64,000 nucleotides of DNA from a virus. Numbering within the stretch: position 1 is the first letter of the stretch; every line of letters starts with the position of its first letter. The DNA is taken from the IMG/VR virus record IMGVR_UViG_3300009068_004979; one strand, given 5' to 3'. The position numbers and the translations under genes were made by a program. Below the pieces are notes generated by a model that was not told where the DNA came from, did not search any database, and was given only the letters and a program-made list of their open reading frames with translations. Shown here in pieces: positions 1 through 64,000 of this stretch.

Positions 1-1
1 T

Positions 2-589
2 TACGAATCAAAGCAAAAGCATTCTAAAGAAGAAGCTGGCTAGGTGGGTCATACAGTTAAGGGGCAGAGATGCGATCAATGCACTATGTGGAGAGCGCCT
101 AATAAATGTTCTGCTGTAGCTGGAGATATTAAACCCGAAGCATGGTGTGAATGGTGGAAACAATCACATAGAAAGGATTTAACAGAAGCTGTACTTAAGA
201 GGATCGAAGAGGGGATGCCATCTTTAGATACCATTCAAGCTGCATTAGATGTTGCTGGTATAGAACCAACATATGGAACAGCTGCTGATGCAACTAATAC
301 TGTAATTTCCGGTTTAAGAGCTGCTTTAAGTAAAGAGCCTGACGAGAGAAAGAAGCATATCATTAACGCAGGGATTTCTGCTATATCGATGATACCTTTC
401 GCTGATGTTATTAAGCTCTTAAAATTACGTAAAGCTAAACCTGTTGCTAAGCTCGCTGTACAGGGCTCGCGTGCTTTAAAAACATATGGAAAGAGTCAGC
501 AAGCAACAGGACAGCGCTTTAACCCTGTAACAGAGAAATCAATTCACGATCCCGTTCTTCCTGGTATTCTTAAGCGTCAGACCAAATGA
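2..589 (+). CDS. Modular putative internal head protein, 5'-partial (HiPIP-like module + pre-toxin-TG-like module + truncated IHDxxxPGILKRQTK module); in-frame TAG at 41-43
   Basis: Frame from nt 2 reads YESKQKHSKEEAG*VGHTVKGQRCDQC...C...V.G.I.P.AWC..W (HiPIP Cys pattern). It continues LDVAGIEPTYGTAADATN...AISMIP. Modules are joined at L/I/V-x-E sites. Confidence 0.6.
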
Positions 590-613
590 AAAAACAACTT
601 CAAGAAAAAATAT

Positions 614-841
614 TCAAAGACTTTCCCAATTGGGAAAGTCGCTATACAGTTTTTGCTCTAGTTCTTGTTTCATCAATACTATCTCTCTCATATATCTCTC
701 AGCAGCCTCTTGGGTATAAAATGTATCCATGACCTGAAGATTGTTCTTTAAATCAATAACATTAAAACTAGGTACTTTGTTTATGTATGGGTTATCTATA
801 TCTATATCTGCATCATAAGTTTTAGTTATTGCATATCTCAT
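614..841 (-). CDS. Hypothetical protein
   Basis: 75-aa ORF with TATAAT 8 nt upstream of the ATG. Confidence 0.6.
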   Translation of the reverse strand: MRYAITKTYDADIDIDNPYINKVPSFNVIDLKNNLQVMDTFYTQEAAERYMREIVLMKQELEQKLYSDFPNWESL

Positions 842-877
842 ATTGAATTATTATACCTTATTTAAATAAATAATCAA

Positions 878-1222
878 ATGAATAGATTTGATAGATATGT
901 TAATAGTATATTAGAGCAAGCTCCTACAAAGCAACAGATTGCAGCTGGGATTCAAGGTGCACTTGCATCTTTTGGATCTGGAGCCCAAGATGCTGCCATC
1001 AAAAGAGCAGCCATGCTATCTTCTCAAGGAAGACAAGAAGAAGCAAGAGGAATGATACAACAATATGTTAAAGATCCAGAAAAATTAAAAATTGTAATTA
1101 AGGCTATGGATGAGAGACTAAAACCAATTCCAGGTGCAACAAGCAGTAAGTTGGATCAAAACAAGGAGTATACTAATTGGCTTGATAATACTTGGTTACC
1201 TTGGGTTCAAAAATATATTTAA
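878..1222 (+). CDS. Putative internal head protein (capsid-targeting-like N-terminus)
   Basis: N-terminus MNRFDRYVNSILE; TAAATA-N5-ATG late-promoter-like context. Confidence 0.55.
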   Translation: MNRFDRYVNSILEQAPTKQQIAAGIQGALASFGSGAQDAAIKRAAMLSSQGRQEEARGMIQQYVKDPEKLKIVIKAMDERLKPIPGATSSKLDQNKEYTNWLDNTWLPWVQKYI

Positions 1223-1269
1223 AAAGTTTGTCTTGCAGGTTAAATGCAAGCATCATATAAATACTATAT

Positions 1270-1737
1270 ATGCCTTTGGTGATGAAAACATTTAGACAAT
1301 TCTTTACTGAATCTAGAAAAGCTATAGATTGGAATTCTAATTATGGAAAGACTTTTAAAATAGTACATACACCTGAAGGCAGACAATCTGCAGGTGCTAC
1401 ATGGTCTCCTGATTTAGTTTCAGTTGTTACACCAGAGAATGGAGATGCATGGACAGCATGGAAAGAAGTCTCGCCTCAGTTGCTTGCTCAATGGAAAAAT
1501 AATTGGAATAATATACAACAATCATTAGGACAACACAAATATGATCAGATTTTAAGATCTCAAGGAAAAAATTTACAAGAAAAGAATATACATGATGCAG
1601 TCAGGCCTGGCATATTGAAGCGTCAAACCAAGGGCAAGATGACATGTGCCAAAGCCAGAGCATTAAAATCCAAGCAAAAGAACAAAGGCAATCATACAGC
1701 CAAAGCAGCTCAGAGATATTTAAACTATCACTGTTAA
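1270..1737 (+). CDS. Putative modular internal head protein
   Basis: MKTFRQFFTE resembles the T4 internal-protein capsid-targeting sequence. TATAAATA lies upstream. C-terminal module is shared with ORF 2..589. Confidence 0.6.
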   Translation: MPLVMKTFRQFFTESRKAIDWNSNYGKTFKIVHTPEGRQSAGATWSPDLVSVVTPENGDAWTAWKEVSPQLLAQWKNNWNNIQQSLGQHKYDQILRSQGKNLQEKNIHDAVRPGILKRQTKGKMTCAKARALKSKQKNKGNHTAKAAQRYLNYHC

Positions 1738-3722
1738 ACGTACTCTAATAGCCGCAACCTTCTCCAATTAGAAGCACCTCCCCATGGTGCATAGGGATCA
1801 GATACAAAAGGTGAATTAAAAAAGACAGCAGATGCTGTATCACTTATATCTGTTGTATTGTTATTAAAATAATGCTGGGAGCAATAGTTTTCAGATCCAA
1901 ATTGTTGAGCATTGATGCCAGTTAAGCAGGAAATAATAGAATTGTTAAAAGCAAAATTACCACTAGTGGTTTTAGTAGTTGTAGCTCCAAAGCGGATGCC
2001 TCTCTGATTAGATATGCTCCTGTTTGCTATAAAATTATTATTCTTTGTACCTGTTACAACATTACTATATATATTGAACCCAATTTCATTACCACTGCAG
2101 GTATTAGCTATTATCTGGTTAACATTAGCACCTTCTTCAACAAATACTCCATATCTAATATTATCATAACAACTATTAAATTTAGCTAACATACCAGATG
2201 ATGTGACATCCAGATCAATACCATCCATGTTAACATTACTAATTATATTGTCTGTAAAAATTAAATTGTTAGTACTTTGTGAGCTACCTTTTACCCATAT
2301 ACCTCTTGCACCGCTACCATTTATGGAGCAATAGCCCACAGCTACAGGAGAAGTGCAGCCTTCAAGTTTAATAGAGTCTGAATTAACAACACGCGTATTT
2401 TTGTCTCCAAAATTATTAAATGTCATTTGATCAATGAGAACATAAGAACAGCTTTCAAGAGTTATGCCATTTCTACCAGTTGTATTTTGCCCATCCAGAG
2501 TACCTCCACTGAAGCTAACAAAGGAAACGCTCTTGCCGCTGAATGCTGTAACGCCACTGTTCAATTGAATACTACCACTCAATACAAAACAGCTATTGCT
2601 GCTCAATATTACTGTAGCATTGCCTGTAATAATAGGTGCAGTAAGATTCATCACAATAACATTGGTTGGATTAGAAGCTTTAGCATTTTGATATGTAGTT
2701 AAAACTCTGCTTAACGTGGTGTCAGTAACAGTTACATTTGTCCGGGATGTGCTATTTTTAATTACACTTGCATGCCTGTTAGTTATTGTGGGTGGATAAA
2801 AATAATTTTGTCCTGCTGCATCTAGAGCTGTACTGGTTGTAATGATGCGATTTGTGCCACCAATAGCAACAAAATTATCCGTATTGTCAGAAAAAACATT
2901 ATCATAAATTACATTACTAGTTCCATTGCCATTAATACCTCTAGTACTGTTGGTAATATTGTTACTAACTATTTTGTTACTGGTACTAGAGTTTTCAAGA
3001 TTAATCCCCTCTGAACTAGCGTTACAGTAATTGTTAATTATATTGCATTGAGTACTACCAACAGATACACCGGTATCACAGTTTAAAAATTGGTTGTTAG
3101 CAATAGCACTTTGCTGACATAAAGAAAGTGAAACACCAAACAAGCTTGTGCTGCAGGTATTGTCTATACAAAAAGCACGTGTGGTTGAATATAAATCTAT
3201 AGCTGCGGTACAGTTACTAATGTTACAACGAGTTACTGTGATGTCGTTATTGTAAGTGTATGTTCCATTGTTAGTAAAAACTATGCCTCCATCTGCATTG
3301 CTTACAGTCAATGAATCAATATTACACTTGCTCACACCATCACAAACTAAACAATTGGTTACTACAGATTGACCGTTTAAAGTCAAGTTGCTAATACTCA
3401 CATTGCTACTGCCTGTTGTAACCTTTATTAATTCTGTAGCTGTGCTTGTAGCAGCTGCTGCAATACTGGCACTATATCCAAATAACACCATGTTAGAAGA
3501 AAGTGCAAGTGATTCAGCACCAACTCGATATGCACCACCGCTGGCTAATTGAATCGTAATTATGCTTGCTGGATTGGCTGCTCGAGCTGTATTGATAAGA
3601 CTCTGTAATGTGGCAATACTACCGCTAGTATCTACTATAGAAATAACTGCTTCCCCAGCAGTCTGATAAAAGCTATTATTCGGAACTGTATACAGAGTAC
3701 CACGGATTCCTTGAGAAGGCAT
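1734..3722 (-). CDS. Right-handed parallel beta-helix (pectate-lyase-like) protein with two tandem beta-helix domains; probable virion depolymerase/adhesin
   Basis: Asn/Ser/Ile-rich PbH1-type repeats and a duplicated N-cap. Start moved to MPSQ, 5 nt after TAAATA. Confidence 0.75.
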   Translation of the reverse strand: MPSQGIRGTLYTVPNNSFYQTAGEAVISIVDTSGSIATLQSLINTARAANPASIITIQLASGGAYRVGAESLALSSNMVLFGYSASIAAAATSTATELIKVTTGSSNVSISNLTLNGQSVVTNCLVCDGVSKCNIDSLTVSNADGGIVFTNNGTYTYNNDITVTRCNISNCTAAIDLYSTTRAFCIDNTCSTSLFGVSLSLCQQSAIANNQFLNCDTGVSVGSTQCNIINNYCNASSEGINLENSSTSNKIVSNNITNSTRGINGNGTSNVIYDNVFSDNTDNFVAIGGTNRIITTSTALDAAGQNYFYPPTITNRHASVIKNSTSRTNVTVTDTTLSRVLTTYQNAKASNPTNVIVMNLTAPIITGNATVILSSNSCFVLSGSIQLNSGVTAFSGKSVSFVSFSGGTLDGQNTTGRNGITLESCSYVLIDQMTFNNFGDKNTRVVNSDSIKLEGCTSPVAVGYCSINGSGARGIWVKGSSQSTNNLIFTDNIISNVNMDGIDLDVTSSGMLAKFNSCYDNIRYGVFVEEGANVNQIIANTCSGNEIGFNIYSNVVTGTKNNNFIANRSISNQRGIRFGATTTKTTSGNFAFNNSIISCLTGINAQQFGSENYCSQHYFNNNTTDISDTASAVFFNSPFVSDPYAPWGGASNWRRLRLLEYV

Positions 3723-3747
3723 ACCAGTATTTAATAAATAATTAAAC
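3723..3747. promoter_or_regulatory. Back-to-back T4-late-type promoters (TAAATA on both strands)
   Basis: TAAATA-N5-ATG on the - strand (3722) and TAAATA-N7-ATG on the + strand (3748). Confidence 0.6.
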
Positions 3748-4203
3748 ATGAACAAGGACACGAATCTAATATTTGAAACGTATAAGAATAGACTTATAAA
3801 TGAAGATATGCCTTACAAAGATTTTGCTGGGCTTGTAAAATATGCTAATTCCAAGCTTCCTTCAAAAGAGAGTCTAGAAGATTGGGAAACAAGAATGAAA
3901 AAGCTAGGATGTGACATTACTAAAGATAATAAGACTGGTACATATCATGCATGGCATGACAAAGAGCATACAAGCTCATATAGAACACATGGTGAAAATG
4001 AAGAGAAGTCAGCTGATAAGTTCAAAGAACAAATGCCTGACAGTAAAGAAGAATATTCAGCTCATGATTATGCTAAGGAGATGGAGATCAAAGGTGAAGG
4101 AGAAGAGCGCAGATTAGATCCTAAGTGCTGGAAGGGCTATCACAAAGCTGGTACTAAGCTCAAAGGCGACGTACGCGTCAACAAGTGCGTAAAGAATTCT
4201 TAA
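3748..4203 (+). CDS. Putative modular internal head protein with C-terminal CWKGY module
   Basis: MNKDTNLIFETYKNRLINE leader, acidic linkers ending in E, and terminal RLDPKCWKGY...VRVNKCVK module recalled from T4-like phages. Confidence 0.6.
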   Translation: MNKDTNLIFETYKNRLINEDMPYKDFAGLVKYANSKLPSKESLEDWETRMKKLGCDITKDNKTGTYHAWHDKEHTSSYRTHGENEEKSADKFKEQMPDSKEEYSAHDYAKEMEIKGEGEERRLDPKCWKGYHKAGTKLKGDVRVNKCVKNS

Positions 4204-4493
4204 ATATCGCCGTCCAGTAGCTGTCCCAAAAAATCAGAATTGTACTTTTCTTTAAAATGAGCACGCACTTGCTTGATGCATTTGTTATACAGAGCACGGT
4301 CTCGTTGGTGGCGTTGCTCTAATTCTAACAATCGATCTCTCAACACTTCATGTGCTTCAAAATTAAAGGGTTCTGTCTTTTCTAATTTTAGATATTCTTT
4401 TAAGATTTTTTCTGACTGCTCAATGGTCCATTTGAATGTTTTATCCAATTGATTGATCTGTTCAAGCAATTTGTCTATTTCTGCGTCATTCAT
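4200..4493 (-). CDS. Hypothetical coiled-coil protein
   Basis: 97-aa ORF in a tightly packed operon. Confidence 0.6.
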   Translation of the reverse strand: MNDAEIDKLLEQINQLDKTFKWTIEQSEKILKEYLKLEKTEPFNFEAHEVLRDRLLELEQRHQRDRALYNKCIKQVRAHFKEKYNSDFLGQLLDGDI

Positions 4494-4644
4494 GCTTTCT
4501 GAATATCCAAGAACCGTCTTTGTTGTCTACCCAATCAATCTGAGTACCTTCTGACCACCCTAATTCTTTCAATACTTCTTCTGGCAATGGCAGGTACAAG
4601 TCACCAGCTTCATTCTCTTGTATGGTTATACTGTATGACTTCAT
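4486..4644 (-). CDS. AbrB/MazE/SpoVT-like DNA-binding protein (52 aa, absent from ORF track)
   Basis: Manual translation MKSYSITIQENEAGDLYLPLPEEVLKELGWSEGTQIDWVDNKDGSWIFRKHE; LPLPxExLxxLGWxEG motif. Confidence 0.7.
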   Translation of the reverse strand: MKSYSITIQENEAGDLYLPLPEEVLKELGWSEGTQIDWVDNKDGSWIFRKHE

Positions 4645-4841
4645 TGAAAACCTAGTGCTCTCTTCTCTTCTGGAAACAATTCTAATATGCGAAGATTTTC
4701 AATGAGATACCAGTCATTGTTAATTTTTACAAAGTTCTTGGATGGAGATAACTCTTTTACTTTGCCTTCATGAATTGCATGCTTGCTCACGGGCCAGTTA
4801 ACAAACAAAACTTTCTTATCTACAAGATCAGCTATCTTCAT
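4641..4841 (-). CDS. Hypothetical protein (small beta-barrel-like)
   Basis: 66-aa ORF; TTGATA-N16-TATAAT-N7-ATG upstream. Confidence 0.6.
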   Translation of the reverse strand: MKIADLVDKKVLFVNWPVSKHAIHEGKVKELSPSKNFVKINNDWYLIENLRILELFPEEKRALGFQ

Positions 4842-4883
4842 TTAAGGTATTATACACACTTTCCATATTATATCAACACACTA

Positions 4884-4956
4884 TGGCCCAAGTGGGATTC
4901 GAACCCACACTGGAGCGATTTTAAGTCGCTTGTCTCTGCCATTGGACTACAGGGCC
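4884..4956 (-). tRNA. trnL: tRNA-Leu(UAA), short variable loop
   Basis: GGCCCTG...AGCGA-CTTAAAA-TCGCT...GTGGG-TTCGAAT-CCCAC...GGGCCA; no encoded CCA. Confidence 0.9.
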
Positions 4957-5309
4957 AAAGATTCATTAGAAATAAATGCCAACGGCCTGTCTTGTTCTGT
5001 ACCATAATACTTCCACAGACCATTATAATCATCTGTGATTGTATATTCTTCACCATACATGATGAGACCAGGTGTCTCATTAACCATTTTGAGCATCTTC
5101 TTGAGCTCTCTATCTGTTACTTCCTGCTGACCTATACCTTCATTAAAAAAAGGACCAGTGAATACTCTGCCAGAGTTAGTGCAAATCTTAAGCTTGAAAA
5201 GCATGTCCTTTTCTTCCACAGCAACTGGTTCATCAAACTGCTTAGGTGAGAAGAATGCAAACTCGTGAAAGGTGTATGGCTTGCCTCTGAATTTACGCTT
5301 GCGGCCCAT
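4947..5309 (-). CDS. Hypothetical protein
   Basis: 120-aa ORF co-oriented with its neighbours. Confidence 0.6.
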   Translation of the reverse strand: MGRKRKFRGKPYTFHEFAFFSPKQFDEPVAVEEKDMLFKLKICTNSGRVFTGPFFNEGIGQQEVTDRELKKMLKMVNETPGLIMYGEEYTITDDYNGLWKYYGTEQDRPLAFISNESLAL

Positions 5310-5310
5310 A

Positions 5311-5460
5311 TCAAGGATAACGGTAGATCTTTTTGCCTTTTTTAACAGTATAGTTTCTTATCTCTTTGCCTTCAGCAGTAGCCCAATTGATAACATCAAA
5401 GTTATCTTTGAACTTCTTGCTGAAACAACTGCGAGGTTTATCTCCTTTGCCAGCGCTCAT
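5311..5460 (-). CDS. Small phage protein of GKGDKPR type (49 aa, absent from ORF track)
   Basis: MSAGKGDKPRSCFSKKFKDNFDVINW...; ATGA overlap with the RadA-like gene stop. Confidence 0.6.
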   Translation of the reverse strand: MSAGKGDKPRSCFSKKFKDNFDVINWATAEGKEIRNYTVKKGKKIYRYP

Positions 5461-6404
5461 GATTCAATTGTATCGTTATTATCGTAAACTTCAACTACAG
5501 TTTCTTCTACAAGCTTCCAGTAAGCTTTGGCACCACGACCGCGTTTCTGCAATTTGCCTTCCAATTGCAATTCACGTAACAAGAAACCAGCACGCGAGCT
5601 ATCAATCTTCATGGCTTTGCATACTGCAGGAATAGTAATCTTACCATCCATTTGCATGATAGCATCACGTTGCTCTTGTTTCTTCTTGCTCTTGTTGGTA
5701 GGCATTTCTGCATCTTCATCTGTAGCAACAGCAGTTTCAAAGTCATAACCACTGTACTGAATATAGCATTCCACATCAGCAGCAGGACCAAAACGATTCT
5801 TATGAAACACAATGCGACGAGCATTCACTTCAGCATCTTTGATCTGCTCAATGCCCATGTTCACATCCACAGCATGCAGAATGAGCGATGATCCTTTGAT
5901 CTGACCAGCTTTGGTATTGTGACAGATCAGAACAATGGCACATTCAGTTTCTTTGGCATGCTTCACAAGCTTCTCAATGCAATACTTCTCCAGTTCACGG
6001 CCACGCAAATCACCTTTGGCCAGGCCTTGAAATGAATCAATGACAATCACATCCAAGTCCTGCATGTAGCTACTAATAGTATCCACATCAGATTCATTAC
6101 ACACTTGAATGTTCTGTACTTGCAAGCGACCACAAGTCATGGCCAATTGCTCCACAGATTCTTCATTGCTGCAATAGCCCACGCGGTAGCCATTGTTTAC
6201 TAGTCCCTGCATGGTCTGCAACACCAGGGTAGTCTTGCCCAATCCAGCTCGAGCAGTAACAGTGATGCTACTGCCTGGCAGAATACCATCACCAAACAAG
6301 GCATCGACTTTCTCGATACCGCATTTCATGCGTCGGAAATAAATTTCCGGGATGGAGACTTCACTGATACTTACAAACGGCGTTGAGTTGATTTTCAAAT
6401 TCAT
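5457..6404 (-). CDS. radA: RadA/Sms-like RecA-family ATPase with C-terminal winged-helix-like domain
   Basis: Walker A ARAGLGKTT, Walker B VIVIDS, RadA signature KNRFG. Confidence 0.8.
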   Translation of the reverse strand: MNLKINSTPFVSISEVSIPEIYFRRMKCGIEKVDALFGDGILPGSSITVTARAGLGKTTLVLQTMQGLVNNGYRVGYCSNEESVEQLAMTCGRLQVQNIQVCNESDVDTISSYMQDLDVIVIDSFQGLAKGDLRGRELEKYCIEKLVKHAKETECAIVLICHNTKAGQIKGSSLILHAVDVNMGIEQIKDAEVNARRIVFHKNRFGPAADVECYIQYSGYDFETAVATDEDAEMPTNKSKKKQEQRDAIMQMDGKITIPAVCKAMKIDSSRAGFLLRELQLEGKLQKRGRGAKAYWKLVEETVVEVYDNNDTIES

Positions 6405-6433
6405 TATTAATATTATGCAGGAACCTGCAGGAA

Positions 6434-6685
6434 TTAAAAGCTAAAAGTTAAGCGAGGATACAGAGTAAAATGTTTGCAGCGATCCAACAATTCACAGTTG
6501 ATACGCATGGAAAGCATTGCAGGCGAAGCCATTTGAAATTCTGGAAAAATAGCTTGAAGCATACCATGTTGATTTGGATATATATCCAGCAATGTTTTTT
6601 TATACACTTCTAGTTCTTCTTTAAGATCCAGAAGTTGTTCAGTACTAAGATGGCAGAGCGACTCGGCCGAGGACTTTTCTATCAT
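6434..6685 (-). CDS. Hypothetical protein
   Basis: ORF in operon; start trimmed to the first ATG. Confidence 0.5.
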   Translation of the reverse strand: MIEKSSAESLCHLSTEQLLDLKEELEVYKKTLLDIYPNQHGMLQAIFPEFQMASPAMLSMRINCELLDRCKHFTLYPRLTFSF

Positions 6686-6914
6686 AATAAGCTGCAGGGT
6701 AATACATGGAATCAATCTTGTCTACTGCTTCAGTTAACTTGTTGATGAGTATCATGGCGCATAAACGATCCACATACACTAAACTGCCTCCTTTGTCATT
6801 GCTAGAATTCTTGAGGGTCATTTCAATGAGTGGCAAGGACTCACCACGGTGATGAGCCAATTCTACTTTGCACACACGATTAGTAACACCATAAGGTTCT
6901 CTATTCTTTCTCAT
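6645..6914 (-). CDS. Hypothetical protein
   Basis: ORF from MRKNREPY; fills the gap between neighbours. Confidence 0.5.
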   Translation of the reverse strand: MRKNREPYGVTNRVCKVELAHHRGESLPLIEMTLKNSSNDKGGSLVYVDRLCAMILINKLTEAVDKIDSMYYPAAYYDRKVLGRVALPS

Positions 6915-7191
6915 ACAGTTCCTCCATGGCTGTCTTCTCTGCTTCTGCATACAAGGCACTGGCCATGTGCATGCCTGCATTAGCCAATACTGTTGAAGAC
7001 AGAACAAAATATGTGCCATCTTCAGGGCTTGTTTTGCACATTTCTACATCTCGGCATTCCATGATGAATCCCAAGTCAAAATCAGCATGCTTGGAATATT
7101 CTTCTACAACCTGTGTAGCTGCTTCCATGGCATTATCTGCTTCAATCTCTACATGATCCAAGTCACCAGATGTGATTTCCCAGGTTTTCAA
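6901..7191 (-). CDS. Hypothetical acidic protein
   Basis: 96-aa ORF with TTG start overlapping the upstream stop. Confidence 0.6.
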   Translation of the reverse strand: MKTWEITSGDLDHVEIEADNAMEAATQVVEEYSKHADFDLGFIMECRDVEMCKTSPEDGTYFVLSSTVLANAGMHMASALYAEAEKTAMEELYEKE

Positions 7192-7430
7192 ACTTCCTCC
7201 AATTTGGCTAAAGTTTCTTCTTCTTTTACAAGAGTTTCATTATCCACATAATTGGCAATAACTAGCTGACCTGATCCATGATTACCAAAGTAAACACCGC
7301 GCTTGCGCTGAGTACTCCCATACTCCACACAAGTCCATTGTTCTTCTGGTATTCCAAGAATGCGAAGTGCTTCCACACGAGCTTCAGGAATAGGTTTACC
7401 GGACGCGCTACAAGTATAATTTTTCGTCAT
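7188..7430 (-). CDS. TraR/DksA C4-zinc-finger-like protein (degenerate)
   Basis: CSASGKPIPEARVEAL...TCVEY matches the CxxCGxxIPxxRLxAxP...CxxC pattern with only two Cys retained. Confidence 0.55.
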   Translation of the reverse strand: MTKNYTCSASGKPIPEARVEALRILGIPEEQWTCVEYGSTQRKRGVYFGNHGSGQLVIANYVDNETLVKEEETLAKLEEV

Positions 7431-7449
7431 GCTTATAATATACAGGAAA

Positions 7450-7764
7450 CTAGATATTACGCAAGTTCTTTTTTGTAGCTTTTACAACATGAAAATTAAG
7501 TTTTTCAATATCCACTCTGGCATATTGATTCCAATATTCATCTGGTTCTTGTGTTAAAAATTCTCTCACAAGAAGATTTAAATTTTGTTTATCAAGCTTA
7601 GGATGGTGCCAAGTTCCATGAGATCCTTTCATGCGCTCAATAAACTCTTCAATATCATTGAGCCGAAGGGCAAGCTTCACTTTGTGTCTGGATCGCATTA
7701 ATTTCAATGCTGCTTTGAGCGTGGGAGCATTTGTATAGAACCACGTAGGTTTCTCTTTCATCAT
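7450..7764 (-). CDS. Hypothetical protein
   Basis: TTGACG-N16-TATACT-N6-ATG upstream. Confidence 0.6.
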   Translation of the reverse strand: MMKEKPTWFYTNAPTLKAALKLMRSRHKVKLALRLNDIEEFIERMKGSHGTWHHPKLDKQNLNLLVREFLTQEPDEYWNQYARVDIEKLNFHVVKATKKNLRNI

Positions 7765-7770
7765 GCCTAT

Positions 7771-7798
7771 AGTATATAGGAACAAGCAGTTACGTCAA
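7771..7798 (-). promoter_or_regulatory. Sigma70-like early promoter
   Basis: TTGACG-N16-TATACT, 6 nt before the ATG. Similar elements precede 4841, 7430, 8308, 9333 and 28588. Confidence 0.6.
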
Positions 7799-8013
7799 GT
7801 ACTCTTTGAAAAATTCTTGACACAACTGCGAGCACCATTAGGAACAAAATATTTCTTATTTGCATCCCAACACTCTTTGGTCATGACTTCAATGGCACCA
7901 GCAGTTTTATGCCCATAAACCATTCTGCCAAAACGATTGCGCATTTTTTCGGCAGGCAGATTAATTGCAGACTTTTTTAAACCAATAGGAAATGGAGGTA
8001 ATTTATAGTCCAT
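7795..8013 (-). CDS. Hypothetical protein
   Basis: ORF from MDYKLPPF. Confidence 0.55.
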   Translation of the reverse strand: MDYKLPPFPIGLKKSAINLPAEKMRNRFGRMVYGHKTAGAIEVMTKECWDANKKYFVPNGARSCVKNFSKST

Positions 8014-8308
8014 AATATTTACGAGCCTCTGCAACAAGAGTATCACTAGGCACATGAGTACTGGTTGCGTTCAAAGTATTCTTGATATCCATAATAGGCA
8101 CATCTTGCTTCAAGAGCTTCACTGCTTCACTACAAATATAGTTATTAACAAAATTATCAACTGAACCAAATTTAGCTTCCTTGGTCTTCAAGTAGTCCAT
8201 GCTAGTTGGTCGCTCCAAGCCTGTTATCAAGCATTTGAGCTTGGGTGTTTTGCCTTGCAGCTGCTTTTTCAAGCGAGCATTGATTTCATCTTTGTTCATT
8301 AAACCCAT
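8003..8308 (-). CDS. Hypothetical protein, paralog of the N-terminal domain of 9333..9881
   Basis: CLITG...KFGSV...YICSEAVKLLK motif. Confidence 0.65.
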   Translation of the reverse strand: MGLMNKDEINARLKKQLQGKTPKLKCLITGLERPTSMDYLKTKEAKFGSVDNFVNNYICSEAVKLLKQDVPIMDIKNTLNATSTHVPSDTLVAEARKYYGL

Positions 8309-8387
8309 GCACCTATTATATATGAACGGCTATTATCCGCAAGTAGATTTTTAAATATTTTTTATAAATTGTTATAGCTATTGTAAT

Positions 8388-8426
8388 AAAAAAAGGCGCC
8401 AGTTCTTGCGAACATGGCGCCTTTTT
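8388..8426 (-). terminator. Rho-independent terminator (possibly bidirectional)
   Basis: GGCGCC/GTTC stem with GCAA tetraloop on the - strand, flanked by A and T tracts. Confidence 0.85.
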
Positions 8427-8443
8427 ATGTAACGAGCCTATAA

Positions 8444-8641
8444 TTAGGCGACGTTAACACGACCGGCACGGTTGAGTGCGCGAGTAAACTCACGAGCATC
8501 AACGCGGCTGATAGAACGGGCGTACTGGTTCTTCTGGTTGAGAACCTTAACACGCTTCACGGTGAATTCACCGTTGCGAGAACGCTCGATCTTTGCGAAG
8601 AAAGTCTTCGGACGAAGATCGCTGCTATTGTAATTGATCAT
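8444..8641 (-). CDS. Small basic protein, probably highly expressed
   Basis: AGAGGAGG Shine-Dalgarno, TTGAAA-N17-TATAAT promoter, own terminator; Arg/Lys-rich. Confidence 0.7.
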   Translation of the reverse strand: MINYNSSDLRPKTFFAKIERSRNGEFTVKRVKVLNQKNQYARSISRVDAREFTRALNRAGRVNVA

Positions 8642-8700
8642 ATTGTTACCTCCTCTCATTTGTTTTGTATGTCTCATTATAATAACTCCGGGTTACTATT

Positions 8701-8895
8701 TCAAGAAGCTTTTGGTTCCATGATACTAATCTTCTGAGGTTCCTGCAACATCACTTGTTGCCTGGATTTGCGACTATTGGCTTTGCGAGCATAACCAATA
8801 ATAAAATTTTCACCTTTGTCATTTGCTCTTATGATTGGCACCATTTTGCCTGATGCAATGAGCTTCTGCATGTTGTTCTTTGTAATCTTACCCAT
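8701..8895 (-). CDS. Hypothetical basic protein
   Basis: 64-aa ORF. Confidence 0.55.
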   Translation of the reverse strand: MGKITKNNMQKLIASGKMVPIIRANDKGENFIIGYARKANSRKSRQQVMLQEPQKISIMEPKAS

Positions 8896-8922
8896 TTGGT
8901 TATAATAGCTGATGCATTTTTA

Positions 8923-9258
8923 TTAATCAACTGTTTTAAATATGATGTCGTAAAAATCCTTTTCGTCAATCTCATAAAACAGAGTGTCTTTGAAGCATTC
9001 ATATATTTCATCCAAACCAAAACCTTCATCAAGCGCATATTTTACTTGTTTGCGGTTCAATATCAAATATACCACATTCTTTAAATCAGCAGATAGTGCC
9101 AACGCGCCCACTTGGCCGTTAGATGATGCTACTGGCACCAGATTATACTTCTGAGCCTCAATACAATCATCATCTATGTATAGGTCTATACTGTCAAATT
9201 TACCTTGTTCCGTAAATTTGAGCTTCTCCAGAGCCTGCAAAATCTTTAGGTGCACCAT
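8923..9258 (-). CDS. Hypothetical protein
   Basis: 111-aa ORF. Confidence 0.6.
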   Translation of the reverse strand: MVHLKILQALEKLKFTEQGKFDSIDLYIDDDCIEAQKYNLVPVASSNGQVGALALSADLKNVVYLILNRKQVKYALDEGFGLDEIYECFKDTLFYEIDEKDFYDIIFKTVD

Positions 9259-9332
9259 AACATGATAATATACATTATAAAGGAATCAAACTTTTATCTT
9301 GTTTCCAGAAAAACATCATATATAATGACTAA

Positions 9333-9881
9333 ATGAAAAGCGAAAAAATGACGTGCATTGTGAGTGGCATAGAAAAACGTATTGCAGGTGGCACAGTTCA
9401 GAAAGAGGTAAACAAATTTGGATCTGTTGAAATGGCCAAGCAACATTTTGTATGCCGAGAAGCACGCAGACTTCTCAAAGCTCGTATACAACCAGAAGAT
9501 GTGCAAAAACAGCTTCTGTCATCAGATGCCAAGTCGTTTACAATTGATTTGCATGCTTTGGCTCGTTTGAAGCTGTTGAAGAAGCCCAAAGCTGATAAAA
9601 AGAAAGCTTCAGTTAATATAGCTTTCAATCCTTCTGAACCCAAAGTATTTGATAGTCTTAAAAGTTATGTGGAAGAAATGACAGGTGGCAAAGATGGATG
9701 TCAAGTAGCTTATGGTGGTACATGTATCAGACCAGATATCTACTTTGATAATGAATTCAATCGTGCGGGCCGTTGTTCACCTTGTCCTTATGTGGAGCAT
9801 TGTTTGTGTTCCAATAAGAACAACAATCTCAAAGGTGCAGCATTAAAAAGTCCAAGCCCAGTCCCAGAATCTGTATCTTGA
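9333..9881 (+). CDS. Hypothetical protein with C-terminal Cys cluster (possible metal binding)
   Basis: N-terminus is paralogous to 8003..8308. C-terminus reads C..C.RPD.Y...CSPCPYVEHCLC. TATAAT-N6-ATG upstream. Confidence 0.65.
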   Translation: MKSEKMTCIVSGIEKRIAGGTVQKEVNKFGSVEMAKQHFVCREARRLLKARIQPEDVQKQLLSSDAKSFTIDLHALARLKLLKKPKADKKKASVNIAFNPSEPKVFDSLKSYVEEMTGGKDGCQVAYGGTCIRPDIYFDNEFNRAGRCSPCPYVEHCLCSNKNNNLKGAALKSPSPVPESVS

Positions 9882-10047
9882 GCTGAATACCATATTCCCA
9901 TTTGCTAAAACAAATGCCGGTATTTAGATTGGTCAAGTAAGGCCCACAATCTATATCACCGTCATTATTTTTTCTGTGCAGAATTAATTCTGGATAAGTT
10001 ATCCCCAATAAAATTCTACCTGTATCGATGAGTTTAATAGCCTTCAT
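9829..10047 (-). CDS. Hypothetical protein
   Basis: 72-aa ORF overlapping the upstream stop. Confidence 0.4.
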   Translation of the reverse strand: MKAIKLIDTGRILLGITYPELILHRKNNDGDIDCGPYLTNLNTGICFSKWEYGIQLKIQILGLGLDFLMLHL

Positions 10048-11149
10048 ATGTTTTTCTGAACATAGCTGATCTTACTGGAAAAGCCACATCCTTATGCTGT
10101 TGCGCGCTTGTGGGCTTTTTTTCTTCTTTTTCATAACGGATCACATACACAATGACTATGTCTCCAATCTCCATCAAGAAAGCTAGTAACAAACAAACAA
10201 GTGCAGTCACTTCTAAGCTTAGCAGTGAACTAAATGACAATCTGATAATATTATCTGAACCAGCAATTTCAGTTGCTTTGAAATCCACATTAACTTTGGA
10301 AGCTACAGTAGATAATAAACCGTTTGCATTAATGACTGCCAATTCAAGCTCTTTGAAATTGTGAGCTTTGTTAACTTCTTTTTTGATATCAATGAACTTA
10401 CTATCTATGAGCTTGTTCACTTCTACAGATTTTTTAATAGCATCTTTGGTCTGTTCGCGTACTACATTGGCATCGCGTTCAATTTTGTCACGAGCATTGC
10501 TTTGCTCTATGTCTGCTTCACTCTGCAAACGTCTCACCGCTGCAGCTAATTCTTTAGTGCGCGGACCTTCTCCAGGTTTACCAGTAGAGTAATCAGCTTT
10601 GACACCAGACTTCTCATCAATCACCTTCTGATTAGCTTCATTAATCTCTTTCTTAATGTCTGTTAGTTTGCGTGAACTAGTGGTTTCAATATCAGCTATC
10701 TTGGTTCTTTCTTCTTCTTTAATTTTATCTGCATCCATTTGTGCAGCTTTCTTACTGTTGGCTTCAAAGTCATTAATCTGTTCCAGTATCTTTACTTTAC
10801 TCAATTTTAAACTGTCTTGCAATCCAGTTTCTGAATACAAGCCAGCAAAGTCAAATATGGTAGGAAGCAAGCTAAGAAATGCACATAGCAATGCAGCTTT
10901 GCGTGGAAACTTGTCTCTACCAAACAGTATGATTTTAACACAGTAAGGCAGACCCACCACACCCAGAGATGTAAGCCCTACTAGGAACCAGCTCCATGAA
11001 GTGAGAATAAGACTAAGTGCATGATATGCAAAACAATAAGCTGCAGCAATGATGATCCAATATATGATATCAATGGCCTGTGCTGATGTTTTGTGTGTTG
11101 TATCAAAACCAAATATGGTATGATACTTTTGTTTGATATAATCTACCAT
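10034..11149 (-). CDS. Membrane protein with long coiled coil (DUF4407-like)
   Basis: Three N-terminal hydrophobic helices, central coiled coil with G.G.GP motif, C-terminal TM; TAAATA-N5-ATG upstream. Confidence 0.7.
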   Translation of the reverse strand: MVDYIKQKYHTIFGFDTTHKTSAQAIDIIYWIIIAAAYCFAYHALSLILTSWSWFLVGLTSLGVVGLPYCVKIILFGRDKFPRKAALLCAFLSLLPTIFDFAGLYSETGLQDSLKLSKVKILEQINDFEANSKKAAQMDADKIKEEERTKIADIETTSSRKLTDIKKEINEANQKVIDEKSGVKADYSTGKPGEGPRTKELAAAVRRLQSEADIEQSNARDKIERDANVVREQTKDAIKKSVEVNKLIDSKFIDIKKEVNKAHNFKELELAVINANGLLSTVASKVNVDFKATEIAGSDNIIRLSFSSLLSLEVTALVCLLLAFLMEIGDIVIVYVIRYEKEEKKPTSAQQHKDVAFPVRSAMFRKTYEGY

Positions 11150-11240
11150 GCAATTATTTAATTAAAAGACTGTGTCATAATAAGCATGAACTTTTTATGC
11201 ACCGTGCACGAACTGACTATAATCAATATAATAGTTACAT

Positions 11241-11450
11241 TTAATTCAATATGCTATTAACACCTAAAACAGAGTAAAAATATTCATATTCACCTTGTTG
11301 CAGCATGTCAATTGGTGCACGATTGCGAAATTGCTTGTTGGGCAATGACAACCAAGTGTCCAAATCAGTATCAGTTAACTTAACACGCAACGCATCAATT
11401 ATTTTGCGTTGCAACTCACTTAACGATGAATAGTTTTTTAACATTTCCAT
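11241..11450 (-). CDS. Xre/MbcA/ParS antitoxin C-terminal (toxin-binding) domain-like protein
   Basis: LDTWLSLPNKQFRNRAPIDML matches the WLxxPNxxFxxxxPxxxL signature. Confidence 0.6.
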   Translation of the reverse strand: MEMLKNYSSLSELQRKIIDALRVKLTDTDLDTWLSLPNKQFRNRAPIDMLQQGEYEYFYSVLGVNSILN

Positions 11451-11691
11451 ATGCCAATTCTGATGCATTCATAATGTGACTCACAACAGGCAATGAGATT
11501 AATACATCAAACATTAATACTGCTCCTATTAGGACCAAATAAGATGCAGCCGTAAGTACATGAGCCACAACATACACAGTAAACAATGTGAATTTACCCA
11601 GTGTGGTGCAACGCTTGTGGAATTTTTTGCACAGTTTCACAGTTTTATCTAACCACAACAATACACAGTTCTCATTAATCAATGCACTCAT
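11416..11691 (-). CDS. Hypothetical membrane protein
   Basis: Hydrophobic stretch; TACAAT-N6-ATG upstream. Confidence 0.5.
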   Translation of the reverse strand: MSALINENCVLLWLDKTVKLCKKFHKRCTTLGKFTLFTVYVVAHVLTAASYLVLIGAVLMFDVLISLPVVSHIMNASELAYGNVKKLFIVK

Positions 11692-11729
11692 GTAATTATT
11701 GTATGAGCGCGGGTAGTGAAAAACTACAG

Positions 11730-11918
11730 TTATTTCTTCTTGGGGCGACCGCGCTTGGACTTTTTGGGCTTTTCCACTGGAAGCTCAATGTCTTCTATTT
11801 CAAAAGAATCTGCTTCTTTGCCAAGCTTCATCTCTTGCACATAATCAGATATGCGCCATTTGACTGAATCTGCAAAATTGCCCAGTTCATACCATAAATC
11901 TACAATCAATTCTTTCAT
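11730..11918 (-). CDS. Hypothetical protein with basic C-terminal tail (KRGRPKKK)
   Basis: TAAATA-N5-ATG upstream. Confidence 0.6.
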   Translation of the reverse strand: MKELIVDLWYELGNFADSVKWRISDYVQEMKLGKEADSFEIEDIELPVEKPKKSKRGRPKKK

Positions 11919-11950
11919 GTAATTATTTATTCTATGCATTAAATATATTT
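11919..11950. promoter_or_regulatory. Divergent T4-late-type promoters
   Basis: TAAATA-N5-ATG on the - strand and TAAATA (11940-11945)-N5-GTG on the + strand. Confidence 0.6.
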
Positions 11951-13831
11951 GTGCAATACTTGTTCAAAGTACATCAAACACCATGGGTGTCTCTATTGAA
12001 GCCCATATCAACCATAGATATAGCTGGCGCAGCTGCAGCATATTCCATGCGCAAAATAACCGCGGGCTACGGTGGTCCTGGCATTGAAGTTACCAGAATA
12101 TCAGATAATGCAACCCTGGACATAGGATTTGATCCTTTCAGCAATTTATTAGACACCTTTGCACTGCAAAATTTTTGTGCTGGTACATCTGGTTACATGA
12201 CAAAGTGGTATGATCAAACAGGCAATGGTGTGCATTTGACCACTTATATTACTGTGTCTGCGCCTATCATTGTGAGCAATGGTGCTGTGCTCACTCGTTT
12301 TGTCATACCTGCTCCTTCTTATGGTGGCATAACACGCTGGTCATCATTATCATCTGCTAAATTTGCTGGCAACTGGCCCATGTACAACGTTTTTGTAATT
12401 GAAGCACATTCAAATGCAACCAACCCATTTCAAAGAATTCTATCCAAACGCACAACAGACATATACATACCAGTTACATTGACCAATACTAACACTTCAT
12501 ATGCTATACAATATGGCAACATCTCTCAAGACAGCCCTGCCAGGTATACGGCTATCAACTCAGCTTCCGCTATGAATATATTCAAACTGGTGGATTTTGA
12601 ATGGGATGGTAGTACTGACAGCGCAGGCATCACAGGATCTGTGAATGGTGTGCAGAGTTTTGGAACAGCACCATGGCCTACTCTATCGCCACAAGCTGAC
12701 AATTCAAACTTTCCTTTGATCATTGGTAGAAATATTTTTGATGAAGTACGATTTTTTAATGGAACTATTCTGGAAGTTATAATTTATAACACTGCACTAT
12801 CACCTGTTCCTCGCCGCCAGTTGCAAGAAAATATGATCAGCTTCATAGGGTTTCAAGGAGGCAGTGTACCGCGAGGATTTGAAGTGCACAAAAGAAATGC
12901 AACCACAATTGATTCAAAAAATCTTTCCATCATTGAACCCACATCACCATGTGTTGTGGTGAGTGGATCAGGATTATTCTATGAACCGCTCATGCCACCT
13001 GGTCCTGCCATATGGTTAGATTCAAGTGATGCAGCTACTGTTTTAGATGCTAACGGCAATGTGTGCACAGCTAATACACCTGTTGCAACATGGCTAGATA
13101 AAAGCTTCAATAGCAGACATTTTCTTCAAGAAGTTAGCACCGTCAGACCTGTGTTAACTGGTTATTTGAATAGAAATTATATCAAATTTACATCTGCTGA
13201 TTCTACTTCTCTCACTGGCAATGCCAATGCACTCACTTTCACTAATGGTGCATCTGGTGTTACATTGTTTGCAGTAACACAATTTGGCAATTCCAATTTA
13301 ACACCTTTGGTTAGTGCTGAAACTGTGTTTGCCAATTCTATACCCACCGGTGGAGTCAGTTCCAGAATTAAATTCATGTCCAATCCAGGTGTGGTGAATC
13401 CGTCTGTGAATGACAGGGGCAGGTACTTCTCTGCAGGTGGCAGACGTCTTGACACTGATGTTCAAGACGGTGGAGCTCCAGCAACTGTAGCTACAGCTGT
13501 TGAAAAAAATACTGCATACCCAGGCATCATGGCAGCTGTAATTGATTATACTGGTATTTACAGTACCACTGTGCCACCTTCAGGCACAGTATCCATATTT
13601 TTCAATGGCATCTCCGCAGGTTATGACCCTGCATTTCAAAGTGCAGGCAATGTACAATCTACAAATGTATTTGCTGCTGGCATTGGTCGTAGATTTGTTC
13701 TTAATACACCTTATTGGCACAATGGCGTCATTGGAGAATTTGTTGCTTATGATAGAATTTTAACACCTATAGAAATTAATAACATGTATATACATCTTAA
13801 GCACAAGTGGAATCTCGAACAATTCCCATAG
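11951..13831 (+). CDS. Virion protein with two concanavalin-A/LamG-like (AbfB-like) beta-sandwich domains
   Basis: AAAYSMRKI...SDNATLDIGF...KWYDQTGNG, WLDSSD...WLDKS, and G.I.E.I.Y...L motifs twice. Confidence 0.7.
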   Translation: MQYLFKVHQTPWVSLLKPISTIDIAGAAAAYSMRKITAGYGGPGIEVTRISDNATLDIGFDPFSNLLDTFALQNFCAGTSGYMTKWYDQTGNGVHLTTYITVSAPIIVSNGAVLTRFVIPAPSYGGITRWSSLSSAKFAGNWPMYNVFVIEAHSNATNPFQRILSKRTTDIYIPVTLTNTNTSYAIQYGNISQDSPARYTAINSASAMNIFKLVDFEWDGSTDSAGITGSVNGVQSFGTAPWPTLSPQADNSNFPLIIGRNIFDEVRFFNGTILEVIIYNTALSPVPRRQLQENMISFIGFQGGSVPRGFEVHKRNATTIDSKNLSIIEPTSPCVVVSGSGLFYEPLMPPGPAIWLDSSDAATVLDANGNVCTANTPVATWLDKSFNSRHFLQEVSTVRPVLTGYLNRNYIKFTSADSTSLTGNANALTFTNGASGVTLFAVTQFGNSNLTPLVSAETVFANSIPTGGVSSRIKFMSNPGVVNPSVNDRGRYFSAGGRRLDTDVQDGGAPATVATAVEKNTAYPGIMAAVIDYTGIYSTTVPPSGTVSIFFNGISAGYDPAFQSAGNVQSTNVFAAGIGRRFVLNTPYWHNGVIGEFVAYDRILTPIEINNMYIHLKHKWNLEQFP

Positions 13832-13903
13832 TCTGCTGCAGTAAAAAGATGAGTTTATTTGATAAATGTTATTACAAGTATATAGAGATCAATAAATAAT
13901 AGT

Positions 13904-16900
13904 ATGGCTGGCAATGCGCGTTTTCATAACAAGTGGCACAGAAAAGATCACCACTCCAGGCCCACACCCGGTTTTCCTAGTTCTGCTACAGATCCTATTG
14001 CATCTAAAGAAGAACCATTTGTTGGTGATATGGTTCTTGCCAATTCTCTGTGTGCAAGAGGTGATTTAAAGATTGATGGTGGCGCCACTATAATAGGCAA
14101 TCTTTCAGTATTTGGTGATTTGACTTATCTGGACACCATTGTTTCTGTGACCAGTGCATTATCAGTGGTCAATACTGGCACAGGCCCAGCACTTACTGTT
14201 ATGCAACTGGGTGCTCAACCTATTGCACGTTTTATTGATTCAGATGGTCCAGGTGGTCTCAGTGCATATGCTCTTTCTTTAGAAAATGGCGGTCAAGCAG
14301 TATTCAGTGGCACATTTCCTAGCTTGGATCGCAGAGTGTCCATATATGGTACTTTATCAGCATCTGGTAACACAGAATTTCAAGGTGGGTCAGCCAGCGG
14401 CAATCGCAACTTAGCTGCTAATTCAAGCCGTGCCTTTGGCAGTGACACTGCTGCTTTTGGTAAAAGCTTAGCCACTGGCAATTATTCATTTGCTGAAGGC
14501 CATATTACTACTGCAGCAGGTGCAGCCAGTCATGTGGAAGGCATAAACAATACAGTAAATGTGGGTGCATCAGCAGGTCATGCAGAAGGATTTAATAACA
14601 CAGTTAATGGTAATTATGCTCATGCAGAAGGCACAGGTACAACTGCTTCTGGTGTTGCTAGCCACGCTGAAGGCATCACAACACAGGCCACAGGATCAGG
14701 TAGTCATGCTGAAGGATACAGTACACAAGCTACTAATTCTTATGCTCATACTGAAGGCCATAACACATTTGCTTCTGGTTCTGCAAGTCATGCAGAAGGT
14801 TTCAATACACAAGCTACTAATTCTTATGCTCATGCAGAAGGTGACAGTACTCTTGCTTCTGGTATTGTAAGTCATGCAGAAGGTTTCAATACACAAGCTA
14901 CTAATTCTTATGCTCATGCAGAAGGGCTTAATACAACTGCTTCTGGTGTTGCCAGTCATGCAGGTGGCGCACAATCAACGGCTTCTGGTATATACAGTTT
15001 TGCGCATGGCGAAAAAGTCTTGGCACGAAATCAGGAATCCATTGCCATGGGCTTAAGTGCCAAATCAGTACATGACAATAGTTTTGTTTTTAGCTCCAAG
15101 TCCACCAATGTGTACAACAGTTCATCCTTTGGCCATGATACATTCAATGTGTTTGCCACAGGTGGCATTGATTTGTTTGATCCAGTAACTGTAGGTGATC
15201 CATTGTTCCCTGTGACATTCATTGTGACTGCATCCAGCACAGTGGGTATTAACATTTACAATCCCGTGGAAGCCCTCACTGTGGTGGGCAATATTAGTGC
15301 ATCTGGCAGTCTGAGTGCCATTGGTAATGCTCCTAATTATTTTGTAGGCAATGTGGGCGTTGGATTGAACAACATCAGACCCACATCCAAGCTCACAGTG
15401 TTGAGTGGTGCCAGTGCCATCAATCCTGACAATGCATTTGGTACCACCATACATTCATCCAATGATGGTGGCATCAATAGATGTGTATTTGATTCTTTTA
15501 ATGGTCAATATGCTGTGTTCACAGGCCGTGCAGCTCGTGGCAGTTCTTTAGCACCTGCTGCTGTGCAAGACAAAGATTTACTGTCACAATTTACAGCTCG
15601 TGGTCGTGCAGCCACTACATATCCATCATCAAGCAATGCACGCATGAATTTGTATGCAGGGCAAAACTTCACTAATACTGCTTATGGTACATTCATAAAC
15701 TTTGAAGTGACAGCCCCAGGCACCACTGTGGCCACACCCATTGCTCAATTGAGTTCCACAGGACTGGCCGTTTTTGGTCAATTGAGTGCCACTGGATTAA
15801 TTATAACCACTGATAGCATTAGTGCAGTGGGTGGCCTGAGTGCTGCCACAATCAAGATAGGCACACCTGGTATCAATCTGGCCAATGCTGTGGGCCAATT
15901 TTTCCAGAACACCGCCACCTACTCACAGGTGAATCAACAGAATACTAATACAGGTAACCAAGCCAGTACAGACTATGTGGCCACTGCTGACAATGGCAGT
16001 GATATAATCAATTTCATTGACATGGGCATCAACAGCAGCACATATGCTGATCCAACATTCACAATCACTGGTCCAGATGATGGTTACTTGTACACCAATG
16101 GTGGCAAATTGGTATTAGGCACAGCCACAAACAAAGATGTTGTATTTCATACTGGTGACTCACTAGCTGCTAATGAAAGAATGCGTATCTTAGGTGATGG
16201 CACCATGGTCACTGTGTCAAGTAATTTGTCTGTGGCTGCTACTATATCTGCATCCAATATGTATGCCCGTATTCAAGCCAATTTCACAGCTGTGTCTGCG
16301 GTGACACTAACTGCAGCTAACATCTATGGCAGTGTTACTAATTCTAATGTCATATCAGCTGTAACATTAACTGCAGCTAATATCTATGGCAGTATTCAAA
16401 CAAATTCTACAGCCATATCAGCTTTAACATTAACTGCAGCCAATATCTATGGCAGTATTCAAACAAATTCTACAGCCATATCAGCTTTAACATTAACTGC
16501 AGCCAATATCTATGGCAGTGTTACTAATTCTAATGTCATATCAGCTGTGACTCTCTCTTCTTATAGTGCATATCATACTATTACCAATTCTACAGCCATA
16601 TCAGCTGTAACCCTCACCGCACAAGATGTATCCATATATGGAACATTGTCCAGTGGCGCTGGCATTCTAGCCAATAGTTTGTCTTCCCGGTTTATTACAC
16701 TGGTTCATTCTCCTGCCAATGATGGTACCAATGCAAGACTGGACATTGGTGAAACTGATGTCAATCCTTCACTGGGTCTTGTGGGTTTCTCAGGCTTTAA
16801 TGTTACCTACAATGAAACAAATAACAAATTGGTTATCACATCCACATTTGGTGGCGTAACACTCACTGCAGCTGCCATTGATAGATACGGGAACACCGGT

Positions 16901-17398
16901 GGTCCAGTGTTCCCGTCCACACAAACATTGGGTGTTGCCATCACATCAGTCATTGGTGTTGCATTTCAAAACATATATGTGTGGCCACCCACATTGTCTG
17001 GTGTGTTCACACCAGATGAAGTGACCAACCGACTCAGCAATACCAAAGGCAGACTGTATGGCAAAGTGTTTGTAGGCACAACTAACAATGTTAATAATAA
17101 AACATTGGCTTTGCAAATTGCAAACAATTCCACATTCACCAATCCAGGCAGTGTGATTGTGAACACATTCAATTCATTTTCACAATTAACAAGACCGTTT
17201 GAATGTGTGCCCAATGGTTCCACATTGGTGTTTGGTGACAGTGCATCCAATGTGCCAGATGGCAGCTCCAATCAAGGATTTGGTTCATATGCCATCACAC
17301 CAGGTGATCCAATTTTCTATCGCTTTGGATACAGATTGGCCACAATAACAGACACATTTGCTTTCTCTGGTGGTTACATCACAGTTTCACCTTATTAA
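13904..17398 (+). CDS. Long tail fibre/adhesin with YadA-head-like (SHAEG) repeats
   Basis: Many 14-aa (S/A)HAEGxxTxAxG repeats; Gly/Ser/Thr/Ala-rich; TAAATA-N5-ATG upstream. Confidence 0.8.
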   Translation: MAGNARFHNKWHRKDHHSRPTPGFPSSATDPIASKEEPFVGDMVLANSLCARGDLKIDGGATIIGNLSVFGDLTYLDTIVSVTSALSVVNTGTGPALTVMQLGAQPIARFIDSDGPGGLSAYALSLENGGQAVFSGTFPSLDRRVSIYGTLSASGNTEFQGGSASGNRNLAANSSRAFGSDTAAFGKSLATGNYSFAEGHITTAAGAASHVEGINNTVNVGASAGHAEGFNNTVNGNYAHAEGTGTTASGVASHAEGITTQATGSGSHAEGYSTQATNSYAHTEGHNTFASGSASHAEGFNTQATNSYAHAEGDSTLASGIVSHAEGFNTQATNSYAHAEGLNTTASGVASHAGGAQSTASGIYSFAHGEKVLARNQESIAMGLSAKSVHDNSFVFSSKSTNVYNSSSFGHDTFNVFATGGIDLFDPVTVGDPLFPVTFIVTASSTVGINIYNPVEALTVVGNISASGSLSAIGNAPNYFVGNVGVGLNNIRPTSKLTVLSGASAINPDNAFGTTIHSSNDGGINRCVFDSFNGQYAVFTGRAARGSSLAPAAVQDKDLLSQFTARGRAATTYPSSSNARMNLYAGQNFTNTAYGTFINFEVTAPGTTVATPIAQLSSTGLAVFGQLSATGLIITTDSISAVGGLSAATIKIGTPGINLANAVGQFFQNTATYSQVNQQNTNTGNQASTDYVATADNGSDIINFIDMGINSSTYADPTFTITGPDDGYLYTNGGKLVLGTATNKDVVFHTGDSLAANERMRILGDGTMVTVSSNLSVAATISASNMYARIQANFTAVSAVTLTAANIYGSVTNSNVISAVTLTAANIYGSIQTNSTAISALTLTAANIYGSIQTNSTAISALTLTAANIYGSVTNSNVISAVTLSSYSAYHTITNSTAISAVTLTAQDVSIYGTLSSGAGILANSLSSRFITLVHSPANDGTNARLDIGETDVNPSLGLVGFSGFNVTYNETNNKLVITSTFGGVTLTAAAIDRYGNTGGPVFPSTQTLGVAITSVIGVAFQNIYVWPPTLSGVFTPDEVTNRLSNTKGRLYGKVFVGTTNNVNNKTLALQIANNSTFTNPGSVIVNTFNSFSQLTRPFECVPNGSTLVFGDSASNVPDGSSNQGFGSYAITPGDPIFYRFGYRLATITDTFAFSGGYITVSPY
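14480..15015 (+). repeat. Tandem 42-nt (14-aa) SHAEG repeats with near-identical 84-nt units
   Basis: catgcagaagg...tacacaagctactaattcttatgctcat recurs at 84-nt spacing. Confidence 0.85.
16285..16620 (+). repeat. Tandem 60/63-nt repeats (ISA(V/L)TLTAANIYGS)
   Basis: About five units; the two 63-nt central units are nearly identical at DNA level. Confidence 0.85.
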
Positions 17399-17405
17399 TA
17401 AGGCA

Positions 17406-17816
17406 TGGAGCTGGCGGGAATCGAACCCGCGTCTTGAATAATTTCATTCACAAGCACTACAAGTTTATTTTAGTTGAATTTTCATAAGGATTAAACTAAA
17501 CAAAAAACCCTTACTGATAACAATTTTGTACACATGGTCTATTAACTGTTATAACCCAGATCATGCGAAGACCAGTTACACGCTCCATGCTACAGGTCTT
17601 AATCTACCATGGAACGCTCAAGCTAGTTAAACTAGCTCAAGGGTGGCTTCTGCGTCCACAAAACCAGCTGCTGCAAGAATTGCATCAGCCTGTTCGAGAC
17701 TCATGGCCATGTCGAATGTGTCTTCGGCATTTGATGTTGTTTTGCTATTTTATACTGGCATGCCCCAGTACTTGCACTCATGTGTTCCACCATTCAATCG
17801 ATACCTTTACAGCCCC
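17406..17816 (-). ncRNA. ssrA: tmRNA (SsrA), 411 nt; predicted tag (A)AEDTFDMAMSLEQADAILAAAGFVDAEATLELV*
   Basis: 5' GGGGCTG pairs with 3' CAGCTCCA including a G3:U wobble. T-arm GCGGGTTCGATTCCCGC, pk1-like TACTGG/CCAGTA stem. Tag ORF 17728..17627 has its stop in a hairpin loop. Confidence 0.9.
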
Positions 17817-17924
17817 ATTGAGAAAGAACAAGTAAGCGTGCTTACTATAATATTATATATGCTTTGCATGTATAGGCAATAGGTATTTAATTGCGGCGCT
17901 AACTTGGATAGAACAGCGATAAAT

Positions 17925-18416
17925 TTAAGCAATAAATTTTCTTAGATTGTTGTTTCTGTTGGTCCAGCCCTTGAGAAACTTTTTGAGTGTGGGTCTGTTC
18001 TGTGCCAATGTTTCATAGAATCGTTGGCGTTGATCAATGGTAGCATTGGCAACTGTGTCTGCACGCTTGCTATTAATGGCACCCAAAGTTTTGGGTCCTA
18101 ACACACCATCAGCTTCAGTGCCCACTGCTCGCTGCAACAACTTGTTGCTTTGTTTGTTGCCAGTGTTCACACAGCTGTCAAAATAAACACAATTAAGAGG
18201 CCATGCAAATTGCTCACAATTGAACCGAACCCAATACTCAGTGAAATATATGTCTGTGGCTTGTTCCACAGTTAATGCTTTGATGTCCACATCTACATGA
18301 CTTCTCTTGTCAATGCCATAATTGGTCTCACCACCTGGATCCACTGGATCATTGGTGTATCCACCTTCTGCATCCAGTACAAACTTCATGGATTTTTGAA
18401 AATCGTTTTGACTCAT
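17925..18416 (-). CDS. Endolysin, glycoside hydrolase family 108 with peptidoglycan-binding C-terminus
   Basis: EGGYTNDPVDPGGETNYGI; LLQRAVG..ADG..GPKT; FLKGWTNR. Confidence 0.9.
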   Translation of the reverse strand: MSQNDFQKSMKFVLDAEGGYTNDPVDPGGETNYGIDKRSHVDVDIKALTVEQATDIYFTEYWVRFNCEQFAWPLNCVYFDSCVNTGNKQSNKLLQRAVGTEADGVLGPKTLGAINSKRADTVANATIDQRQRFYETLAQNRPTLKKFLKGWTNRNNNLRKFIA

Positions 18417-18421
18417 AATAA

Positions 18422-18586
18422 TTATTTATCAAATGAATGTTCGTTGAATGTCTTGGTATTGGCATCTGCAGCACTCTGCATGGTGGGTGCATCTGGGTAC
18501 TTGGTCTCATGTGGTGCAGATTCATGCACAGGAGAACAACTGGTCAACATGACGCTTGCAAATACAACTGCAATAGTTCTCATCAT
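18422..18586 (-). CDS. Small lipoprotein
   Basis: Signal peptide with lipobox MLTS-C. Confidence 0.55.
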   Translation of the reverse strand: MMRTIAVVFASVMLTSCSPVHESAPHETKYPDAPTMQSAADANTKTFNEHSFDK

Positions 18587-18587
18587 G

Positions 18588-19007
18588 TTATTTGACCAGG
18601 TCTTTGGCCTTGTCCCAGATAGAATCTGGTTCTTTGCCATCTTTGCGCCAGCTGTTGAGAATGGCGTAATACACCAAGTGCTGTTGATCCATGATGTACA
18701 GTTTGTTGTTTAATTTGTCAGTGTACTCTGTGATGCCTGCATTCTCATTCAAATCTACACCTTTGAAGCTCTTGAAGCGTATCTTGTACGCTTTGATGAG
18801 GGTGTTATAACGCAGCAAACCAAATGCAGTAACAAGACCCCGGCCATCATCAGTAAAGCCAATGAAGCCAGAGTTTTGTATATCATATCCATTGGGTGTT
18901 GAGGCATCATAAGAAGCTATTTCATCAGTCACTTTGTTGGGTGTGACAGTGGTGCATGCACATAGTATCAAACTACTCAGAAAGAATATCACGAATTTTT
19001 TTAGCAT
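18588..19007 (-). CDS. Lipoprotein, candidate o-spanin
   Basis: Lipobox LCA-C; overlaps the 3' end of the upstream membrane protein gene. Confidence 0.55.
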   Translation of the reverse strand: MLKKFVIFFLSSLILCACTTVTPNKVTDEIASYDASTPNGYDIQNSGFIGFTDDGRGLVTAFGLLRYNTLIKAYKIRFKSFKGVDLNENAGITEYTDKLNNKLYIMDQQHLVYYAILNSWRKDGKEPDSIWDKAKDLVK

Positions 19008-19173
19008 CTTTATCCTTTATGGCTTGTTCCACTTCATTTTCAAAGTCAATTTCTTTTTGTTGCAGCTGACGGTCTTTCATTTCTTTGGTATTTTTGGCAC
19101 CAAACACATTGTTGATAGCACCAAATATTCCAGAGATGGCACCCAGCAATGCTTCTAAAATTCCAGTGGGCAT
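18973..19173 (-). CDS. Small membrane-anchored coiled-coil protein, candidate i-spanin
   Basis: N-terminal hydrophobic helix followed by a charged helix; lies in the lysis cassette. Confidence 0.5.
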   Translation of the reverse strand: MPTGILEALLGAISGIFGAINNVFGAKNTKEMKDRQLQQKEIDFENEVEQAIKDKDAKKIRDILSE

Positions 19174-19619
19174 TAGTTTACGTAAGACTCTGTGGCGTCT
19201 TTGCAACCTTTGGCAATGGCATTCAGAACATCCACTGCAAGCTTGGCATTGCCACCCACTTTATTGAATTGAGTGGCATACAGGTCTTTGATGGCTACCA
19301 CATACTTGGCCCAGTGAGTTTTCTCCACAGGCAGATAATCTGACAGAGCTTTTTGCAATTGATCTGGTGTGGGTGCAGCACCACGTGTCAATCCTTCCAC
19401 TATGGTGGCCACATTGTTAATCATTCTGGCTTTGTCAGCTCTGTCACTGCTTGAAACTGCTTGATCCAATACCACTGTGCATGTGAGTGTGACTGCTGGT
19501 GCAATGTAAGGCAATGCATTCTCCACAGCCTGTGCTGGGTCATTATTAGAATTGCCACCAGTGGTAGCACAACCAGCCACAAGCAAGGGAATGAGAATAA
19601 AAGGTAATAGATGTTTCAT
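19173..19619 (-). CDS. Lipoprotein
   Basis: Lipobox VAG-C; TAAGTA-N5-ATG upstream. Confidence 0.65.
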   Translation of the reverse strand: MKHLLPFILIPLLVAGCATTGGNSNNDPAQAVENALPYIAPAVTLTCTVVLDQAVSSSDRADKARMINNVATIVEGLTRGAAPTPDQLQKALSDYLPVEKTHWAKYVVAIKDLYATQFNKVGGNAKLAVDVLNAIAKGCKDATESYVN

Positions 19620-19623
19620 GTAA

Positions 19624-19896
19624 TTACTTAGGCCCTTGCACTATGAAATCCAACTGCGCCAGTTCCTTTTTCTGCATGGCTGCATCAATGCGAGCTCGGC
19701 CAACAGACTGATCCAAGAATGCTCTCCAAGCAATCATACCTTGCAGTAAGAAATTGACACCTATTAATGTAGCTTTGACAGGATTAATTTCGGAAAAAGA
19801 CTTGAAGTCGCCCATGTCAGACATGAGCGTAGTTAATGATGCAATGCCTATGTATAATAGGGCTTTTACAGTGACACAATTGCGTTGCTTGAACAT
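19624..19896 (-). CDS. Putative holin (two TM helices)
   Basis: Real start MFKQRN follows TAAGTA-N5; two hydrophobic segments; heads the lysis cassette. Confidence 0.5.
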   Translation of the reverse strand: MFKQRNCVTVKALLYIGIASLTTLMSDMGDFKSFSEINPVKATLIGVNFLLQGMIAWRAFLDQSVGRARIDAAMQKKELAQLDFIVQGPK

Positions 19897-19927
19897 ATAA
19901 TTACTTAGTCTGCATAACTGAGTGATT

Positions 19928-20000
19928 TGGAGGATACCGGGATCGAACCGGTCACCTATAGCTTGCAAAGCTACCGCTCTACCAAATGAGCTAATCCCCC
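19928..20000 (-). tRNA. trnA: tRNA-Ala(UGC)
   Basis: Cloverleaf, G3:U70, anticodon loop TTTGCAA. Confidence 0.95.
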
Positions 20001-20005
20001 ATAAA

Positions 20006-20082
20006 TGGTGCTCAGGGAGGGATTCGAACCCACACTGTAATGCTCCTAAGGCATTCGTCTCCTGCCGTTGGACTACCTGAGC
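20006..20082 (-). tRNA. trnL: tRNA-Leu(UAG), short variable loop, CCA encoded
   Basis: AATGC-CTTAGGA-GCATT; ends GAGCACCA. Confidence 0.9.
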
Positions 20083-20087
20083 AAATG

Positions 20088-20173
20088 TGGGTAGAGATGG
20101 ATTCGAACCAACTAGGCCTGTTAAGACGATGGATTTACAGTCCATTGCGACCCTCCAACTTCGCCGTCTACCC
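20088..20173 (-). tRNA. trnY: tRNA-Tyr(GUA)
   Basis: ATGGA-CTGTAAA-TCCAT; long variable arm. Confidence 0.92.
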
Positions 20174-20175
20174 AA

Positions 20176-20253
20176 TGCTGGTGAACAACCTGACGCACTT
20201 CTCTCTTCAGTTGTTCCAAAGGACAAGGAAAGTGCTAAAACGTCCACCCAGCA
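20176..20253 (-). ncRNA. Putative structured ncRNA (78-nt imperfect hairpin) inside the tRNA operon
   Basis: UGCUGG(G)UGGAC/GUUCACCAGCA outer stem and GCACUU/AAGUGC inner stem. G:U pairs favour the - strand. Confidence 0.5.
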
Positions 20254-20261
20254 AAACAACA

Positions 20262-20335
20262 TCGGGGTGACAGGAGTTGAACCTGCGACAGCCGCGTCCC
20301 AAACGCGGTACTCTACCAAGCTGAGCTACACCCCG
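20262..20335 (-). tRNA. trnP: tRNA-Pro(UGG)
   Basis: CCGCG-TTTGGGA-CGCGG. Confidence 0.95.
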
Positions 20336-20358
20336 ACGAAAAAACTGTTAAAGAACTG

Positions 20359-20430
20359 CTGCTCGAGCTGGACTCGAACCAGCAACATTTCGATTAACAG
20401 TCGAATGCACTACCATTGTGCTATCGAGCA
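20359..20430 (-). tRNA. trnN: tRNA-Asn(GUU)
   Basis: TTCGA-CTGTTAA-TCGAA. Confidence 0.95.
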
Positions 20431-20510
20431 ATCACTATATATTATATGTTATTTTCATATTAACCAGCTATTTTAGTAGATTTTAAAAACGCACTGCATA
20501 TATTTTATAT

Positions 20511-20729
20511 ATGGGAGCTGCTAAAGTATCATCAAAACCGGGTCACAAAAATTGTATTCATCGTTTTCGCTATCTGGGTGACAAGCGAGTCACACCAGTG
20601 CAACAAGGCAATCGCATGATTGGCTATGTGGACGGTCAAGCTGTTTGTGATGCCAATGGACGTGAATTGAACTTCAAACAAATTGGTGAGCTCAGGACGC
20701 CACCAGAAGAACTCAAGACCAAGAAATGA
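20511..20729 (+). CDS. Hypothetical protein
   Basis: 72-aa ORF antisense to the tRNA cluster with its own promoter-like AT element. Confidence 0.6.
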   Translation: MGAAKVSSKPGHKNCIHRFRYLGDKRVTPVQQGNRMIGYVDGQAVCDANGRELNFKQIGELRTPPEELKTKK

Positions 20730-20821
20730 TCTGGGTTGACGCTCTGGGCTTATTATTTGTTTGCTCTCTGGCCTTTGTTGTTAATCTATCAATAAAAAAT
20801 GGCGGACAAGGTAGGATTTGA
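20726..20821 (+). CDS. Putative 31-aa single-TM peptide (absent from ORF track)
   Basis: MIWVDALGLLFVCSLAFVVNLSIKNGGQGRI; ATGA overlap with the upstream ORF. Confidence 0.35.
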   Translation: MIWVDALGLLFVCSLAFVVNLSIKNGGQGRI

Positions 20822-20888
20822 ACCCACGGAGGCTTTTAACCTCTCCCGATTTCAAGTCGGGTGCTTTAAACCACTCAGCCACTTGTCC
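20800..20888 (-). tRNA. trnS: tRNA-Ser(UGA), CCA encoded
   Basis: CCCGA-CTTGAAA-TCGGG; long variable arm. Confidence 0.95.
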
Positions 20889-20891
20889 CGC

Positions 20892-20962
20892 TGCGGTATG
20901 ACAGAATCGAACTGTCACTCGATGCTTGGCAAGCACCAGTTCTGCCACTAAACTAATACCGC
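20892..20962 (-). tRNA. trnG: tRNA-Gly(GCC)
   Basis: Anticodon loop TTGCCAA; GCGGTAT/ATACCGC acceptor stem. Confidence 0.9.
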
Positions 20963-20968
20963 AAAATG

Positions 20969-21042
20969 TAGTCCCGAGGGGACTCGAACCCCTACTTCTC
21001 GCAGTGAAAGTGCGATGTGTTAACCAGTTACACCACGGGACC
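20969..21042 (-). tRNA. trnE: tRNA-Glu(UUC)
   Basis: TCGCA-CTTTCAC-TGCGA. Confidence 0.93.
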
Positions 21043-21102
21043 AAAGAGAAAATGTATCAATGAACACAGGTATTTTACTGTATTTTAAAGGGATGGCAAT
21101 TG

Positions 21103-21330
21103 TTACTGACCAGCAGCAGTTAGCGGTGATGTGCCAGTGGTGCGGAATGCCCACTGGTCATATATGAAGTAAGCTGTAAGAACAGGTGTGCCTGAAGTGG
21201 TAGTATCATTGTACTCATACTGTACTGTGGTAGTAGCAGGGTATAGAGTACTGTTTAATGCAGTTAGGTTTACAAAAGACTGCATGATGCGAGTCTGCAA
21301 AGAATCTACTTTTGTTACAGTTACGGCCAT
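21103..21330 (-). CDS. Small Thr-rich late (probably virion) protein
   Basis: TAAATA-N5-ATG upstream; three LTA motifs. Confidence 0.6.
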   Translation of the reverse strand: MAVTVTKVDSLQTRIMQSFVNLTALNSTLYPATTTVQYEYNDTTTSGTPVLTAYFIYDQWAFRTTGTSPLTAAGQ

Positions 21331-21338
21331 GTAATTAT

Positions 21339-21944
21339 TTATTGTTCTGCACCATTAATTAAGAAGTAATTCCAATCTTTAATTTTATGTTCATTCTTAA
21401 TAAGAAATGAAGCCGGTAAAGCCTTGGGCTCTGCAGGTTTTTTAAGTAGTTTCAAGCCAGCTTGTTCTACAGACATGTCGCTTTTGCGGCAATTCACATC
21501 AATGTGTGATATGACCACATTGTCCCACCGGTGCTTGCCACCTTTGGACTTGGGCACCACATGATCAATGCTGGCTGTCTTATAAGACAGTTTCTGACCA
21601 GTATACTGACAAATGCCATGGTCTCTCTCAAATATGGATTGTTTGGTTAACTGTTTGCGTTTCACAGGAATTTTGTTGTACCGTTCACAGATAACCACAG
21701 TAGGAATGCGTATTTTGAAACTGGTAGTGTGTACTGAGAAGTGTTCACGCAGCACAGGCAATTTAACCCATTTGTCCCAGGTCAATGGCTCAAAGCTTTG
21801 TGGTTCATCATCTGCATATTCAATGTTGATGGCACGCACAGTGCCTTTGTACAGGTTGATCAACGCATTCATGCCTGTGTCAATGAAGAATGGTTGCCAG
21901 TTTTTGTTGAGCTTCAGTACGCAATGTGTCTCTAGATATTTCAT
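21339..21944 (-). CDS. HNH endonuclease (McrA-like)
   Basis: ERD...CQYTG...SIDHVVPKSKGG...W.N......N..K. Confidence 0.9.
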   Translation of the reverse strand: MKYLETHCVLKLNKNWQPFFIDTGMNALINLYKGTVRAINIEYADDEPQSFEPLTWDKWVKLPVLREHFSVHTTSFKIRIPTVVICERYNKIPVKRKQLTKQSIFERDHGICQYTGQKLSYKTASIDHVVPKSKGGKHRWDNVVISHIDVNCRKSDMSVEQAGLKLLKKPAEPKALPASFLIKNEHKIKDWNYFLINGAEQ

Positions 21945-21952
21945 TTTTCATG

Positions 21953-22025
21953 AGCCGGAGGTCGGGATCGAACCGACGACCTGCGGTTTACAAAACCGCT
22001 GCAACTACCGCTGTGCTACTCCGGC
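21953..22025 (-). tRNA. trnT: tRNA-Thr(UGU)
   Basis: GCGGT-TTTGTAA-ACCGC. Confidence 0.95.
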
Positions 22026-22109
22026 TAATCTTTATTAATTATGGCTGGAAACAAAAAAAGTATCAAGAAAAAAGTAATAACTTTTTTTTATTAATCCGCA
22101 AAAACAATA

Positions 22110-22412
22110 CTATGCGTATAGCTTGGCTTTGCTGGTCTTTTTAAAATTGAGCTTTAGAGTTACAGGTGTAACAGGCAAACCGCGGTCAAATGATCTTACA
22201 AAATTTGTACCGTCTTTAGGTAATGTACTTTGATACATTACTGTTTTTCTATTTTGCTTTAACTCCACAAACGCGCGATCTGCTAAAACACTTACTCTTG
22301 TTGCTATGCCGTTTAATTGTTTTCTGAGGGCATTTGCTATGGGACAATGGGCAGGCTGTCCAGCTTCTCCGCGGTTAATGTTAGCTCTTGTGACTCTAAC
22401 ATTCATGTTCAT
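22110..22412 (-). CDS. Hypothetical phage protein (CPIAxAL motif)
   Basis: Start MNMNVR follows TAAATA-N5. Confidence 0.6.
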   Translation of the reverse strand: MNMNVRVTRANINRGEAGQPAHCPIANALRKQLNGIATRVSVLADRAFVELKQNRKTVMYQSTLPKDGTNFVRSFDRGLPVTPVTLKLNFKKTSKAKLYA

Positions 22413-22568
22413 AAAATTATTTAGTCGCAATGACAACAGTTTCTCTATGAAAAATTTTTTCGAGTATTTATACAGCTCATGGCGTTTTTTTCTGTTTAGA
22501 AAACTATTTTGAATAACTTGCAACCTCTTGTTGAACTTGAGCATAAATTATAGTATTATCGTAAGATA

Positions 22569-24826
22569 ATGAATATGAAAGTACGCAAAAGAAATGGTGA
22601 TCTGGAAGGCTTTAATATAGAGAAGATCAACAAAATAATTAGCTGGGCCACGGAAGGCATAGCTGACGTGAGTCTTTCTGAAGTTGAAATCAATGCCAAG
22701 CTAAATATCAAAGAAAATATTACAACCAAAGAAATACATCAAGTACTCATTGAATCTGCTGCTAACTTAATTTCTCTGGAAAAACCTAATTATCAGTATG
22801 TAGCAAGTCGACTATTGAATTATCAATTGCGCAAAGATGTGTGGGGTGGCAAACATGCCCCGCGGTTACTGGATGTAATACAAAATGGTGTCAAGGCAAA
22901 AATCTATGATCCTATTATTCTTGAAAAATATACAGAAGATGAAATCAATAAGCTTGGTGAGTTTATTGATCATGAGAGAGACTTTCTTTTCACATACGCC
23001 GGTATCAAGCAATTGTGTGACAAATATCTTATTAAGAATCGGGTAACAGATGTTATTTACGAGACACCTCAATTTGCATATGTGCTCATTGCTGCATATG
23101 CATTCATCAATTACTCTCGAGATACAAGACAAGACTACGTGAGACGATTTTATAATGCTGTGTCCAAGCATAAAATTAATTTACCCACTCCCATCATGGC
23201 TGGTGTGCGTACTAATTCCAAAAGCTATGCCAGCTGCTGCTTGATTGGCGTAGATGATAACAAAGAAAGCATCACAGGAAGTGGTACAGCTATCAGTATT
23301 GCTACTGCCAGTCGCTGTGGTATTGGCATTGACATGAGCAGAATTCGTGGCATTGGTGCTCCAGTGCGCGGAGGTGAAGTGGTTCATACTGGGGTTATTC
23401 CGTTTCTTAAGATCTATGAAGCCAGTGTTAAAGCATGGCAACAAAACGGTTTGCGCGGTGGATCAGCCACTACCAATGTGCAGTGGTGGCATTATGAGAT
23501 TGAAGACATTGTGGTTCTTAAAAATAATGCTGGTACAGATGACAATCGTGTTCGCAAGCTGGATTATACCGTGGGCATGTCCAAGATGTTTTATGATCGT
23601 GTCATTAAGAATGAAGATGTGACACTATTCAGTCCACATGAAGTGCCTCATCTATTTGAAGCTTGGGGCACGCCCAAGTTTAATAAAGTTTATGAAGAGT
23701 GCGAAGAAGATCGCAAGATCAAGATGAAGAAGCGTATTTCTGCACGCAAGTTGTTTAGTTTAATTGTAAAAGAGCGAGTAGAAACAGGCAGAATATATTT
23801 TCTCAATGTGGATACAGCAAATGAACATGGTGCATGGCTGGATAAAGTGACCATGAGAACTTGTGCACAGAAGTGATCCACCCAACTATTCCGCTCAAGG
23901 ACTTCAATGATCCTGATGCTGAAATTGGCATGTGCATTTTATCTGCTATCAACATGCTTGAGATACACAATTGGAAAGAGCTTGAAAAGACTTGTGATCT
24001 TGTTGTGCGCTTTTTAGATGAGATCATTGATGTTCAAGATTATTTCAATACTGCAGCTCGCAATTTTGCTACCAAGCGCAGAAGTTTAGGCATAGGCATT
24101 ACCAATCTTGCTGCATTTTTTGCTAAGAATGAAGTGAGTTACAACTCCAAAGAAGCTCTGGTACTCTTGGATGAATGGATGGAACATTTTCAATATTACT
24201 TGCTACAATCTAGTAACAATCTGGCCAAAGAGAAAGGTGCTTGTGAAAAATTTAAGCATACCAAATATTCCAAGGGCATCCTTCCCATTGATACATACAA
24301 AGACAAAGTTGATGAATTAGTAAAGCGTAAATTGTCTTTGGATTGGAACGCTCTCCGTGAGCAAATTAAACAATATGGATTGCGCCATTCAACTCTTTCC
24401 AGCTGCATGCCATGTGAAAGCTCCAGTGTAATTCAGTGCAGTACAAATGGTGTTGAGCCTGTGCGTAGTTTAATCACTTACAAGACCAGTAAAATGGGCA
24501 AATTGCCTGTACTTGTGCCAGGCGTTGGTAAGTATGAAGACAAGTATGATCTTGCTTTTGAATTCAAAGATAACACAGGCATTATCAATGTAAATGCTGT
24601 TATTCAAAAATATATTGACATGGCCATCAGTACCAACATATATTATAACTACGCACATTACCCAAATAACATTCTTCCTGATGCTAAAGTCATGAAAGAG
24701 ATCATGTATGCATATAGCACCGGTTTAATCAGCTTATACTACAATAATACTGATGACGGTGATAAAGAACAATCTCAAACAGCAAGTAAACAAGACGATT
24801 GCAGTAGCGGGGCTTGTAAGCTATAA
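22569..24826 (+). CDS. nrdA: Ribonucleotide reductase class Ia alpha subunit, split by a 1-nt frameshift at 23856-23858 (ORFs 22569..23876 and 23861..24826)
   Basis: ATP-cone VRKRNG, LPTPIMAG, ASCCL, [S]NLCTE, SLYY and C-terminal CSSGAC. One extra base restores a 752-aa protein. Confidence 0.92.
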
Positions 24827-24837
24827 TAAATACTTTC

Positions 24838-25902
24838 ATGAAAAGTGTCTTAAATCTTAAGAATATTGATTATACCAAGCAGCCTATGTTCTTAGGTGAA
24901 GATTTAAACTTGCAACGTTATGATAGGTTCAAGCATCCTGTATTCTTTGAGTTGTTTAAAAAGCAAGAAGAATTCTTCTGGTGGCCACATGAAATAAGCT
25001 TGCAGAAAGATCGTAATGATTATAAAGAGCTTTCCAGTGAAGAGCGATTTGTGTTTGATACTAACTTGAAGTTCCAGACTCTGGGCGATAGCATGTTGTC
25101 CCGTTCCATTCATTCTCTCAAAGATTATGTGAGCAATCCAGAATTAGAAATCTGCATGAACACATGGCAACGCTTTGAAGGTATTCATAGCTACAGTTAC
25201 AGTTATCTTTTGAATAATGTGCACCCAGATGCATCCAAGTTCTTTGATAGCATCATGGAAGACGAAGAGATTGTCTCACGTGCAAAATTAATCCGCAGCA
25301 ACTACGATAAGATTCTAGGACAAGACGACAAAAAGGATATTAAAGAAAAGATTTTCGACTGTGTACTGGCAGTTAACGTCATGGAAGGGCTAGTGTTCTA
25401 TGTGAGCTTTGCATGCTCGTTTTATTTTGGTTACAGAGGCAAGATGGAAGGCAATGCCAAAATTATTAAGTTTATTCAGCGTGATGAATCTCAACACTTT
25501 GCTATTACACAGAATTTATTAAAGATTTTGCGTGATGATGATCGAGAAGGCTTCACGGGTATTGCCAAGCGTAGCGAGGATAAAGTGTATGCTATATATG
25601 AGCAAGCTACTAAGAATGAAATTGAATGGGCAGAATATCTGTTTAGCAAAGGTAGCTTGTTAGGTCTTAATGCTGATGTGCTAGGTGGTTACAGTAAATG
25701 GCTTTGCGATAATCGTTTGCGAAGCTTAGGGTACAAGAAGCTTTTTAATCAGAAACAGAATCCCATTTCAGGTTGGTTGGATAGTTATTTAGATAGTAGC
25801 AAGGTGCAAGTGGCTCCACAAGAAACTGAGATCAGTGCTTATAAGATTGGTGCCCGTGACACCAGCATATCTGATGACACATTCGAAAATATTAAACTGT
25901 AA
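24838..25902 (+). CDS. nrdB: Ribonucleotide reductase class Ia beta subunit
   Basis: FFWWPHE, QTLGDS, EGIHSYSY, EGLVFYVSFA, RDESQH, VQVAPQETEISAY. Confidence 0.95.
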   Translation: MKSVLNLKNIDYTKQPMFLGEDLNLQRYDRFKHPVFFELFKKQEEFFWWPHEISLQKDRNDYKELSSEERFVFDTNLKFQTLGDSMLSRSIHSLKDYVSNPELEICMNTWQRFEGIHSYSYSYLLNNVHPDASKFFDSIMEDEEIVSRAKLIRSNYDKILGQDDKKDIKEKIFDCVLAVNVMEGLVFYVSFACSFYFGYRGKMEGNAKIIKFIQRDESQHFAITQNLLKILRDDDREGFTGIAKRSEDKVYAIYEQATKNEIEWAEYLFSKGSLLGLNADVLGGYSKWLCDNRLRSLGYKKLFNQKQNPISGWLDSYLDSSKVQVAPQETEISAYKIGARDTSISDDTFENIKL

Positions 25903-25973
25903 CTGCCTCGCTAGGACTCGAACCTAGAAAAACGGCTTCAGAGACCGTTGTGTTACCATTACACCACAAGGCA
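25903..25973 (-). tRNA. trnQ: tRNA-Gln(CUG)
   Basis: ACGGT-CTCTGAA-GCCGT; CTAGG-TTCGAGT-CCTAG T-arm. Confidence 0.92.
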
Positions 25974-25982
25974 AAAAAATAC

Positions 25983-26630
25983 TTATATGTGGTGCAGTTT
26001 AAATCGACCGCTGCAATTAATAGTCACATAACTACATTCATCTTCACAAAAGCTTCCGGTGTTGATAAATTTATCTTTAATTTTACCTGCATGTGAATGT
26101 CCACAAATAATATAATCGCAGTGTTTTAATTCGCAATATTTTACAGCATTCTTCTCATATTTGTCTGAATCTAAACTCTTGAAAAGTTTTTTTCTTATAA
26201 ATTTTGCCACTGCTGGAAAATGCAGACGCAGATAGTAATAAGCTTCTGAGCATATTTCAGTAACAAAAGAAAGCTTTGAAATATACATGTCGAATATGTC
26301 ACCATGAATAAACAAGAATTTTTTATCATTTATTATATCTATATATTCTTCACATGTTTTGAAGCCTAGCAAGCAGCCCATGAATTCAAAATTTAAAAAA
26401 CAATGATTGCCAGTGAGATAAATTACTTCACTTTTTTTACTGAGTTTTCTCAATTTGGAGAGCACTTGCCAATGTTCTTTTTTAAGACGTTTGAGATGCT
26501 TGCTTTCAAATAGATCTCCTACAATGACGATTTTTTTTGCTTCAACCTCAGAAAGCACTTGTAAAATTTTATTTGGATATGAATCTTTGCAACCCAGGTG
26601 CAAATCGCTTATGGCGAGCACTTCATACAT
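25983..26630 (-). CDS. Calcineurin-like metallophosphoesterase, LpxH-like
   Basis: SDLHLG, GDLFE, GNH, HGD, GHSH, NTGSF. Confidence 0.8.
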   Translation of the reverse strand: MYEVLAISDLHLGCKDSYPNKILQVLSEVEAKKIVIVGDLFESKHLKRLKKEHWQVLSKLRKLSKKSEVIYLTGNHCFLNFEFMGCLLGFKTCEEYIDIINDKKFLFIHGDIFDMYISKLSFVTEICSEAYYYLRLHFPAVAKFIRKKLFKSLDSDKYEKNAVKYCELKHCDYIICGHSHAGKIKDKFINTGSFCEDECSYVTINCSGRFKLHHI

Positions 26631-26639
26631 ATAAAAAAG

Positions 26640-26999
26640 TTACTGCAGTGTCAGCAAATACTTTAAACGATTCAATTCACCAAGCATGGTGTCGCGGATA
26701 TTAAGAAGATCTGTATCTTTATGTGCATCAAGTTCATTGCTCATTTCATGCAAGTAGGCAATAGAGTCATTTATATAAGCCAGGTAATTATCAGTTAAGT
26801 TCTCCAATTCGATATTATAGGTCAATTTGGCTCGCGCGCGACCATACTTGCCCATGTACACTTCAACAAATTCATCAATGTGACTATTTAGATTTTCATA
26901 TGCTTTACCAAAAGCTTTATGCTGAGCATAGCTTGTGGTTTGCCAATGATAGATGCGTAGCTGATTCTGAATTTTGAGTAATGGGGTGATGACCTTCAT
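26640..26999 (-). CDS. Ferritin/Dps-like four-helix protein (DUF5856-like)
   Basis: HWQT.SYAQHKA...IDEFVE...YLLTL. Confidence 0.75.
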   Translation of the reverse strand: MKVITPLLKIQNQLRIYHWQTTSYAQHKAFGKAYENLNSHIDEFVEVYMGKYGRARAKLTYNIELENLTDNYLAYINDSIAYLHEMSNELDAHKDTDLLNIRDTMLGELNRLKYLLTLQ

Positions 27000-27004
27000 T
27001 TATA

Positions 27005-27475
27005 TTATTTAGTCTTTGAAAGTACCGGTACACTGAAAGCATTGCAGATTCGAGTGACTGTGTCCACTTCTTGAACGGGCGCAGGTGCATAAGAATCATA
27101 ATCTCCATATGGGTCATGTGGGGAGACCAAGGGAGAAACAGTGGGAGCTACAGTAGTAGGTCTTTTTATCTTGCTTGTGATGAGTGTGAGCAACTGGTTC
27201 ATTACCATGTCAGAATTGGCCGCATTTACAAACTCTACAACATCATTGTATTGAAATTTACTCTTGAGCACCTCGAACGGATTGGCGTACAAGCCAAATA
27301 TATAATGTGGTAAATATTTCAGAGTAATACCAGCACAATCTTTAATAACATGATAAGCAGCTGGTGTTTGTATTGAAACACCAGTTTCAGGCACTTCATT
27401 AGCTTTTTTAGCCGGTAAATAAAGCTTGGCTTCTTTGGCTTGACTGTTTTGTAAAATTATGTCTATAAAATTCAT
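27005..27475 (-). CDS. Hypothetical protein
   Basis: 156-aa ORF in operon. Confidence 0.6.
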   Translation of the reverse strand: MNFIDIILQNSQAKEAKLYLPAKKANEVPETGVSIQTPAAYHVIKDCAGITLKYLPHYIFGLYANPFEVLKSKFQYNDVVEFVNAANSDMVMNQLLTLITSKIKRPTTVAPTVSPLVSPHDPYGDYDSYAPAPVQEVDTVTRICNAFSVPVLSKTK

Positions 27476-27915
27476 ATGAGTTTAAATTCGTTTATTATTT
27501 CGTCTTTACCAATACATTTATGTTCAATACCATAAAAATCTAGAACATCCAAGCCGCCACAATCAAAATCATATTTGAGAGTATAAATTACTTTCTGTAT
27601 CTTATGACCAGCAATGGCTTGTGCACAACATGTGCAAGGTTGCAAAGTGATAGCTATGGTCTTTGCTTGGCCATAAGAAATTCTGGACAACAAATTAGCT
27701 TCAGCATGAATCATAAATGGTCTGCGTTTATGACGGTCACTCCAGAATTTTGGATCAACTACTTTACCTGCAGCTAATCCATTATATGCTACACCTAATA
27801 CTTCATTGTTATGGCCTAGTGCACATGCTCCAACCTTCATGTATGGATCTTCACTGCGGCGAGTAGCTGCCCAGGCCAATAGCAGTGCGTGTTTGTCCCA
27901 ATCAACGCGATGCAT
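27472..27915 (-). CDS. dCMP deaminase
   Basis: RSEDP..KVGA, YNG, HAEAN, PCxxC. Confidence 0.9.
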   Translation of the reverse strand: MHRVDWDKHALLLAWAATRRSEDPYMKVGACALGHNNEVLGVAYNGLAAGKVVDPKFWSDRHKRRPFMIHAEANLLSRISYGQAKTIAITLQPCTCCAQAIAGHKIQKVIYTLKYDFDCGGLDVLDFYGIEHKCIGKDEIINEFKLI

Positions 27916-28588
27916 AATGATTTAAAATATCTAGCACTTCTGCCTTTAGATAAGGAACAGGATAATACTTAAATTTGTTAATTGTACGGTCATAATAAAA
28001 GATGCCCATTTGATTCAATTTAAGACCAGTTAATTCATGGTACATGAAAGCATATATGGAAAGCTGCAAAGCATAAATTGAATATTCAGAAGCATTCATA
28101 TGACTAACTGGTGATAAAAGATACTCACCATATTGATTTGATAAACTAAAATTGCGATTTGTTTTTAGGTCAAACACACTAAATCCACCCTGTGCATCTT
28201 TACGAATAATATCTGCAGTGCCCGCTAACTTATAAGCATGGTTATACAGTCTTTCTTCCACAAGTATCTGGTCACTGTTCTGGATAATACCCAGTTCATC
28301 ATAAGCCTTTATAAATGCTTCATGCTTTGTATCATACGTTTTCTCTTTAAGATATTGCTCTAATACTGTGTGCTTCTCTGTTCCATATACTTTACTGGCT
28401 TCATTAATCTCTTTCCATTCAGCTTTAATTTCTTCTGCAGTTACACCCTTGCGCTCTGCAACTCGAGCAGCATGTTTCTCTACATCAAATGGCTTCTTGT
28501 ATTTGCCTATGAGAGTTGTTGTGGAGATATAGGCTTCGCCAGTTTCCGGATGACGGTAGGTATGTGTTTTAGCATCAAATACTAGCAC
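27902..28588 (-). CDS. PD-(D/E)XK exonuclease (Cas4/RecB-like)
   Basis: H.Y...STTT, GT..H, E...AGTAD, DLKT, Y.LQLS.Y. Confidence 0.85.
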   Translation of the reverse strand: MLVFDAKTHTYRHPETGEAYISTTTLIGKYKKPFDVEKHAARVAERKGVTAEEIKAEWKEINEASKVYGTEKHTVLEQYLKEKTYDTKHEAFIKAYDELGIIQNSDQILVEERLYNHAYKLAGTADIIRKDAQGGFSVFDLKTNRNFSLSNQYGEYLLSPVSHMNASEYSIYALQLSIYAFMYHELTGLKLNQMGIFYYDRTINKFKYYPVPYLKAEVLDILNHYASR

Positions 28589-28617
28589 ACCTTATTATAA
28601 GATATTGCTAGTTAAAA

Positions 28618-28824
28618 TCAACAACGAGGTATATATGTGCAAGTGTATCCGTTTTTTATTTTTGATTTGTGCACAATCTTAAGTCCAAGTTGGGTTAGTT
28701 TCTCATCAACAATATTAAACCATTCTTGGTCAATATTAATAATTAAACTCTGAGCTTTTTTGTCTACAAGTATAGTGTCCGTGAATTCTTCACATACCGC
28801 GGAGGAAATTTCCAACGCTGTCAT
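28618..28824 (-). CDS. Hypothetical protein
   Basis: 68-aa ORF; TAAATA upstream. Confidence 0.55.
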   Translation of the reverse strand: MTALEISSAVCEEFTDTILVDKKAQSLIINIDQEWFNIVDEKLTQLGLKIVHKSKIKNGYTCTYIPRC

Positions 28825-28834
28825 ACATGATTAT

Positions 28835-29053
28835 TTATTCTTCTTCGTCGTCGTAGTCTTCGTCCTGGTCAAATAAATCGGAAGTAAATTGTGCGTCACT
28901 TGCAGCTGCGCCTCGTTGCAAAAGCTTTGTAACTATTTCGCCTTCTTCTTCGTTCAAATATAAAATACCAACATCTTTCCCATTAATCAATACCTTCACA
29001 TGGTATGTATCACTGCCGTGTGTATCTACTAATTGCAATTCAATTTTATTCAT
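28835..29053 (-). CDS. Hypothetical protein with acidic tail
   Basis: 72-aa ORF. Confidence 0.6.
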   Translation of the reverse strand: MNKIELQLVDTHGSDTYHVKVLINGKDVGILYLNEEEGEIVTKLLQRGAAASDAQFTSDLFDQDEDYDDEEE

Positions 29054-29060
29054 CTAACAA

Positions 29061-29240
29061 TTAAGCAGCTGCTTGCTTGACAATATTTAATAATTTTTTA
29101 TAAATCTCGCCCAAGTTATTAAAATCAGAAGGATGAAACAATCCTTTGGAAGCACAAGCATCAAACACTTGAGTAATAACTTTGATATCTGACAATGTTA
29201 ATTCTGTCTGCAATTCTTGATCAGGATCTGGCTGTATCAT
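29061..29240 (-). CDS. Conserved-looking small phage protein (59 aa, absent from ORF track)
   Basis: MIQPDPDQELQTELTLSDIKVITQVFDACASKGLFHPSDFNNLGEIYKKLLNIVKQAAA. Confidence 0.6.
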   Translation of the reverse strand: MIQPDPDQELQTELTLSDIKVITQVFDACASKGLFHPSDFNNLGEIYKKLLNIVKQAAA

Positions 29241-29278
29241 ATGTGTATATTAAAATATATATTCTTTATTTCAACTAT

Positions 29279-29479
29279 TTAAATTACAAATCCGCTGTTT
29301 ATGGTGTACACTGTGTTACCCAGGTAGTCAGTAATCTTTGAGATTTCTTGCTTGAGATTGTGTGTATCTTCAAACGCTTTCTTATGCGCTTCCCATGCAT
29401 CATTCTCATCAATTTTAATTTTCTTTACTTTTTTAGAAGCAAGATCTTTTACATAGACTGTATACTTTTCGATGTACAT
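29279..29479 (-). CDS. Hypothetical protein
   Basis: TTGATT...TATAAT-N8-ATG upstream. Confidence 0.55.
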   Translation of the reverse strand: MYIEKYTVYVKDLASKKVKKIKIDENDAWEAHKKAFEDTHNLKQEISKITDYLGNTVYTINSGFVI

Positions 29480-29547
29480 ATAGTTATATTATATTATCAT
29501 TATTTAGAATCAAGAAGTTTATTTGCAAACATAAATAATATGGCAGT

Positions 29548-30024
29548 ATGTTTGTGTTTAAACTACGGCCTACGGAAAAAACTGTTAATTGGTTGAAGCA
29601 GCATAGGATAGATAGCAGAGCATTGGAAATAGCTTTAACGTTAATTTTTGGTGAAATATACCCCAAGAAAAAAATAAAAAAGAAACAATTAACTATACAG
29701 GTAGACATGGGCAGCGATGGTAGTACCTACTACTTTGGTACCAATAAAATTTTGCTTTGTGATAAGCCCTATGCAAACAATAACTCGTTGAAATACAAAA
29801 AGATAACAATTTTTAGACACCTGCTTCATGAGTTTCGTCACTGGATGCAATCACAAGTTTTGGGTATAAAAGCTTCTCAACTTAACTACACAGACGACGA
29901 CTATTTAAAGAACAATAAAAAATATAAGCATAACAAGTATGAAAAAGATGCCAGAAAATTTGAAGATAAATTTGTAGTAAAATTTATGAAGTACTATTCT
30001 TGCTTCAAGACTTCCGGTCAATGA
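29548..30024 (+). CDS. Zincin-like metallopeptidase
   Basis: LLHEFRHWMQ (HExxH) and downstream YEKDAR. Confidence 0.7.
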   Translation: MFVFKLRPTEKTVNWLKQHRIDSRALEIALTLIFGEIYPKKKIKKKQLTIQVDMGSDGSTYYFGTNKILLCDKPYANNNSLKYKKITIFRHLLHEFRHWMQSQVLGIKASQLNYTDDDYLKNNKKYKHNKYEKDARKFEDKFVVKFMKYYSCFKTSGQ

Positions 30025-30346
30025 ATGTCTTGTACAGGTATGCTATGCTTGGGTAGGTGAACGCAGTTATGAGTGGAAAGTATGGTGATAGAGAATTAGC
30101 AAATGTTAAAATAGCGCCTACAGTAAGCGATGTCCAGAAAGAAAAACATATAAAACAACTACTGAGAATGGCTAATTTTTTACTCTTCAACAAAAGGGCA
30201 GTTTCAAATTGATCATTAGAGTACATATTTTTATCGAAAAGCCATTGACCTAGAGTCGTTTTAATAGGACTATAAAACCAAATTAACAGAGTAGTTAAAG
30301 TGATTAAGAGGCCTTGGGTGTAAGTGAGGAGACAACTTCTTTCCAT
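30005..30346 (-). CDS. Membrane protein with CxxC (DUF1360-like)
   Basis: LSSCFICFSFW and three hydrophobic helices. Confidence 0.6.
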   Translation of the reverse strand: MERSCLLTYTQGLLITLTTLLIWFYSPIKTTLGQWLFDKNMYSNDQFETALLLKSKKLAILSSCFICFSFWTSLTVGAILTFANSLSPYFPLITAFTYPSIAYLYKTFIDRKS

Positions 30347-30519
30347 ATGGCTTCTACATACCGTGCTTTGAGGTTTACTTTGTTACAGGAAGAGCACCCT
30401 GTGGCTGTTAATTTGCTAAGCTCCTGTTGATATGACTCACGTACCTTTTCGCACAAGGGTATCTCCTTGGGACAAGGTTGAGAGAAATCAAAAAAGTCAT
30501 CGAGAATTTTAGCATCCAT
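30304..30519 (-). CDS. Small CxxC protein, paralog of 32779..33039
   Basis: Start MDAKIL; DFF...P.P......R..Y...E.......CSSC..N..KA.Y. Confidence 0.6.
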   Translation of the reverse strand: MDAKILDDFFDFSQPCPKEIPLCEKVRESYQQELSKLTATGCSSCNKVNLKARYVEAIWKEVVSSLTPKAS

Positions 30520-31381
30520 TTTTAAACCAGTTGTATGTGTGTTGTAGGCCGTCTTGCCAATTATATTTAGGCAGCCAATTAAGTAGCTTCCACGCTTTTT
30601 GATTGCAAACATTTTCATCAAAAGTCTGGTTATGCCGCTGATCAACAAAAACAATTTTAGAATTGCTGCCTGTAATTTTTTTAATGTCTTCAGCCATTTG
30701 AATTGCAGAAACCTTTTCATGTTGTGATAAGTTTATTATTTCATTTCTAGCATTATCAAAGTGTTTAATTGCTAAAGCGCAACCTGTGGCAATATCATCT
30801 ACATGGGTTAATGTTCTGGCCTGCTTGCCGTCGCCATGTATGGTAATATCTTTATCCTGCAATGCTTGTGTGAAAAATACATGCACACCTAGAGCGGACC
30901 TCATGCCTGGTCCATAGGTTGTTGCAAATCTGAGTATAATATATTCCAAATTAAAATTTAATGCATATCCCTGAATAATAATCTCGCCAGCATATTTTGT
31001 ACATGCATATAATTCTGAAGGATTTACTTTTGCATCTTCTGTAGCTTGTTCTTTAATATTGCCGTATGCGCAAATAGTAGAAGCATATATTAATTTTATC
31101 TTGTGTTTAGCACACAAGAAAGCTACGTTATGGGTGCCTTGAATGTTAAAATCGGTACCTTTATATGCGCCATCTATATCTTCCATGGCGTACATATTAG
31201 CTTGAGCCGCAATATGCAGAACAAAATTACAAGATTGAATATGCTGCTCTAGATCTTCTAAATTTAAAACATCGCGACCTAATTTTCTGTCATATTCGAG
31301 TACATTATAGCCAGCTCGTTCAAGCTTGCGTTTTATAGCTGTGCCAATGAATCCTGAGCTGCCTGTTAATAAAATATTCAT
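30509..31381 (-). CDS. NAD-dependent nucleotide-sugar epimerase/dehydratase
   Basis: TGSSGFIG, YACTK (YxxxK), HGDGKQAR. Confidence 0.9.
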   Translation of the reverse strand: MNILLTGSSGFIGTAIKRKLERAGYNVLEYDRKLGRDVLNLEDLEQHIQSCNFVLHIAAQANMYAMEDIDGAYKGTDFNIQGTHNVAFLCAKHKIKLIYASTICAYGNIKEQATEDAKVNPSELYACTKYAGEIIIQGYALNFNLEYIILRFATTYGPGMRSALGVHVFFTQALQDKDITIHGDGKQARTLTHVDDIATGCALAIKHFDNARNEIINLSQHEKVSAIQMAEDIKKITGSNSKIVFVDQRHNQTFDENVCNQKAWKLLNWLPKYNWQDGLQHTYNWFKNGC

Positions 31382-32037
31382 CTTATATCTCGGAGTAGCA
31401 TAAATGCTTCAGCATAAAAAGATTTACACTCTTGTCCACGAGATGCAACCTTCACTAAAACTGCTTCAGGGCTTCTGGAATGTGGTGGTGTCATGCATTC
31501 CATGCTGTAGCATTGCAAAGCTGCCATTTTTTTGTTTACGAGAGATTCAGTCAATACTTCATAAATGTTTGGTACAAATGATGCGCGGTCTGTACTAAAA
31601 GATTGATCACAAGATGATAAAACCTCGCCTACAATAATTTGTTTTGCATAATTACATGTATTGGGTCTGGTAGCTATGGAAACTGCTCTGTAGAGATTTT
31701 TATGATCTTGATGGTTATCAGATAGGTGTGTTGTATACAGAATGTCCGGCTTGTATTGATCTATGCACTCTTCCACTTTGCCAATGAGTTGAAACAGGTC
31801 ATTACACAAGTCTTGATGAGATATTGAGAGAAATTCAAGATCATTGTAGCCTAAGATATCTTTGGCTTTTAATGCATCTTGCAATTGTTTTTTAGCGCGC
31901 TGATGATTGGGAGCTTGGGCGATGGCTACTGATACATGGTGTCCTTGTTGCACCATCTTGCAGATAGTGCCGCCGAACCCTAACACTTCATCATCAGCAT
32001 GAGGTACTAGAAAAAGAATTCTGCTTTGCTGTTTCAT
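31378..32037 (-). CDS. PIG-L/LmbE-family deacetylase
   Basis: PHADDEVLG, HQDH, YAEAF. Confidence 0.9.
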   Translation of the reverse strand: MKQQSRILFLVPHADDEVLGFGGTICKMVQQGHHVSVAIAQAPNHQRAKKQLQDALKAKDILGYNDLEFLSISHQDLCNDLFQLIGKVEECIDQYKPDILYTTHLSDNHQDHKNLYRAVSIATRPNTCNYAKQIIVGEVLSSCDQSFSTDRASFVPNIYEVLTESLVNKKMAALQCYSMECMTPPHSRSPEAVLVKVASRGQECKSFYAEAFMLLRDIR

Positions 32038-32782
32038 ATAACTTGATTCTATTATAGTCATTTTTAAGCGGGTTTTCAACTAATATGGCCAACTGTTCTT
32101 CAAATGATTTAGTATGAATGAATGGCATAAGAGAATAGTGCACCGGGTGTAAAGATATGCCTTGATTGGTTATATCCATGTTAGTTGTGCCTGAAGTCTC
32201 ATCTTTTAGATCAATTAAATTAATCCCATATGCTTTCATTATTTCGCCAACTAGAACATCTTCTCCTTTGTATGTTTCCGGTGTATTATGAAATGTATCA
32301 AAATTATTCAGCGTGATTGTTTTTACTGCCTCATAATCTAAGATATAAAAGCTGCCTTCAGCATATGCATTTTTTGCATCGCGTTTGGAAACATGAAATG
32401 ATTTGTTCTTTATTTTATAATGATGATATGTTGCTGCACGATTGGGCTCATTCTTTTTACCTGCATATTTGACATTCGACAAATTGAGTTGCAGAAACTT
32501 CTCAACATTAACATAGGTATCATCATTAACTTTAACAACGTGTGTGAAGTCACAATGTTGCAGAAGTTTTTGCATGGCCAGATATGTTTTAAGTGGCAAT
32601 TGCTCATAACACTCTTGGAAGTTTTCCAGGTATAAAGAATTTGGTAGATCATTTAACTTATCACCTGAAACAAAGAAAAATGGTATATTGTTTTTAATCA
32701 AATCCTGAATCCAAGTATCCAGAAGGCATTTACACCTGTGCACAGTTTTAGCGCAGGTGTAAATTACGAACACGCATTTCAT
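31994..32782 (-). CDS. GT31-like (Fringe/beta-1,3-galactosyltransferase) glycosyltransferase
   Basis: Y..LPLKT, VKVNDDTYV, YAEGSFYIL, EDVLVG. Confidence 0.75.
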   Translation of the reverse strand: MKCVFVIYTCAKTVHRCKCLLDTWIQDLIKNNIPFFFVSGDKLNDLPNSLYLENFQECYEQLPLKTYLAMQKLLQHCDFTHVVKVNDDTYVNVEKFLQLNLSNVKYAGKKNEPNRAATYHHYKIKNKSFHVSKRDAKNAYAEGSFYILDYEAVKTITLNNFDTFHNTPETYKGEDVLVGEIMKAYGINLIDLKDETSGTTNMDITNQGISLHPVHYSLMPFIHTKSFEEQLAILVENPLKNDYNRIKLYETAKQNSFSSTSC

Positions 32783-33039
32783 TTAATAGACGATATTAAT
32801 TTTTGTATGAAACAGGCCTTGTAGTAATTTACTTCACAAGCATTGCAGTTGCTTCTTTTAATGATTCTTTCTTCTGCTTTAAAATATTCATCACGCAATG
32901 CATCACCATTGGGGAAAATGGAAGGAACAGGTAAGTCTTTATTAAAGAAATCTCTCAGCTCAGAATCATATACATCTGTTTTCCGCTCAATTTCTTTTTC
33001 GAGCTCATCATACTGCTGAAGATTTTCTGTGTCAAGCAT
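32779..33039 (-). CDS. Small CxxC protein, paralog of 30304..30519
   Basis: DFF...PVP......LRDEY...E......CNAC.VN..KA.F. Confidence 0.6.
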   Translation of the reverse strand: MLDTENLQQYDELEKEIERKTDVYDSELRDFFNKDLPVPSIFPNGDALRDEYFKAEERIIKRSNCNACEVNYYKACFIQKLISSIK

Positions 33040-33096
33040 AAAAAGATATTTTAAATATATAGCTCAAAGCTGAAGTTTTGCAACTATATCGTAGAG

Positions 33097-33729
33097 TTAT
33101 AATAAATCCTTAGGGTTCATAGCAAAGCTTACAAATCTTGCATTTTGCCCTGTCAGGCTGGCTCTATGTGGTAAAATTCCGTTAAAAATAAAATAATCAC
33201 CTTTTTTGCTTAAAAGCTTTTCTTCTCTATCAACACTTACAATAAAGTCACCATCTTCTATATCTTCTAATAAGAAGTGTATCATAACAGCATCGTGACC
33301 GTGCCCTTCGTCTTCAAGAACTAGAGCGCCTTGCTTGAAACAAAATATCCAAGCTACAGATAGCCAAGTAGGTAATATTTTTAGAGTATTTGCAAAAAAA
33401 GCTGCATCAGAATAAACATGCATCTTTCCTGCAATTTGTTGCATTTCAGCAGTCTTCAAAGCATAGTTTTGTTCTGGTCCATCTAAAATAAAATTAAATA
33501 ATTCTTCTTTATACCCAGTGCAGCCACACTTCTTGACAGAGCTATACATAAATGGCAGAGAATACATTTTAATATAATCTGTTTGTAAAATTTTATTATA
33601 TTTAGTATGCTGCTCAATTGGCAAATTTTGCAAAAAATCATAGTAATCTTTACATGCGGCTTGTACTAGCTCATCTTTAATCTGTACTAAATTTGGAAAC
33701 GTTTCAATAGATAAAAAATTTGTTTTCAC
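33097..33729 (-). CDS. Cupin/double-stranded beta-helix oxygenase-like protein
   Basis: HGH...F.G..PH.A. Confidence 0.55.
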   Translation of the reverse strand: MKTNFLSIETFPNLVQIKDELVQAACKDYYDFLQNLPIEQHTKYNKILQTDYIKMYSLPFMYSSVKKCGCTGYKEELFNFILDGPEQNYALKTAEMQQIAGKMHVYSDAAFFANTLKILPTWLSVAWIFCFKQGALVLEDEGHGHDAVMIHFLLEDIEDGDFIVSVDREEKLLSKKGDYFIFNGILPHRASLTGQNARFVSFAMNPKDLL

Positions 33730-33734
33730 TACTA

Positions 33735-34346
33735 TTAATTAATACTATTGTTAAGCAAATCTATACGCGCAGCGAAAACAATTAAACATACATATCCACC
33801 GATGCATCTAGCGCTATGAAGTAATCTCCCATCTAGCGAAAAAAAATGACCTAATTTGCTTGCTTTGTATTCATGATTGTTGCAGTGTACTTGTAAATAT
33901 CCATTGTGCTCAATATCATTAAGAAGAATAAAGGTATGCATTTCGGCTTCATCATGTATGTGACTAGGTATATGTGAGTTTGCTTTTATATAGAGTAATG
34001 TAGTATTAGTAATACAATCAATACTATTAGCTAGTTTAGATATGTTTGGAAAATAAAGCGAACTATCATATGCATATATACTTTGATCAAAACTCGCATA
34101 AGCTTGTCGACATGCATCATCTTGGCATGAAATTTCGGGATCAAAGATTATATTGCATTCAATAGCTTTACTTGCAGGGTCTTTAGAATGCAGTCTAACA
34201 AAATACATGTTAGTCAGTTCATTCTTTATAAATTCATCATGTCTGTTTTTCTCTTTTTGCGGCAAGTTTATTAAGAATCTGCTTACTTCTTCTTGAATTA
34301 ATAATAAGCTTTTATCAGGCAAAAAATGCGTATTGGTATAAATCAT
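33735..34346 (-). CDS. Cupin/double-stranded beta-helix oxygenase-like protein
   Basis: IPSHIH...LDG..LHSA. Confidence 0.6.
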   Translation of the reverse strand: MIYTNTHFLPDKSLLLIQEEVSRFLINLPQKEKNRHDEFIKNELTNMYFVRLHSKDPASKAIECNIIFDPEISCQDDACRQAYASFDQSIYAYDSSLYFPNISKLANSIDCITNTTLLYIKANSHIPSHIHDEAEMHTFILLNDIEHNGYLQVHCNNHEYKASKLGHFFSLDGRLLHSARCIGGYVCLIVFAARIDLLNNSIN

Positions 34347-34351
34347 ATTAA

Positions 34352-35005
34352 TTAGAATTCAGATCCCACAACCAATAACGTACGGTTTTTTTTGCCTCGC
34401 TCTATTGCTATATGCTCATATGAAGAATCAAATATAAGCAGGGGTTCCTCAGGACATAGGTGCACAGATTTGCCAAGTGCTTCAATTTGCATATATTCAT
34501 CTGATTCAGTTAAATTAAAAGATGACAAATAATATTGAGGATGGTCATGCGGATCAAAATGTGTACCAGGCTTAAATTCAATAAACATTGCTTGCCACAA
34601 TTTGGGTACATGTTGTGTTACTAGTGCATAAGATTCTTTAAAGAGATAAGAAATGTCTTCATCAGAGAAATAATTAAAATCAAACATTTTTTTAAGTGTT
34701 ACATGATGCTTAATATAAGAGCGCTCTTCTGGTGTCATCTGGTATGTAGGAGCACAAATACCATTATAATATCCAGTATCTTCTTTAAATTTTCTTGTGG
34801 GGTTCTTAGTGAAAAACGGTACAGATAATGCTTTAATTAAAGGGCAACTTAGCATATTGTTTAAATGCTCTGCTGCTACCGGATGCGCTGTTTGTACAGT
34901 GTGTTTGTAATTCTCATACTCGCTCAAGAATACCTGTTTATGTTGTAGCAGTGTTAAGGCCCAGTACAAATTTTCAGGTACATTTTCTCTAGTATATAAT
35001 ATCAT
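34352..35005 (-). CDS. Aspartyl/asparaginyl beta-hydroxylase-like oxygenase
   Basis: PGT...PHDH...IFDSSYEH.A...R..L. Confidence 0.7.
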   Translation of the reverse strand: MILYTRENVPENLYWALTLLQHKQVFLSEYENYKHTVQTAHPVAAEHLNNMLSCPLIKALSVPFFTKNPTRKFKEDTGYYNGICAPTYQMTPEERSYIKHHVTLKKMFDFNYFSDEDISYLFKESYALVTQHVPKLWQAMFIEFKPGTHFDPHDHPQYYLSSFNLTESDEYMQIEALGKSVHLCPEEPLLIFDSSYEHIAIERGKKNRTLLVVGSEF

Positions 35006-35757
35006 AAGGCCTCTCTACAATGAAGATATTTTAAATATATAGCTCTAAGCCGTAGTTTCTCAACTCTGCCTATATAATTTTCAATGTATCCTTTTTTAGT
35101 CGTTCCCCATGGCTTATACTCAATAAAATGTAAAATCTTTATATCTTTAAAATCTATTCTGCTTAGTAGATCTAGTGTGGTATTATAGCTTATTGGCATG
35201 GGTGTTATTTTATCTGCAAAGAATAAATTGAGTGGTATTTGATTGCCACTAAATTTTTTTGTCTGAACAATATTCAAAAGCTCTTCTCTTATGCTTTCAT
35301 TTAAATGGCTCTTGCCTATGACCATAACACCGGCGTTGAACCCAATTTGCTCATTATTATATACTAGATTGTGCTTATATTCGTTACAACTTATATTAAA
35401 ATCACCTTCAAAATTAAAAATATCTGAAATACTATTGAGTATTATAGTATCACTATCTAGGTACAAGATTTTGTCGTATTTCTTGAGTTTGAATATATCA
35501 AATTTGCATACTGGTGAAATGCCCCAGTCCCGCGAAAAATATTTGCTATATTCCTTATATTCTGATATGCGCTTAAAAATAATATTGTGATTTTTATTAA
35601 CTGGTACTGCTTTAAAATCTAAATCATCTGTGTGCATAATTACAATATCACAGCTGAGCTGTCCGTTAATATATAAACTCTTTAATGAGCAGATTAGAGA
35701 GTTAAAATAATTTGAATTAACTATGTATACAACTGCTGTTTTCATGGTAATATTCAT
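35002..35757 (-). CDS. Glycosyltransferase family 8-like
   Basis: YDKILYLDSD, FNAGVMV, Q..LN, ILHF...KPW. Confidence 0.85.
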   Translation of the reverse strand: MNITMKTAVVYIVNSNYFNSLICSLKSLYINGQLSCDIVIMHTDDLDFKAVPVNKNHNIIFKRISEYKEYSKYFSRDWGISPVCKFDIFKLKKYDKILYLDSDTIILNSISDIFNFEGDFNISCNEYKHNLVYNNEQIGFNAGVMVIGKSHLNESIREELLNIVQTKKFSGNQIPLNLFFADKITPMPISYNTTLDLLSRIDFKDIKILHFIEYKPWGTTKKGYIENYIGRVEKLRLRAIYLKYLHCREAL

Positions 35758-36556
35758 TTACAAAGCTGGCTTGCAAGTCAGCCGGTAACGTTGCAGAAAA
35801 ATCTGTTATCATATTTTTATAGACCAAATGCTGCACTCGATTCATGGGTTGCTTGGCTCTTATTGCTTTTCTTATATTTAAAAATGTATTTTGATTGATG
35901 ATGCGCTTAGAAAGCATGCATGTATAATTATAAGCAGCGATATTGACTTCATGTGGCGGTTCAACGCTATATTTGTCAGCACCATAATAATAAAGACTTT
36001 TATCTAAGAAAGATATTTTTTTATTTTGCATAATGAACTCAAGCCATAGCAGATAATCTTGATATCGAGAAAGACTCTCCGGATACCATCCTAACTCTTC
36101 TACCACTTGTTTTTTATACATCACATTATGCTCAATATGATTAAAAAAGATCATTTTAAAAGGTAAGAATTCTAGTCTTGTCAATTGTTTGTGTTGCGAT
36201 TTAGTTGAAAAATTTGAGTAAACTAAATCACTATGATCTTGCTGTAATTTAGTAAGAAATAATTCTAGTCTGTCTGGACCGGAGATATTATCTGAATCTT
36301 GTCTTAGGATGTAGGTGCCTCTGCATAGCTTTAATCCTATATTCAGAGCTCTTGATATACCCTGATTATATGGCAACGTATGAATGATAATTCTAGGATC
36401 AGTATATTGTTTAAGTATTTGTGTTGTAGTGCTATTGCTGCCATCATTAATAATAATAAACTCGAAATCACTATAGGACTGATTTACAATAGATTCAATG
36501 CTCAGTTGAAGATTGTCTTTGCTTTCATTAAATACAGGCATTAGTACGGACACCAT
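35717..36556 (-). CDS. Glycosyltransferase family 2
   Basis: VSVLMPVFN, IINDGS, ALN.G, RQDSD, QDY.LW. Confidence 0.9.
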   Translation of the reverse strand: MVSVLMPVFNESKDNLQLSIESIVNQSYSDFEFIIINDGSNSTTTQILKQYTDPRIIIHTLPYNQGISRALNIGLKLCRGTYILRQDSDNISGPDRLELFLTKLQQDHSDLVYSNFSTKSQHKQLTRLEFLPFKMIFFNHIEHNVMYKKQVVEELGWYPESLSRYQDYLLWLEFIMQNKKISFLDKSLYYYGADKYSVEPPHEVNIAAYNYTCMLSKRIINQNTFLNIRKAIRAKQPMNRVQHLVYKNMITDFSATLPADLQASFVNEYYHENSSCIHS

Positions 36557-36584
36557 ACAAGCATTTAAGTAGGAATAATATATT

Positions 36585-37400
36585 ATGCAACGCAAACTAG
36601 CCTTTGTATCAACTTTAAATAGGGACTACCTTCTAGGGTTCAAGGTATTTTTATATAGCATATTGCAGCATAATCCAAATTTAGATTACGACTATATTAT
36701 TTTTAACGAGGGAGACATAACGCAAGAGGATGTTGCAGAGCTACGTAAAATATATAGTAAAATTATTCTTAAAGAAATTGATACTACTTTTTATAGTGAC
36801 TGCAAATTTCAAGCCTATAGAGCTTGGAAAATAAACCCTGCTCATAGATTGGAAATATTCAAATTAACTGAATATGATAAAATCATATTCTTTGACGCAG
36901 ATATGCTTTGCACTGGTAGTATAGCAGAACTCTTTACTATGAGTCATGATTTTGCTGGCGTTGCACACCCTATGCATGATGCAGGAGATATTTATAACTA
37001 TGGCTATTTCAAGCAAAATAAAGGGTTTAATGGTGGATTAATGGTTGTAGATAAGAAATTTTTAACTGAAAAGACAGTTGATGATTTAAAGAAAATAATA
37101 AGCGGTTATACTTGGTTTGGTAACCAAGCCAGTTTAAACATATATTTTAAAGATACAGTAACATACATTGCAAACAAATATTTTCTCTCCACACCATTTA
37201 TGAATTTTAAAAATATTAAAGAATCGGTAATATGGCATTTTGTTGGAGATAAAAAACCGTGGCATGGTGTTCCTTTTGATGGAAAAAATATTGACGTAAT
37301 GCATATAAAGTATAACAAGCATGTGCTTGGATCTACCGCTTTTCATGTATTAATGAAAGTGCAATCAGTGTACGAGAAGTATCTTGCTAAAGTTTTGTAA
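36585..37400 (+). CDS. Glycosyltransferase family 8-like
   Basis: YDKIIFFDAD, FNGGLMV, NQASLN, HFVG.KKPW. Confidence 0.85.
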   Translation: MQRKLAFVSTLNRDYLLGFKVFLYSILQHNPNLDYDYIIFNEGDITQEDVAELRKIYSKIILKEIDTTFYSDCKFQAYRAWKINPAHRLEIFKLTEYDKIIFFDADMLCTGSIAELFTMSHDFAGVAHPMHDAGDIYNYGYFKQNKGFNGGLMVVDKKFLTEKTVDDLKKIISGYTWFGNQASLNIYFKDTVTYIANKYFLSTPFMNFKNIKESVIWHFVGDKKPWHGVPFDGKNIDVMHIKYNKHVLGSTAFHVLMKVQSVYEKYLAKVL

Positions 37401-38069
37401 TAAACTGCTTCTGCCAAATCCTTCGGTGTTTACTTGTAATTTTCTACTAGTAATGTAGCTATCTATGTGATTAAAGAGTGTTTTATCATGCGTATTGCTT
37501 TCCAGGGTGAATGGCGTAAAAAATATTTTTTTAAAAAATAGTAGATCAAAATTAACTCCATTGACAAAGCAACGTCTTATGAAATCACTATATGGTGTCG
37601 CCACACCATCTTTCATTAATGATTCATCAAAACCTCGCATTTGATCAAATACTTGTTTACCGATAACTAGCAATTTTTCTGTTATTTCTGTTATTTTATT
37701 AGAAACAAGTATATTATCTGGTTTTGTTTTAATTAATTTAGATATGAAATATGCATTTAATATGGTATGATTTGTATTTAAGATAAGAACTTCTCCTTGT
37801 GCAGCTTTGCAAAGTAAATTAAGAGGATGCGAGGCTTGAAAGCGCTGCGGTCTTTCATTTTGATAAAAATTAACCTTTCCGCTTTCTATTGCTTTTGCGT
37901 AATGTTTCTTAATAATTTCATCTACATTTTTTTTGTAAGGGTAATTTAAAATCACTAGCTCATAATTTAAACCAGCCATTTCAAGTAATTTTATATTTGT
38001 ATCAATAGCGGTTTTAGATTGCTCAAGAGTATCATCATAAAATACACAGTAAGAATATTTGGGTTTCAT
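37365..38069 (-). CDS. Divergent GT-A fold protein (GT2/GT7-like, DxD missing)
   Basis: N...K.AQGE.L...; F..M.GFDE...D...R. Confidence 0.5.
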   Translation of the reverse strand: MKPKYSYCVFYDDTLEQSKTAIDTNIKLLEMAGLNYELVILNYPYKKNVDEIIKKHYAKAIESGKVNFYQNERPQRFQASHPLNLLCKAAQGEVLILNTNHTILNAYFISKLIKTKPDNILVSNKITEITEKLLVIGKQVFDQMRGFDESLMKDGVATPYSDFIRRCFVNGVNFDLLFFKKIFFTPFTLESNTHDKTLFNHIDSYITSRKLQVNTEGFGRSSLLQNFSKILLVH

Positions 38070-39448
38070 ATTTTAAAAAACCACGTAGGTAGCGGTTTAT
38101 AAAACCCAACTTTTTCAAAAATTTCTTTGCCTTGATTGTCTACATCTACAAAAGGAAATTTATTAGCCAACATGTATTGCCGCTGGGGTTGTTTAAAATG
38201 TTGATAAATGCTTTTATCAAGCCACAATGTTTCTTGCCAAACTTCCTTATCTAGATATGGGTATCTTACTTCCAATCCATGTAGACCACAACAAAATTCA
38301 CATGAATAGATGTTGTTATCATCAAAATCAATAACGCCGTTAATATCATTAAGCTTTTTAAACAGCTGATTTATGTTCTTGTTCCCAATGACGTCACCTG
38401 CAAGACCAGATAGGCAAATCCTATAGCCCTCTTTCTTGGCTTTTGAAAATATAGCACCAGCTCCTAAGAAGCCATATGTTTCACGACAGACTCGGGACTT
38501 AAACTTGCCTTCATCAAAATAAAAATAACGATAGTCTTCGCATAAACTATAAATGGTGTCTTTTATTTCTTTTAACTCTTTGAACGATAAATTCATGTAT
38601 TCTTTATCTTTTATATTTGGTATCTCTATTTGTATATTCTCAACAACGGGTAGGGGCTTGGTAGCTGTATCATGGCGCCATAATAAAACATTGCTTGGAG
38701 GTGTTTTAACATTTACAGAGAAAGCTTTGAAGTTTAAGTTGTTTTTGAGGAGGCTTGCGCAAATAGTGCCGCTATCAAACCCTTCACTCAAGCCAATGAA
38801 TACTTTCTTATCAACATTGCTTGCTCGTTTTAATATGCTTCTTTCAAATGCAGCATTCCAATCATTAAAATCTGTTTTATACTCATTGTCAAGATCAAAT
38901 TCTGTAACGCGGTGAAGAGCCAAGTTTTTTTTCTTTGTATCTGCTATATAAAAATAATTGCCATATACACGGTGCACTTGCTTAAACCCTAGAATCTTAA
39001 GACAGCTTTCATATGTGGACATACCATATGATTCATTTTCAAACGAAAAAAAGATAGGTTTTGTGCCAAATGTATCTGATCCAAATATAATTTTGTTATT
39101 TTTAAAATCAATTAAAACAATAGCAAACTCACCATCAAGTTGTTTAAAGAATGTTTCACCATACTTTAAATAACATGGAATAAGACATTCACCATCAGAA
39201 GTATATTTGTCAGAAAAAGTTTTATAATTGTAAATTTCACCATTAAAAATACAAACAATGTCATGTTCCATATCAACAAAAGGCTGCTTTGTGAACAATC
39301 CTGTTATGCTGAGTAGGTTGTGTACAAATGTGACACCGCGGTGTTTGAAGATATTAGTAAGGTCTGGACCACGTAATTTTTGATAGAAATTGGCCTTCTC
39401 TAAGTCTTTGCTACTGATATCTTTGCTGGTTACAAGGAAACTGCACAT
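38066..39448 (-). CDS. Asparagine synthetase B-like glutamine amidotransferase
   Basis: N-terminal MC (Ntn), RGPD, NGEIYN, LDGEFA, D.FG.KP, LSEGFDS, EVRYPYLD. Confidence 0.85.
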   Translation of the reverse strand: MCSFLVTSKDISSKDLEKANFYQKLRGPDLTNIFKHRGVTFVHNLLSITGLFTKQPFVDMEHDIVCIFNGEIYNYKTFSDKYTSDGECLIPCYLKYGETFFKQLDGEFAIVLIDFKNNKIIFGSDTFGTKPIFFSFENESYGMSTYESCLKILGFKQVHRVYGNYFYIADTKKKNLALHRVTEFDLDNEYKTDFNDWNAAFERSILKRASNVDKKVFIGLSEGFDSGTICASLLKNNLNFKAFSVNVKTPPSNVLLWRHDTATKPLPVVENIQIEIPNIKDKEYMNLSFKELKEIKDTIYSLCEDYRYFYFDEGKFKSRVCRETYGFLGAGAIFSKAKKEGYRICLSGLAGDVIGNKNINQLFKKLNDINGVIDFDDNNIYSCEFCCGLHGLEVRYPYLDKEVWQETLWLDKSIYQHFKQPQRQYMLANKFPFVDVDNQGKEIFEKVGFYKPLPTWFFKI

Positions 39449-39502
39449 ATAATTAATTATGACATAAATTGAAAATAGCATTTTCTTTATTAAATCATTT
39501 AA

Positions 39503-40654
39503 ATGATGGATGCAGAGTTTTGTATTTTGCCATGGGTTTCTCTTTATATTCGGGCAGATGGTAACATTTATCCGTGTGAGAGTGTAGCATGGAGCGGTGA
39601 CGATTATCTATTGGGCAATATAGAAGATTGTTCATTGGAGCAAGCATGGAATCATAGAGTGATGTGTGAATTGAGAAAAAAGGTTCTTCAATTAGGTACT
39701 TGCGAGCTCTCTAATGTTCAAAAAAATTCATGCATGTATTTGATCAATCACAGTCTTTATGCTGAAGCATATAAAAATGTAACAAAAACGCAACCAGACG
39801 GAACAGCTGAATTTACATTGCAAGCATTATTCTTAGAACGTTCAAACATGTGCAATTTGAAATGCATTTACTGCTGTGCTACTAGCAGCTCTATTTGGGA
39901 GAAAGAATCTGATGTAAAGATTAAGAAAATACCTGATGAAGATTATGATAAAAAATTGTTACCGTATCTTAATAAATTAAAAGAAATTTTTCTTTCTGGT
40001 GGTGAGCCGGTAATTAATCCTTATAACTATAAAATTTTAACTTATCTTTTAGAGCATAATCCTAATATACAAATCGGTATAGCAACAAACTTAACCTATG
40101 ATATTAACAAGTATAGTAAATTTTTTACAGCCTTATCAAAATTTACTAATACCCGAGTTTTTTGTAGTATTGATGATGAAGGCGAACGTTTTGAAAATAT
40201 AAGGGTAAATTCAAAATGGTCGCTAGTTAAGAGAAATTTGCGTGTCTTAAAGCAGTATAATGTTAAGATGTATTTTAATTCTGTAATCTCAATTTTAAAT
40301 GCATTTTATTTTAAAGAATTTCATAAAAACCTTATAAATGATAATATATTAGATATAGATAGTGTTCGCTATATAACACTTGCGGGTCCTGGCAATTTGT
40401 GTATTCAAGGTTTATCTGATAATAAAAAGGATGAATTAAAATCCTATCTTTTACAATACTATGCATTTTTGCGAAGCAAAGAAAATAACAAGCACAATAT
40501 AGACACTTATCCAAATTATAAAAAACCGTCGGATGCAATAAAACAAATTATAGAATTTTTATATGCCCGAACAGGTAGTGAAGCATACTTGCAAAATATC
40601 ACTAAATATGTTCCTGAGTGTGTATTACAAAAAACGTTTATGAAATTATTTTAA
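39503..40654 (+). CDS. Radical SAM protein with N-terminal twitch/SPASM domain
   Basis: FCILPW...DG...PC; CNLKCIYC; GGEP. Confidence 0.9.
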   Translation: MMDAEFCILPWVSLYIRADGNIYPCESVAWSGDDYLLGNIEDCSLEQAWNHRVMCELRKKVLQLGTCELSNVQKNSCMYLINHSLYAEAYKNVTKTQPDGTAEFTLQALFLERSNMCNLKCIYCCATSSSIWEKESDVKIKKIPDEDYDKKLLPYLNKLKEIFLSGGEPVINPYNYKILTYLLEHNPNIQIGIATNLTYDINKYSKFFTALSKFTNTRVFCSIDDEGERFENIRVNSKWSLVKRNLRVLKQYNVKMYFNSVISILNAFYFKEFHKNLINDNILDIDSVRYITLAGPGNLCIQGLSDNKKDELKSYLLQYYAFLRSKENNKHNIDTYPNYKKPSDAIKQIIEFLYARTGSEAYLQNITKYVPECVLQKTFMKLF

Positions 40655-40933
40655 TTTTACAGTTCCTATTGTATAGTTTTCTGAAAGCTCGTAAATAGAA
40701 TTTCCTATATAAATTCCTTTATCAAGATCATAATATGTGAATCCGCTGTTGTTTTTTTCTGATTCATTATATTTTATAATGAATATGTTTTTATTTAATA
40801 TACTTCTCTCGTAGGTGCCTTTTGAATATGGCATGCCTTTGTTATTATGAGTCAAAAATGTGCCGTCGTTATTTAAAACTGTAACATATTCATTGGGCTT
40901 ACCTTCATCTGAATGCAATTCTATATAGTTCAT
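40646..40933 (-). CDS. Hypothetical beta-rich protein
   Basis: 95-aa ORF between radical SAM and GT genes. Confidence 0.5.
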   Translation of the reverse strand: MNYIELHSDEGKPNEYVTVLNNDGTFLTHNNKGMPYSKGTYERSILNKNIFIIKYNESEKNNSGFTYYDLDKGIYIGNSIYELSENYTIGTVKLK

Positions 40934-41873
40934 GGATTACAAAATTAAAATGTTTAAGTACTTAGTGTCAAATATTTGCTTTATAACTGATAATTTACTG
41001 CCAAATTATTTGGAAAAACCTGTATATTATCGATTTCGTGATGGGCCATTAGCATTTACAGGCAAGTATATACACACAGCTTATAACTATTGGATACTAA
41101 AGAATGCTGGTGTTAAGAATGTTAAATTGATAACGAACACTGACGACATAGGTGATGATGATATTTTATTTTTTCATTATGAATATGCAGATAAAATAGA
41201 TTTTAGTAAGCCGTATCCTAAGTTACAGATTTTATCTGACAAGTATAGAGTAGAGGGTGCTGATGCATATTGTGTATATGACCCTTCACATATGGGCCCT
41301 ACAGATGTGCTGTTGTATGACCCATTGCCTGTGGGGCTACAGAGAAAGCGGACTAATGATATACCGCAGATATTTCATTGCAATACCTCTCTGCATTGGA
41401 TGCCAAGTTTTTTAAAGGATGTATCTTTTCTGCAGCAGCTTCAAAAAGAAAATATTCATATTACATTTGAGCATAAAAGACATTATACTAATCAAGATTT
41501 TGATGTGTTCTTTTTTATAAGAGACATAAGTTGTTTAGAGGAAGAAGATGAAGATGGGTCACGACACCATAAAATACATCATTATAAAAATGCAGCAAGA
41601 TTGTTTCAGTCGTGGCACATGGGTGTACCAGGTATCTTTAGTCATCATCCATCCATGGCGTATCTCAAAAAAACTGAGTATGATTATCTGGAGGCGAACA
41701 CTAAGGATGAATTTATTAGTAAATGCAGGCTGTTAAAAACTAATAATGATTACTACAAGCAAATGATACTGAACTGTGACAGACGCGCCGGTGAATTTAC
41801 TAATTCAGCAATAGTCGAACAAATTAGCGACATAATAAAAAAATATCATAAGGAATTAGTTTATGAAATCTGA
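40932..41873 (+). CDS. Putative GT-B fold glycosyltransferase
   Basis: C-terminal DVFF..R...YKNAARL..SW..GVP, GT4-like donor-binding motif. Confidence 0.55.
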   Translation: MDYKIKMFKYLVSNICFITDNLLPNYLEKPVYYRFRDGPLAFTGKYIHTAYNYWILKNAGVKNVKLITNTDDIGDDDILFFHYEYADKIDFSKPYPKLQILSDKYRVEGADAYCVYDPSHMGPTDVLLYDPLPVGLQRKRTNDIPQIFHCNTSLHWMPSFLKDVSFLQQLQKENIHITFEHKRHYTNQDFDVFFFIRDISCLEEEDEDGSRHHKIHHYKNAARLFQSWHMGVPGIFSHHPSMAYLKKTEYDYLEANTKDEFISKCRLLKTNNDYYKQMILNCDRRAGEFTNSAIVEQISDIIKKYHKELVYEI

Positions 41874-43056
41874 TTGTTTTTGCATTGTACCGTTTGTTTC
41901 ACTATACCGTTCTCATGATAGTAATGTTTACCCCTGTCCTGTGATGGCTTCTTATCCTGAAATGAAGCTCACCACTACAGATAATACATTAAGCGGTGCA
42001 TGGTATTCAGAAAAATTTGTACAATTTAAAAAGGATATGCTTGAAGGCAGAACAAATAAGATATGCACGCAAAGATGTTTGCAGCATGTAAATTCGTGCC
42101 GCACATACTTTGGTACAGAGCTACTTCCATATGTAGAAAAAGATATTGAATTATTTGAGCAAACTGGCACACAAGCATTTAAGCTTCTTTCTAATGATAT
42201 TTTTGATACAAATAAATGCAATTTAAAATGCATTTACTGTAATGCTGATTACAGTTTTCTACATAGTAAAGACTATGTCTTAAAAACTGCACAGCATTGG
42301 GATTCATTTGTAACTGAATTTTCTAGTTATTACAAAGATCTTAAGGAATTGTGGTTTGCATCTGGTGAGAGTGTGCTTCAATCCAAATATTATTATATTT
42401 TAAATACTTTATTAGCAAATGGTAAAACTGACGTACATATAAACTTTATTACTAATATGACATCTTTAGGTACACCCAGCATGTATGATTTGCTTGCTAA
42501 ATTTGAACGTGTTACTGTGTTTGTAAGTGTTGATGGCGATAAACATGTAACTGAATTTTTACGGCAAAACAGCAATTACGAGAATATAATTAAAAATTTA
42601 AAAGCTATAATGCAGTATAATAAGTTTAAAATTATATTACAACCAGTGATGAGTAATATTAATATTCTTTATTTTCCAAAATTTCATTACCAAATGGTAA
42701 AGTTAGGATTGCTCAAAAAAGATAATGTTCGATACTATGTTTTAAATTCACCTGCTCATTTTAATATTAAAGTTCTACCAGAAGCATTAAAAAAGAAAGT
42801 GCTTGTAGAATACGAACCATATATCAAGTGGTTGCTTGAAGAAAAAGATATAGATGTATCTGCAAATAACGAGCACCCAGTAGTAAAGGTGCAGAAAATG
42901 TTGCAGTATATGCAAACAGGTGAACTAAGACCAGAATGGTTTGGTGCACTGCATACATTTTTAATAGAAAACAATCTCATAAATAATTTTAAAGAAGCCT
43001 TCCCGGAATTACAGGAGCTATACTATGCATCAAAAATACATACAACAAAAAATTAA
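41863..43056 (+). CDS. Radical SAM protein with N-terminal twitch/SPASM domain
   Basis: FCIVPF...YPC; CNLKCIYC; SGE; TN; SVDG. Confidence 0.9.
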   Translation: MKSDCFCIVPFVSLYRSHDSNVYPCPVMASYPEMKLTTTDNTLSGAWYSEKFVQFKKDMLEGRTNKICTQRCLQHVNSCRTYFGTELLPYVEKDIELFEQTGTQAFKLLSNDIFDTNKCNLKCIYCNADYSFLHSKDYVLKTAQHWDSFVTEFSSYYKDLKELWFASGESVLQSKYYYILNTLLANGKTDVHINFITNMTSLGTPSMYDLLAKFERVTVFVSVDGDKHVTEFLRQNSNYENIIKNLKAIMQYNKFKIILQPVMSNINILYFPKFHYQMVKLGLLKKDNVRYYVLNSPAHFNIKVLPEALKKKVLVEYEPYIKWLLEEKDIDVSANNEHPVVKVQKMLQYMQTGELRPEWFGALHTFLIENNLINNFKEAFPELQELYYASKIHTTKN

Positions 43057-43804
43057 ACACTTTTTAAATAACACCCAAATTAAAAATTTTTTAGACACAT
43101 GCAGCAACACTAATTTAGGTAAAAAACACAAGAACCTTGCCTTGCTGTTTTCATTTAATATTCAGAAAGACGAAATAGTCGCATCAAAACTATATTTTGA
43201 ATTGTATAGATTGTTCAGGCCTTCAGAGATATCTAAATTTTTGCCAGTTACAAAGGACTTTCTAAAGCTGCAATTGTATTGGAATAAGAATCTCGACTCA
43301 TCACTTTGTTTTGGTATCAAAGAAATTAATGGTAAGATAGTGCATTATTTTCATATCAAAACAGATAAAGTATATAACCGTAGAATTCTACCTGCAACTA
43401 GTTGCTTCAACAAACACAACATTGGCATATCTTACGAATACGGTGATGGTAAAGCAGTTAGAAAGATTTATGCTTATTTAACTGAAAAAAAAGACATCAA
43501 CAAATTTTTACACGAAAACGGGTCACAGTACGACACAGACATGTTAGATCATATTGAATACACAGAGACCTCAGATGGTACAAAAAAATACATTCTCGTC
43601 AATGACTTGAACAAATATCCAAAGATCAGCAAGGTAGTATTTACTCAAAATACACATGATGCCATTGATTATATGGAGCAATATGGAGCACAGCCTGTGT
43701 TTTACGGTCATTATCTAGACAAAGACATAACCAGTTTGTATTTTAGTTTTACTAAGAATAGGGACAACTTCAATGCCTTTTATAATTCACACGCATCAAA
43801 ATAA
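43025..43804 (+). CDS. Hypothetical protein, possible ABBA prenyltransferase-like fold
   Basis: Repeated beta-hairpins ending in KLYF, HYF, KIYAY, KYIL and SLYF. Confidence 0.35.
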   Translation: MHQKYIQQKIKHFLNNTQIKNFLDTCSNTNLGKKHKNLALLFSFNIQKDEIVASKLYFELYRLFRPSEISKFLPVTKDFLKLQLYWNKNLDSSLCFGIKEINGKIVHYFHIKTDKVYNRRILPATSCFNKHNIGISYEYGDGKAVRKIYAYLTEKKDINKFLHENGSQYDTDMLDHIEYTETSDGTKKYILVNDLNKYPKISKVVFTQNTHDAIDYMEQYGAQPVFYGHYLDKDITSLYFSFTKNRDNFNAFYNSHASK

Positions 43805-45336
43805 TCTGCTAGCTCAGGAAAAATATTTCGAGCATTTTCATTACGAAGTGCATCTAGCTTCTGTGTTGTATCTTTAAAAAGACTGCGAGTATCATAGTCT
43901 TTTTCATTCATATATATTAACACCTTATTGAAATGTTGTTTTAGCTCTATCGATAAATTATGCTGTTCTTTAAATTCTGAATAAGCTTTTGTAACTTTTA
44001 GCTTAAATTCTTTTGTAAGACTACGAATATCATAAATTTTTGGCTGCTCTAGAAAGCTCAGATGAAAGGATGTTGTACTGCCATCAATGAATTTTAATTT
44101 GGTGAGATATGTATACATTTCGAGCAAATGAAGAACATTAAAAATTTGAACTGTAACAAATATCTTGAAGGTACAATGGGGCACTTCTTTGTGTAGGTAG
44201 AAACGGTTATTAAAGAAATCTTTCCAAATCAATCCTTTGCGAATATATTCACCGCGGTCCTTTATACCATCTAGACTAGCTTTTACAGTGATGTTACTAA
44301 ACAGTTTCCATGTCTGGCAAATGTCTCTGTTGAAGAACTTCAAGTTAGAAAAATTAGTATTGTAAGTAAGATCAACATCAAGGCGTTTTTTTTCAACAAG
44401 CATATCTAAGATATCATAGTGCTCTTTTATCATCAATGGCTCACCACCAGCAAAATTAATTTTTTCTGCTGTATCCACAATGTGAGGTAGATCTGGATAC
44501 ACATTATCCCACACATTAAAAATAGTTTTTTTACCGGAATTCCAGCCCAGCTTCTTCTCATCTTCATACCAAGCTGAGCTTGAATGAGAACTGCACGTGC
44601 GGCATTTGAAGTTGCACAAGTTAGATATTCTAAAATCTGCATAAGCTAAATTAAATGCGTCTACTGATCCATCTTCATTTGTAGCAGTTACTTTATCAAA
44701 ATGATGACTATAATTAGAATTAAAAAACTTTCTATATGAGCTGCCCCAACGCATTTCATTAAGCTTGCAGACTTCACAGGATGGCACATATTTACCAGTG
44801 AGCATGTTTAATCTTATTTTTTTGAGCTTATCAGAGTTCCACAGTTCTTTGAGTGTATTATGTTTTAAATTGCCTAGTAATGTCTTCTTATTCTTGCAAC
44901 ACGGGAATACATATCCTGAGCTTTGCATGTACATGTGCATCCATGGTGCCATGCAGAAGTTATCACTTGCAAACATTTTTTCAGAATTCAAATTTTTAAT
45001 AAAATCTTTATCTAATTTCTCTACGCTATCTCCTTCTGGTGATGTTATCATTAATACTTCATCAACTAGCCTATATGTAAACGCGCGCTCGAAATTACCA
45101 TCATTATAGTTCACAGTAAAAATACATACATTAGTATTGTCTTGCAAAACAAATGTTCCATTCACTGTAGTATCCACTGTTATTTGATATGTGCTACCTG
45201 TCTTTTTAAAATTACCTACAAGTCGAGGCGCGCCATCATCTGATGTAAAGAAATAGAACGAGTCTTTATTTAGATCGAAACTAATTTTACCGAAGTAATC
45301 GCCTCCCTCATAGAGGTAGTAGGAATAAGCGTTCAT
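43780..45336 (-). CDS. Twitch-domain radical SAM protein with additional N-terminal beta-domain
   Basis: FCMAPW...PCC...C..C; SNLCNFKCRTC; GGEP; SLDG. Confidence 0.9.
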   Translation of the reverse strand: MNAYSYYLYEGGDYFGKISFDLNKDSFYFFTSDDGAPRLVGNFKKTGSTYQITVDTTVNGTFVLQDNTNVCIFTVNYNDGNFERAFTYRLVDEVLMITSPEGDSVEKLDKDFIKNLNSEKMFASDNFCMAPWMHMYMQSSGYVFPCCKNKKTLLGNLKHNTLKELWNSDKLKKIRLNMLTGKYVPSCEVCKLNEMRWGSSYRKFFNSNYSHHFDKVTATNEDGSVDAFNLAYADFRISNLCNFKCRTCSSHSSSAWYEDEKKLGWNSGKKTIFNVWDNVYPDLPHIVDTAEKINFAGGEPLMIKEHYDILDMLVEKKRLDVDLTYNTNFSNLKFFNRDICQTWKLFSNITVKASLDGIKDRGEYIRKGLIWKDFFNNRFYLHKEVPHCTFKIFVTVQIFNVLHLLEMYTYLTKLKFIDGSTTSFHLSFLEQPKIYDIRSLTKEFKLKVTKAYSEFKEQHNLSIELKQHFNKVLIYMNEKDYDTRSLFKDTTQKLDALRNENARNIFPELADYFDACEL

Positions 45337-46274
45337 CTGATACCAACAACATAATTTGGTGCTGGTAATAGTAAGGATGGCCAGAAAGAGAAAAGCTGCT
45401 TAGGCGTTTTAAATTGTGTGAAATCCACATCATTGATCACATTGTTAATTAGCTCTTTAATGAATGCTAATTCTTCCAGATCTTGCGCACTACCATGGGT
45501 TTTAATAGCTTCCTCTTCATCTGTTAAGTTTTTAATGGAATCAAGTGCATGCTGTTGAATGCATTGTTTCCACGTATTAATACACTTTTGCATTGTTTCA
45601 GCTGAAGTATCAGTTAAAAGTTTAATTGGCAATTCACACACCTCGCAAGCTCTAACATAGCTAATATAATCAAATATATTGGGAAAATTCTTATCAAAAA
45701 ATGCAATGACCTTCTCCACTTCTTCTTTTTCGTAAAGTTCTATGACTGGTTCTGTAAAGGTTAAAAATTTTTGTTTGTCTTGCTCATCAAATGTGTGTGT
45801 GAAATTATCAAGCTTCTCTTTAATGATTTTATAAGCATTTTTAATAATAAAAAGTTTCTGCATGGTTTCATTGCTTACATAGTTGTTTTCAAAATTATTT
45901 GCTGATAGTTTTTTGCCTCGTTCACGAATCTGATCTAAAGCTTGCTTTTGATATTCAAAAAACTCTTGTGGGGAGATCTTACCTTCGTTTGCTTCATTAA
46001 ACACATATTCTGGGAATACTTCAAATGGCAACTCATACATTTCAAAGGAGTCAATTAAATCTAAATTGATTTCATAAATTAAATTATTTTTTACATCATA
46101 TACAGTAGCCATGTTATTAAAGACAGGCATCGATGCGACAGTTCCATGCAAGTATTTTATAATTTCAGGGCTCCTGGTAATATACAATGAATAATGCCCA
46201 TCATTTGTCACATCATATTTGATTCTGAGCATGACTTTATCCAAGCCACGTGTGAAATACTGTTTACGATCCAT
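45333..46274 (-). CDS. Hypothetical protein linking the fibre genes and the modification island
   Basis: 313-aa ORF; TAAATT-N5-ATG upstream. Confidence 0.65.
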   Translation of the reverse strand: MDRKQYFTRGLDKVMLRIKYDVTNDGHYSLYITRSPEIIKYLHGTVASMPVFNNMATVYDVKNNLIYEINLDLIDSFEMYELPFEVFPEYVFNEANEGKISPQEFFEYQKQALDQIRERGKKLSANNFENNYVSNETMQKLFIIKNAYKIIKEKLDNFTHTFDEQDKQKFLTFTEPVIELYEKEEVEKVIAFFDKNFPNIFDYISYVRACEVCELPIKLLTDTSAETMQKCINTWKQCIQQHALDSIKNLTDEEEAIKTHGSAQDLEELAFIKELINNVINDVDFTQFKTPKQLFSFWPSLLLPAPNYVVGIR

Positions 46275-46307
46275 ACAAAAATTTATACAGATATTCTAAG
46301 AAATCAA

Positions 46308-48454
46308 TTAACCAGAAGAATTATTAGGGTATGTTACTTGTGCCTGGTATCCAATTTGACCAATGATGCCGCATCCTAGAGCATCTTTAACGTGCACATT
46401 GTAGGTGCCAGCCCCCAGGCCAGTGTATGTGTAGCTTGGAGAGCCAGAGCCAGTCCAGTATGCGCCACCACCTGACGGATTCTGTGGCGTCGATGGCAGT
46501 CCACCACTGGCTAAATTAAAATAATATACTGATCCGAACGGGCTGCCTAGCCCAGTTACAGTGAGAGCGCCGTAGCCTGGACCGGATGCACGATTTGCAT
46601 TGCAGAACCAACTCAAAGGTTTGTATGTGGATTGAAACCAACGATATGCGCCTCGAAATTCTGACATGCGTGCAGGTAAATATGTATTATCGGTGCCTGT
46701 CGGTGCCCAATTGGTTGCATTCTTTTCTGTTTGGTAAGGATTGCATACACCAGTCTTATTGAAAGGATTGGAACCAGAACCCAAGGCTACTCTGTAAGGA
46801 TTTGAAGATTGATCTTCACGAGCACTAAGAGAAGTATTTGATGCAGTAGTTGCTTGATCAAGCAACAAGTTGATACTCCCAGAGCCTCCAGCACCATCAC
46901 CTACTGCTACTGATCCTACACCAGGTGAGCCCAGTGTGTAGTTACCACCTCCAGTTATTACAGTGATTGTGAAAGCAGACCCAGCAGTAGAACCACCAAT
47001 GTTTGTAACTGTGGGTGTAACTGAGTACGTGCCAGCTGCAGCTGTAATGGTGCCTGCAATGTCACCAGTAGATGCATTCAATGATGCACCAGTAGGGAGC
47101 CCGGTGGCACTGTATGCAGTAGCTGGAATATTGTTGGTTATGTAATTTGCCAATTGAATTGTACCCATGGCGGTATTTCTTACTTCTACGGCATTAGCAA
47201 CAGTACCAAGCACAGGTTTCACATAGTTATCACCTACATAAGGGCTGCCAAGCTTGTAGAATGCACCAGGGATAGCAGCTACAGGTTGAGGAGCACCAGC
47301 AACAACTATGCCAGGGAAGTCTGCAGTTACACTGGCACCTAGGTATATTGCAGTTGTGGATAGAGTGTTTCTGAATGTTCTTAATGATAAAGGAGCAGGG
47401 GCGCCAATGTTATTAACAGAAATGCCACCAACCTTGCTTCCACCTGTGCCATCAGCAATAGCTAAGCCTACCATGGTTGGTGCACCAGCAACCACACTGG
47501 CATTACCACCTGCACTGGAAAGAGCAACACTAATACCATATGTTTGATTGCGCTTGCTGCTGCTCTGATCAAAAGTTTCAAGATAACCTGTCAAAGTTTT
47601 GGAGAGGGTGTATGTGGAGCCTGCAAGTGTATAGTAATAAGCAGCTCCACCTTGTGTGACGCCATCGGCATCTGAATTGCTGCCAATAGCAAGTCCATTT
47701 TGATCAATATCAAGACTAGCACCAAAAAATCCTTCAGTTTGTGGCACCGGTGGGTCTATCTTTTGCTGCTGTGTCCATGCAGATGTTGTGGGGTTGAATG
47801 TGAAATAATACACTGCACCAGCACTGGTACTTGCACCATATGTTTTTGTGGGCGCGCTGACGACAAGTTTATTTTCATGCATGGCAGCAGCGAATCCGAA
47901 TCTGTCACCTGCAAGCAAATCCGAAGAAGCAAATTGTTCAATTGTGCATATTTGGCAATGCCGCCAGTGAGCCGGTAATAATAGCATGCACCACCATTGG
48001 CAACAGATTCTGAATTTCTAGCACAACCAACTACTAAATTTCTGCCACTCAAAGCTAGTGCAGAACCAAACTCTTTCACATTAACATTAGAATCGCTGGC
48101 TGATAGCACATATGTCTGTGAAGCAGTAGGTGTGCCAGGATTTTCATACACATACACACGGCTCTTGCCAGGCATGCCCACAAAGTACATACTCGTACCA
48201 AATACAGCACTCAATGCTAAGGATGTGCCAAAGCCGTCACCAGCAGATCTGGAAGCAAATGGAGCTGCTGTTATTAAAGAATAAAAAGTAAAATTCCCAC
48301 TTGAATAGTTGTAAATGAAAACTTTGCCTTTGTTGTCAGCTTCAGGTGCAGTGACCATGAGCTTGCTCATGTCATTGTTACCGTGCAGAACACTGCCAAA
48401 TTGATCAGTATTTGAAGAATATACGGTGGGAGAATATGATGTTAAATCAGCCAT
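46308..48454 (-). CDS. FG-GAP (integrin-alpha-like) beta-propeller + He_PIG Ig-domain virion protein, split by a 1-nt frameshift near 47935-47975
   Basis: FG...GAP repeats continue across ORFs 47756..48454 and 46308..47987. YSATGLPTG..LN..TG.I.GT is an Ig motif. Confidence 0.75.
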
Positions 48455-48459
48455 GATGT

Positions 48460-50112
48460 TTACTTCTGTTTATTATTTAGTTCTTTGATTGCTTCAATCA
48501 ATAACGGTATGATCTTCTCATAGCGTACTGCCTTGGTTCCATTGTCACGGGTAGTAACAATTTCAGGCATGATAGCTTCAATTTCTTGAGCAATGACACC
48601 CACGTCTTTGCCGTGGAACGGGGCATTATCTTGCCATTCAAAGTTAACACCAGATATCTTAGTAATTTTTTCTAATGGCGATGCAATCTTCTTGATGTTC
48701 TTCTTGAGAGTTACATCAGAAGTTGCATAAGCCACAACGTCTTGTGATATTCTCAATCCACCACTGATGGTGACATTGTCAGTAGCTGTAGCATTACTTA
48801 CTTGAATTAAGAATGAATTACCGGCTTGTGCTGATGATAACACTGTGCCAGCTGAACCACCGCGCAACCACAAGTGACCAGTGTCACTAGAATGTATATC
48901 CACATGATCTGTTGTATTGGGTCGTCCTCTGGAGAACAATCCACCTGATACCGCAAACACATAATTACTACCAAATCCTGTGCCATAGTTTAAATTGCGA
49001 TCAATGTTAATGCCTGCTAGTGGTCCATCACGCACAATCAATGTGGGGTTGCCTTCATAACCATCGAAAATAGCTATGGGCTGTTCTGCGTTAGTAGGGT
49101 TAGCTTCTTTAACATACAAAGCTGGTGCTAAATTAGCAGAGAAGTTAATGACACTCAATGCACTAGTGACAGTTACAATGGTTTCAATGTATGTGGCATC
49201 ACCATAAACTGACAAGTTGCCTTGAATAGTTAAGTTCTTATCAATGTATGCGCTATCTCTGAATCTCGGAAAACCAATGAAATCAAAATCTGGTGTATTG
49301 AAATTACCATCATCATTACCATGGCGTGTGGAAGAGAAAGTGATACCCAATGTTGTGGGTGTTGCACTCAAGACTATTTGTTCATATTGTTTTCCTGAAA
49401 GATGGGTTCCAAGGCTCATGGAAGTTTTGCCTTGAATGATGAACCGGCCACTGGTGGATCTCACGACTGTTGTGCTGAGTGTTGGGTGATTTGCGTAAAT
49501 GTGAATAGCAGCACCACTGGTTGTGTTGCCATTAATGAAAAGTGAATTGTCAATGTTAACTGTAGCATTTAAGTTGTTACTGACTTGCTTGTTTCTAACA
49601 TTACCAAAATAGAAACTGCCATAAGCAGCACACAGTGAAAGGTAGCGAGAATCAAACTCAATGGTGCCCAAGCTAAGATTGGATATGCGGTTGCTATTTC
49701 CTGTGGTATTATAAGGATAACAGATGTTAAAACCTTCACCAGCATACGCATTTGGTACACCCCATTTGCCTTGATTGGCTGTTATCTTCTGTAAAGAGAG
49801 CTCATCAACAATGGGATGAATATCATTCCATGTGGAGCCATCCCATGCCCATAAGCGAGTATCTGTAGTTTGATAGATAGTATCACCCACTTCAGCTAGA
49901 GAAGAATATGCAGTTCTGTCGGATGTGATACCTAAGAAATAATTACCAACGGCTTTGCCACCAAGAGAAACACCGTCTCCTATGAACAAACGCTGTGTAT
50001 CAACTGTGTATCCTAATTCACCTTCTGTCAGGATGGTAAGCTTACGCTCATAGTCCTGACCTCTGCGTATCAGAATCTTTACAATTGTATCGCTGGTAAT
50101 CTCAATTGCCAT
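48460..50112 (-). CDS. Tail fibre with Mtd-N-like N-terminus and C-terminal intramolecular chaperone (peptidase S74)
   Basis: IRRG...GELGY..DT.RLFIGDG; SDVTLKKNI...GVIAQE...V.YEKIIPLLIEAIKEL. Confidence 0.88.
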   Translation of the reverse strand: MAIEITSDTIVKILIRRGQDYERKLTILTEGELGYTVDTQRLFIGDGVSLGGKAVGNYFLGITSDRTAYSSLAEVGDTIYQTTDTRLWAWDGSTWNDIHPIVDELSLQKITANQGKWGVPNAYAGEGFNICYPYNTTGNSNRISNLSLGTIEFDSRYLSLCAAYGSFYFGNVRNKQVSNNLNATVNIDNSLFINGNTTSGAAIHIYANHPTLSTTVVRSTSGRFIIQGKTSMSLGTHLSGKQYEQIVLSATPTTLGITFSSTRHGNDDGNFNTPDFDFIGFPRFRDSAYIDKNLTIQGNLSVYGDATYIETIVTVTSALSVINFSANLAPALYVKEANPTNAEQPIAIFDGYEGNPTLIVRDGPLAGINIDRNLNYGTGFGSNYVFAVSGGLFSRGRPNTTDHVDIHSSDTGHLWLRGGSAGTVLSSAQAGNSFLIQVSNATATDNVTISGGLRISQDVVAYATSDVTLKKNIKKIASPLEKITKISGVNFEWQDNAPFHGKDVGVIAQEIEAIMPEIVTTRDNGTKAVRYEKIIPLLIEAIKELNNKQK

Positions 50113-50113
50113 A

Positions 50114-50593
50114 TTATGCTACCCTCACTACTCCTAAATCATTCCATAATTTACCACTGGCTACACCAGGATTTGATGTAGGCAGTAAAGATCCATTGAT
50201 GCCTGAAGCATCCACATAAAGCTGACCTGATCCATTGTATTTCATCGATGCATTGTCAGTTTGAGTGCCTACAAATTTATATGCAGATGGTGTTGTGTAA
50301 TTTGGAAAATTATTCGCATCACGGCCAGATAGCACATACAAATAAGACGAGCTTGTATCAAATACTAAATCGCCTACTTGAGCTGTGGCTAATGATGCAG
50401 GTGTTGATAGATTGCCAAAATAAAATTTAAGAGCTGCAGAATTACCACCTTTTGTGACACCATCTCCTACAAACAAACGCTGAGAATTAGTATCAGTTAC
50501 ATAGCCAATTTCACCCTGATCCAGAGTAATTAGCCGTCTCTCAGCATCTGTGCCTCTTCTAACTTTGAGCTTTATTACGGAAACTGTAGCCAT
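50114..50593 (-). CDS. Short fibre/adaptor protein with Mtd-N-like domain
   Basis: KVRRGT...GEIGY..D..RLFVGDG; TAAATA-N6-ATG upstream. Confidence 0.75.
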   Translation of the reverse strand: MATVSVIKLKVRRGTDAERRLITLDQGEIGYVTDTNSQRLFVGDGVTKGGNSAALKFYFGNLSTPASLATAQVGDLVFDTSSSYLYVLSGRDANNFPNYTTPSAYKFVGTQTDNASMKYNGSGQLYVDASGINGSLLPTSNPGVASGKLWNDLGVVRVA

Positions 50594-50626
50594 TTAAATT
50601 ATTTATTAAAATTGAGCGTTTATCAA

Positions 50627-52243
50627 TTAATTTAAGTAGATTATAATGGAGCTACTATATGCTTTATCTAATTCGCTCTTAAGCAAATTCATTAGATTTA
50701 TCTGTACATCATATAGCTTTTTAAATGCTCTATTGACTATAATATTTTGAAAGATTTCATTAGCACCTATATAGAATGACATGTCTGAATCAAATGCTAC
50801 ACTCTGATACTCTGCTGGTGTTAAATATCGTGCATTTGCAAACACCAGGTTGCCTAGTGAATCTCGCTTGGCTTGAAACCGGCCTTTAATTGCATCACGG
50901 AAACGCATATGATTTTGTACTAATTTAGAGAGAGATTTGTTGAATACCCAGTTTTGTGTATACTCTTCTTCAGAAATCTTTGTTTCATCATAAGAATATA
51001 TATCAAAGAAATCATCAGCAAGCACATCATACAGATTGATGCTATCAAAAAATAAGTTGAATTTACCTGCACTAGTAGCACTGTTGGTAGTGAATACCAT
51101 GGTCTTGTCACCTTCTACTGTGGATAAAGCTGCAAAAGCGTTAATATTTTCAGCTGTATTAAACTTGAACAAATAGAACAAATACTTGCCTACATTATTT
51201 TCCGGTATTGTAACATAGCGCTTGTACACATTTTTATCAGAAATTATATAGAACAGATAAGGATTTTGTGGTGAGAAAAATAACGATTTAAATGTTTCAC
51301 CTGCCATTTGAAAAGTAGAAAGATAATAAGTTGTTGAGTCTTGAAATTCATTTGAATATTTTATGAGTTTACTATCCCTGGTTAGAACCCAGAAACTACC
51401 AGACAGATAGTCAGTTTTCATGTCAAGAGGATATGATGAATAGAAGTCGCGATACAGTCCATATGTCTCTTGCCAATTTAAAAACTCATCATACTTCTTG
51501 ACGCATTTATTACCAGAATCAAGTACAAATACATTTGACCCTTGGCACACTACACTACGAGGAGAATTAAACTCTGTCTTGCTTGAGTTGGATCCATAAC
51601 CACCAATGGCATCCACATATTGCAGTGTGTTTAGTAAGACTGTATCGTCTGTTAAAAATCCTGTGGCATCATATTTGTACAGAGCATTTGCACTTAAATC
51701 CAACAAGTACATGCTGTTGTTATAATTGAAATCTATTGAATTGACATCTTGAAAATTGATTAATGAACTTGGATATGTTTCCCGCGAACTTATGGCAAGG
51801 GAAATTGATGACTGGTCATTGGGGCTTGTGAATATGACTAAATCTTTACCGTATGATGTGAAGATAGAATACTGATTGAGATTTTTATTTCTTTGAATGC
51901 TCAGAACTTTTGTTTTATCAACATTGTATAATTTGCCTGCTGTGAGCGGTCTAAACTGACTGGTGCTAAGATATCGATTCCAAGCAAATGTTGTAGAGGA
52001 CGAGCTCACACCAGCAGTTGCTGTAGAAGAAATTGGTATCACATTGCTAGCAATTTTAGAACTTTTATACAGGTATAGAAAATTTTGATACAAATGATCT
52101 AGCTTTAAATTAATAAGATCGCGTGTCACTGTATCATTATTTTGAATTTTAATTTGTTCAAAATCATATGGTAGTGACAAACTATCACCTAGATATCTAT
52201 CATAATAAAATGTTGATTGTAGGAATGCTTCGTTGATTGTCAT
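50627..52243 (-). CDS. NHL-type beta-propeller virion/baseplate protein
   Basis: FNSPRSV...VFVLDSGNKCVKKYD. Confidence 0.65.
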   Translation of the reverse strand: MTINEAFLQSTFYYDRYLGDSLSLPYDFEQIKIQNNDTVTRDLINLKLDHLYQNFLYLYKSSKIASNVIPISSTATAGVSSSSTTFAWNRYLSTSQFRPLTAGKLYNVDKTKVLSIQRNKNLNQYSIFTSYGKDLVIFTSPNDQSSISLAISSRETYPSSLINFQDVNSIDFNYNNSMYLLDLSANALYKYDATGFLTDDTVLLNTLQYVDAIGGYGSNSSKTEFNSPRSVVCQGSNVFVLDSGNKCVKKYDEFLNWQETYGLYRDFYSSYPLDMKTDYLSGSFWVLTRDSKLIKYSNEFQDSTTYYLSTFQMAGETFKSLFFSPQNPYLFYIISDKNVYKRYVTIPENNVGKYLFYLFKFNTAENINAFAALSTVEGDKTMVFTTNSATSAGKFNLFFDSINLYDVLADDFFDIYSYDETKISEEEYTQNWVFNKSLSKLVQNHMRFRDAIKGRFQAKRDSLGNLVFANARYLTPAEYQSVAFDSDMSFYIGANEIFQNIIVNRAFKKLYDVQINLMNLLKSELDKAYSSSIIIYLN

Positions 52244-55200
52244 TAGTTACTCCACTTTATTTTATTAATTCTTGCATAAACTGGCGCTAGTTTTTGCAAT
52301 TGTAATAATATTCTTTGTTCCAGAGCATATTGTAATGCAGGATCGTTGATACCACTGTTGCGCAGAATAAGGTTATAAACAGCAGATTTAGATCCAGGTA
52401 TATTAAACTTAAAGTACCTTTCAATTTCTTCTACATAATTACGACGGCCGCTTGCCAAATCAAACTCAATATCATGTATTTGCATGCCCTGTTTAGCTAA
52501 GAAATTAATATCAAAAGTATTTAATGGCTTGCTATACAGGTTAAAGTTTTTAATCATGATACCTTCTGCAAGATAAGCAGTTGTATCCAAATATTCAAAT
52601 AAAGGTATGGTTGAGCTGTAAATTGAAGCACCAATGAAAAACGGTCTGTTTATAAGGTTACTGAAACGGTATTTGCGTGGGGCAAATGTATCCATGCCTT
52701 GCTGCTGACCATCAACAAACAGATACATGTAGCCCAGATAAGAATCAAAACGCACAGCAAAATGATGATAACCTGGATCCAGTGCTGATAAGTTAAATAT
52801 AATTTCTGTTGTGGTTTTATCTGTAGAATTATAGAGATTTACAAGGCTTGCTTTGGCATTCAAACTGGCTCCTGGATATTTAGTTTCAATAATTTTACGT
52901 AAGTAATCAGCATTTGTGAGCTGCCATGGTGCAGCTGTGGATGAAACAAATGATGTACTTGCTGAAGTATATGCACCAGTAGTATTATCAATTTTATAAT
53001 ATTTGAGCTTATTACTAGCAGTTGGTAATTGCACAGTAATAATAGGATATCTATCCGATTGACTGCCAGTAACAAATTCTGATACTGCATCTACTCTGTA
53101 ATTTACATAGCCGTCTGACGGGAGTACACCAGATAGTAATAATGTTCTTGTGCTTGTAAATTTAGCAAATTTAATATCATTATAAAGAATCCAAATATTA
53201 TTATCGAGATCAACAGTGAACCCATTAATTTTAGTAGATGAAAATGCTACTGTGACATTAGTATTTGAATCAATATTGTCCCATCTATATATGGCAGTAT
53301 TGGTTGAATAGTAAATTGTATCGTCTATTCTGAATGATTGGTTACCTTCTGTAAAATAAAATAGCTCGTTAGAATTATCAATAGTAGAGGCACCATTAAT
53401 ATTATTGACATTATCTGTAAATCTAAAATGACCTGCAGATTGCTCTTGGTTAGTTATGTCTAGGTAAGCACCTGAATCAAAAGTATAAGATACAAGTGTT
53501 TTAGTGCTAGGACCTGTTTTGTTTAGAATGTATGCTGTATTATCTGTGTAATCAATGTCTTGAACTGCAGTAATAACACCAGCAGGTGTCTTGGAGCTTT
53601 CCACGTTCAAGTTATTCATTCTGCGAATTGAGCCATCAGCAAATACCAAGTGATAGTCTAAAAACCCCTCGCGTTTAATAATTCCTGTGATGTTACTATC
53701 AAATTCCACATTATTAAGCGTGATAAAATTAGTATTAGTTATGTTGAGTATTTTGTTTCTGGGTATCAACAGAGTGGGTGTAATTGAGTTTTCATTGAAA
53801 ATACCAAACCCATCATTGCCATAATTGCCTATAAATTGATATGCAAATGGCTTGTTCCAATCATTGCAATGAGCATAGAAGCAAATGGTAAATTGATTTG
53901 TTTCATTTATGGCTGATAGCGAATTGGTAATTGCATAAGTGTTTCCGTTGAAAATAAATTCATTATCTGTTGTTATCTGATCTGTTGCATCAGAACCATC
54001 AATGTAGTAAAACTGAGGCAAGCCACTCAAGATTAATATTGGATTCAATGAATTCAAATAGCGATTCACATCAGACGGGCCATAGTGATGATAAGCATAA
54101 TAGGTTCCCTTTTCAAACACAAGATCTGATGGTTTATCAAAAACATCCACATCCCCTAGCAAATCTGCTACACGGGAAACTAAGCAATCAAAAATAGTTG
54201 CATACTTGATGGCTTGAAATTCTGATGCTGTTAATGCTGCAAAAAATGAAATTTTCTTAGGGTTGTAATAACGATCCATCCAGATGGGTTTAACTAGAGG
54301 ATCAACACTGCCTGATAGCCATGCACACAAGAAATTACCAGAAGTTTCTTCAATGGTGTCACCATAGTTAGATGTGTTTCTAAAGTCTGCTTTTTTCTTG
54401 AAAAGTTTATCTGATTTTAAAGGATGATCGCCAGCTATGGCGCCGGCTTCTGTGAGCCCGGAATCATTAATGTTGAGTCTTTCAAATGGATAAAATACCT
54501 GTGGAACATGAAAGTAGGTGACTTTATCGCGCTTGAGTTCTATCTTGGATGTATATGCCTCATATCCAAGTGAAATGTTATCATTACCATTCAATTGGTT
54601 TGAACCTGTGAACAATTTTTTATAATCTCTGAATTCAACTCTATTTTCATTAAAGAACGGATTATTTCTGGACTGATAATTTTCAGATGTATTAGTATTT
54701 TTGAGAGAAAGTGCATTCACATCCAGGCTTGTTCCAGATAGTGTTAAGTATTCATTGTTGAGAAGCAAGTTTGATTCAACGTTAACATAACTAAAGCCCG
54801 GATTAATTTCTTGTGAGTTAGTTTTTAAGTTCTTTTTATAGCTTACCCATGAGTCAAATAGCTTTGTGTTGTTAGGGGCTTCATTTCGAGGTATGCATCT
54901 AAAAATTGAATTTGTTCCATAAGGCAATTGTGATGCTGTAATAGCAGACACCAGTGCCAATTCTTGATTACCAGGGTTGAAGCTCAGGTATTGAATAATA
55001 TCATTAACGTTCTTGAGAAACACAACAAAATCATTGGCACGATCATACACATAATTGAACACCTGTGGGCTGTAGGTGCCAAGTACATCAAGAGCTGCAT
55101 CCTTAGGAAAACTTAAATTGCCTGCTGCATCAAAAGTGAGATATCTGGCAACACCTTCATATTCATGACCAATTTTGCACAGAGTATCTGTTAAAAATAC

Positions 55201-55602
55201 TATGTCAAAAAAGTATCTGTTGTCTATCTGTGTGTATGTACCAGACACAGCTACTGCTGCAACATTTTGTGCAATGTCTGGCTCTTCTGTGACCCAGAAG
55301 CGAGAAGTAGGTGTGATTTGCGCAAATGCATTAACAGCTAGGTATGTGGAAAACCCTTCATCTTCAATTTTACTCAATTGATCTATGTTTAAATTGGTGC
55401 TGAGTACTGATTTATTTGTTAAGAATAGTGAAGAATAATTGTTAGTTCTGTTGTCGTTTAGATTGTTTAAAACTTTGGTCAACGGCAAATTAATACCTTG
55501 CTCCGTAAATAGCATGTTTTGATTGAAGCTTATGGATGTATCTGGTGCGTATTTAGACGTCAAACCTAAGAAATTGGTTGAGCTTAATGTGATAACCTCC
55601 AT
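52243..55602 (-). CDS. Large virion/baseplate protein with LamG-like segments
   Basis: 1119 aa; FTICFY..., GYHHFAVRFD...LFVDG; TAAATA-N5-ATG upstream. Confidence 0.65.
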   Translation of the reverse strand: MEVITLSSTNFLGLTSKYAPDTSISFNQNMLFTEQGINLPLTKVLNNLNDNRTNNYSSLFLTNKSVLSTNLNIDQLSKIEDEGFSTYLAVNAFAQITPTSRFWVTEEPDIAQNVAAVAVSGTYTQIDNRYFFDIVFLTDTLCKIGHEYEGVARYLTFDAAGNLSFPKDAALDVLGTYSPQVFNYVYDRANDFVVFLKNVNDIIQYLSFNPGNQELALVSAITASQLPYGTNSIFRCIPRNEAPNNTKLFDSWVSYKKNLKTNSQEINPGFSYVNVESNLLLNNEYLTLSGTSLDVNALSLKNTNTSENYQSRNNPFFNENRVEFRDYKKLFTGSNQLNGNDNISLGYEAYTSKIELKRDKVTYFHVPQVFYPFERLNINDSGLTEAGAIAGDHPLKSDKLFKKKADFRNTSNYGDTIEETSGNFLCAWLSGSVDPLVKPIWMDRYYNPKKISFFAALTASEFQAIKYATIFDCLVSRVADLLGDVDVFDKPSDLVFEKGTYYAYHHYGPSDVNRYLNSLNPILILSGLPQFYYIDGSDATDQITTDNEFIFNGNTYAITNSLSAINETNQFTICFYAHCNDWNKPFAYQFIGNYGNDGFGIFNENSITPTLLIPRNKILNITNTNFITLNNVEFDSNITGIIKREGFLDYHLVFADGSIRRMNNLNVESSKTPAGVITAVQDIDYTDNTAYILNKTGPSTKTLVSYTFDSGAYLDITNQEQSAGHFRFTDNVNNINGASTIDNSNELFYFTEGNQSFRIDDTIYYSTNTAIYRWDNIDSNTNVTVAFSSTKINGFTVDLDNNIWILYNDIKFAKFTSTRTLLLSGVLPSDGYVNYRVDAVSEFVTGSQSDRYPIITVQLPTASNKLKYYKIDNTTGAYTSASTSFVSSTAAPWQLTNADYLRKIIETKYPGASLNAKASLVNLYNSTDKTTTEIIFNLSALDPGYHHFAVRFDSYLGYMYLFVDGQQQGMDTFAPRKYRFSNLINRPFFIGASIYSSTIPLFEYLDTTAYLAEGIMIKNFNLYSKPLNTFDINFLAKQGMQIHDIEFDLASGRRNYVEEIERYFKFNIPGSKSAVYNLILRNSGINDPALQYALEQRILLQLQKLAPVYARINKIKWSN

Positions 55603-55623
55603 AACTTTATTTATCCAAAGATT

Positions 55624-56301
55624 CTAAATAGCAGCTGTGAGACCTTCTATGGAAGTTGCATATTTAAACAATGTTACATATTCTGGATCAGTTACTTCTA
55701 TGACTTTCAAGTCTTTATTGAAACTCTTGGAGAGCTGCAATGAATCTAACAAGTGATAATCCCCAAATTCAAACAATGAATCATGATACATGTCAAAGGT
55801 AATATTGAATATGTTTACAACAGAACTGCCATTGATTACAGATACAGATGGATTGAATGTGGTTTTAATTTGGTTGGATGGCCAATAATCATGTGCAGGT
55901 GAGGTGCTTTTTGGATCTGCAGCATTGGTTGTGGATGCAATGCCTCGTTCCACACTCCTAGATGTTCCGTCACCAAAGTCATACACTATTTTTAACAATG
56001 GATAATATTTTGTATCCACAGCAGATGGTACAAATGTGATGGTGTATGGTCCTTTGAATGGACCTGCTGTTAAAAATGTGAGTGTGTTGGTTATGATGTA
56101 TCCCCATGGGAAGAAATTGCCTCCTTGTGCAGTGAATGGGTATACAAATGTGCCAGTTGTGGTGGTGAATCGGCTTCCATCTGCTGATATAGGGTAAGTA
56201 AAATTAGTGCCTAGTACTGGATCCACAAAGATATAATGATTGATTAAATCAGGTGTACCATATGTTTGAGTAGTGGATAATACTATGGAATATGTTTTCA
56301 C
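55624..56301 (-). CDS. Virion protein with PKD-like domain
   Basis: YDFGDGT...P.H.Y; TAAGTA-N6-GTG upstream. Confidence 0.6.
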   Translation of the reverse strand: MKTYSIVLSTTQTYGTPDLINHYIFVDPVLGTNFTYPISADGSRFTTTTGTFVYPFTAQGGNFFPWGYIITNTLTFLTAGPFKGPYTITFVPSAVDTKYYPLLKIVYDFGDGTSRSVERGIASTTNAADPKSTSPAHDYWPSNQIKTTFNPSVSVINGSSVVNIFNITFDMYHDSLFEFGDYHLLDSLQLSKSFNKDLKVIEVTDPEYVTLFKYATSIEGLTAAI

Positions 56302-56313
56302 TTTAATTACTTA

Positions 56314-58746
56314 TCAAGGCAATCCCAGGCTGCTGCCTATGGTGCGTTTGGTTAAATCATATAGCCGGTTCACTTGAAAATCTGATACAGCTGTGAGAGA
56401 TAACAAGCCAGACATGAAGATGGTGTTGTTTGAATTGGTATAGTTTATTGTTCTGGGGTCATACACTATGCCTGCTGCCAAAGTCAGATTGGACGGTTGA
56501 GGGTATCCATATGTATCTTGTGGTAGCACTGAACCTATGGGATATATGGTTTGTGTGATGGTGTTGTTAATATAATATTTGCATGCAGAAAGAGAGCTGG
56601 CAGGTGTGTAGAAACAGAAGAATGGATTGTTATCATAATAGCTTCGCAATCCAGCTGGGCAAAATACATTTAAATCTGTCCATGTGCGAATCCATTCACC
56701 TGGGTATTTGCCATTGAAGTCACTGTAGAAATTGCCTAGTCCTAAGGTACCAGCACCAAAAGGTGTATTCACATGTAATCCTGCCTCATGACCGATATAT
56801 CCATAAGCTGGTGCTGCATATGATCCAGGTATGCGACCTGCTACTATCTTGAGCATGTTGCCGTTATCTCCTGGACCGCCTGGGTTACTATACCAGCTAC
56901 CATTTAAGTTTACAATGCCAAAAGATGCTATTCCATACTGACCAGCACTCTGTGGGTAAGTGTTGTTGTTATAATCAATCAAATCTACCCAGGTGCCACT
57001 GGTGAACAGCAATCCTTGATCAGTCCATTGAGGATAAGGAATATAAACTTCTGGTTTGTTGAAGCGAGAGGCATATTTGTTATAATTTTTAGCTACTTCC
57101 CATTGTGTTAATGGTTGATTGTAAACTTCTGCTAAGAAAAATTCGCATTCTTGAGCATGAGAACCACCAATATAAAAGAATTGAATGCCTTGATCATACG
57201 GAATAACAAATTTACCCACTTGTGAAACGGTTAATACACCGTTAAGATAAAGGCCCGCACAAACATATGGATTGGCAGTAGAATAATTTGCAGATGGTGT
57301 CACTGTTATGGTGACGTTAATAGGCTCATTCAGAGGCAAGGGATCCGGTGTAACGACATTACTAATAGTTCCACCGCTTTGATTGGTATTAAAATATAAT
57401 CTGCCTTTAAGAGAAGCCCCCGCACCATCGCCGAACAGAAAGCAGCGATACCCGCTTATTAAGTAATTTTCTGAAGAAGTGATCGAAGTGCCATAAGCAT
57501 CCGGGTAAGCGCTCAACTGTAGCCAGAAATTAATAGTGAAGTTGCTGTTTAATCCAAGCCCTGTCCAGGTGGCTCCTGCAGGCGCACCAGTGCCGTTAGG
57601 AACACCGTATATAATAGGATTATAATCATTACCAGCACCACTCAACACATGCAATGCACCGCCATAAGCTGTGGTGTACACATACCCAGCTGTATTCCAA
57701 ACATTAGCATAATATGGCAAGTTTTTTAAATTGTTAACTCTCCACGGTTCACTCGGTTTGTAGCTTGATAGATTGGCAATGTCAATGTAGTATACTCTAT
57801 TATCGGCAGGCACTTGGTAATCATACCAGCTGCTCATGATACCATTGGAAGTGGTGAGACCGCCTAGACTGTATACTGTTTTGCCAGACCCTGCATTAAA
57901 CGGTGTGGCCATGGGCCAGCAAATGAAACTGTCCCATAAGTCAAGAGCCTTTAACCCCACAACAAATTCATTGATGGGCACAATGTCAGTGGCACCACTG
58001 GCATTTACAAACGCTTGAGCATCAGGATCATAGGGACCAGCAGATGTTGCATCTGTTTTGAATGCATCAATGTTGAAATTCTGAACTGCAAAATTTGTGC
58101 CTGTGACATTCTTAGAGAAGCTCAAGCACGGCTTAACGCTCACAGGAAAATCATATGGTATAATTGTTTCAATGTAGTTGTGTGAGGCGTTCCAGCCACC
58201 TAAATCTGTAGCTGGTTTTATATCTACCAGTAAACGCTGACTAAAATCAGCCAATCGAACTCTCACTCGGTAGAAATCAGGCTCTGCTGTGGTAGATTGA
58301 TATAAAGAAATAGGTACACTGTATGCAGTACCTGCCAAGTTTTCTGTGCGGTAAAAGGTGTTGTAGCTGGACAGATAGTCTGCTCTTAAACAAATAGTAT
58401 TGGGTACTGCATCAGCATAGCCATTGATATGATCTGCGCTTGTAGCATAGTTGCCTGTGATATCAAATCCAATGCCTAGTGCACCACCGGCAATGCCATA
58501 ATAAAAGACTGCGCTACTAGCTGATGTGCCAGTAAAGTAAGCATAGTTTAATGCCGAGCCAGGTCCACCGCCACTCAATGCATCATTGTTGGCGTTGACA
58601 AAAAATAAATTGAACCCTTCACTACCAGAGGCAGGTGCTCCGTAGCAAGCATAATCAAAAGTTACGACTATGTCCTTGGATGTGTCTAGCTTGTCTTGCA
58701 GATAAATGGCATTGCTTCTGCTTTTGTTTGTGAGTGTTTCAGCCAT
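56314..58746 (-). CDS. Virion protein with L-type lectin and LamG domains
   Basis: GSEGF..F...GG.G..L.Y...LGIGFD; FTINFW...LYLNG...VYN..LT..EV..NY. Confidence 0.7.
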   Translation of the reverse strand: MAETLTNKSRSNAIYLQDKLDTSKDIVVTFDYACYGAPASGSEGFNLFFVNANNDALSGGGPGSALNYAYFTGTSASSAVFYYGIAGGALGIGFDITGNYATSADHINGYADAVPNTICLRADYLSSYNTFYRTENLAGTAYSVPISLYQSTTAEPDFYRVRVRLADFSQRLLVDIKPATDLGGWNASHNYIETIIPYDFPVSVKPCLSFSKNVTGTNFAVQNFNIDAFKTDATSAGPYDPDAQAFVNASGATDIVPINEFVVGLKALDLWDSFICWPMATPFNAGSGKTVYSLGGLTTSNGIMSSWYDYQVPADNRVYYIDIANLSSYKPSEPWRVNNLKNLPYYANVWNTAGYVYTTAYGGALHVLSGAGNDYNPIIYGVPNGTGAPAGATWTGLGLNSNFTINFWLQLSAYPDAYGTSITSSENYLISGYRCFLFGDGAGASLKGRLYFNTNQSGGTISNVVTPDPLPLNEPINVTITVTPSANYSTANPYVCAGLYLNGVLTVSQVGKFVIPYDQGIQFFYIGGSHAQECEFFLAEVYNQPLTQWEVAKNYNKYASRFNKPEVYIPYPQWTDQGLLFTSGTWVDLIDYNNNTYPQSAGQYGIASFGIVNLNGSWYSNPGGPGDNGNMLKIVAGRIPGSYAAPAYGYIGHEAGLHVNTPFGAGTLGLGNFYSDFNGKYPGEWIRTWTDLNVFCPAGLRSYYDNNPFFCFYTPASSLSACKYYINNTITQTIYPIGSVLPQDTYGYPQPSNLTLAAGIVYDPRTINYTNSNNTIFMSGLLSLTAVSDFQVNRLYDLTKRTIGSSLGLP

Positions 58747-58747
58747 A

Positions 58748-61700
58748 TTAGAAAATAAACTCCCCTGCAGCTATGCTGCCACCACTGCCTAACAGTGTGT
58801 ATGTGGCAAAATTTGCACCTGTAACTGAGTTACTAAAGTTTTCTGAATAAGCATATAAATCTGGTTTGAGCATGTTGCTAATAATATTTGTTAAGCGGCC
58901 ATTAAAATATTTAAATGATGTATTGAAGATGTAGAACATGCCAGAAGCATCTTTGCCCATGTAAGAAAGGTTGTAGCGACCTGTTTCATCAGAATAATTT
59001 AAGATGGGTTTCTCAATTTCTACTATGTTAATATCATAGCCAGTGCCAGAAAGTGTAAAGGCAGAGAGTGTGTTAAATGTTAATGCAGCTGTAGTCACAC
59101 GTGGATACAATTGAGCAGTACCAAATGTATCTAAATTAACAACATATATTTGTGGGTATATGATCTTGTAATTTGTGGCACTATATTCTCGGAACAATGT
59201 TGTCTTGCAGAATATTAACTCTTTTTCTTGTTCATTAAACCATACAGTAGATGTTTTTTCAAATGCTCTGTATGGTCCTTTGTAGATGAAGTTTTCATTG
59301 TTAACAGAGCTTTTAACAGTATTAGAAGCATAATTAAATTTGATCTGATCAAAAATTAAGTAATTTTCTGTTTCAATTTGAATTGTGTCATAATACACAT
59401 CAAAATCAATTACATGGTTATTAATATCATCGCGAATTTCTGGTGTATACTTTACAAATATGGCAGATAGAGCTGAAGACACTGGCTGCACCACAGTGCC
59501 ATTTGAATTGCGATAATAGAAATCACCATAATTCACATTGCGTGTATCATAAATTGTTTGACGCGTAGCTATACCACTTAGATTATCGAGAACGCGTGTT
59601 GTTCTATTTGCAATGTGAATATTTGCAAAGTTTGATTTTTCTATATATGGTATAACGACATTTGTATTAATATCACCACAAGGTGATGCACTATTAATAG
59701 CCATGTAACTGCCATTGTATGGTGTAACTGCAGAAGCAGGTGGTACAAAAGTGAAGTTACCTGCAAAAGCAAAGTTTGCAACAAAATTTGGTGATAATGG
59801 ACTCACACCACCATCTGCTAATTCTGTATAGTACAGCGCTAGGTTAGCAGGATCAAATCCTGGATCGTCACTTGATGAATCTGGAAATAACCCACTATTG
59901 GCATTTACAAACGTTTGCCCGTCTTTAATATTACAATTAAAAGTTACAGTTACAACACTTGGGCAAAAAGATTCTGGTTGCAAGTTATAAGATTGAATAC
60001 TATATGGATTTCCAGAGAGTGTAAATTCTGGTGGTCCTTGATTGTAGAAGTATGTTGATAGTGGTGATACTCCTGTGAGGGAATCTGCATGCGTCCACCA
60101 TCCTGTGCCTGGTGGTATATTGTTAGTAGTTTTTAATGTAACTCCAGAGTATTCTTTTGCAGGATTAACTTCGTTCCAATCAAAATTATAACCTGATACT
60201 GAGTCATAAAATGAATACCCATCCAATATGAGGCAGTATAGCAATCGATTTTCAGCTATGGCTTCAGGTGTATTAACAAGTGTTTTGAGAGGATCAACAT
60301 CTTTATATAGACCATATTCATTGCCATACACATCGGTTTTATATTGAACCATGGTCTTGTTGACTGATAGTAAGGTATTAATACGATTATCAATAGGAAA
60401 TTCATTAGATGGAATAATTGGATATACATCTTTGTTGGCCCATAATTCACGCTTTTCAGGGCTAAAAAAGTCTTGTGGGTCTTCATAGCGTGCCAAGCCA
60501 AAATTAGAATAATCAAGAGATTGCTCTCTGGACTGATATGCTCTAAAAATTTGATACAATGGATCAGTATCAGCATCACCAAAGCGATAGCTATTGGATT
60601 CGTCAATCTTGTTAAAATAGCTTTGATCTGCAAATACTAGCGGTGTTGTGTATTCTGTTTTTGTATTACCTGAAATATTACCAAACTTGTTAGGGTCAGG
60701 AAAAATATAAATTGTATTAGGTGTAAGTCTACTGGCAGAAACATTGGCAACTGAACTAAAGTTTGTAAAATTAATTAATCCTATTTTATCAGGCTTAAAA
60801 AACAAACCTATTTGTTTTGCTGTCTTTAAGAAATCTGTGCTTGGGACTGCAGCAACTGTTGGGTAGCGTTTATTTAGATAATTTGCAAAGTTGGATTGTG
60901 CTGTAAATAGCACACCGGATACAACATCATAAACTGTGGAGCCAGTTGATACATAATAAAAATCTGTACCCAGATACTTTTCTGTTAAAGTTTTTTCTAG
61001 ATTTAATTTTAAATTTTCGACACTTCTATTATTAACTAGATTAATGTAATCACTATCTTTAAGATATCCTAGCTGATTTGAATTTGGTTCAACTGTAATA
61101 GAAAAATTATTGTCACCCAGCTCTATGGCAAAAAATGGATAGGATGTAATTGCATTTGTAATGCTAGTATTAAAATCCAAGGACAAATAAGGATCTATGC
61201 CATATGTATTAGCCTCAAAATATGTGGCGCGGTCACCGGATGTTGCGTCATAAAGTGTTGCAGATAGTGCAGGATTTATATCAAAGTAATTGGGGTATGT
61301 ATCATATAAATCTTCTACATTAATAATAATATTATTACGAATATCAGAAAGAGATAGATTTAATGTTCGTATTAAATCCGTTAAATCTTCTGTTTCTAAC
61401 GATTTTGAAATTTCATTATATATTGTTTTTTCTATACCGAAATTGGAGCCTTTGAGATTGTATCTTAGATTGGCTGTTTTTACATCGTCACGCAGAGTGC
61501 TAAAATAGATGCAAATGTCTTTGATCTTTTGCGCGAAAAATGGTATAGCTATGGCTAGATCACGGGGGTTGTTATAATCAAGATTTTTTAAATAACGTCT
61601 TTCATCAACTGTTGTATAGTTTAAAACTATTTCATTTATAAGGGTTGTATACAGGTATTTTGTGTAGTCAACCGCAAAAGGTTGTTTGATATTTTTAGCA

Positions 61701-61891
61701 GCATACCAAGCAGTTATGTATGTTTGATATCGTCTAAGAAAATCTTCTACATTGGTAAACAATCGCTCTGAATACTTTACCCACTCTGTAAATGATAGTG
61801 GAGCAATGCGATCTGTAGCTGACACACTGCCAATTTGTGTTGTTATGGAGCTTTCCAGATTACCAGCTATAAATCTTGTTGATTCAGGCAT
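58748..61891 (-). CDS. Large virion structural (baseplate-region) protein
   Basis: 1047 aa, Asn/Tyr/Thr-rich, in the structural operon; TAAATA-N5-ATG upstream. Confidence 0.6.
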   Translation of the reverse strand: MPESTRFIAGNLESSITTQIGSVSATDRIAPLSFTEWVKYSERLFTNVEDFLRRYQTYITAWYAAKNIKQPFAVDYTKYLYTTLINEIVLNYTTVDERRYLKNLDYNNPRDLAIAIPFFAQKIKDICIYFSTLRDDVKTANLRYNLKGSNFGIEKTIYNEISKSLETEDLTDLIRTLNLSLSDIRNNIIINVEDLYDTYPNYFDINPALSATLYDATSGDRATYFEANTYGIDPYLSLDFNTSITNAITSYPFFAIELGDNNFSITVEPNSNQLGYLKDSDYINLVNNRSVENLKLNLEKTLTEKYLGTDFYYVSTGSTVYDVVSGVLFTAQSNFANYLNKRYPTVAAVPSTDFLKTAKQIGLFFKPDKIGLINFTNFSSVANVSASRLTPNTIYIFPDPNKFGNISGNTKTEYTTPLVFADQSYFNKIDESNSYRFGDADTDPLYQIFRAYQSREQSLDYSNFGLARYEDPQDFFSPEKRELWANKDVYPIIPSNEFPIDNRINTLLSVNKTMVQYKTDVYGNEYGLYKDVDPLKTLVNTPEAIAENRLLYCLILDGYSFYDSVSGYNFDWNEVNPAKEYSGVTLKTTNNIPPGTGWWTHADSLTGVSPLSTYFYNQGPPEFTLSGNPYSIQSYNLQPESFCPSVVTVTFNCNIKDGQTFVNANSGLFPDSSSDDPGFDPANLALYYTELADGGVSPLSPNFVANFAFAGNFTFVPPASAVTPYNGSYMAINSASPCGDINTNVVIPYIEKSNFANIHIANRTTRVLDNLSGIATRQTIYDTRNVNYGDFYYRNSNGTVVQPVSSALSAIFVKYTPEIRDDINNHVIDFDVYYDTIQIETENYLIFDQIKFNYASNTVKSSVNNENFIYKGPYRAFEKTSTVWFNEQEKELIFCKTTLFREYSATNYKIIYPQIYVVNLDTFGTAQLYPRVTTAALTFNTLSAFTLSGTGYDINIVEIEKPILNYSDETGRYNLSYMGKDASGMFYIFNTSFKYFNGRLTNIISNMLKPDLYAYSENFSNSVTGANFATYTLLGSGGSIAAGEFIF

Positions 61892-61905
61892 TCAAATATT
61901 TATTG

Positions 61906-63999
61906 TTAGAAAAAGTTACTACTAGAGCTAACACTATTATAAACAATATCATTAGCGCTTAAGAATAGTCTTAATCCTTTGCTTAGTTCGTAACTTATTA
62001 GGTTTTGCATGATTCCATTGTTGTCTTGCCATGAGCCAAAAGAGCTAACACTTGGATCCAATGTGTTTAACGGGTCAGTCCAGTTAATTATATTGTCATA
62101 AAAGCTGTTTTCATAAGTTGTATTATATTGATAAAACTTATAATAGTTCTTTATATCTGTACCAGTTAATGACTTAGGTGCTACTAGGCCCCAGCCCCAG
62201 TCATATGCATATGTTGATAGTGGAAGAGTTTGACCAATAGCGTAGCCGCTAATGGCTGCAAAATTTACAACCTGATATTGTTCGGAGAAGGTTTCATATG
62301 CCACAATGGGTATACCAGAAGATATGATGCTTGTTTCTGTGGATAATTCAGCGCCTTTATTTTTACCATAATTAGAATTGGCTACAGTACCACGTTTGTT
62401 AAAGTCGAGATTGTATTTGTTTTGCTCGCCCCATAGTAGCTTGTGTTTTATGGAAAGAATATCTACCAAGCGGCGTAGCTGAGGTGGAAATGGGTAGTTA
62501 TACAACTCAAACTGTATGGATAGTTCTTTGCACATGGAAAGCAATGAATCAAGATTTGCTTTATCCGGATCAGATTTATTGCTTACAAAATTAGCAATCT
62601 TTTCATATATTGTTTTGCCTAGTTCATATGGCTTAGCTGTATTACCACCTACAATTGTTCCCAGAAAATTATTAAAGAATATATTCTTTTCTTGTAAAAC
62701 ATCTTGATAGCGTAATGAGTTGTAATAACCGCGCGCATCAAAATCTTCATTTATTTTTGTAATGTTATACTCTCCTAAATATGGATAAATATTAAAGTAA
62801 CTTGATTCACCTGTTAAGGTACGTATTACTGTGAATGGAATCATGTACTTGTTGATCCATCTGAATCCAATCCAATCACCATAAGCTAAAAATGCACGCT
62901 CTTGGAAGCTTGAGAGCGGATAAGCGGAAAGCTCTGGGGCAAATTGTAGTGGTACTTGATCAATATCTGCTGCAGCTGTTGGTGGAGGCATGAGTGTATC
63001 AAGAAAATACATATTTTGATCAAAATTATTAATTGTCCAGATATAATTTGATGTGTCACATGTCAAACCACCAAAGCTATTAATGTAGCTACTTTGATTT
63101 AATCCTGAGCCCACAGTAAAGTTTGTCATGTTTGTTTGTGTGGCAGATGCACCATCAATGCGTGTAATCGTCTCTCTATCTTGTGCTACCCATGCATTTT
63201 GAGCGCCGTCGATAGTAATATTACCAGTGCGTTTGAACCCTGAAAGAGGAAATCCTGTAGCTAGCACACCATTTTCATCAAACTTATACACATAATCATT
63301 ACACCCTGTTAATGTGTATGCACTTGTATTAAGGTTGATTGCAGTAACCCACACATTACGATTTCTATCAACAACAATTTCTGCGGGTGAAGTTATAAAT
63401 GGAAACGGAATAACTGTTAATAGTGCCCCGTTAGGATCATACTTGGCTAAGAAATTTGAAATTGGATGTGTGTAAGAGATCCAGATATTATTGTTTAAAT
63501 CAGTATCAATGCATGATGGTAGAATAGTGCCTTCACCTGCATACCCACTCAAAGAAGATATATTATAGTCAGCACTCAAATAATAATATATGTTAGTTAG
63601 ATTAGACTCTATAGCTGCTTTTACATAACCACCTTCACCGTCAAATTTTATCGCAGATCCACTATCAAACAGTGTTATCCACAGATCACTATTACCATCA
63701 AGCACAATGCTACTAGGCGCCGCACTGGATAATTCTGGTGATAATAAGTTTCTGTACTGTATTTCATTGCCGCTTAAGACAGGAAATGCTGATAGGTAGA
63801 ATGATGATAAAATATTACCATACACATCCAGCTTGATGAGTGTATCATTTGTTGCATCTGATACCCATGCTTTGTAATCATTGCCAAAGCCTGCACCTGA
63901 TGGCGCAACTGCTATGGCGTAAACATTGCGATTTGGATCGCTTGGAAAGAATGACTGTAGTGCTGAGATATTAACTGAAATTGTTCCTAAACATGAATC
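61906..63999 (-). CDS. Beta-propeller baseplate-wedge-like protein, 5'-partial
   Basis: Repeated D.xx.N.W(I/V) blades; frame stays open to the window end. Confidence 0.65.
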   Translation of the reverse strand, partial: DSCLGTISVNISALQSFFPSDPNRNVYAIAVAPSGAGFGNDYKAWVSDATNDTLIKLDVYGNILSSFYLSAFPVLSGNEIQYRNLLSPELSSAAPSSIVLDGNSDLWITLFDSGSAIKFDGEGGYVKAAIESNLTNIYYYLSADYNISSLSGYAGEGTILPSCIDTDLNNNIWISYTHPISNFLAKYDPNGALLTVIPFPFITSPAEIVVDRNRNVWVTAINLNTSAYTLTGCNDYVYKFDENGVLATGFPLSGFKRTGNITIDGAQNAWVAQDRETITRIDGASATQTNMTNFTVGSGLNQSSYINSFGGLTCDTSNYIWTINNFDQNMYFLDTLMPPPTAAADIDQVPLQFAPELSAYPLSSFQERAFLAYGDWIGFRWINKYMIPFTVIRTLTGESSYFNIYPYLGEYNITKINEDFDARGYYNSLRYQDVLQEKNIFFNNFLGTIVGGNTAKPYELGKTIYEKIANFVSNKSDPDKANLDSLLSMCKELSIQFELYNYPFPPQLRRLVDILSIKHKLLWGEQNKYNLDFNKRGTVANSNYGKNKGAELSTETSIISSGIPIVAYETFSEQYQVVNFAAISGYAIGQTLPLSTYAYDWGWGLVAPKSLTGTDIKNYYKFYQYNTTYENSFYDNIINWTDPLNTLDPSVSSFGSWQDNNGIMQNLISYELSKGLRLFLSANDIVYNSVSSSSNFF

Positions 64000-64000
64000 A

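Follow-up and report, generated by a model that had tools for sequence, protein, structure and literature searches.

The window analysed here, a 64,000-nt stretch of DNA, comes from an uncultured T4-like phage and raises a key question: does a block of sugar enzymes beside the tail-fibre genes build a glycan that decorates virion proteins at a selected hydrophobic-Ser/Thr-Ala/Gly sequon, as the initial annotation held, or are the enzymes and the tripeptide separate matters? The answer that we favour, tentatively and a little short of an even chance, is that the evidence leaves them unconnected: a sugar cassette on the one hand and a separate fold-level motif signature on the other.

Content and setting of the sugar-enzyme island

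The sugar-enzyme island lies beside the tail-fibre genes at 30509-46274 (~16 kb), and its genes were assigned by Pfam, NCBIfam and Atlas. The features of the region are as follows, with genes named by position.

30509..31381, minus: NAD-dependent NDP-sugar epimerase/dehydratase (PF01370, 6e-40), below every NCBIfam equivalog cut-off
31378..32079, minus: PIG-L/LmbE-type de-N-acetylase (PF02585, 4e-20); nearest NCBIfam family BshB1, score below cut-off
31994..32782, minus: GT31/Fringe-like GT-A glycosyltransferase (PF01762, 2.4e-11; PF02434, 1e-4); NDD motif at residue 86; no solved relative found by sequence
33043..33085, minus: 43-nt repeat, copy 1 (second copy 35023-35065; copies 88% identical)
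33097..34346, minus: two paralogous ORFs (33097-33729 and 33735-34346; 25% identity, E 7e-6) with no Pfam, PHROG or PDB match
34352..35005, minus: Asp/Asn-beta-hydroxylase / LpxO / OlsC-type dioxygenase-like protein (PF05118, 4e-7, above cut-off); HFD motif at residue 149; nearest NCBIfam family OlsC, far below cut-off
35002..35757, minus: first GT8 glycosyltransferase (PF01501, 1.7e-18; DSD motif)
35717..36595, minus: GT2 glycosyltransferase (PF00535, 1.3e-30; DSD motif)
36585..37400, plus: second GT8 glycosyltransferase (PF01501, 1.1e-21), 30% identical to the first; nearest NCBIfam family LPS 3-alpha-galactosyltransferase, below cut-off
37365..38069, minus: possible divergent GT-A, GT2-like (PF00535 only, E 0.006, below cut-off)
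38066..39481, minus: AsnB-like glutamine amidotransferase (GATase_7, 2e-17, and Asn_synthase); MC dipeptide at residue 12
39503..40654, plus: N-terminal-twitch radical SAM enzyme 1 (NF033640, 202 bits, cut-off 170); CxxxCxxC at residue 117
40932..41873, plus: GT-B fold glycosyltransferase (Atlas feature score 0.97, TM 0.80 to GT1/GT4 clusters; phrog_33989), overlapping the start of the next gene
41863..43056, plus: N-terminal-twitch radical SAM enzyme 2 (Radical_SAM and SPASM matches), 30% identical to enzyme 1
43780..45336, minus: N-terminal-twitch radical SAM enzyme 3 (NF033640, 367 bits, cut-off 170), with ~120 additional N-terminal residues
45333..46274, minus: 313-aa ORF with no match in Pfam, PHROG or Atlas; it is the final gene on the strand of the fibre operon
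46308..48454, minus: FG-GAP / He_PIG adhesin-like gene in two frames (FG-GAP_2 matches in both ORFs); the homologue in the related genome G002 is a single 772-aa ORF
48460..50112, minus: distal tail fibre, Mtd_N at its head and an S74 chaperone at its end (PF13884, PF18454, many tail-fibre PHROGs)
50114..63999, minus: outer baseplate/fibre operon (50114, 50627, 52243, 55624, 56314, 58748, 61906)

The island abuts the fibre/baseplate operon, as initially annotated. Its content amounts to six or more glycosyltransferases together with enzymes that tailor sugar nucleotides, a single hydroxylase-type dioxygenase and the three N-twitch radical SAM enzymes. Family or fold matches bore out the epimerase, PIG-L, GT31-like, two GT8, GT2, GT-B, AsnB-like and three radical SAM assignments, and the claimed capacity for glycan building and tailoring is supported; the proposed divergent GT-A received only the weak match given above. 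Three oxygenases had also been proposed: 34352-35005 has a family match, while the paralogues 33097 and 33735, whose only oxygenase-like trait is the presence of HxH/HxD strings, are candidate oxygenases at most. DXD, HxD, CxxxCxxC and N-terminal Cys motifs are intact across the cassette enzymes, and the true start of the AsnB-like protein is, judging from its sequence, likely to be Met12-Cys13. All of the encoded enzymes are soluble, and no transmembrane segments of the flippase, polymerase or phosphoglycosyl-transferase type were found among the island ORFs.

The best solved relatives of the first GT8 are 5gvv (deposited merely as 'Glycosyl transferase family 8'), Skp1 alpha-GalT (6mw5), WbbM and glycogenin, and solved relatives of the GT2 are chondroitin synthase, GalT1 (5hea) and SpsA. 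The matches of both enzymes are weak and local (best E for the GT8 6e-8; 2e-4 to 8e-3 for the Skp1 enzyme and glycogenin). The nearest named families of the island enzymes are LPS, EPS and teichoic-type enzymes, and in bacteria, homologues of the radical SAM enzymes lie outside glycan clusters; both observations run against the answer favoured above.

The island occupies a hypervariable hotspot flanked by the distal fibre gene and a conserved small-gene cluster. This locus is kept in 11 relatives at a size of 3.1 to 18 kb, even where the entire fibre block is inverted, and the distal fibre gene always adjoins it. Its recurring toolkit comprises GT8, GT31, DXD-type GT, AsnB-like, radical SAM and PIG-L enzymes, PhyH or Asp-hydroxylase dioxygenases, DegT aminotransferase and methyltransferases. 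Among 88 island ORFs from seven relatives, we counted radical SAM (7), GT8 (6), GATase_7 (4), DegT, PhyH, GT31 and Gly_transf_sug (3 each), and PIG-L and Asp_Arg_Hydrox (2 each); AsnB-like homologues occur in the islands of G005, G002, G042 and G019. The island is an accessory, swappable cassette of soluble sugar enzymes. None of the relatives lacks glycosyltransferases. Relatives carry a GMD-like, GT2, GT11, GT10 and GT-B cluster resembling cyanophage clusters, and in G002 a second sugar cluster lies at most ~3 kb upstream of neck/head genes.

The two 43-nt repeat copies are located directly upstream of the start codons of 32779 and 34352, together with a sigma70-like TTGCAA-N16-TATATA. A TAAATA box precedes 15 non-island genes by 11-16 nt, three of them in the fibre operon, and is found before no island ORF; two or more island genes are preceded by the sigma70-like repeat instead. 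This arrangement is a poor fit to co-regulation with the late structural genes.

Distribution and conservation of the tripeptide

Another important question is whether the motif [LIVFY]-[ST]-[AG] behaves as a sequon. In 12 structural proteins it occurs 129 times against 74.7 in composition-preserving shuffles (z 6.5; block shuffles gave the same result), and it ranks top among 343 class tripeptides. Its codons are diverse, and the excess is Ser-biased (2.05 vs 1.37 for Thr). The ratio stays at chance level in island enzymes (1.19) and in the remaining ORFs (1.09). The excess is real, but it is not pervasive in structural proteins of unrelated folds, as had been claimed: seven of the 12 do not exceed chance (z <= 1.4), 11951 is marginal (z 2.1), and the excess is concentrated in four to five large outer baseplate/fibre proteins, including 52243, 58748 and 61906 of the operon. 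Capsid, portal, tube and most sheath proteins, the T4-homologous core virion proteins of four relatives, are likewise at chance (pooled 1.10). The three LTA of the 75-aa 21103 protein, offered as a further signal, amount to 3 sites vs 0.8 (p 0.04), which is not significant among 83 ORFs. The motif repeats noted in 13904 are present, with about 10 of its 33 sites supplied by one tandem repeat; when this protein is left out, the count is 96 vs 62 (z 4.5).

16248..16548, plus: 63-bp tandem repeat (4.9 copies; Tandem Repeats Finder score 350) inside gene 13904, with ISA and LTA in each 21-aa unit

Conservation was assessed in the two best-sampled families, in which eight to nine anciently conserved positions account for all or most of the excess. 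In the 58748 family (120 homologues), 11.8 sites per sequence were found vs 5.9 expected; eight conserved columns give 5.5 of them, leaving 6.3, no more than chance would produce. For the 61906 family, 6.8 of 17.5 sites come from nine core columns. Every permuted motif yielded 0-6 conserved columns in these families vs 8-9 for the motif itself. The motif Ser/Thr are no more conserved than matched Ser/Thr (0.61 vs 0.53-0.59, p 0.15-0.6). At five of the eight 58748-family core sites, the residue is at least 95% hydroxyl-conserved, with S/T interchange in three of those five; at two of the eight (324 and 947) Gly is conserved better, and at 947 Ser exchanges with F/Y/L.

Residues ~25-375 of 61906 (of 697 encoded within the window) model as an NHL-type beta-propeller, and the 58748 model is poor (pLDDT 48.7). 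By secondary structure, as distinct from solvent exposure, 2 of the 10 motif sites outside low-confidence segments of the model lie inside strands, and the others lie at a strand end, in inter-strand turns, at helix starts or in coil.

Relatives with only a lysozyme and small ORFs at the locus retain the excess (1.74 in G034). Among relatives, the excess is largest where a leucine-rich-repeat consensus produces it, as in the G002 homologue of 56314 (46 vs 13). For fibre genes 48460-56301 and the 58748 protein, cultured phages gave no match at the DNA or protein level; in G002, the gene immediately upstream of the 61906 homologue is gp6-like, and the nearest cultured relatives of its product are cyanomyoviruses (24-30% identity). 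Giant baseplate proteins of cyanophages show 1.3-1.4. The Ser/Thr-Gly/Ala excess is absent in T4 and Vibrio phage K452 tail proteins and present in GT-rich cyanomyoviruses and this lineage, a contrast that, together with the hydroxyl-conserved core sites, would also fit a modification site.

The confinement of the excess to a few proteins, the tandem repeat, core proteins at chance, conserved columns, ordinary Ser/Thr conservation, turn, strand-end and helix-cap placement, and excess in relatives without a glycosyltransferase at the locus leave a selected sequon tied to the island unsupported. The tripeptide looks more like an ordinary folding feature than a sugar attachment signal.

What the cassette may act on

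Under the favoured answer, the cassette would assemble a strain-specific, heavily tailored oligosaccharide in the cytoplasm, and its putative acceptor would need no export machinery. The motif excess would mark the fold of a small number of large outer baseplate/fibre proteins rather than a sequon read by the enzymes, reflecting conserved turn, strand-end and helix-cap positions plus the tandem repeat, and leucine-rich repeats in relatives. Our best guess for the acceptor, itself somewhat below an even chance, is the phage's own outer virion proteins: the solved GT8 relatives include cytoplasmic protein glycosylators (Skp1 alpha-galactosyltransferase and glycogenin; weak matches), the GT2 matches GalT1, and G002 places its second sugar cluster near neck/head genes. 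Host envelope precursors come next and are rather unlikely. We regard as similarly doubtful the proposal that, in infected cells, the enzymes alter glycans of the host envelope (LPS, O-antigen, capsule or lipid-linked intermediates) and borrow the initiation and export steps from the host. It would account for the nearest named families (LPS 3-alpha-galactosyltransferase, EpsE/TuaG/WcaA-type GT2, OlsC/LpxO-type hydroxylase, EPS-associated amidotransferases), although all of these NCBIfam matches are far below cut-offs, as well as for the missing late-type box, the two genes behind the sigma70-like repeat and a hypervariability like that of surface-glycan loci. The same role has been proposed for LPS/cell-wall clusters in cyanomyoviruses, phages with up to 13 glycosyltransferases (PMC12801897); however, a flippase, a polymerase, a ligase and a membrane initiating transferase are all missing from the island, and the gain for a lytic phage is unproven, cyanophages included.

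It is improbable that soluble phage glycosyltransferases O-glycosylate outer virion proteins at the tripeptide, or at a shorter Ser/Thr-Gly/Ala core, with the island building the elaborate glycan. The top rank, Ser bias, outer-protein restriction, surplus of conserved columns, GT-rich cyanophage pattern and mainly non-strand placement speak for it; the conservation, repeat, core-protein and locus results speak against it, the effect is just 1.5-2 fold, and no initiating protein O-glycosyltransferase was recognised. The island may instead combine two unrelated modules, one for sugar (30509-39481) and one (39503-46274) whose radical SAM enzymes mature a peptide or virion protein by cross-links or epimerisation, which we consider unlikely, if less so. 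Around the bacterial homologues lie mainly further radical SAM/SPASM genes, and the 25 commonest neighbouring families include no glycosyltransferase; G042 retains homologues of the GT8, AsnB-like and GT31 enzymes and shows none for the radical SAM enzymes of the window; and the island holds small ORFs of 86 and 95 aa. Yet the GT-B gene appears translationally coupled to radical SAM 2 through its overlap, radical SAM and GT8 genes co-occur repeatedly in relatives' islands, and no precursor-like peptide was found. Least probable is sugar hypermodification of phage DNA, known from clusters, some adjoining structural genes, in which glycosyltransferases derived from LPS/teichoic-acid enzymes add mono- to trisaccharides to 5-hydroxymethylcytosine (bioRxiv 10.1101/2023.12.21.572611): no thymidylate-synthase-type hydroxymethylase or Tet/JBP dioxygenase was found in five relatives (the Tet/JBP search having no positive control), the island has no methyltransferase, and its tailoring enzymes far exceed the needs of known DNA-sugar clusters.

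Comparison with known systems

The short list of solved relatives for the island GT8 and GT2 enzymes includes enzymes of cytoplasmic protein O-glycan elongation: Skp1 alpha-galactosyltransferase, glycogenin and streptococcal GalT1. In the Skp1 route, a hydroxylase works together with GT2 and GT8 steps. WbbM, chondroitin synthase and SpsA score similarly, and neither a serine-rich repeat nor an acceptor like Skp1 was seen. Two of the three radical SAM paralogues were tested against NCBIfam N_Twi_rSAM (NF033640), and both pass; bacterial members of this family, which has no assigned substrate, adjoin other radical SAM genes rather than glycosyltransferases.

The DNA-hypermodification clusters of Pyle et al. 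share LPS-like glycosyltransferases, accessory clustering and, sometimes, a position by structural genes, but they require either a hydroxymethylase or the pairing of a cytosine methyltransferase with a Tet-type dioxygenase (bioRxiv 10.1101/2023.12.21.572611), none of which was found in five relatives of the present phage (again with no positive control for Tet/JBP). In mycobacteriophage virion O-glycosylation (Freeman et al. 2023), phage glycosyltransferases are likewise encoded near structural genes; a cytoplasmic route to glycosylated virion proteins is established there and the glycans are on the C-terminal ends of capsid and tail-tube subunits, as described in PMC12619734, whereas the present case consists of genes only, and the capsid and tube homologues in relatives show no motif excess. 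The cell-wall/LPS-type clusters of the T4-like cyanomyoviruses P-SSM2, S-SCSM1 and S-SCSM2R (PMC12801897) also bring together NDP-sugar epimerases and numerous soluble glycosyltransferases within accessory regions, with putative function; unlike them, the present island further encodes PIG-L and hydroxylase-type enzymes, an AsnB-like amidotransferase and the three N-twitch radical SAM enzymes, and occupies a defined hotspot adjoining a fibre gene.

A divergent T4-like lineage and its sugar-enzyme island

The window comes from an uncultured T4-like phage that is deeply divergent. A search of 50,697 cultured phage records with its fibre and baseplate genes gave no match at the DNA or protein level, while the product of the gene at 58748-61891 (1047 aa) has at least 120 metagenomic homologues with 44-91% identity and was found at at least 78 IMG/VR loci in an alignment-based scan. 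The comparison with relatives covered four near-complete genomes and the downstream regions of seven others. Sheath, terminase, portal, capsid and neck genes were recognisable against PHROGs and T4, and in one of the relatives, G002, a gp6-like gene (phrog_219) lies upstream of the homologue of 61906; the closest cultured gp6 relatives are those of cyanomyoviruses (24-30% identity). Two genome architectures occur in the lineage: in G003, G004, G023, G029 and G034, the whole block that runs from the homologue of 56314 to that of 26640 and contains the island has the opposite orientation with respect to the 58748 gene, whereas the window, G002, G005, G019 and G042 form the non-inverted set.

Several other genes of the window were annotated. 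A full-length phage-encoded tmRNA (17403-17816, minus strand; Rfam RF00023, 102 bits, gathering score 47) is predicted by ARAGORN to carry an unusually long tag of 33 residues ending in LELV. Eleven tRNA genes, all on the minus strand, lie at 4883-4957, 19927-22025 and 25902-25974; nine of them form the array at 19927-22025, inside which an HNH endonuclease gene is located (21339-21944). The ORFs at 4770-5249, 19624-20319 and 20781-21044, all of which overlap tRNA genes, are unlikely to be real genes. The large subunit of class I ribonucleotide reductase (22569-24826, plus strand) is represented by two overlapping ORFs of 435 and 321 aa with the junction at 23861-23876, whereas it is a single ORF of 752-754 aa in G002 and G005; the split may reflect a frameshift, recoding or an error in the assembly. 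Similarly, an FG-GAP/He_PIG adhesin-like gene at the end of the fibre operon (46308-48454, minus strand) occupies two frames overlapping at 47756-47987 and corresponds to a single 772-aa ORF in G002.

The sugar-enzyme island (30509-46274) adjoins the distal tail fibre gene. Searches in Pfam, NCBIfam and ESM Atlas recovered most of the enzymes listed for it in the initial annotation, the GT-A assignment at 37365 being weak. Three oxygenases had also been proposed; the one at 34352 falls into a Pfam family (PF05118), and the other two had no family in Pfam, PHROGs, PDB or a comparison with 34352.

Predicted enzymes of the island (start coordinates in the window)
30509: NDP-sugar epimerase/dehydratase
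31378: PIG-L deacetylase
31994: GT31/Fringe-like enzyme
35002 and 36585: two GT8 glycosyltransferases
35717: GT2 glycosyltransferase
37365: "divergent GT-A" enzyme, E 0.006 only
38066: AsnB-like amidotransferase
40932: GT-B fold enzyme
Three genes: paralogous radical SAM enzymes with a twitch/SPASM domain in front (Pfam, NCBIfam)

The DXD, HxD and CxxxCxxC motifs are intact in the island enzymes. The true N-terminus of the AsnB-like protein is likely, from its sequence, to be Met12-Cys13, which would supply the catalytic N-terminal Cys. The two radical SAM paralogues scanned against NCBIfam scored 202 and 367 bits for NF033640 (cut-off 170), with SPASM at residues 7-67 followed by Radical_SAM and with the Cys motifs of the N_Twi_rSAM architecture. 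Most bacterial homologues of these N-twitch enzymes come from Bacteroidota (Reichenbachiella, Cytophagales) and Bdellovibrionota. They frequently form tandem arrays with additional radical SAM/SPASM genes, and among 93 neighbouring ORFs two encode flagellins. Neither Pfam nor a search for multi-span hydrophobicity in the island ORFs revealed a flippase or transporter, a polymerase or a membrane initiating transferase, and by its predicted gene content the island does not appear to be a self-sufficient surface-polysaccharide cluster of the Wzx/Wzy or ABC type. The island is real and is one more of the accessory glycosyltransferase clusters known from large aquatic T4-like phages.

In all relatives whose sequences reach far enough, a variable stretch is bordered by the distal fibre gene on one side and by homologues of the small genes at 26640-30346 on the other, and this position is kept despite the inversion of the whole block in five genomes. 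The size of the island ranges from 3.1 kb to 18 kb, and the smallest islands (G003 and G034) consist of a lysozyme gene and small ORFs without a glycosyltransferase. The same toolkit recurs across the islands: among 88 island ORFs of seven relatives, Pfam identified radical SAM enzymes (7), GT8 (6), amidotransferases (4), DegT, PhyH, methyltransferases, GT31 and DXD-type glycosyltransferases (3 each), PIG-L and Asp/Asn-hydroxylase types (2 each) and an APS kinase (1). Identity between shared island genes is 25-43%, except for one epimerase (52%), and mostly 40-60% between flanking structural genes. A second sugar cluster is also present in relatives, with GDP-mannose-dehydratase-like (GMD), GT2, GT11, GT10, GT-B/Glyco_trans_1_2 and AAA_28 genes; in G002 it lies at 103.9-113.8 kb (L119:3908-13758), at most ~3 kb upstream of the neck, portal and capsid genes.

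In large aquatic T4-like phages, glycosyltransferases are often numerous and their target is unsettled. The present lineage, with hundreds of metagenomic relatives and an exchangeable sugar cassette at a constant position next to the receptor-binding fibre, is well suited to a search for this target by comparison and by experiment.

Size and distribution of the tripeptide excess

The initial annotation had proposed the motif [LIVFY]-[ST]-[AG] as an O-glycan acceptor in the structural proteins. As it expected, the motif is enriched there: 129 sites were counted in 12 structural proteins (8111 aa) against 74.7 in composition-preserving shuffles (z 6.5) and 78-82 in block shuffles of 10-40 residues, while the ratio is at chance in the island enzymes (1.19) and in all other ORFs (1.09). 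With the tandem-repeat protein 13904 excluded, 96 sites remain against 62. In a seven-class alphabet, the motif ranks at the top of 343 tripeptides in the tail set of the window (z 4.8), a rank that derives largely from an excess of the [ST][AG] dipeptide (1.35). Codons at the sites are diverse, which makes the motif a protein-level feature; an origin from a DNA word was rejected, with the 126 sites using 108 different 9-mers. The enrichment amounts to only 1.5-2 fold, and motifs of the [S/T]-G-[S/T] type reach only 1.4-2.3 fold in the window.

Contrary to the initial annotation, the excess is not pervasive: seven of the 12 proteins do not rise above chance (z <= 1.4), and the value for 11951 is marginal (z 2.1). 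In 13904, a 63-bp tandem repeat gives ~10 of the 33 sites. The 56314 homologues contain 46 sites against 13 expected in G002 and 40 against 13 in G005, in stretches that read, from sequence context, as leucine-rich repeats (N-x-L-S/T-A/G-L). These homologues (G002 36033-40175, G005 41140-45246) are ~1370 aa long, and the window version has 810 aa and lacks the leucine-rich stretches. Pooled over 42 T4-homologous core virion proteins of four relatives, including capsid, portal, sheath, tube and neck proteins, the count is 108 against 98 (1.10); the capsid and tube homologues of relatives, whose counterparts in this phage lie outside the window, have no excess.

Outside the lineage, the ratio is 0.87 in T4 baseplate and fibre proteins and ~0.95 in Vibrio phage K452; it is 1.3-1.4 in the giant baseplate proteins of cyanophages Syn19 and P-SSM7 and 1.7 in the P-SSM7 wedge protein. 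Another motif, S-[GA]-x-T, occurs at 2.25 times chance (z 6.0) in the giant post-gp6 proteins of Syn19 and P-SSM7 (>6,300 aa) pooled with the P-SSM7 wedge protein. P-SSM7 (NC_015290, 34.3-51.4 kb) has annotated 2OG-Fe(II) oxygenase genes upstream of and adjoining the baseplate wedge genes, and in Syn19 a gene with a PhyH domain (PF05721) lies ~9 kb upstream of gp25/gp6.

Conservation and structural placement of the motif sites

Is the tripeptide a selected sequon, as initially proposed? The putative acceptor Ser/Thr does not appear to be selectively maintained. In the 58748 family (121 members), with a mean of 11.8 sites against 5.9 expected, eight conserved columns give 5.5 sites and the other 6.3 correspond to chance. 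In the 61906 family (57 members), nine core columns give 6.8 of 17.5 sites, and the rest amount to 10.8 against 8.2. Motif Ser/Thr are no better conserved (0.61) than matched Ser/Thr sharing only the hydrophobic neighbour (0.53, p 0.22) or only the small one (0.59, p 0.60), with p values of 0.15-0.6 overall. At core sites, the Gly/Ala is usually about as conserved as the hydroxyl residue; at sites 324 and 947 conservation is higher for the Gly, and site 947 has F/Y/L as alternatives to the Ser. Neither the Bacteroidetes sequon D-[ST]-[AILVMT] nor N-x-S/T is enriched.

In the model of the C-terminal 697 residues of 61906 (pLDDT 69.8), Foldseek recognises a six-bladed NHL-type beta-propeller (E 3e-12, TM 0.60-0.69). 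Judged by secondary structure only, burial in beta-strand cores does not appear to be the rule in this model: two of the ten sites outside low-confidence segments lie within strands, and the remaining ones are at a strand end, in inter-strand turns, at helix starts or in coil, at non-equivalent blade positions. This placement, as modelled, fits a preference of turns and helix caps for Ser/Thr plus a small residue. For 58748, the AlphaFold model is poor (pLDDT 48.7), and its fold matches are meaningless.

Shared tail proteins have a motif ratio of 1.36-2.05 in all 12 genomes, including G034 (1.74, z 4.8), whose locus lacks glycosyltransferases. The correlation of motif ratio with island size is weak (Spearman rho 0.56, p 0.09, n = 10, uncorrected for phylogeny). 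GT8 or GT2 genes are present somewhere in all of G001-G005, and a search of G034, limited to GT8, found none. The tripeptide excess is real but modest and best explained by fold, and a link between it and the island is unsupported. Tandem repeats, leucine-rich repeats, helix caps and the turns of beta-propellers can all produce a 1.5-2 fold excess of a three-residue motif in tail proteins, and "sequon" calls from similar excesses need conservation and fold controls first.

Candidate acceptors and known systems

A cytoplasmic protein is a candidate acceptor for the cassette. All island enzymes are soluble, the island GT2 matches GalT1, both sugar clusters are next to virion modules, and the few solved GT8 relatives include Skp1 alpha-galactosyltransferase and glycogenin, with E values of only 2e-4 to 8e-3. 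Remodelling of host envelope glycans is somewhat unlikely by our estimate, and it draws on other features of the same island: the closest named families, all below cut-off, are LPS, EPS and lipid enzymes, and the TAAATA box that precedes 15 other genes precedes no island ORF. A 43-nt sigma70-like repeat does lie upstream of two island genes, and hits of a generic sigma70 scan across the island did not exceed those in shuffled sequence.

Glycosylation of phage DNA of the 5hmC type is highly improbable, as neither a hydroxymethylase (PF00303) nor a Tet/JBP protein (PF12851, searched without a positive control) was found in five relatives. The radical SAM enzymes may form a separate module, because their bacterial homologues neighbour other radical SAM genes and not glycosyltransferases; against this, one radical SAM gene of the island is coupled to the GT-B gene.

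A more specific version of the protein-acceptor reading is that soluble phage transferases would act in the cytoplasm on the outer proteins of baseplate and fibre, O-glycosylating conserved turn sites with Ser/Thr-Gly/Ala, with the swappable fibre-adjacent cassette setting a strain-specific glycan coat. We consider this a long shot; such glycosylation may extend to glycosyltransferase-rich cyanomyoviruses. Cyanophage glycosyltransferase clusters have been read as host-envelope remodelling (PMC12801897), and the second sugar cluster of the relatives resembles the fucosyltransferase clusters of cyanomyoviruses. For a protein acceptor, virion glycosylation in mycobacteriophages (as described in PMC12619734) provides a precedent; there, the glycans are carried by the Ser/Thr-rich C-termini of the major capsid and tail-tube proteins.
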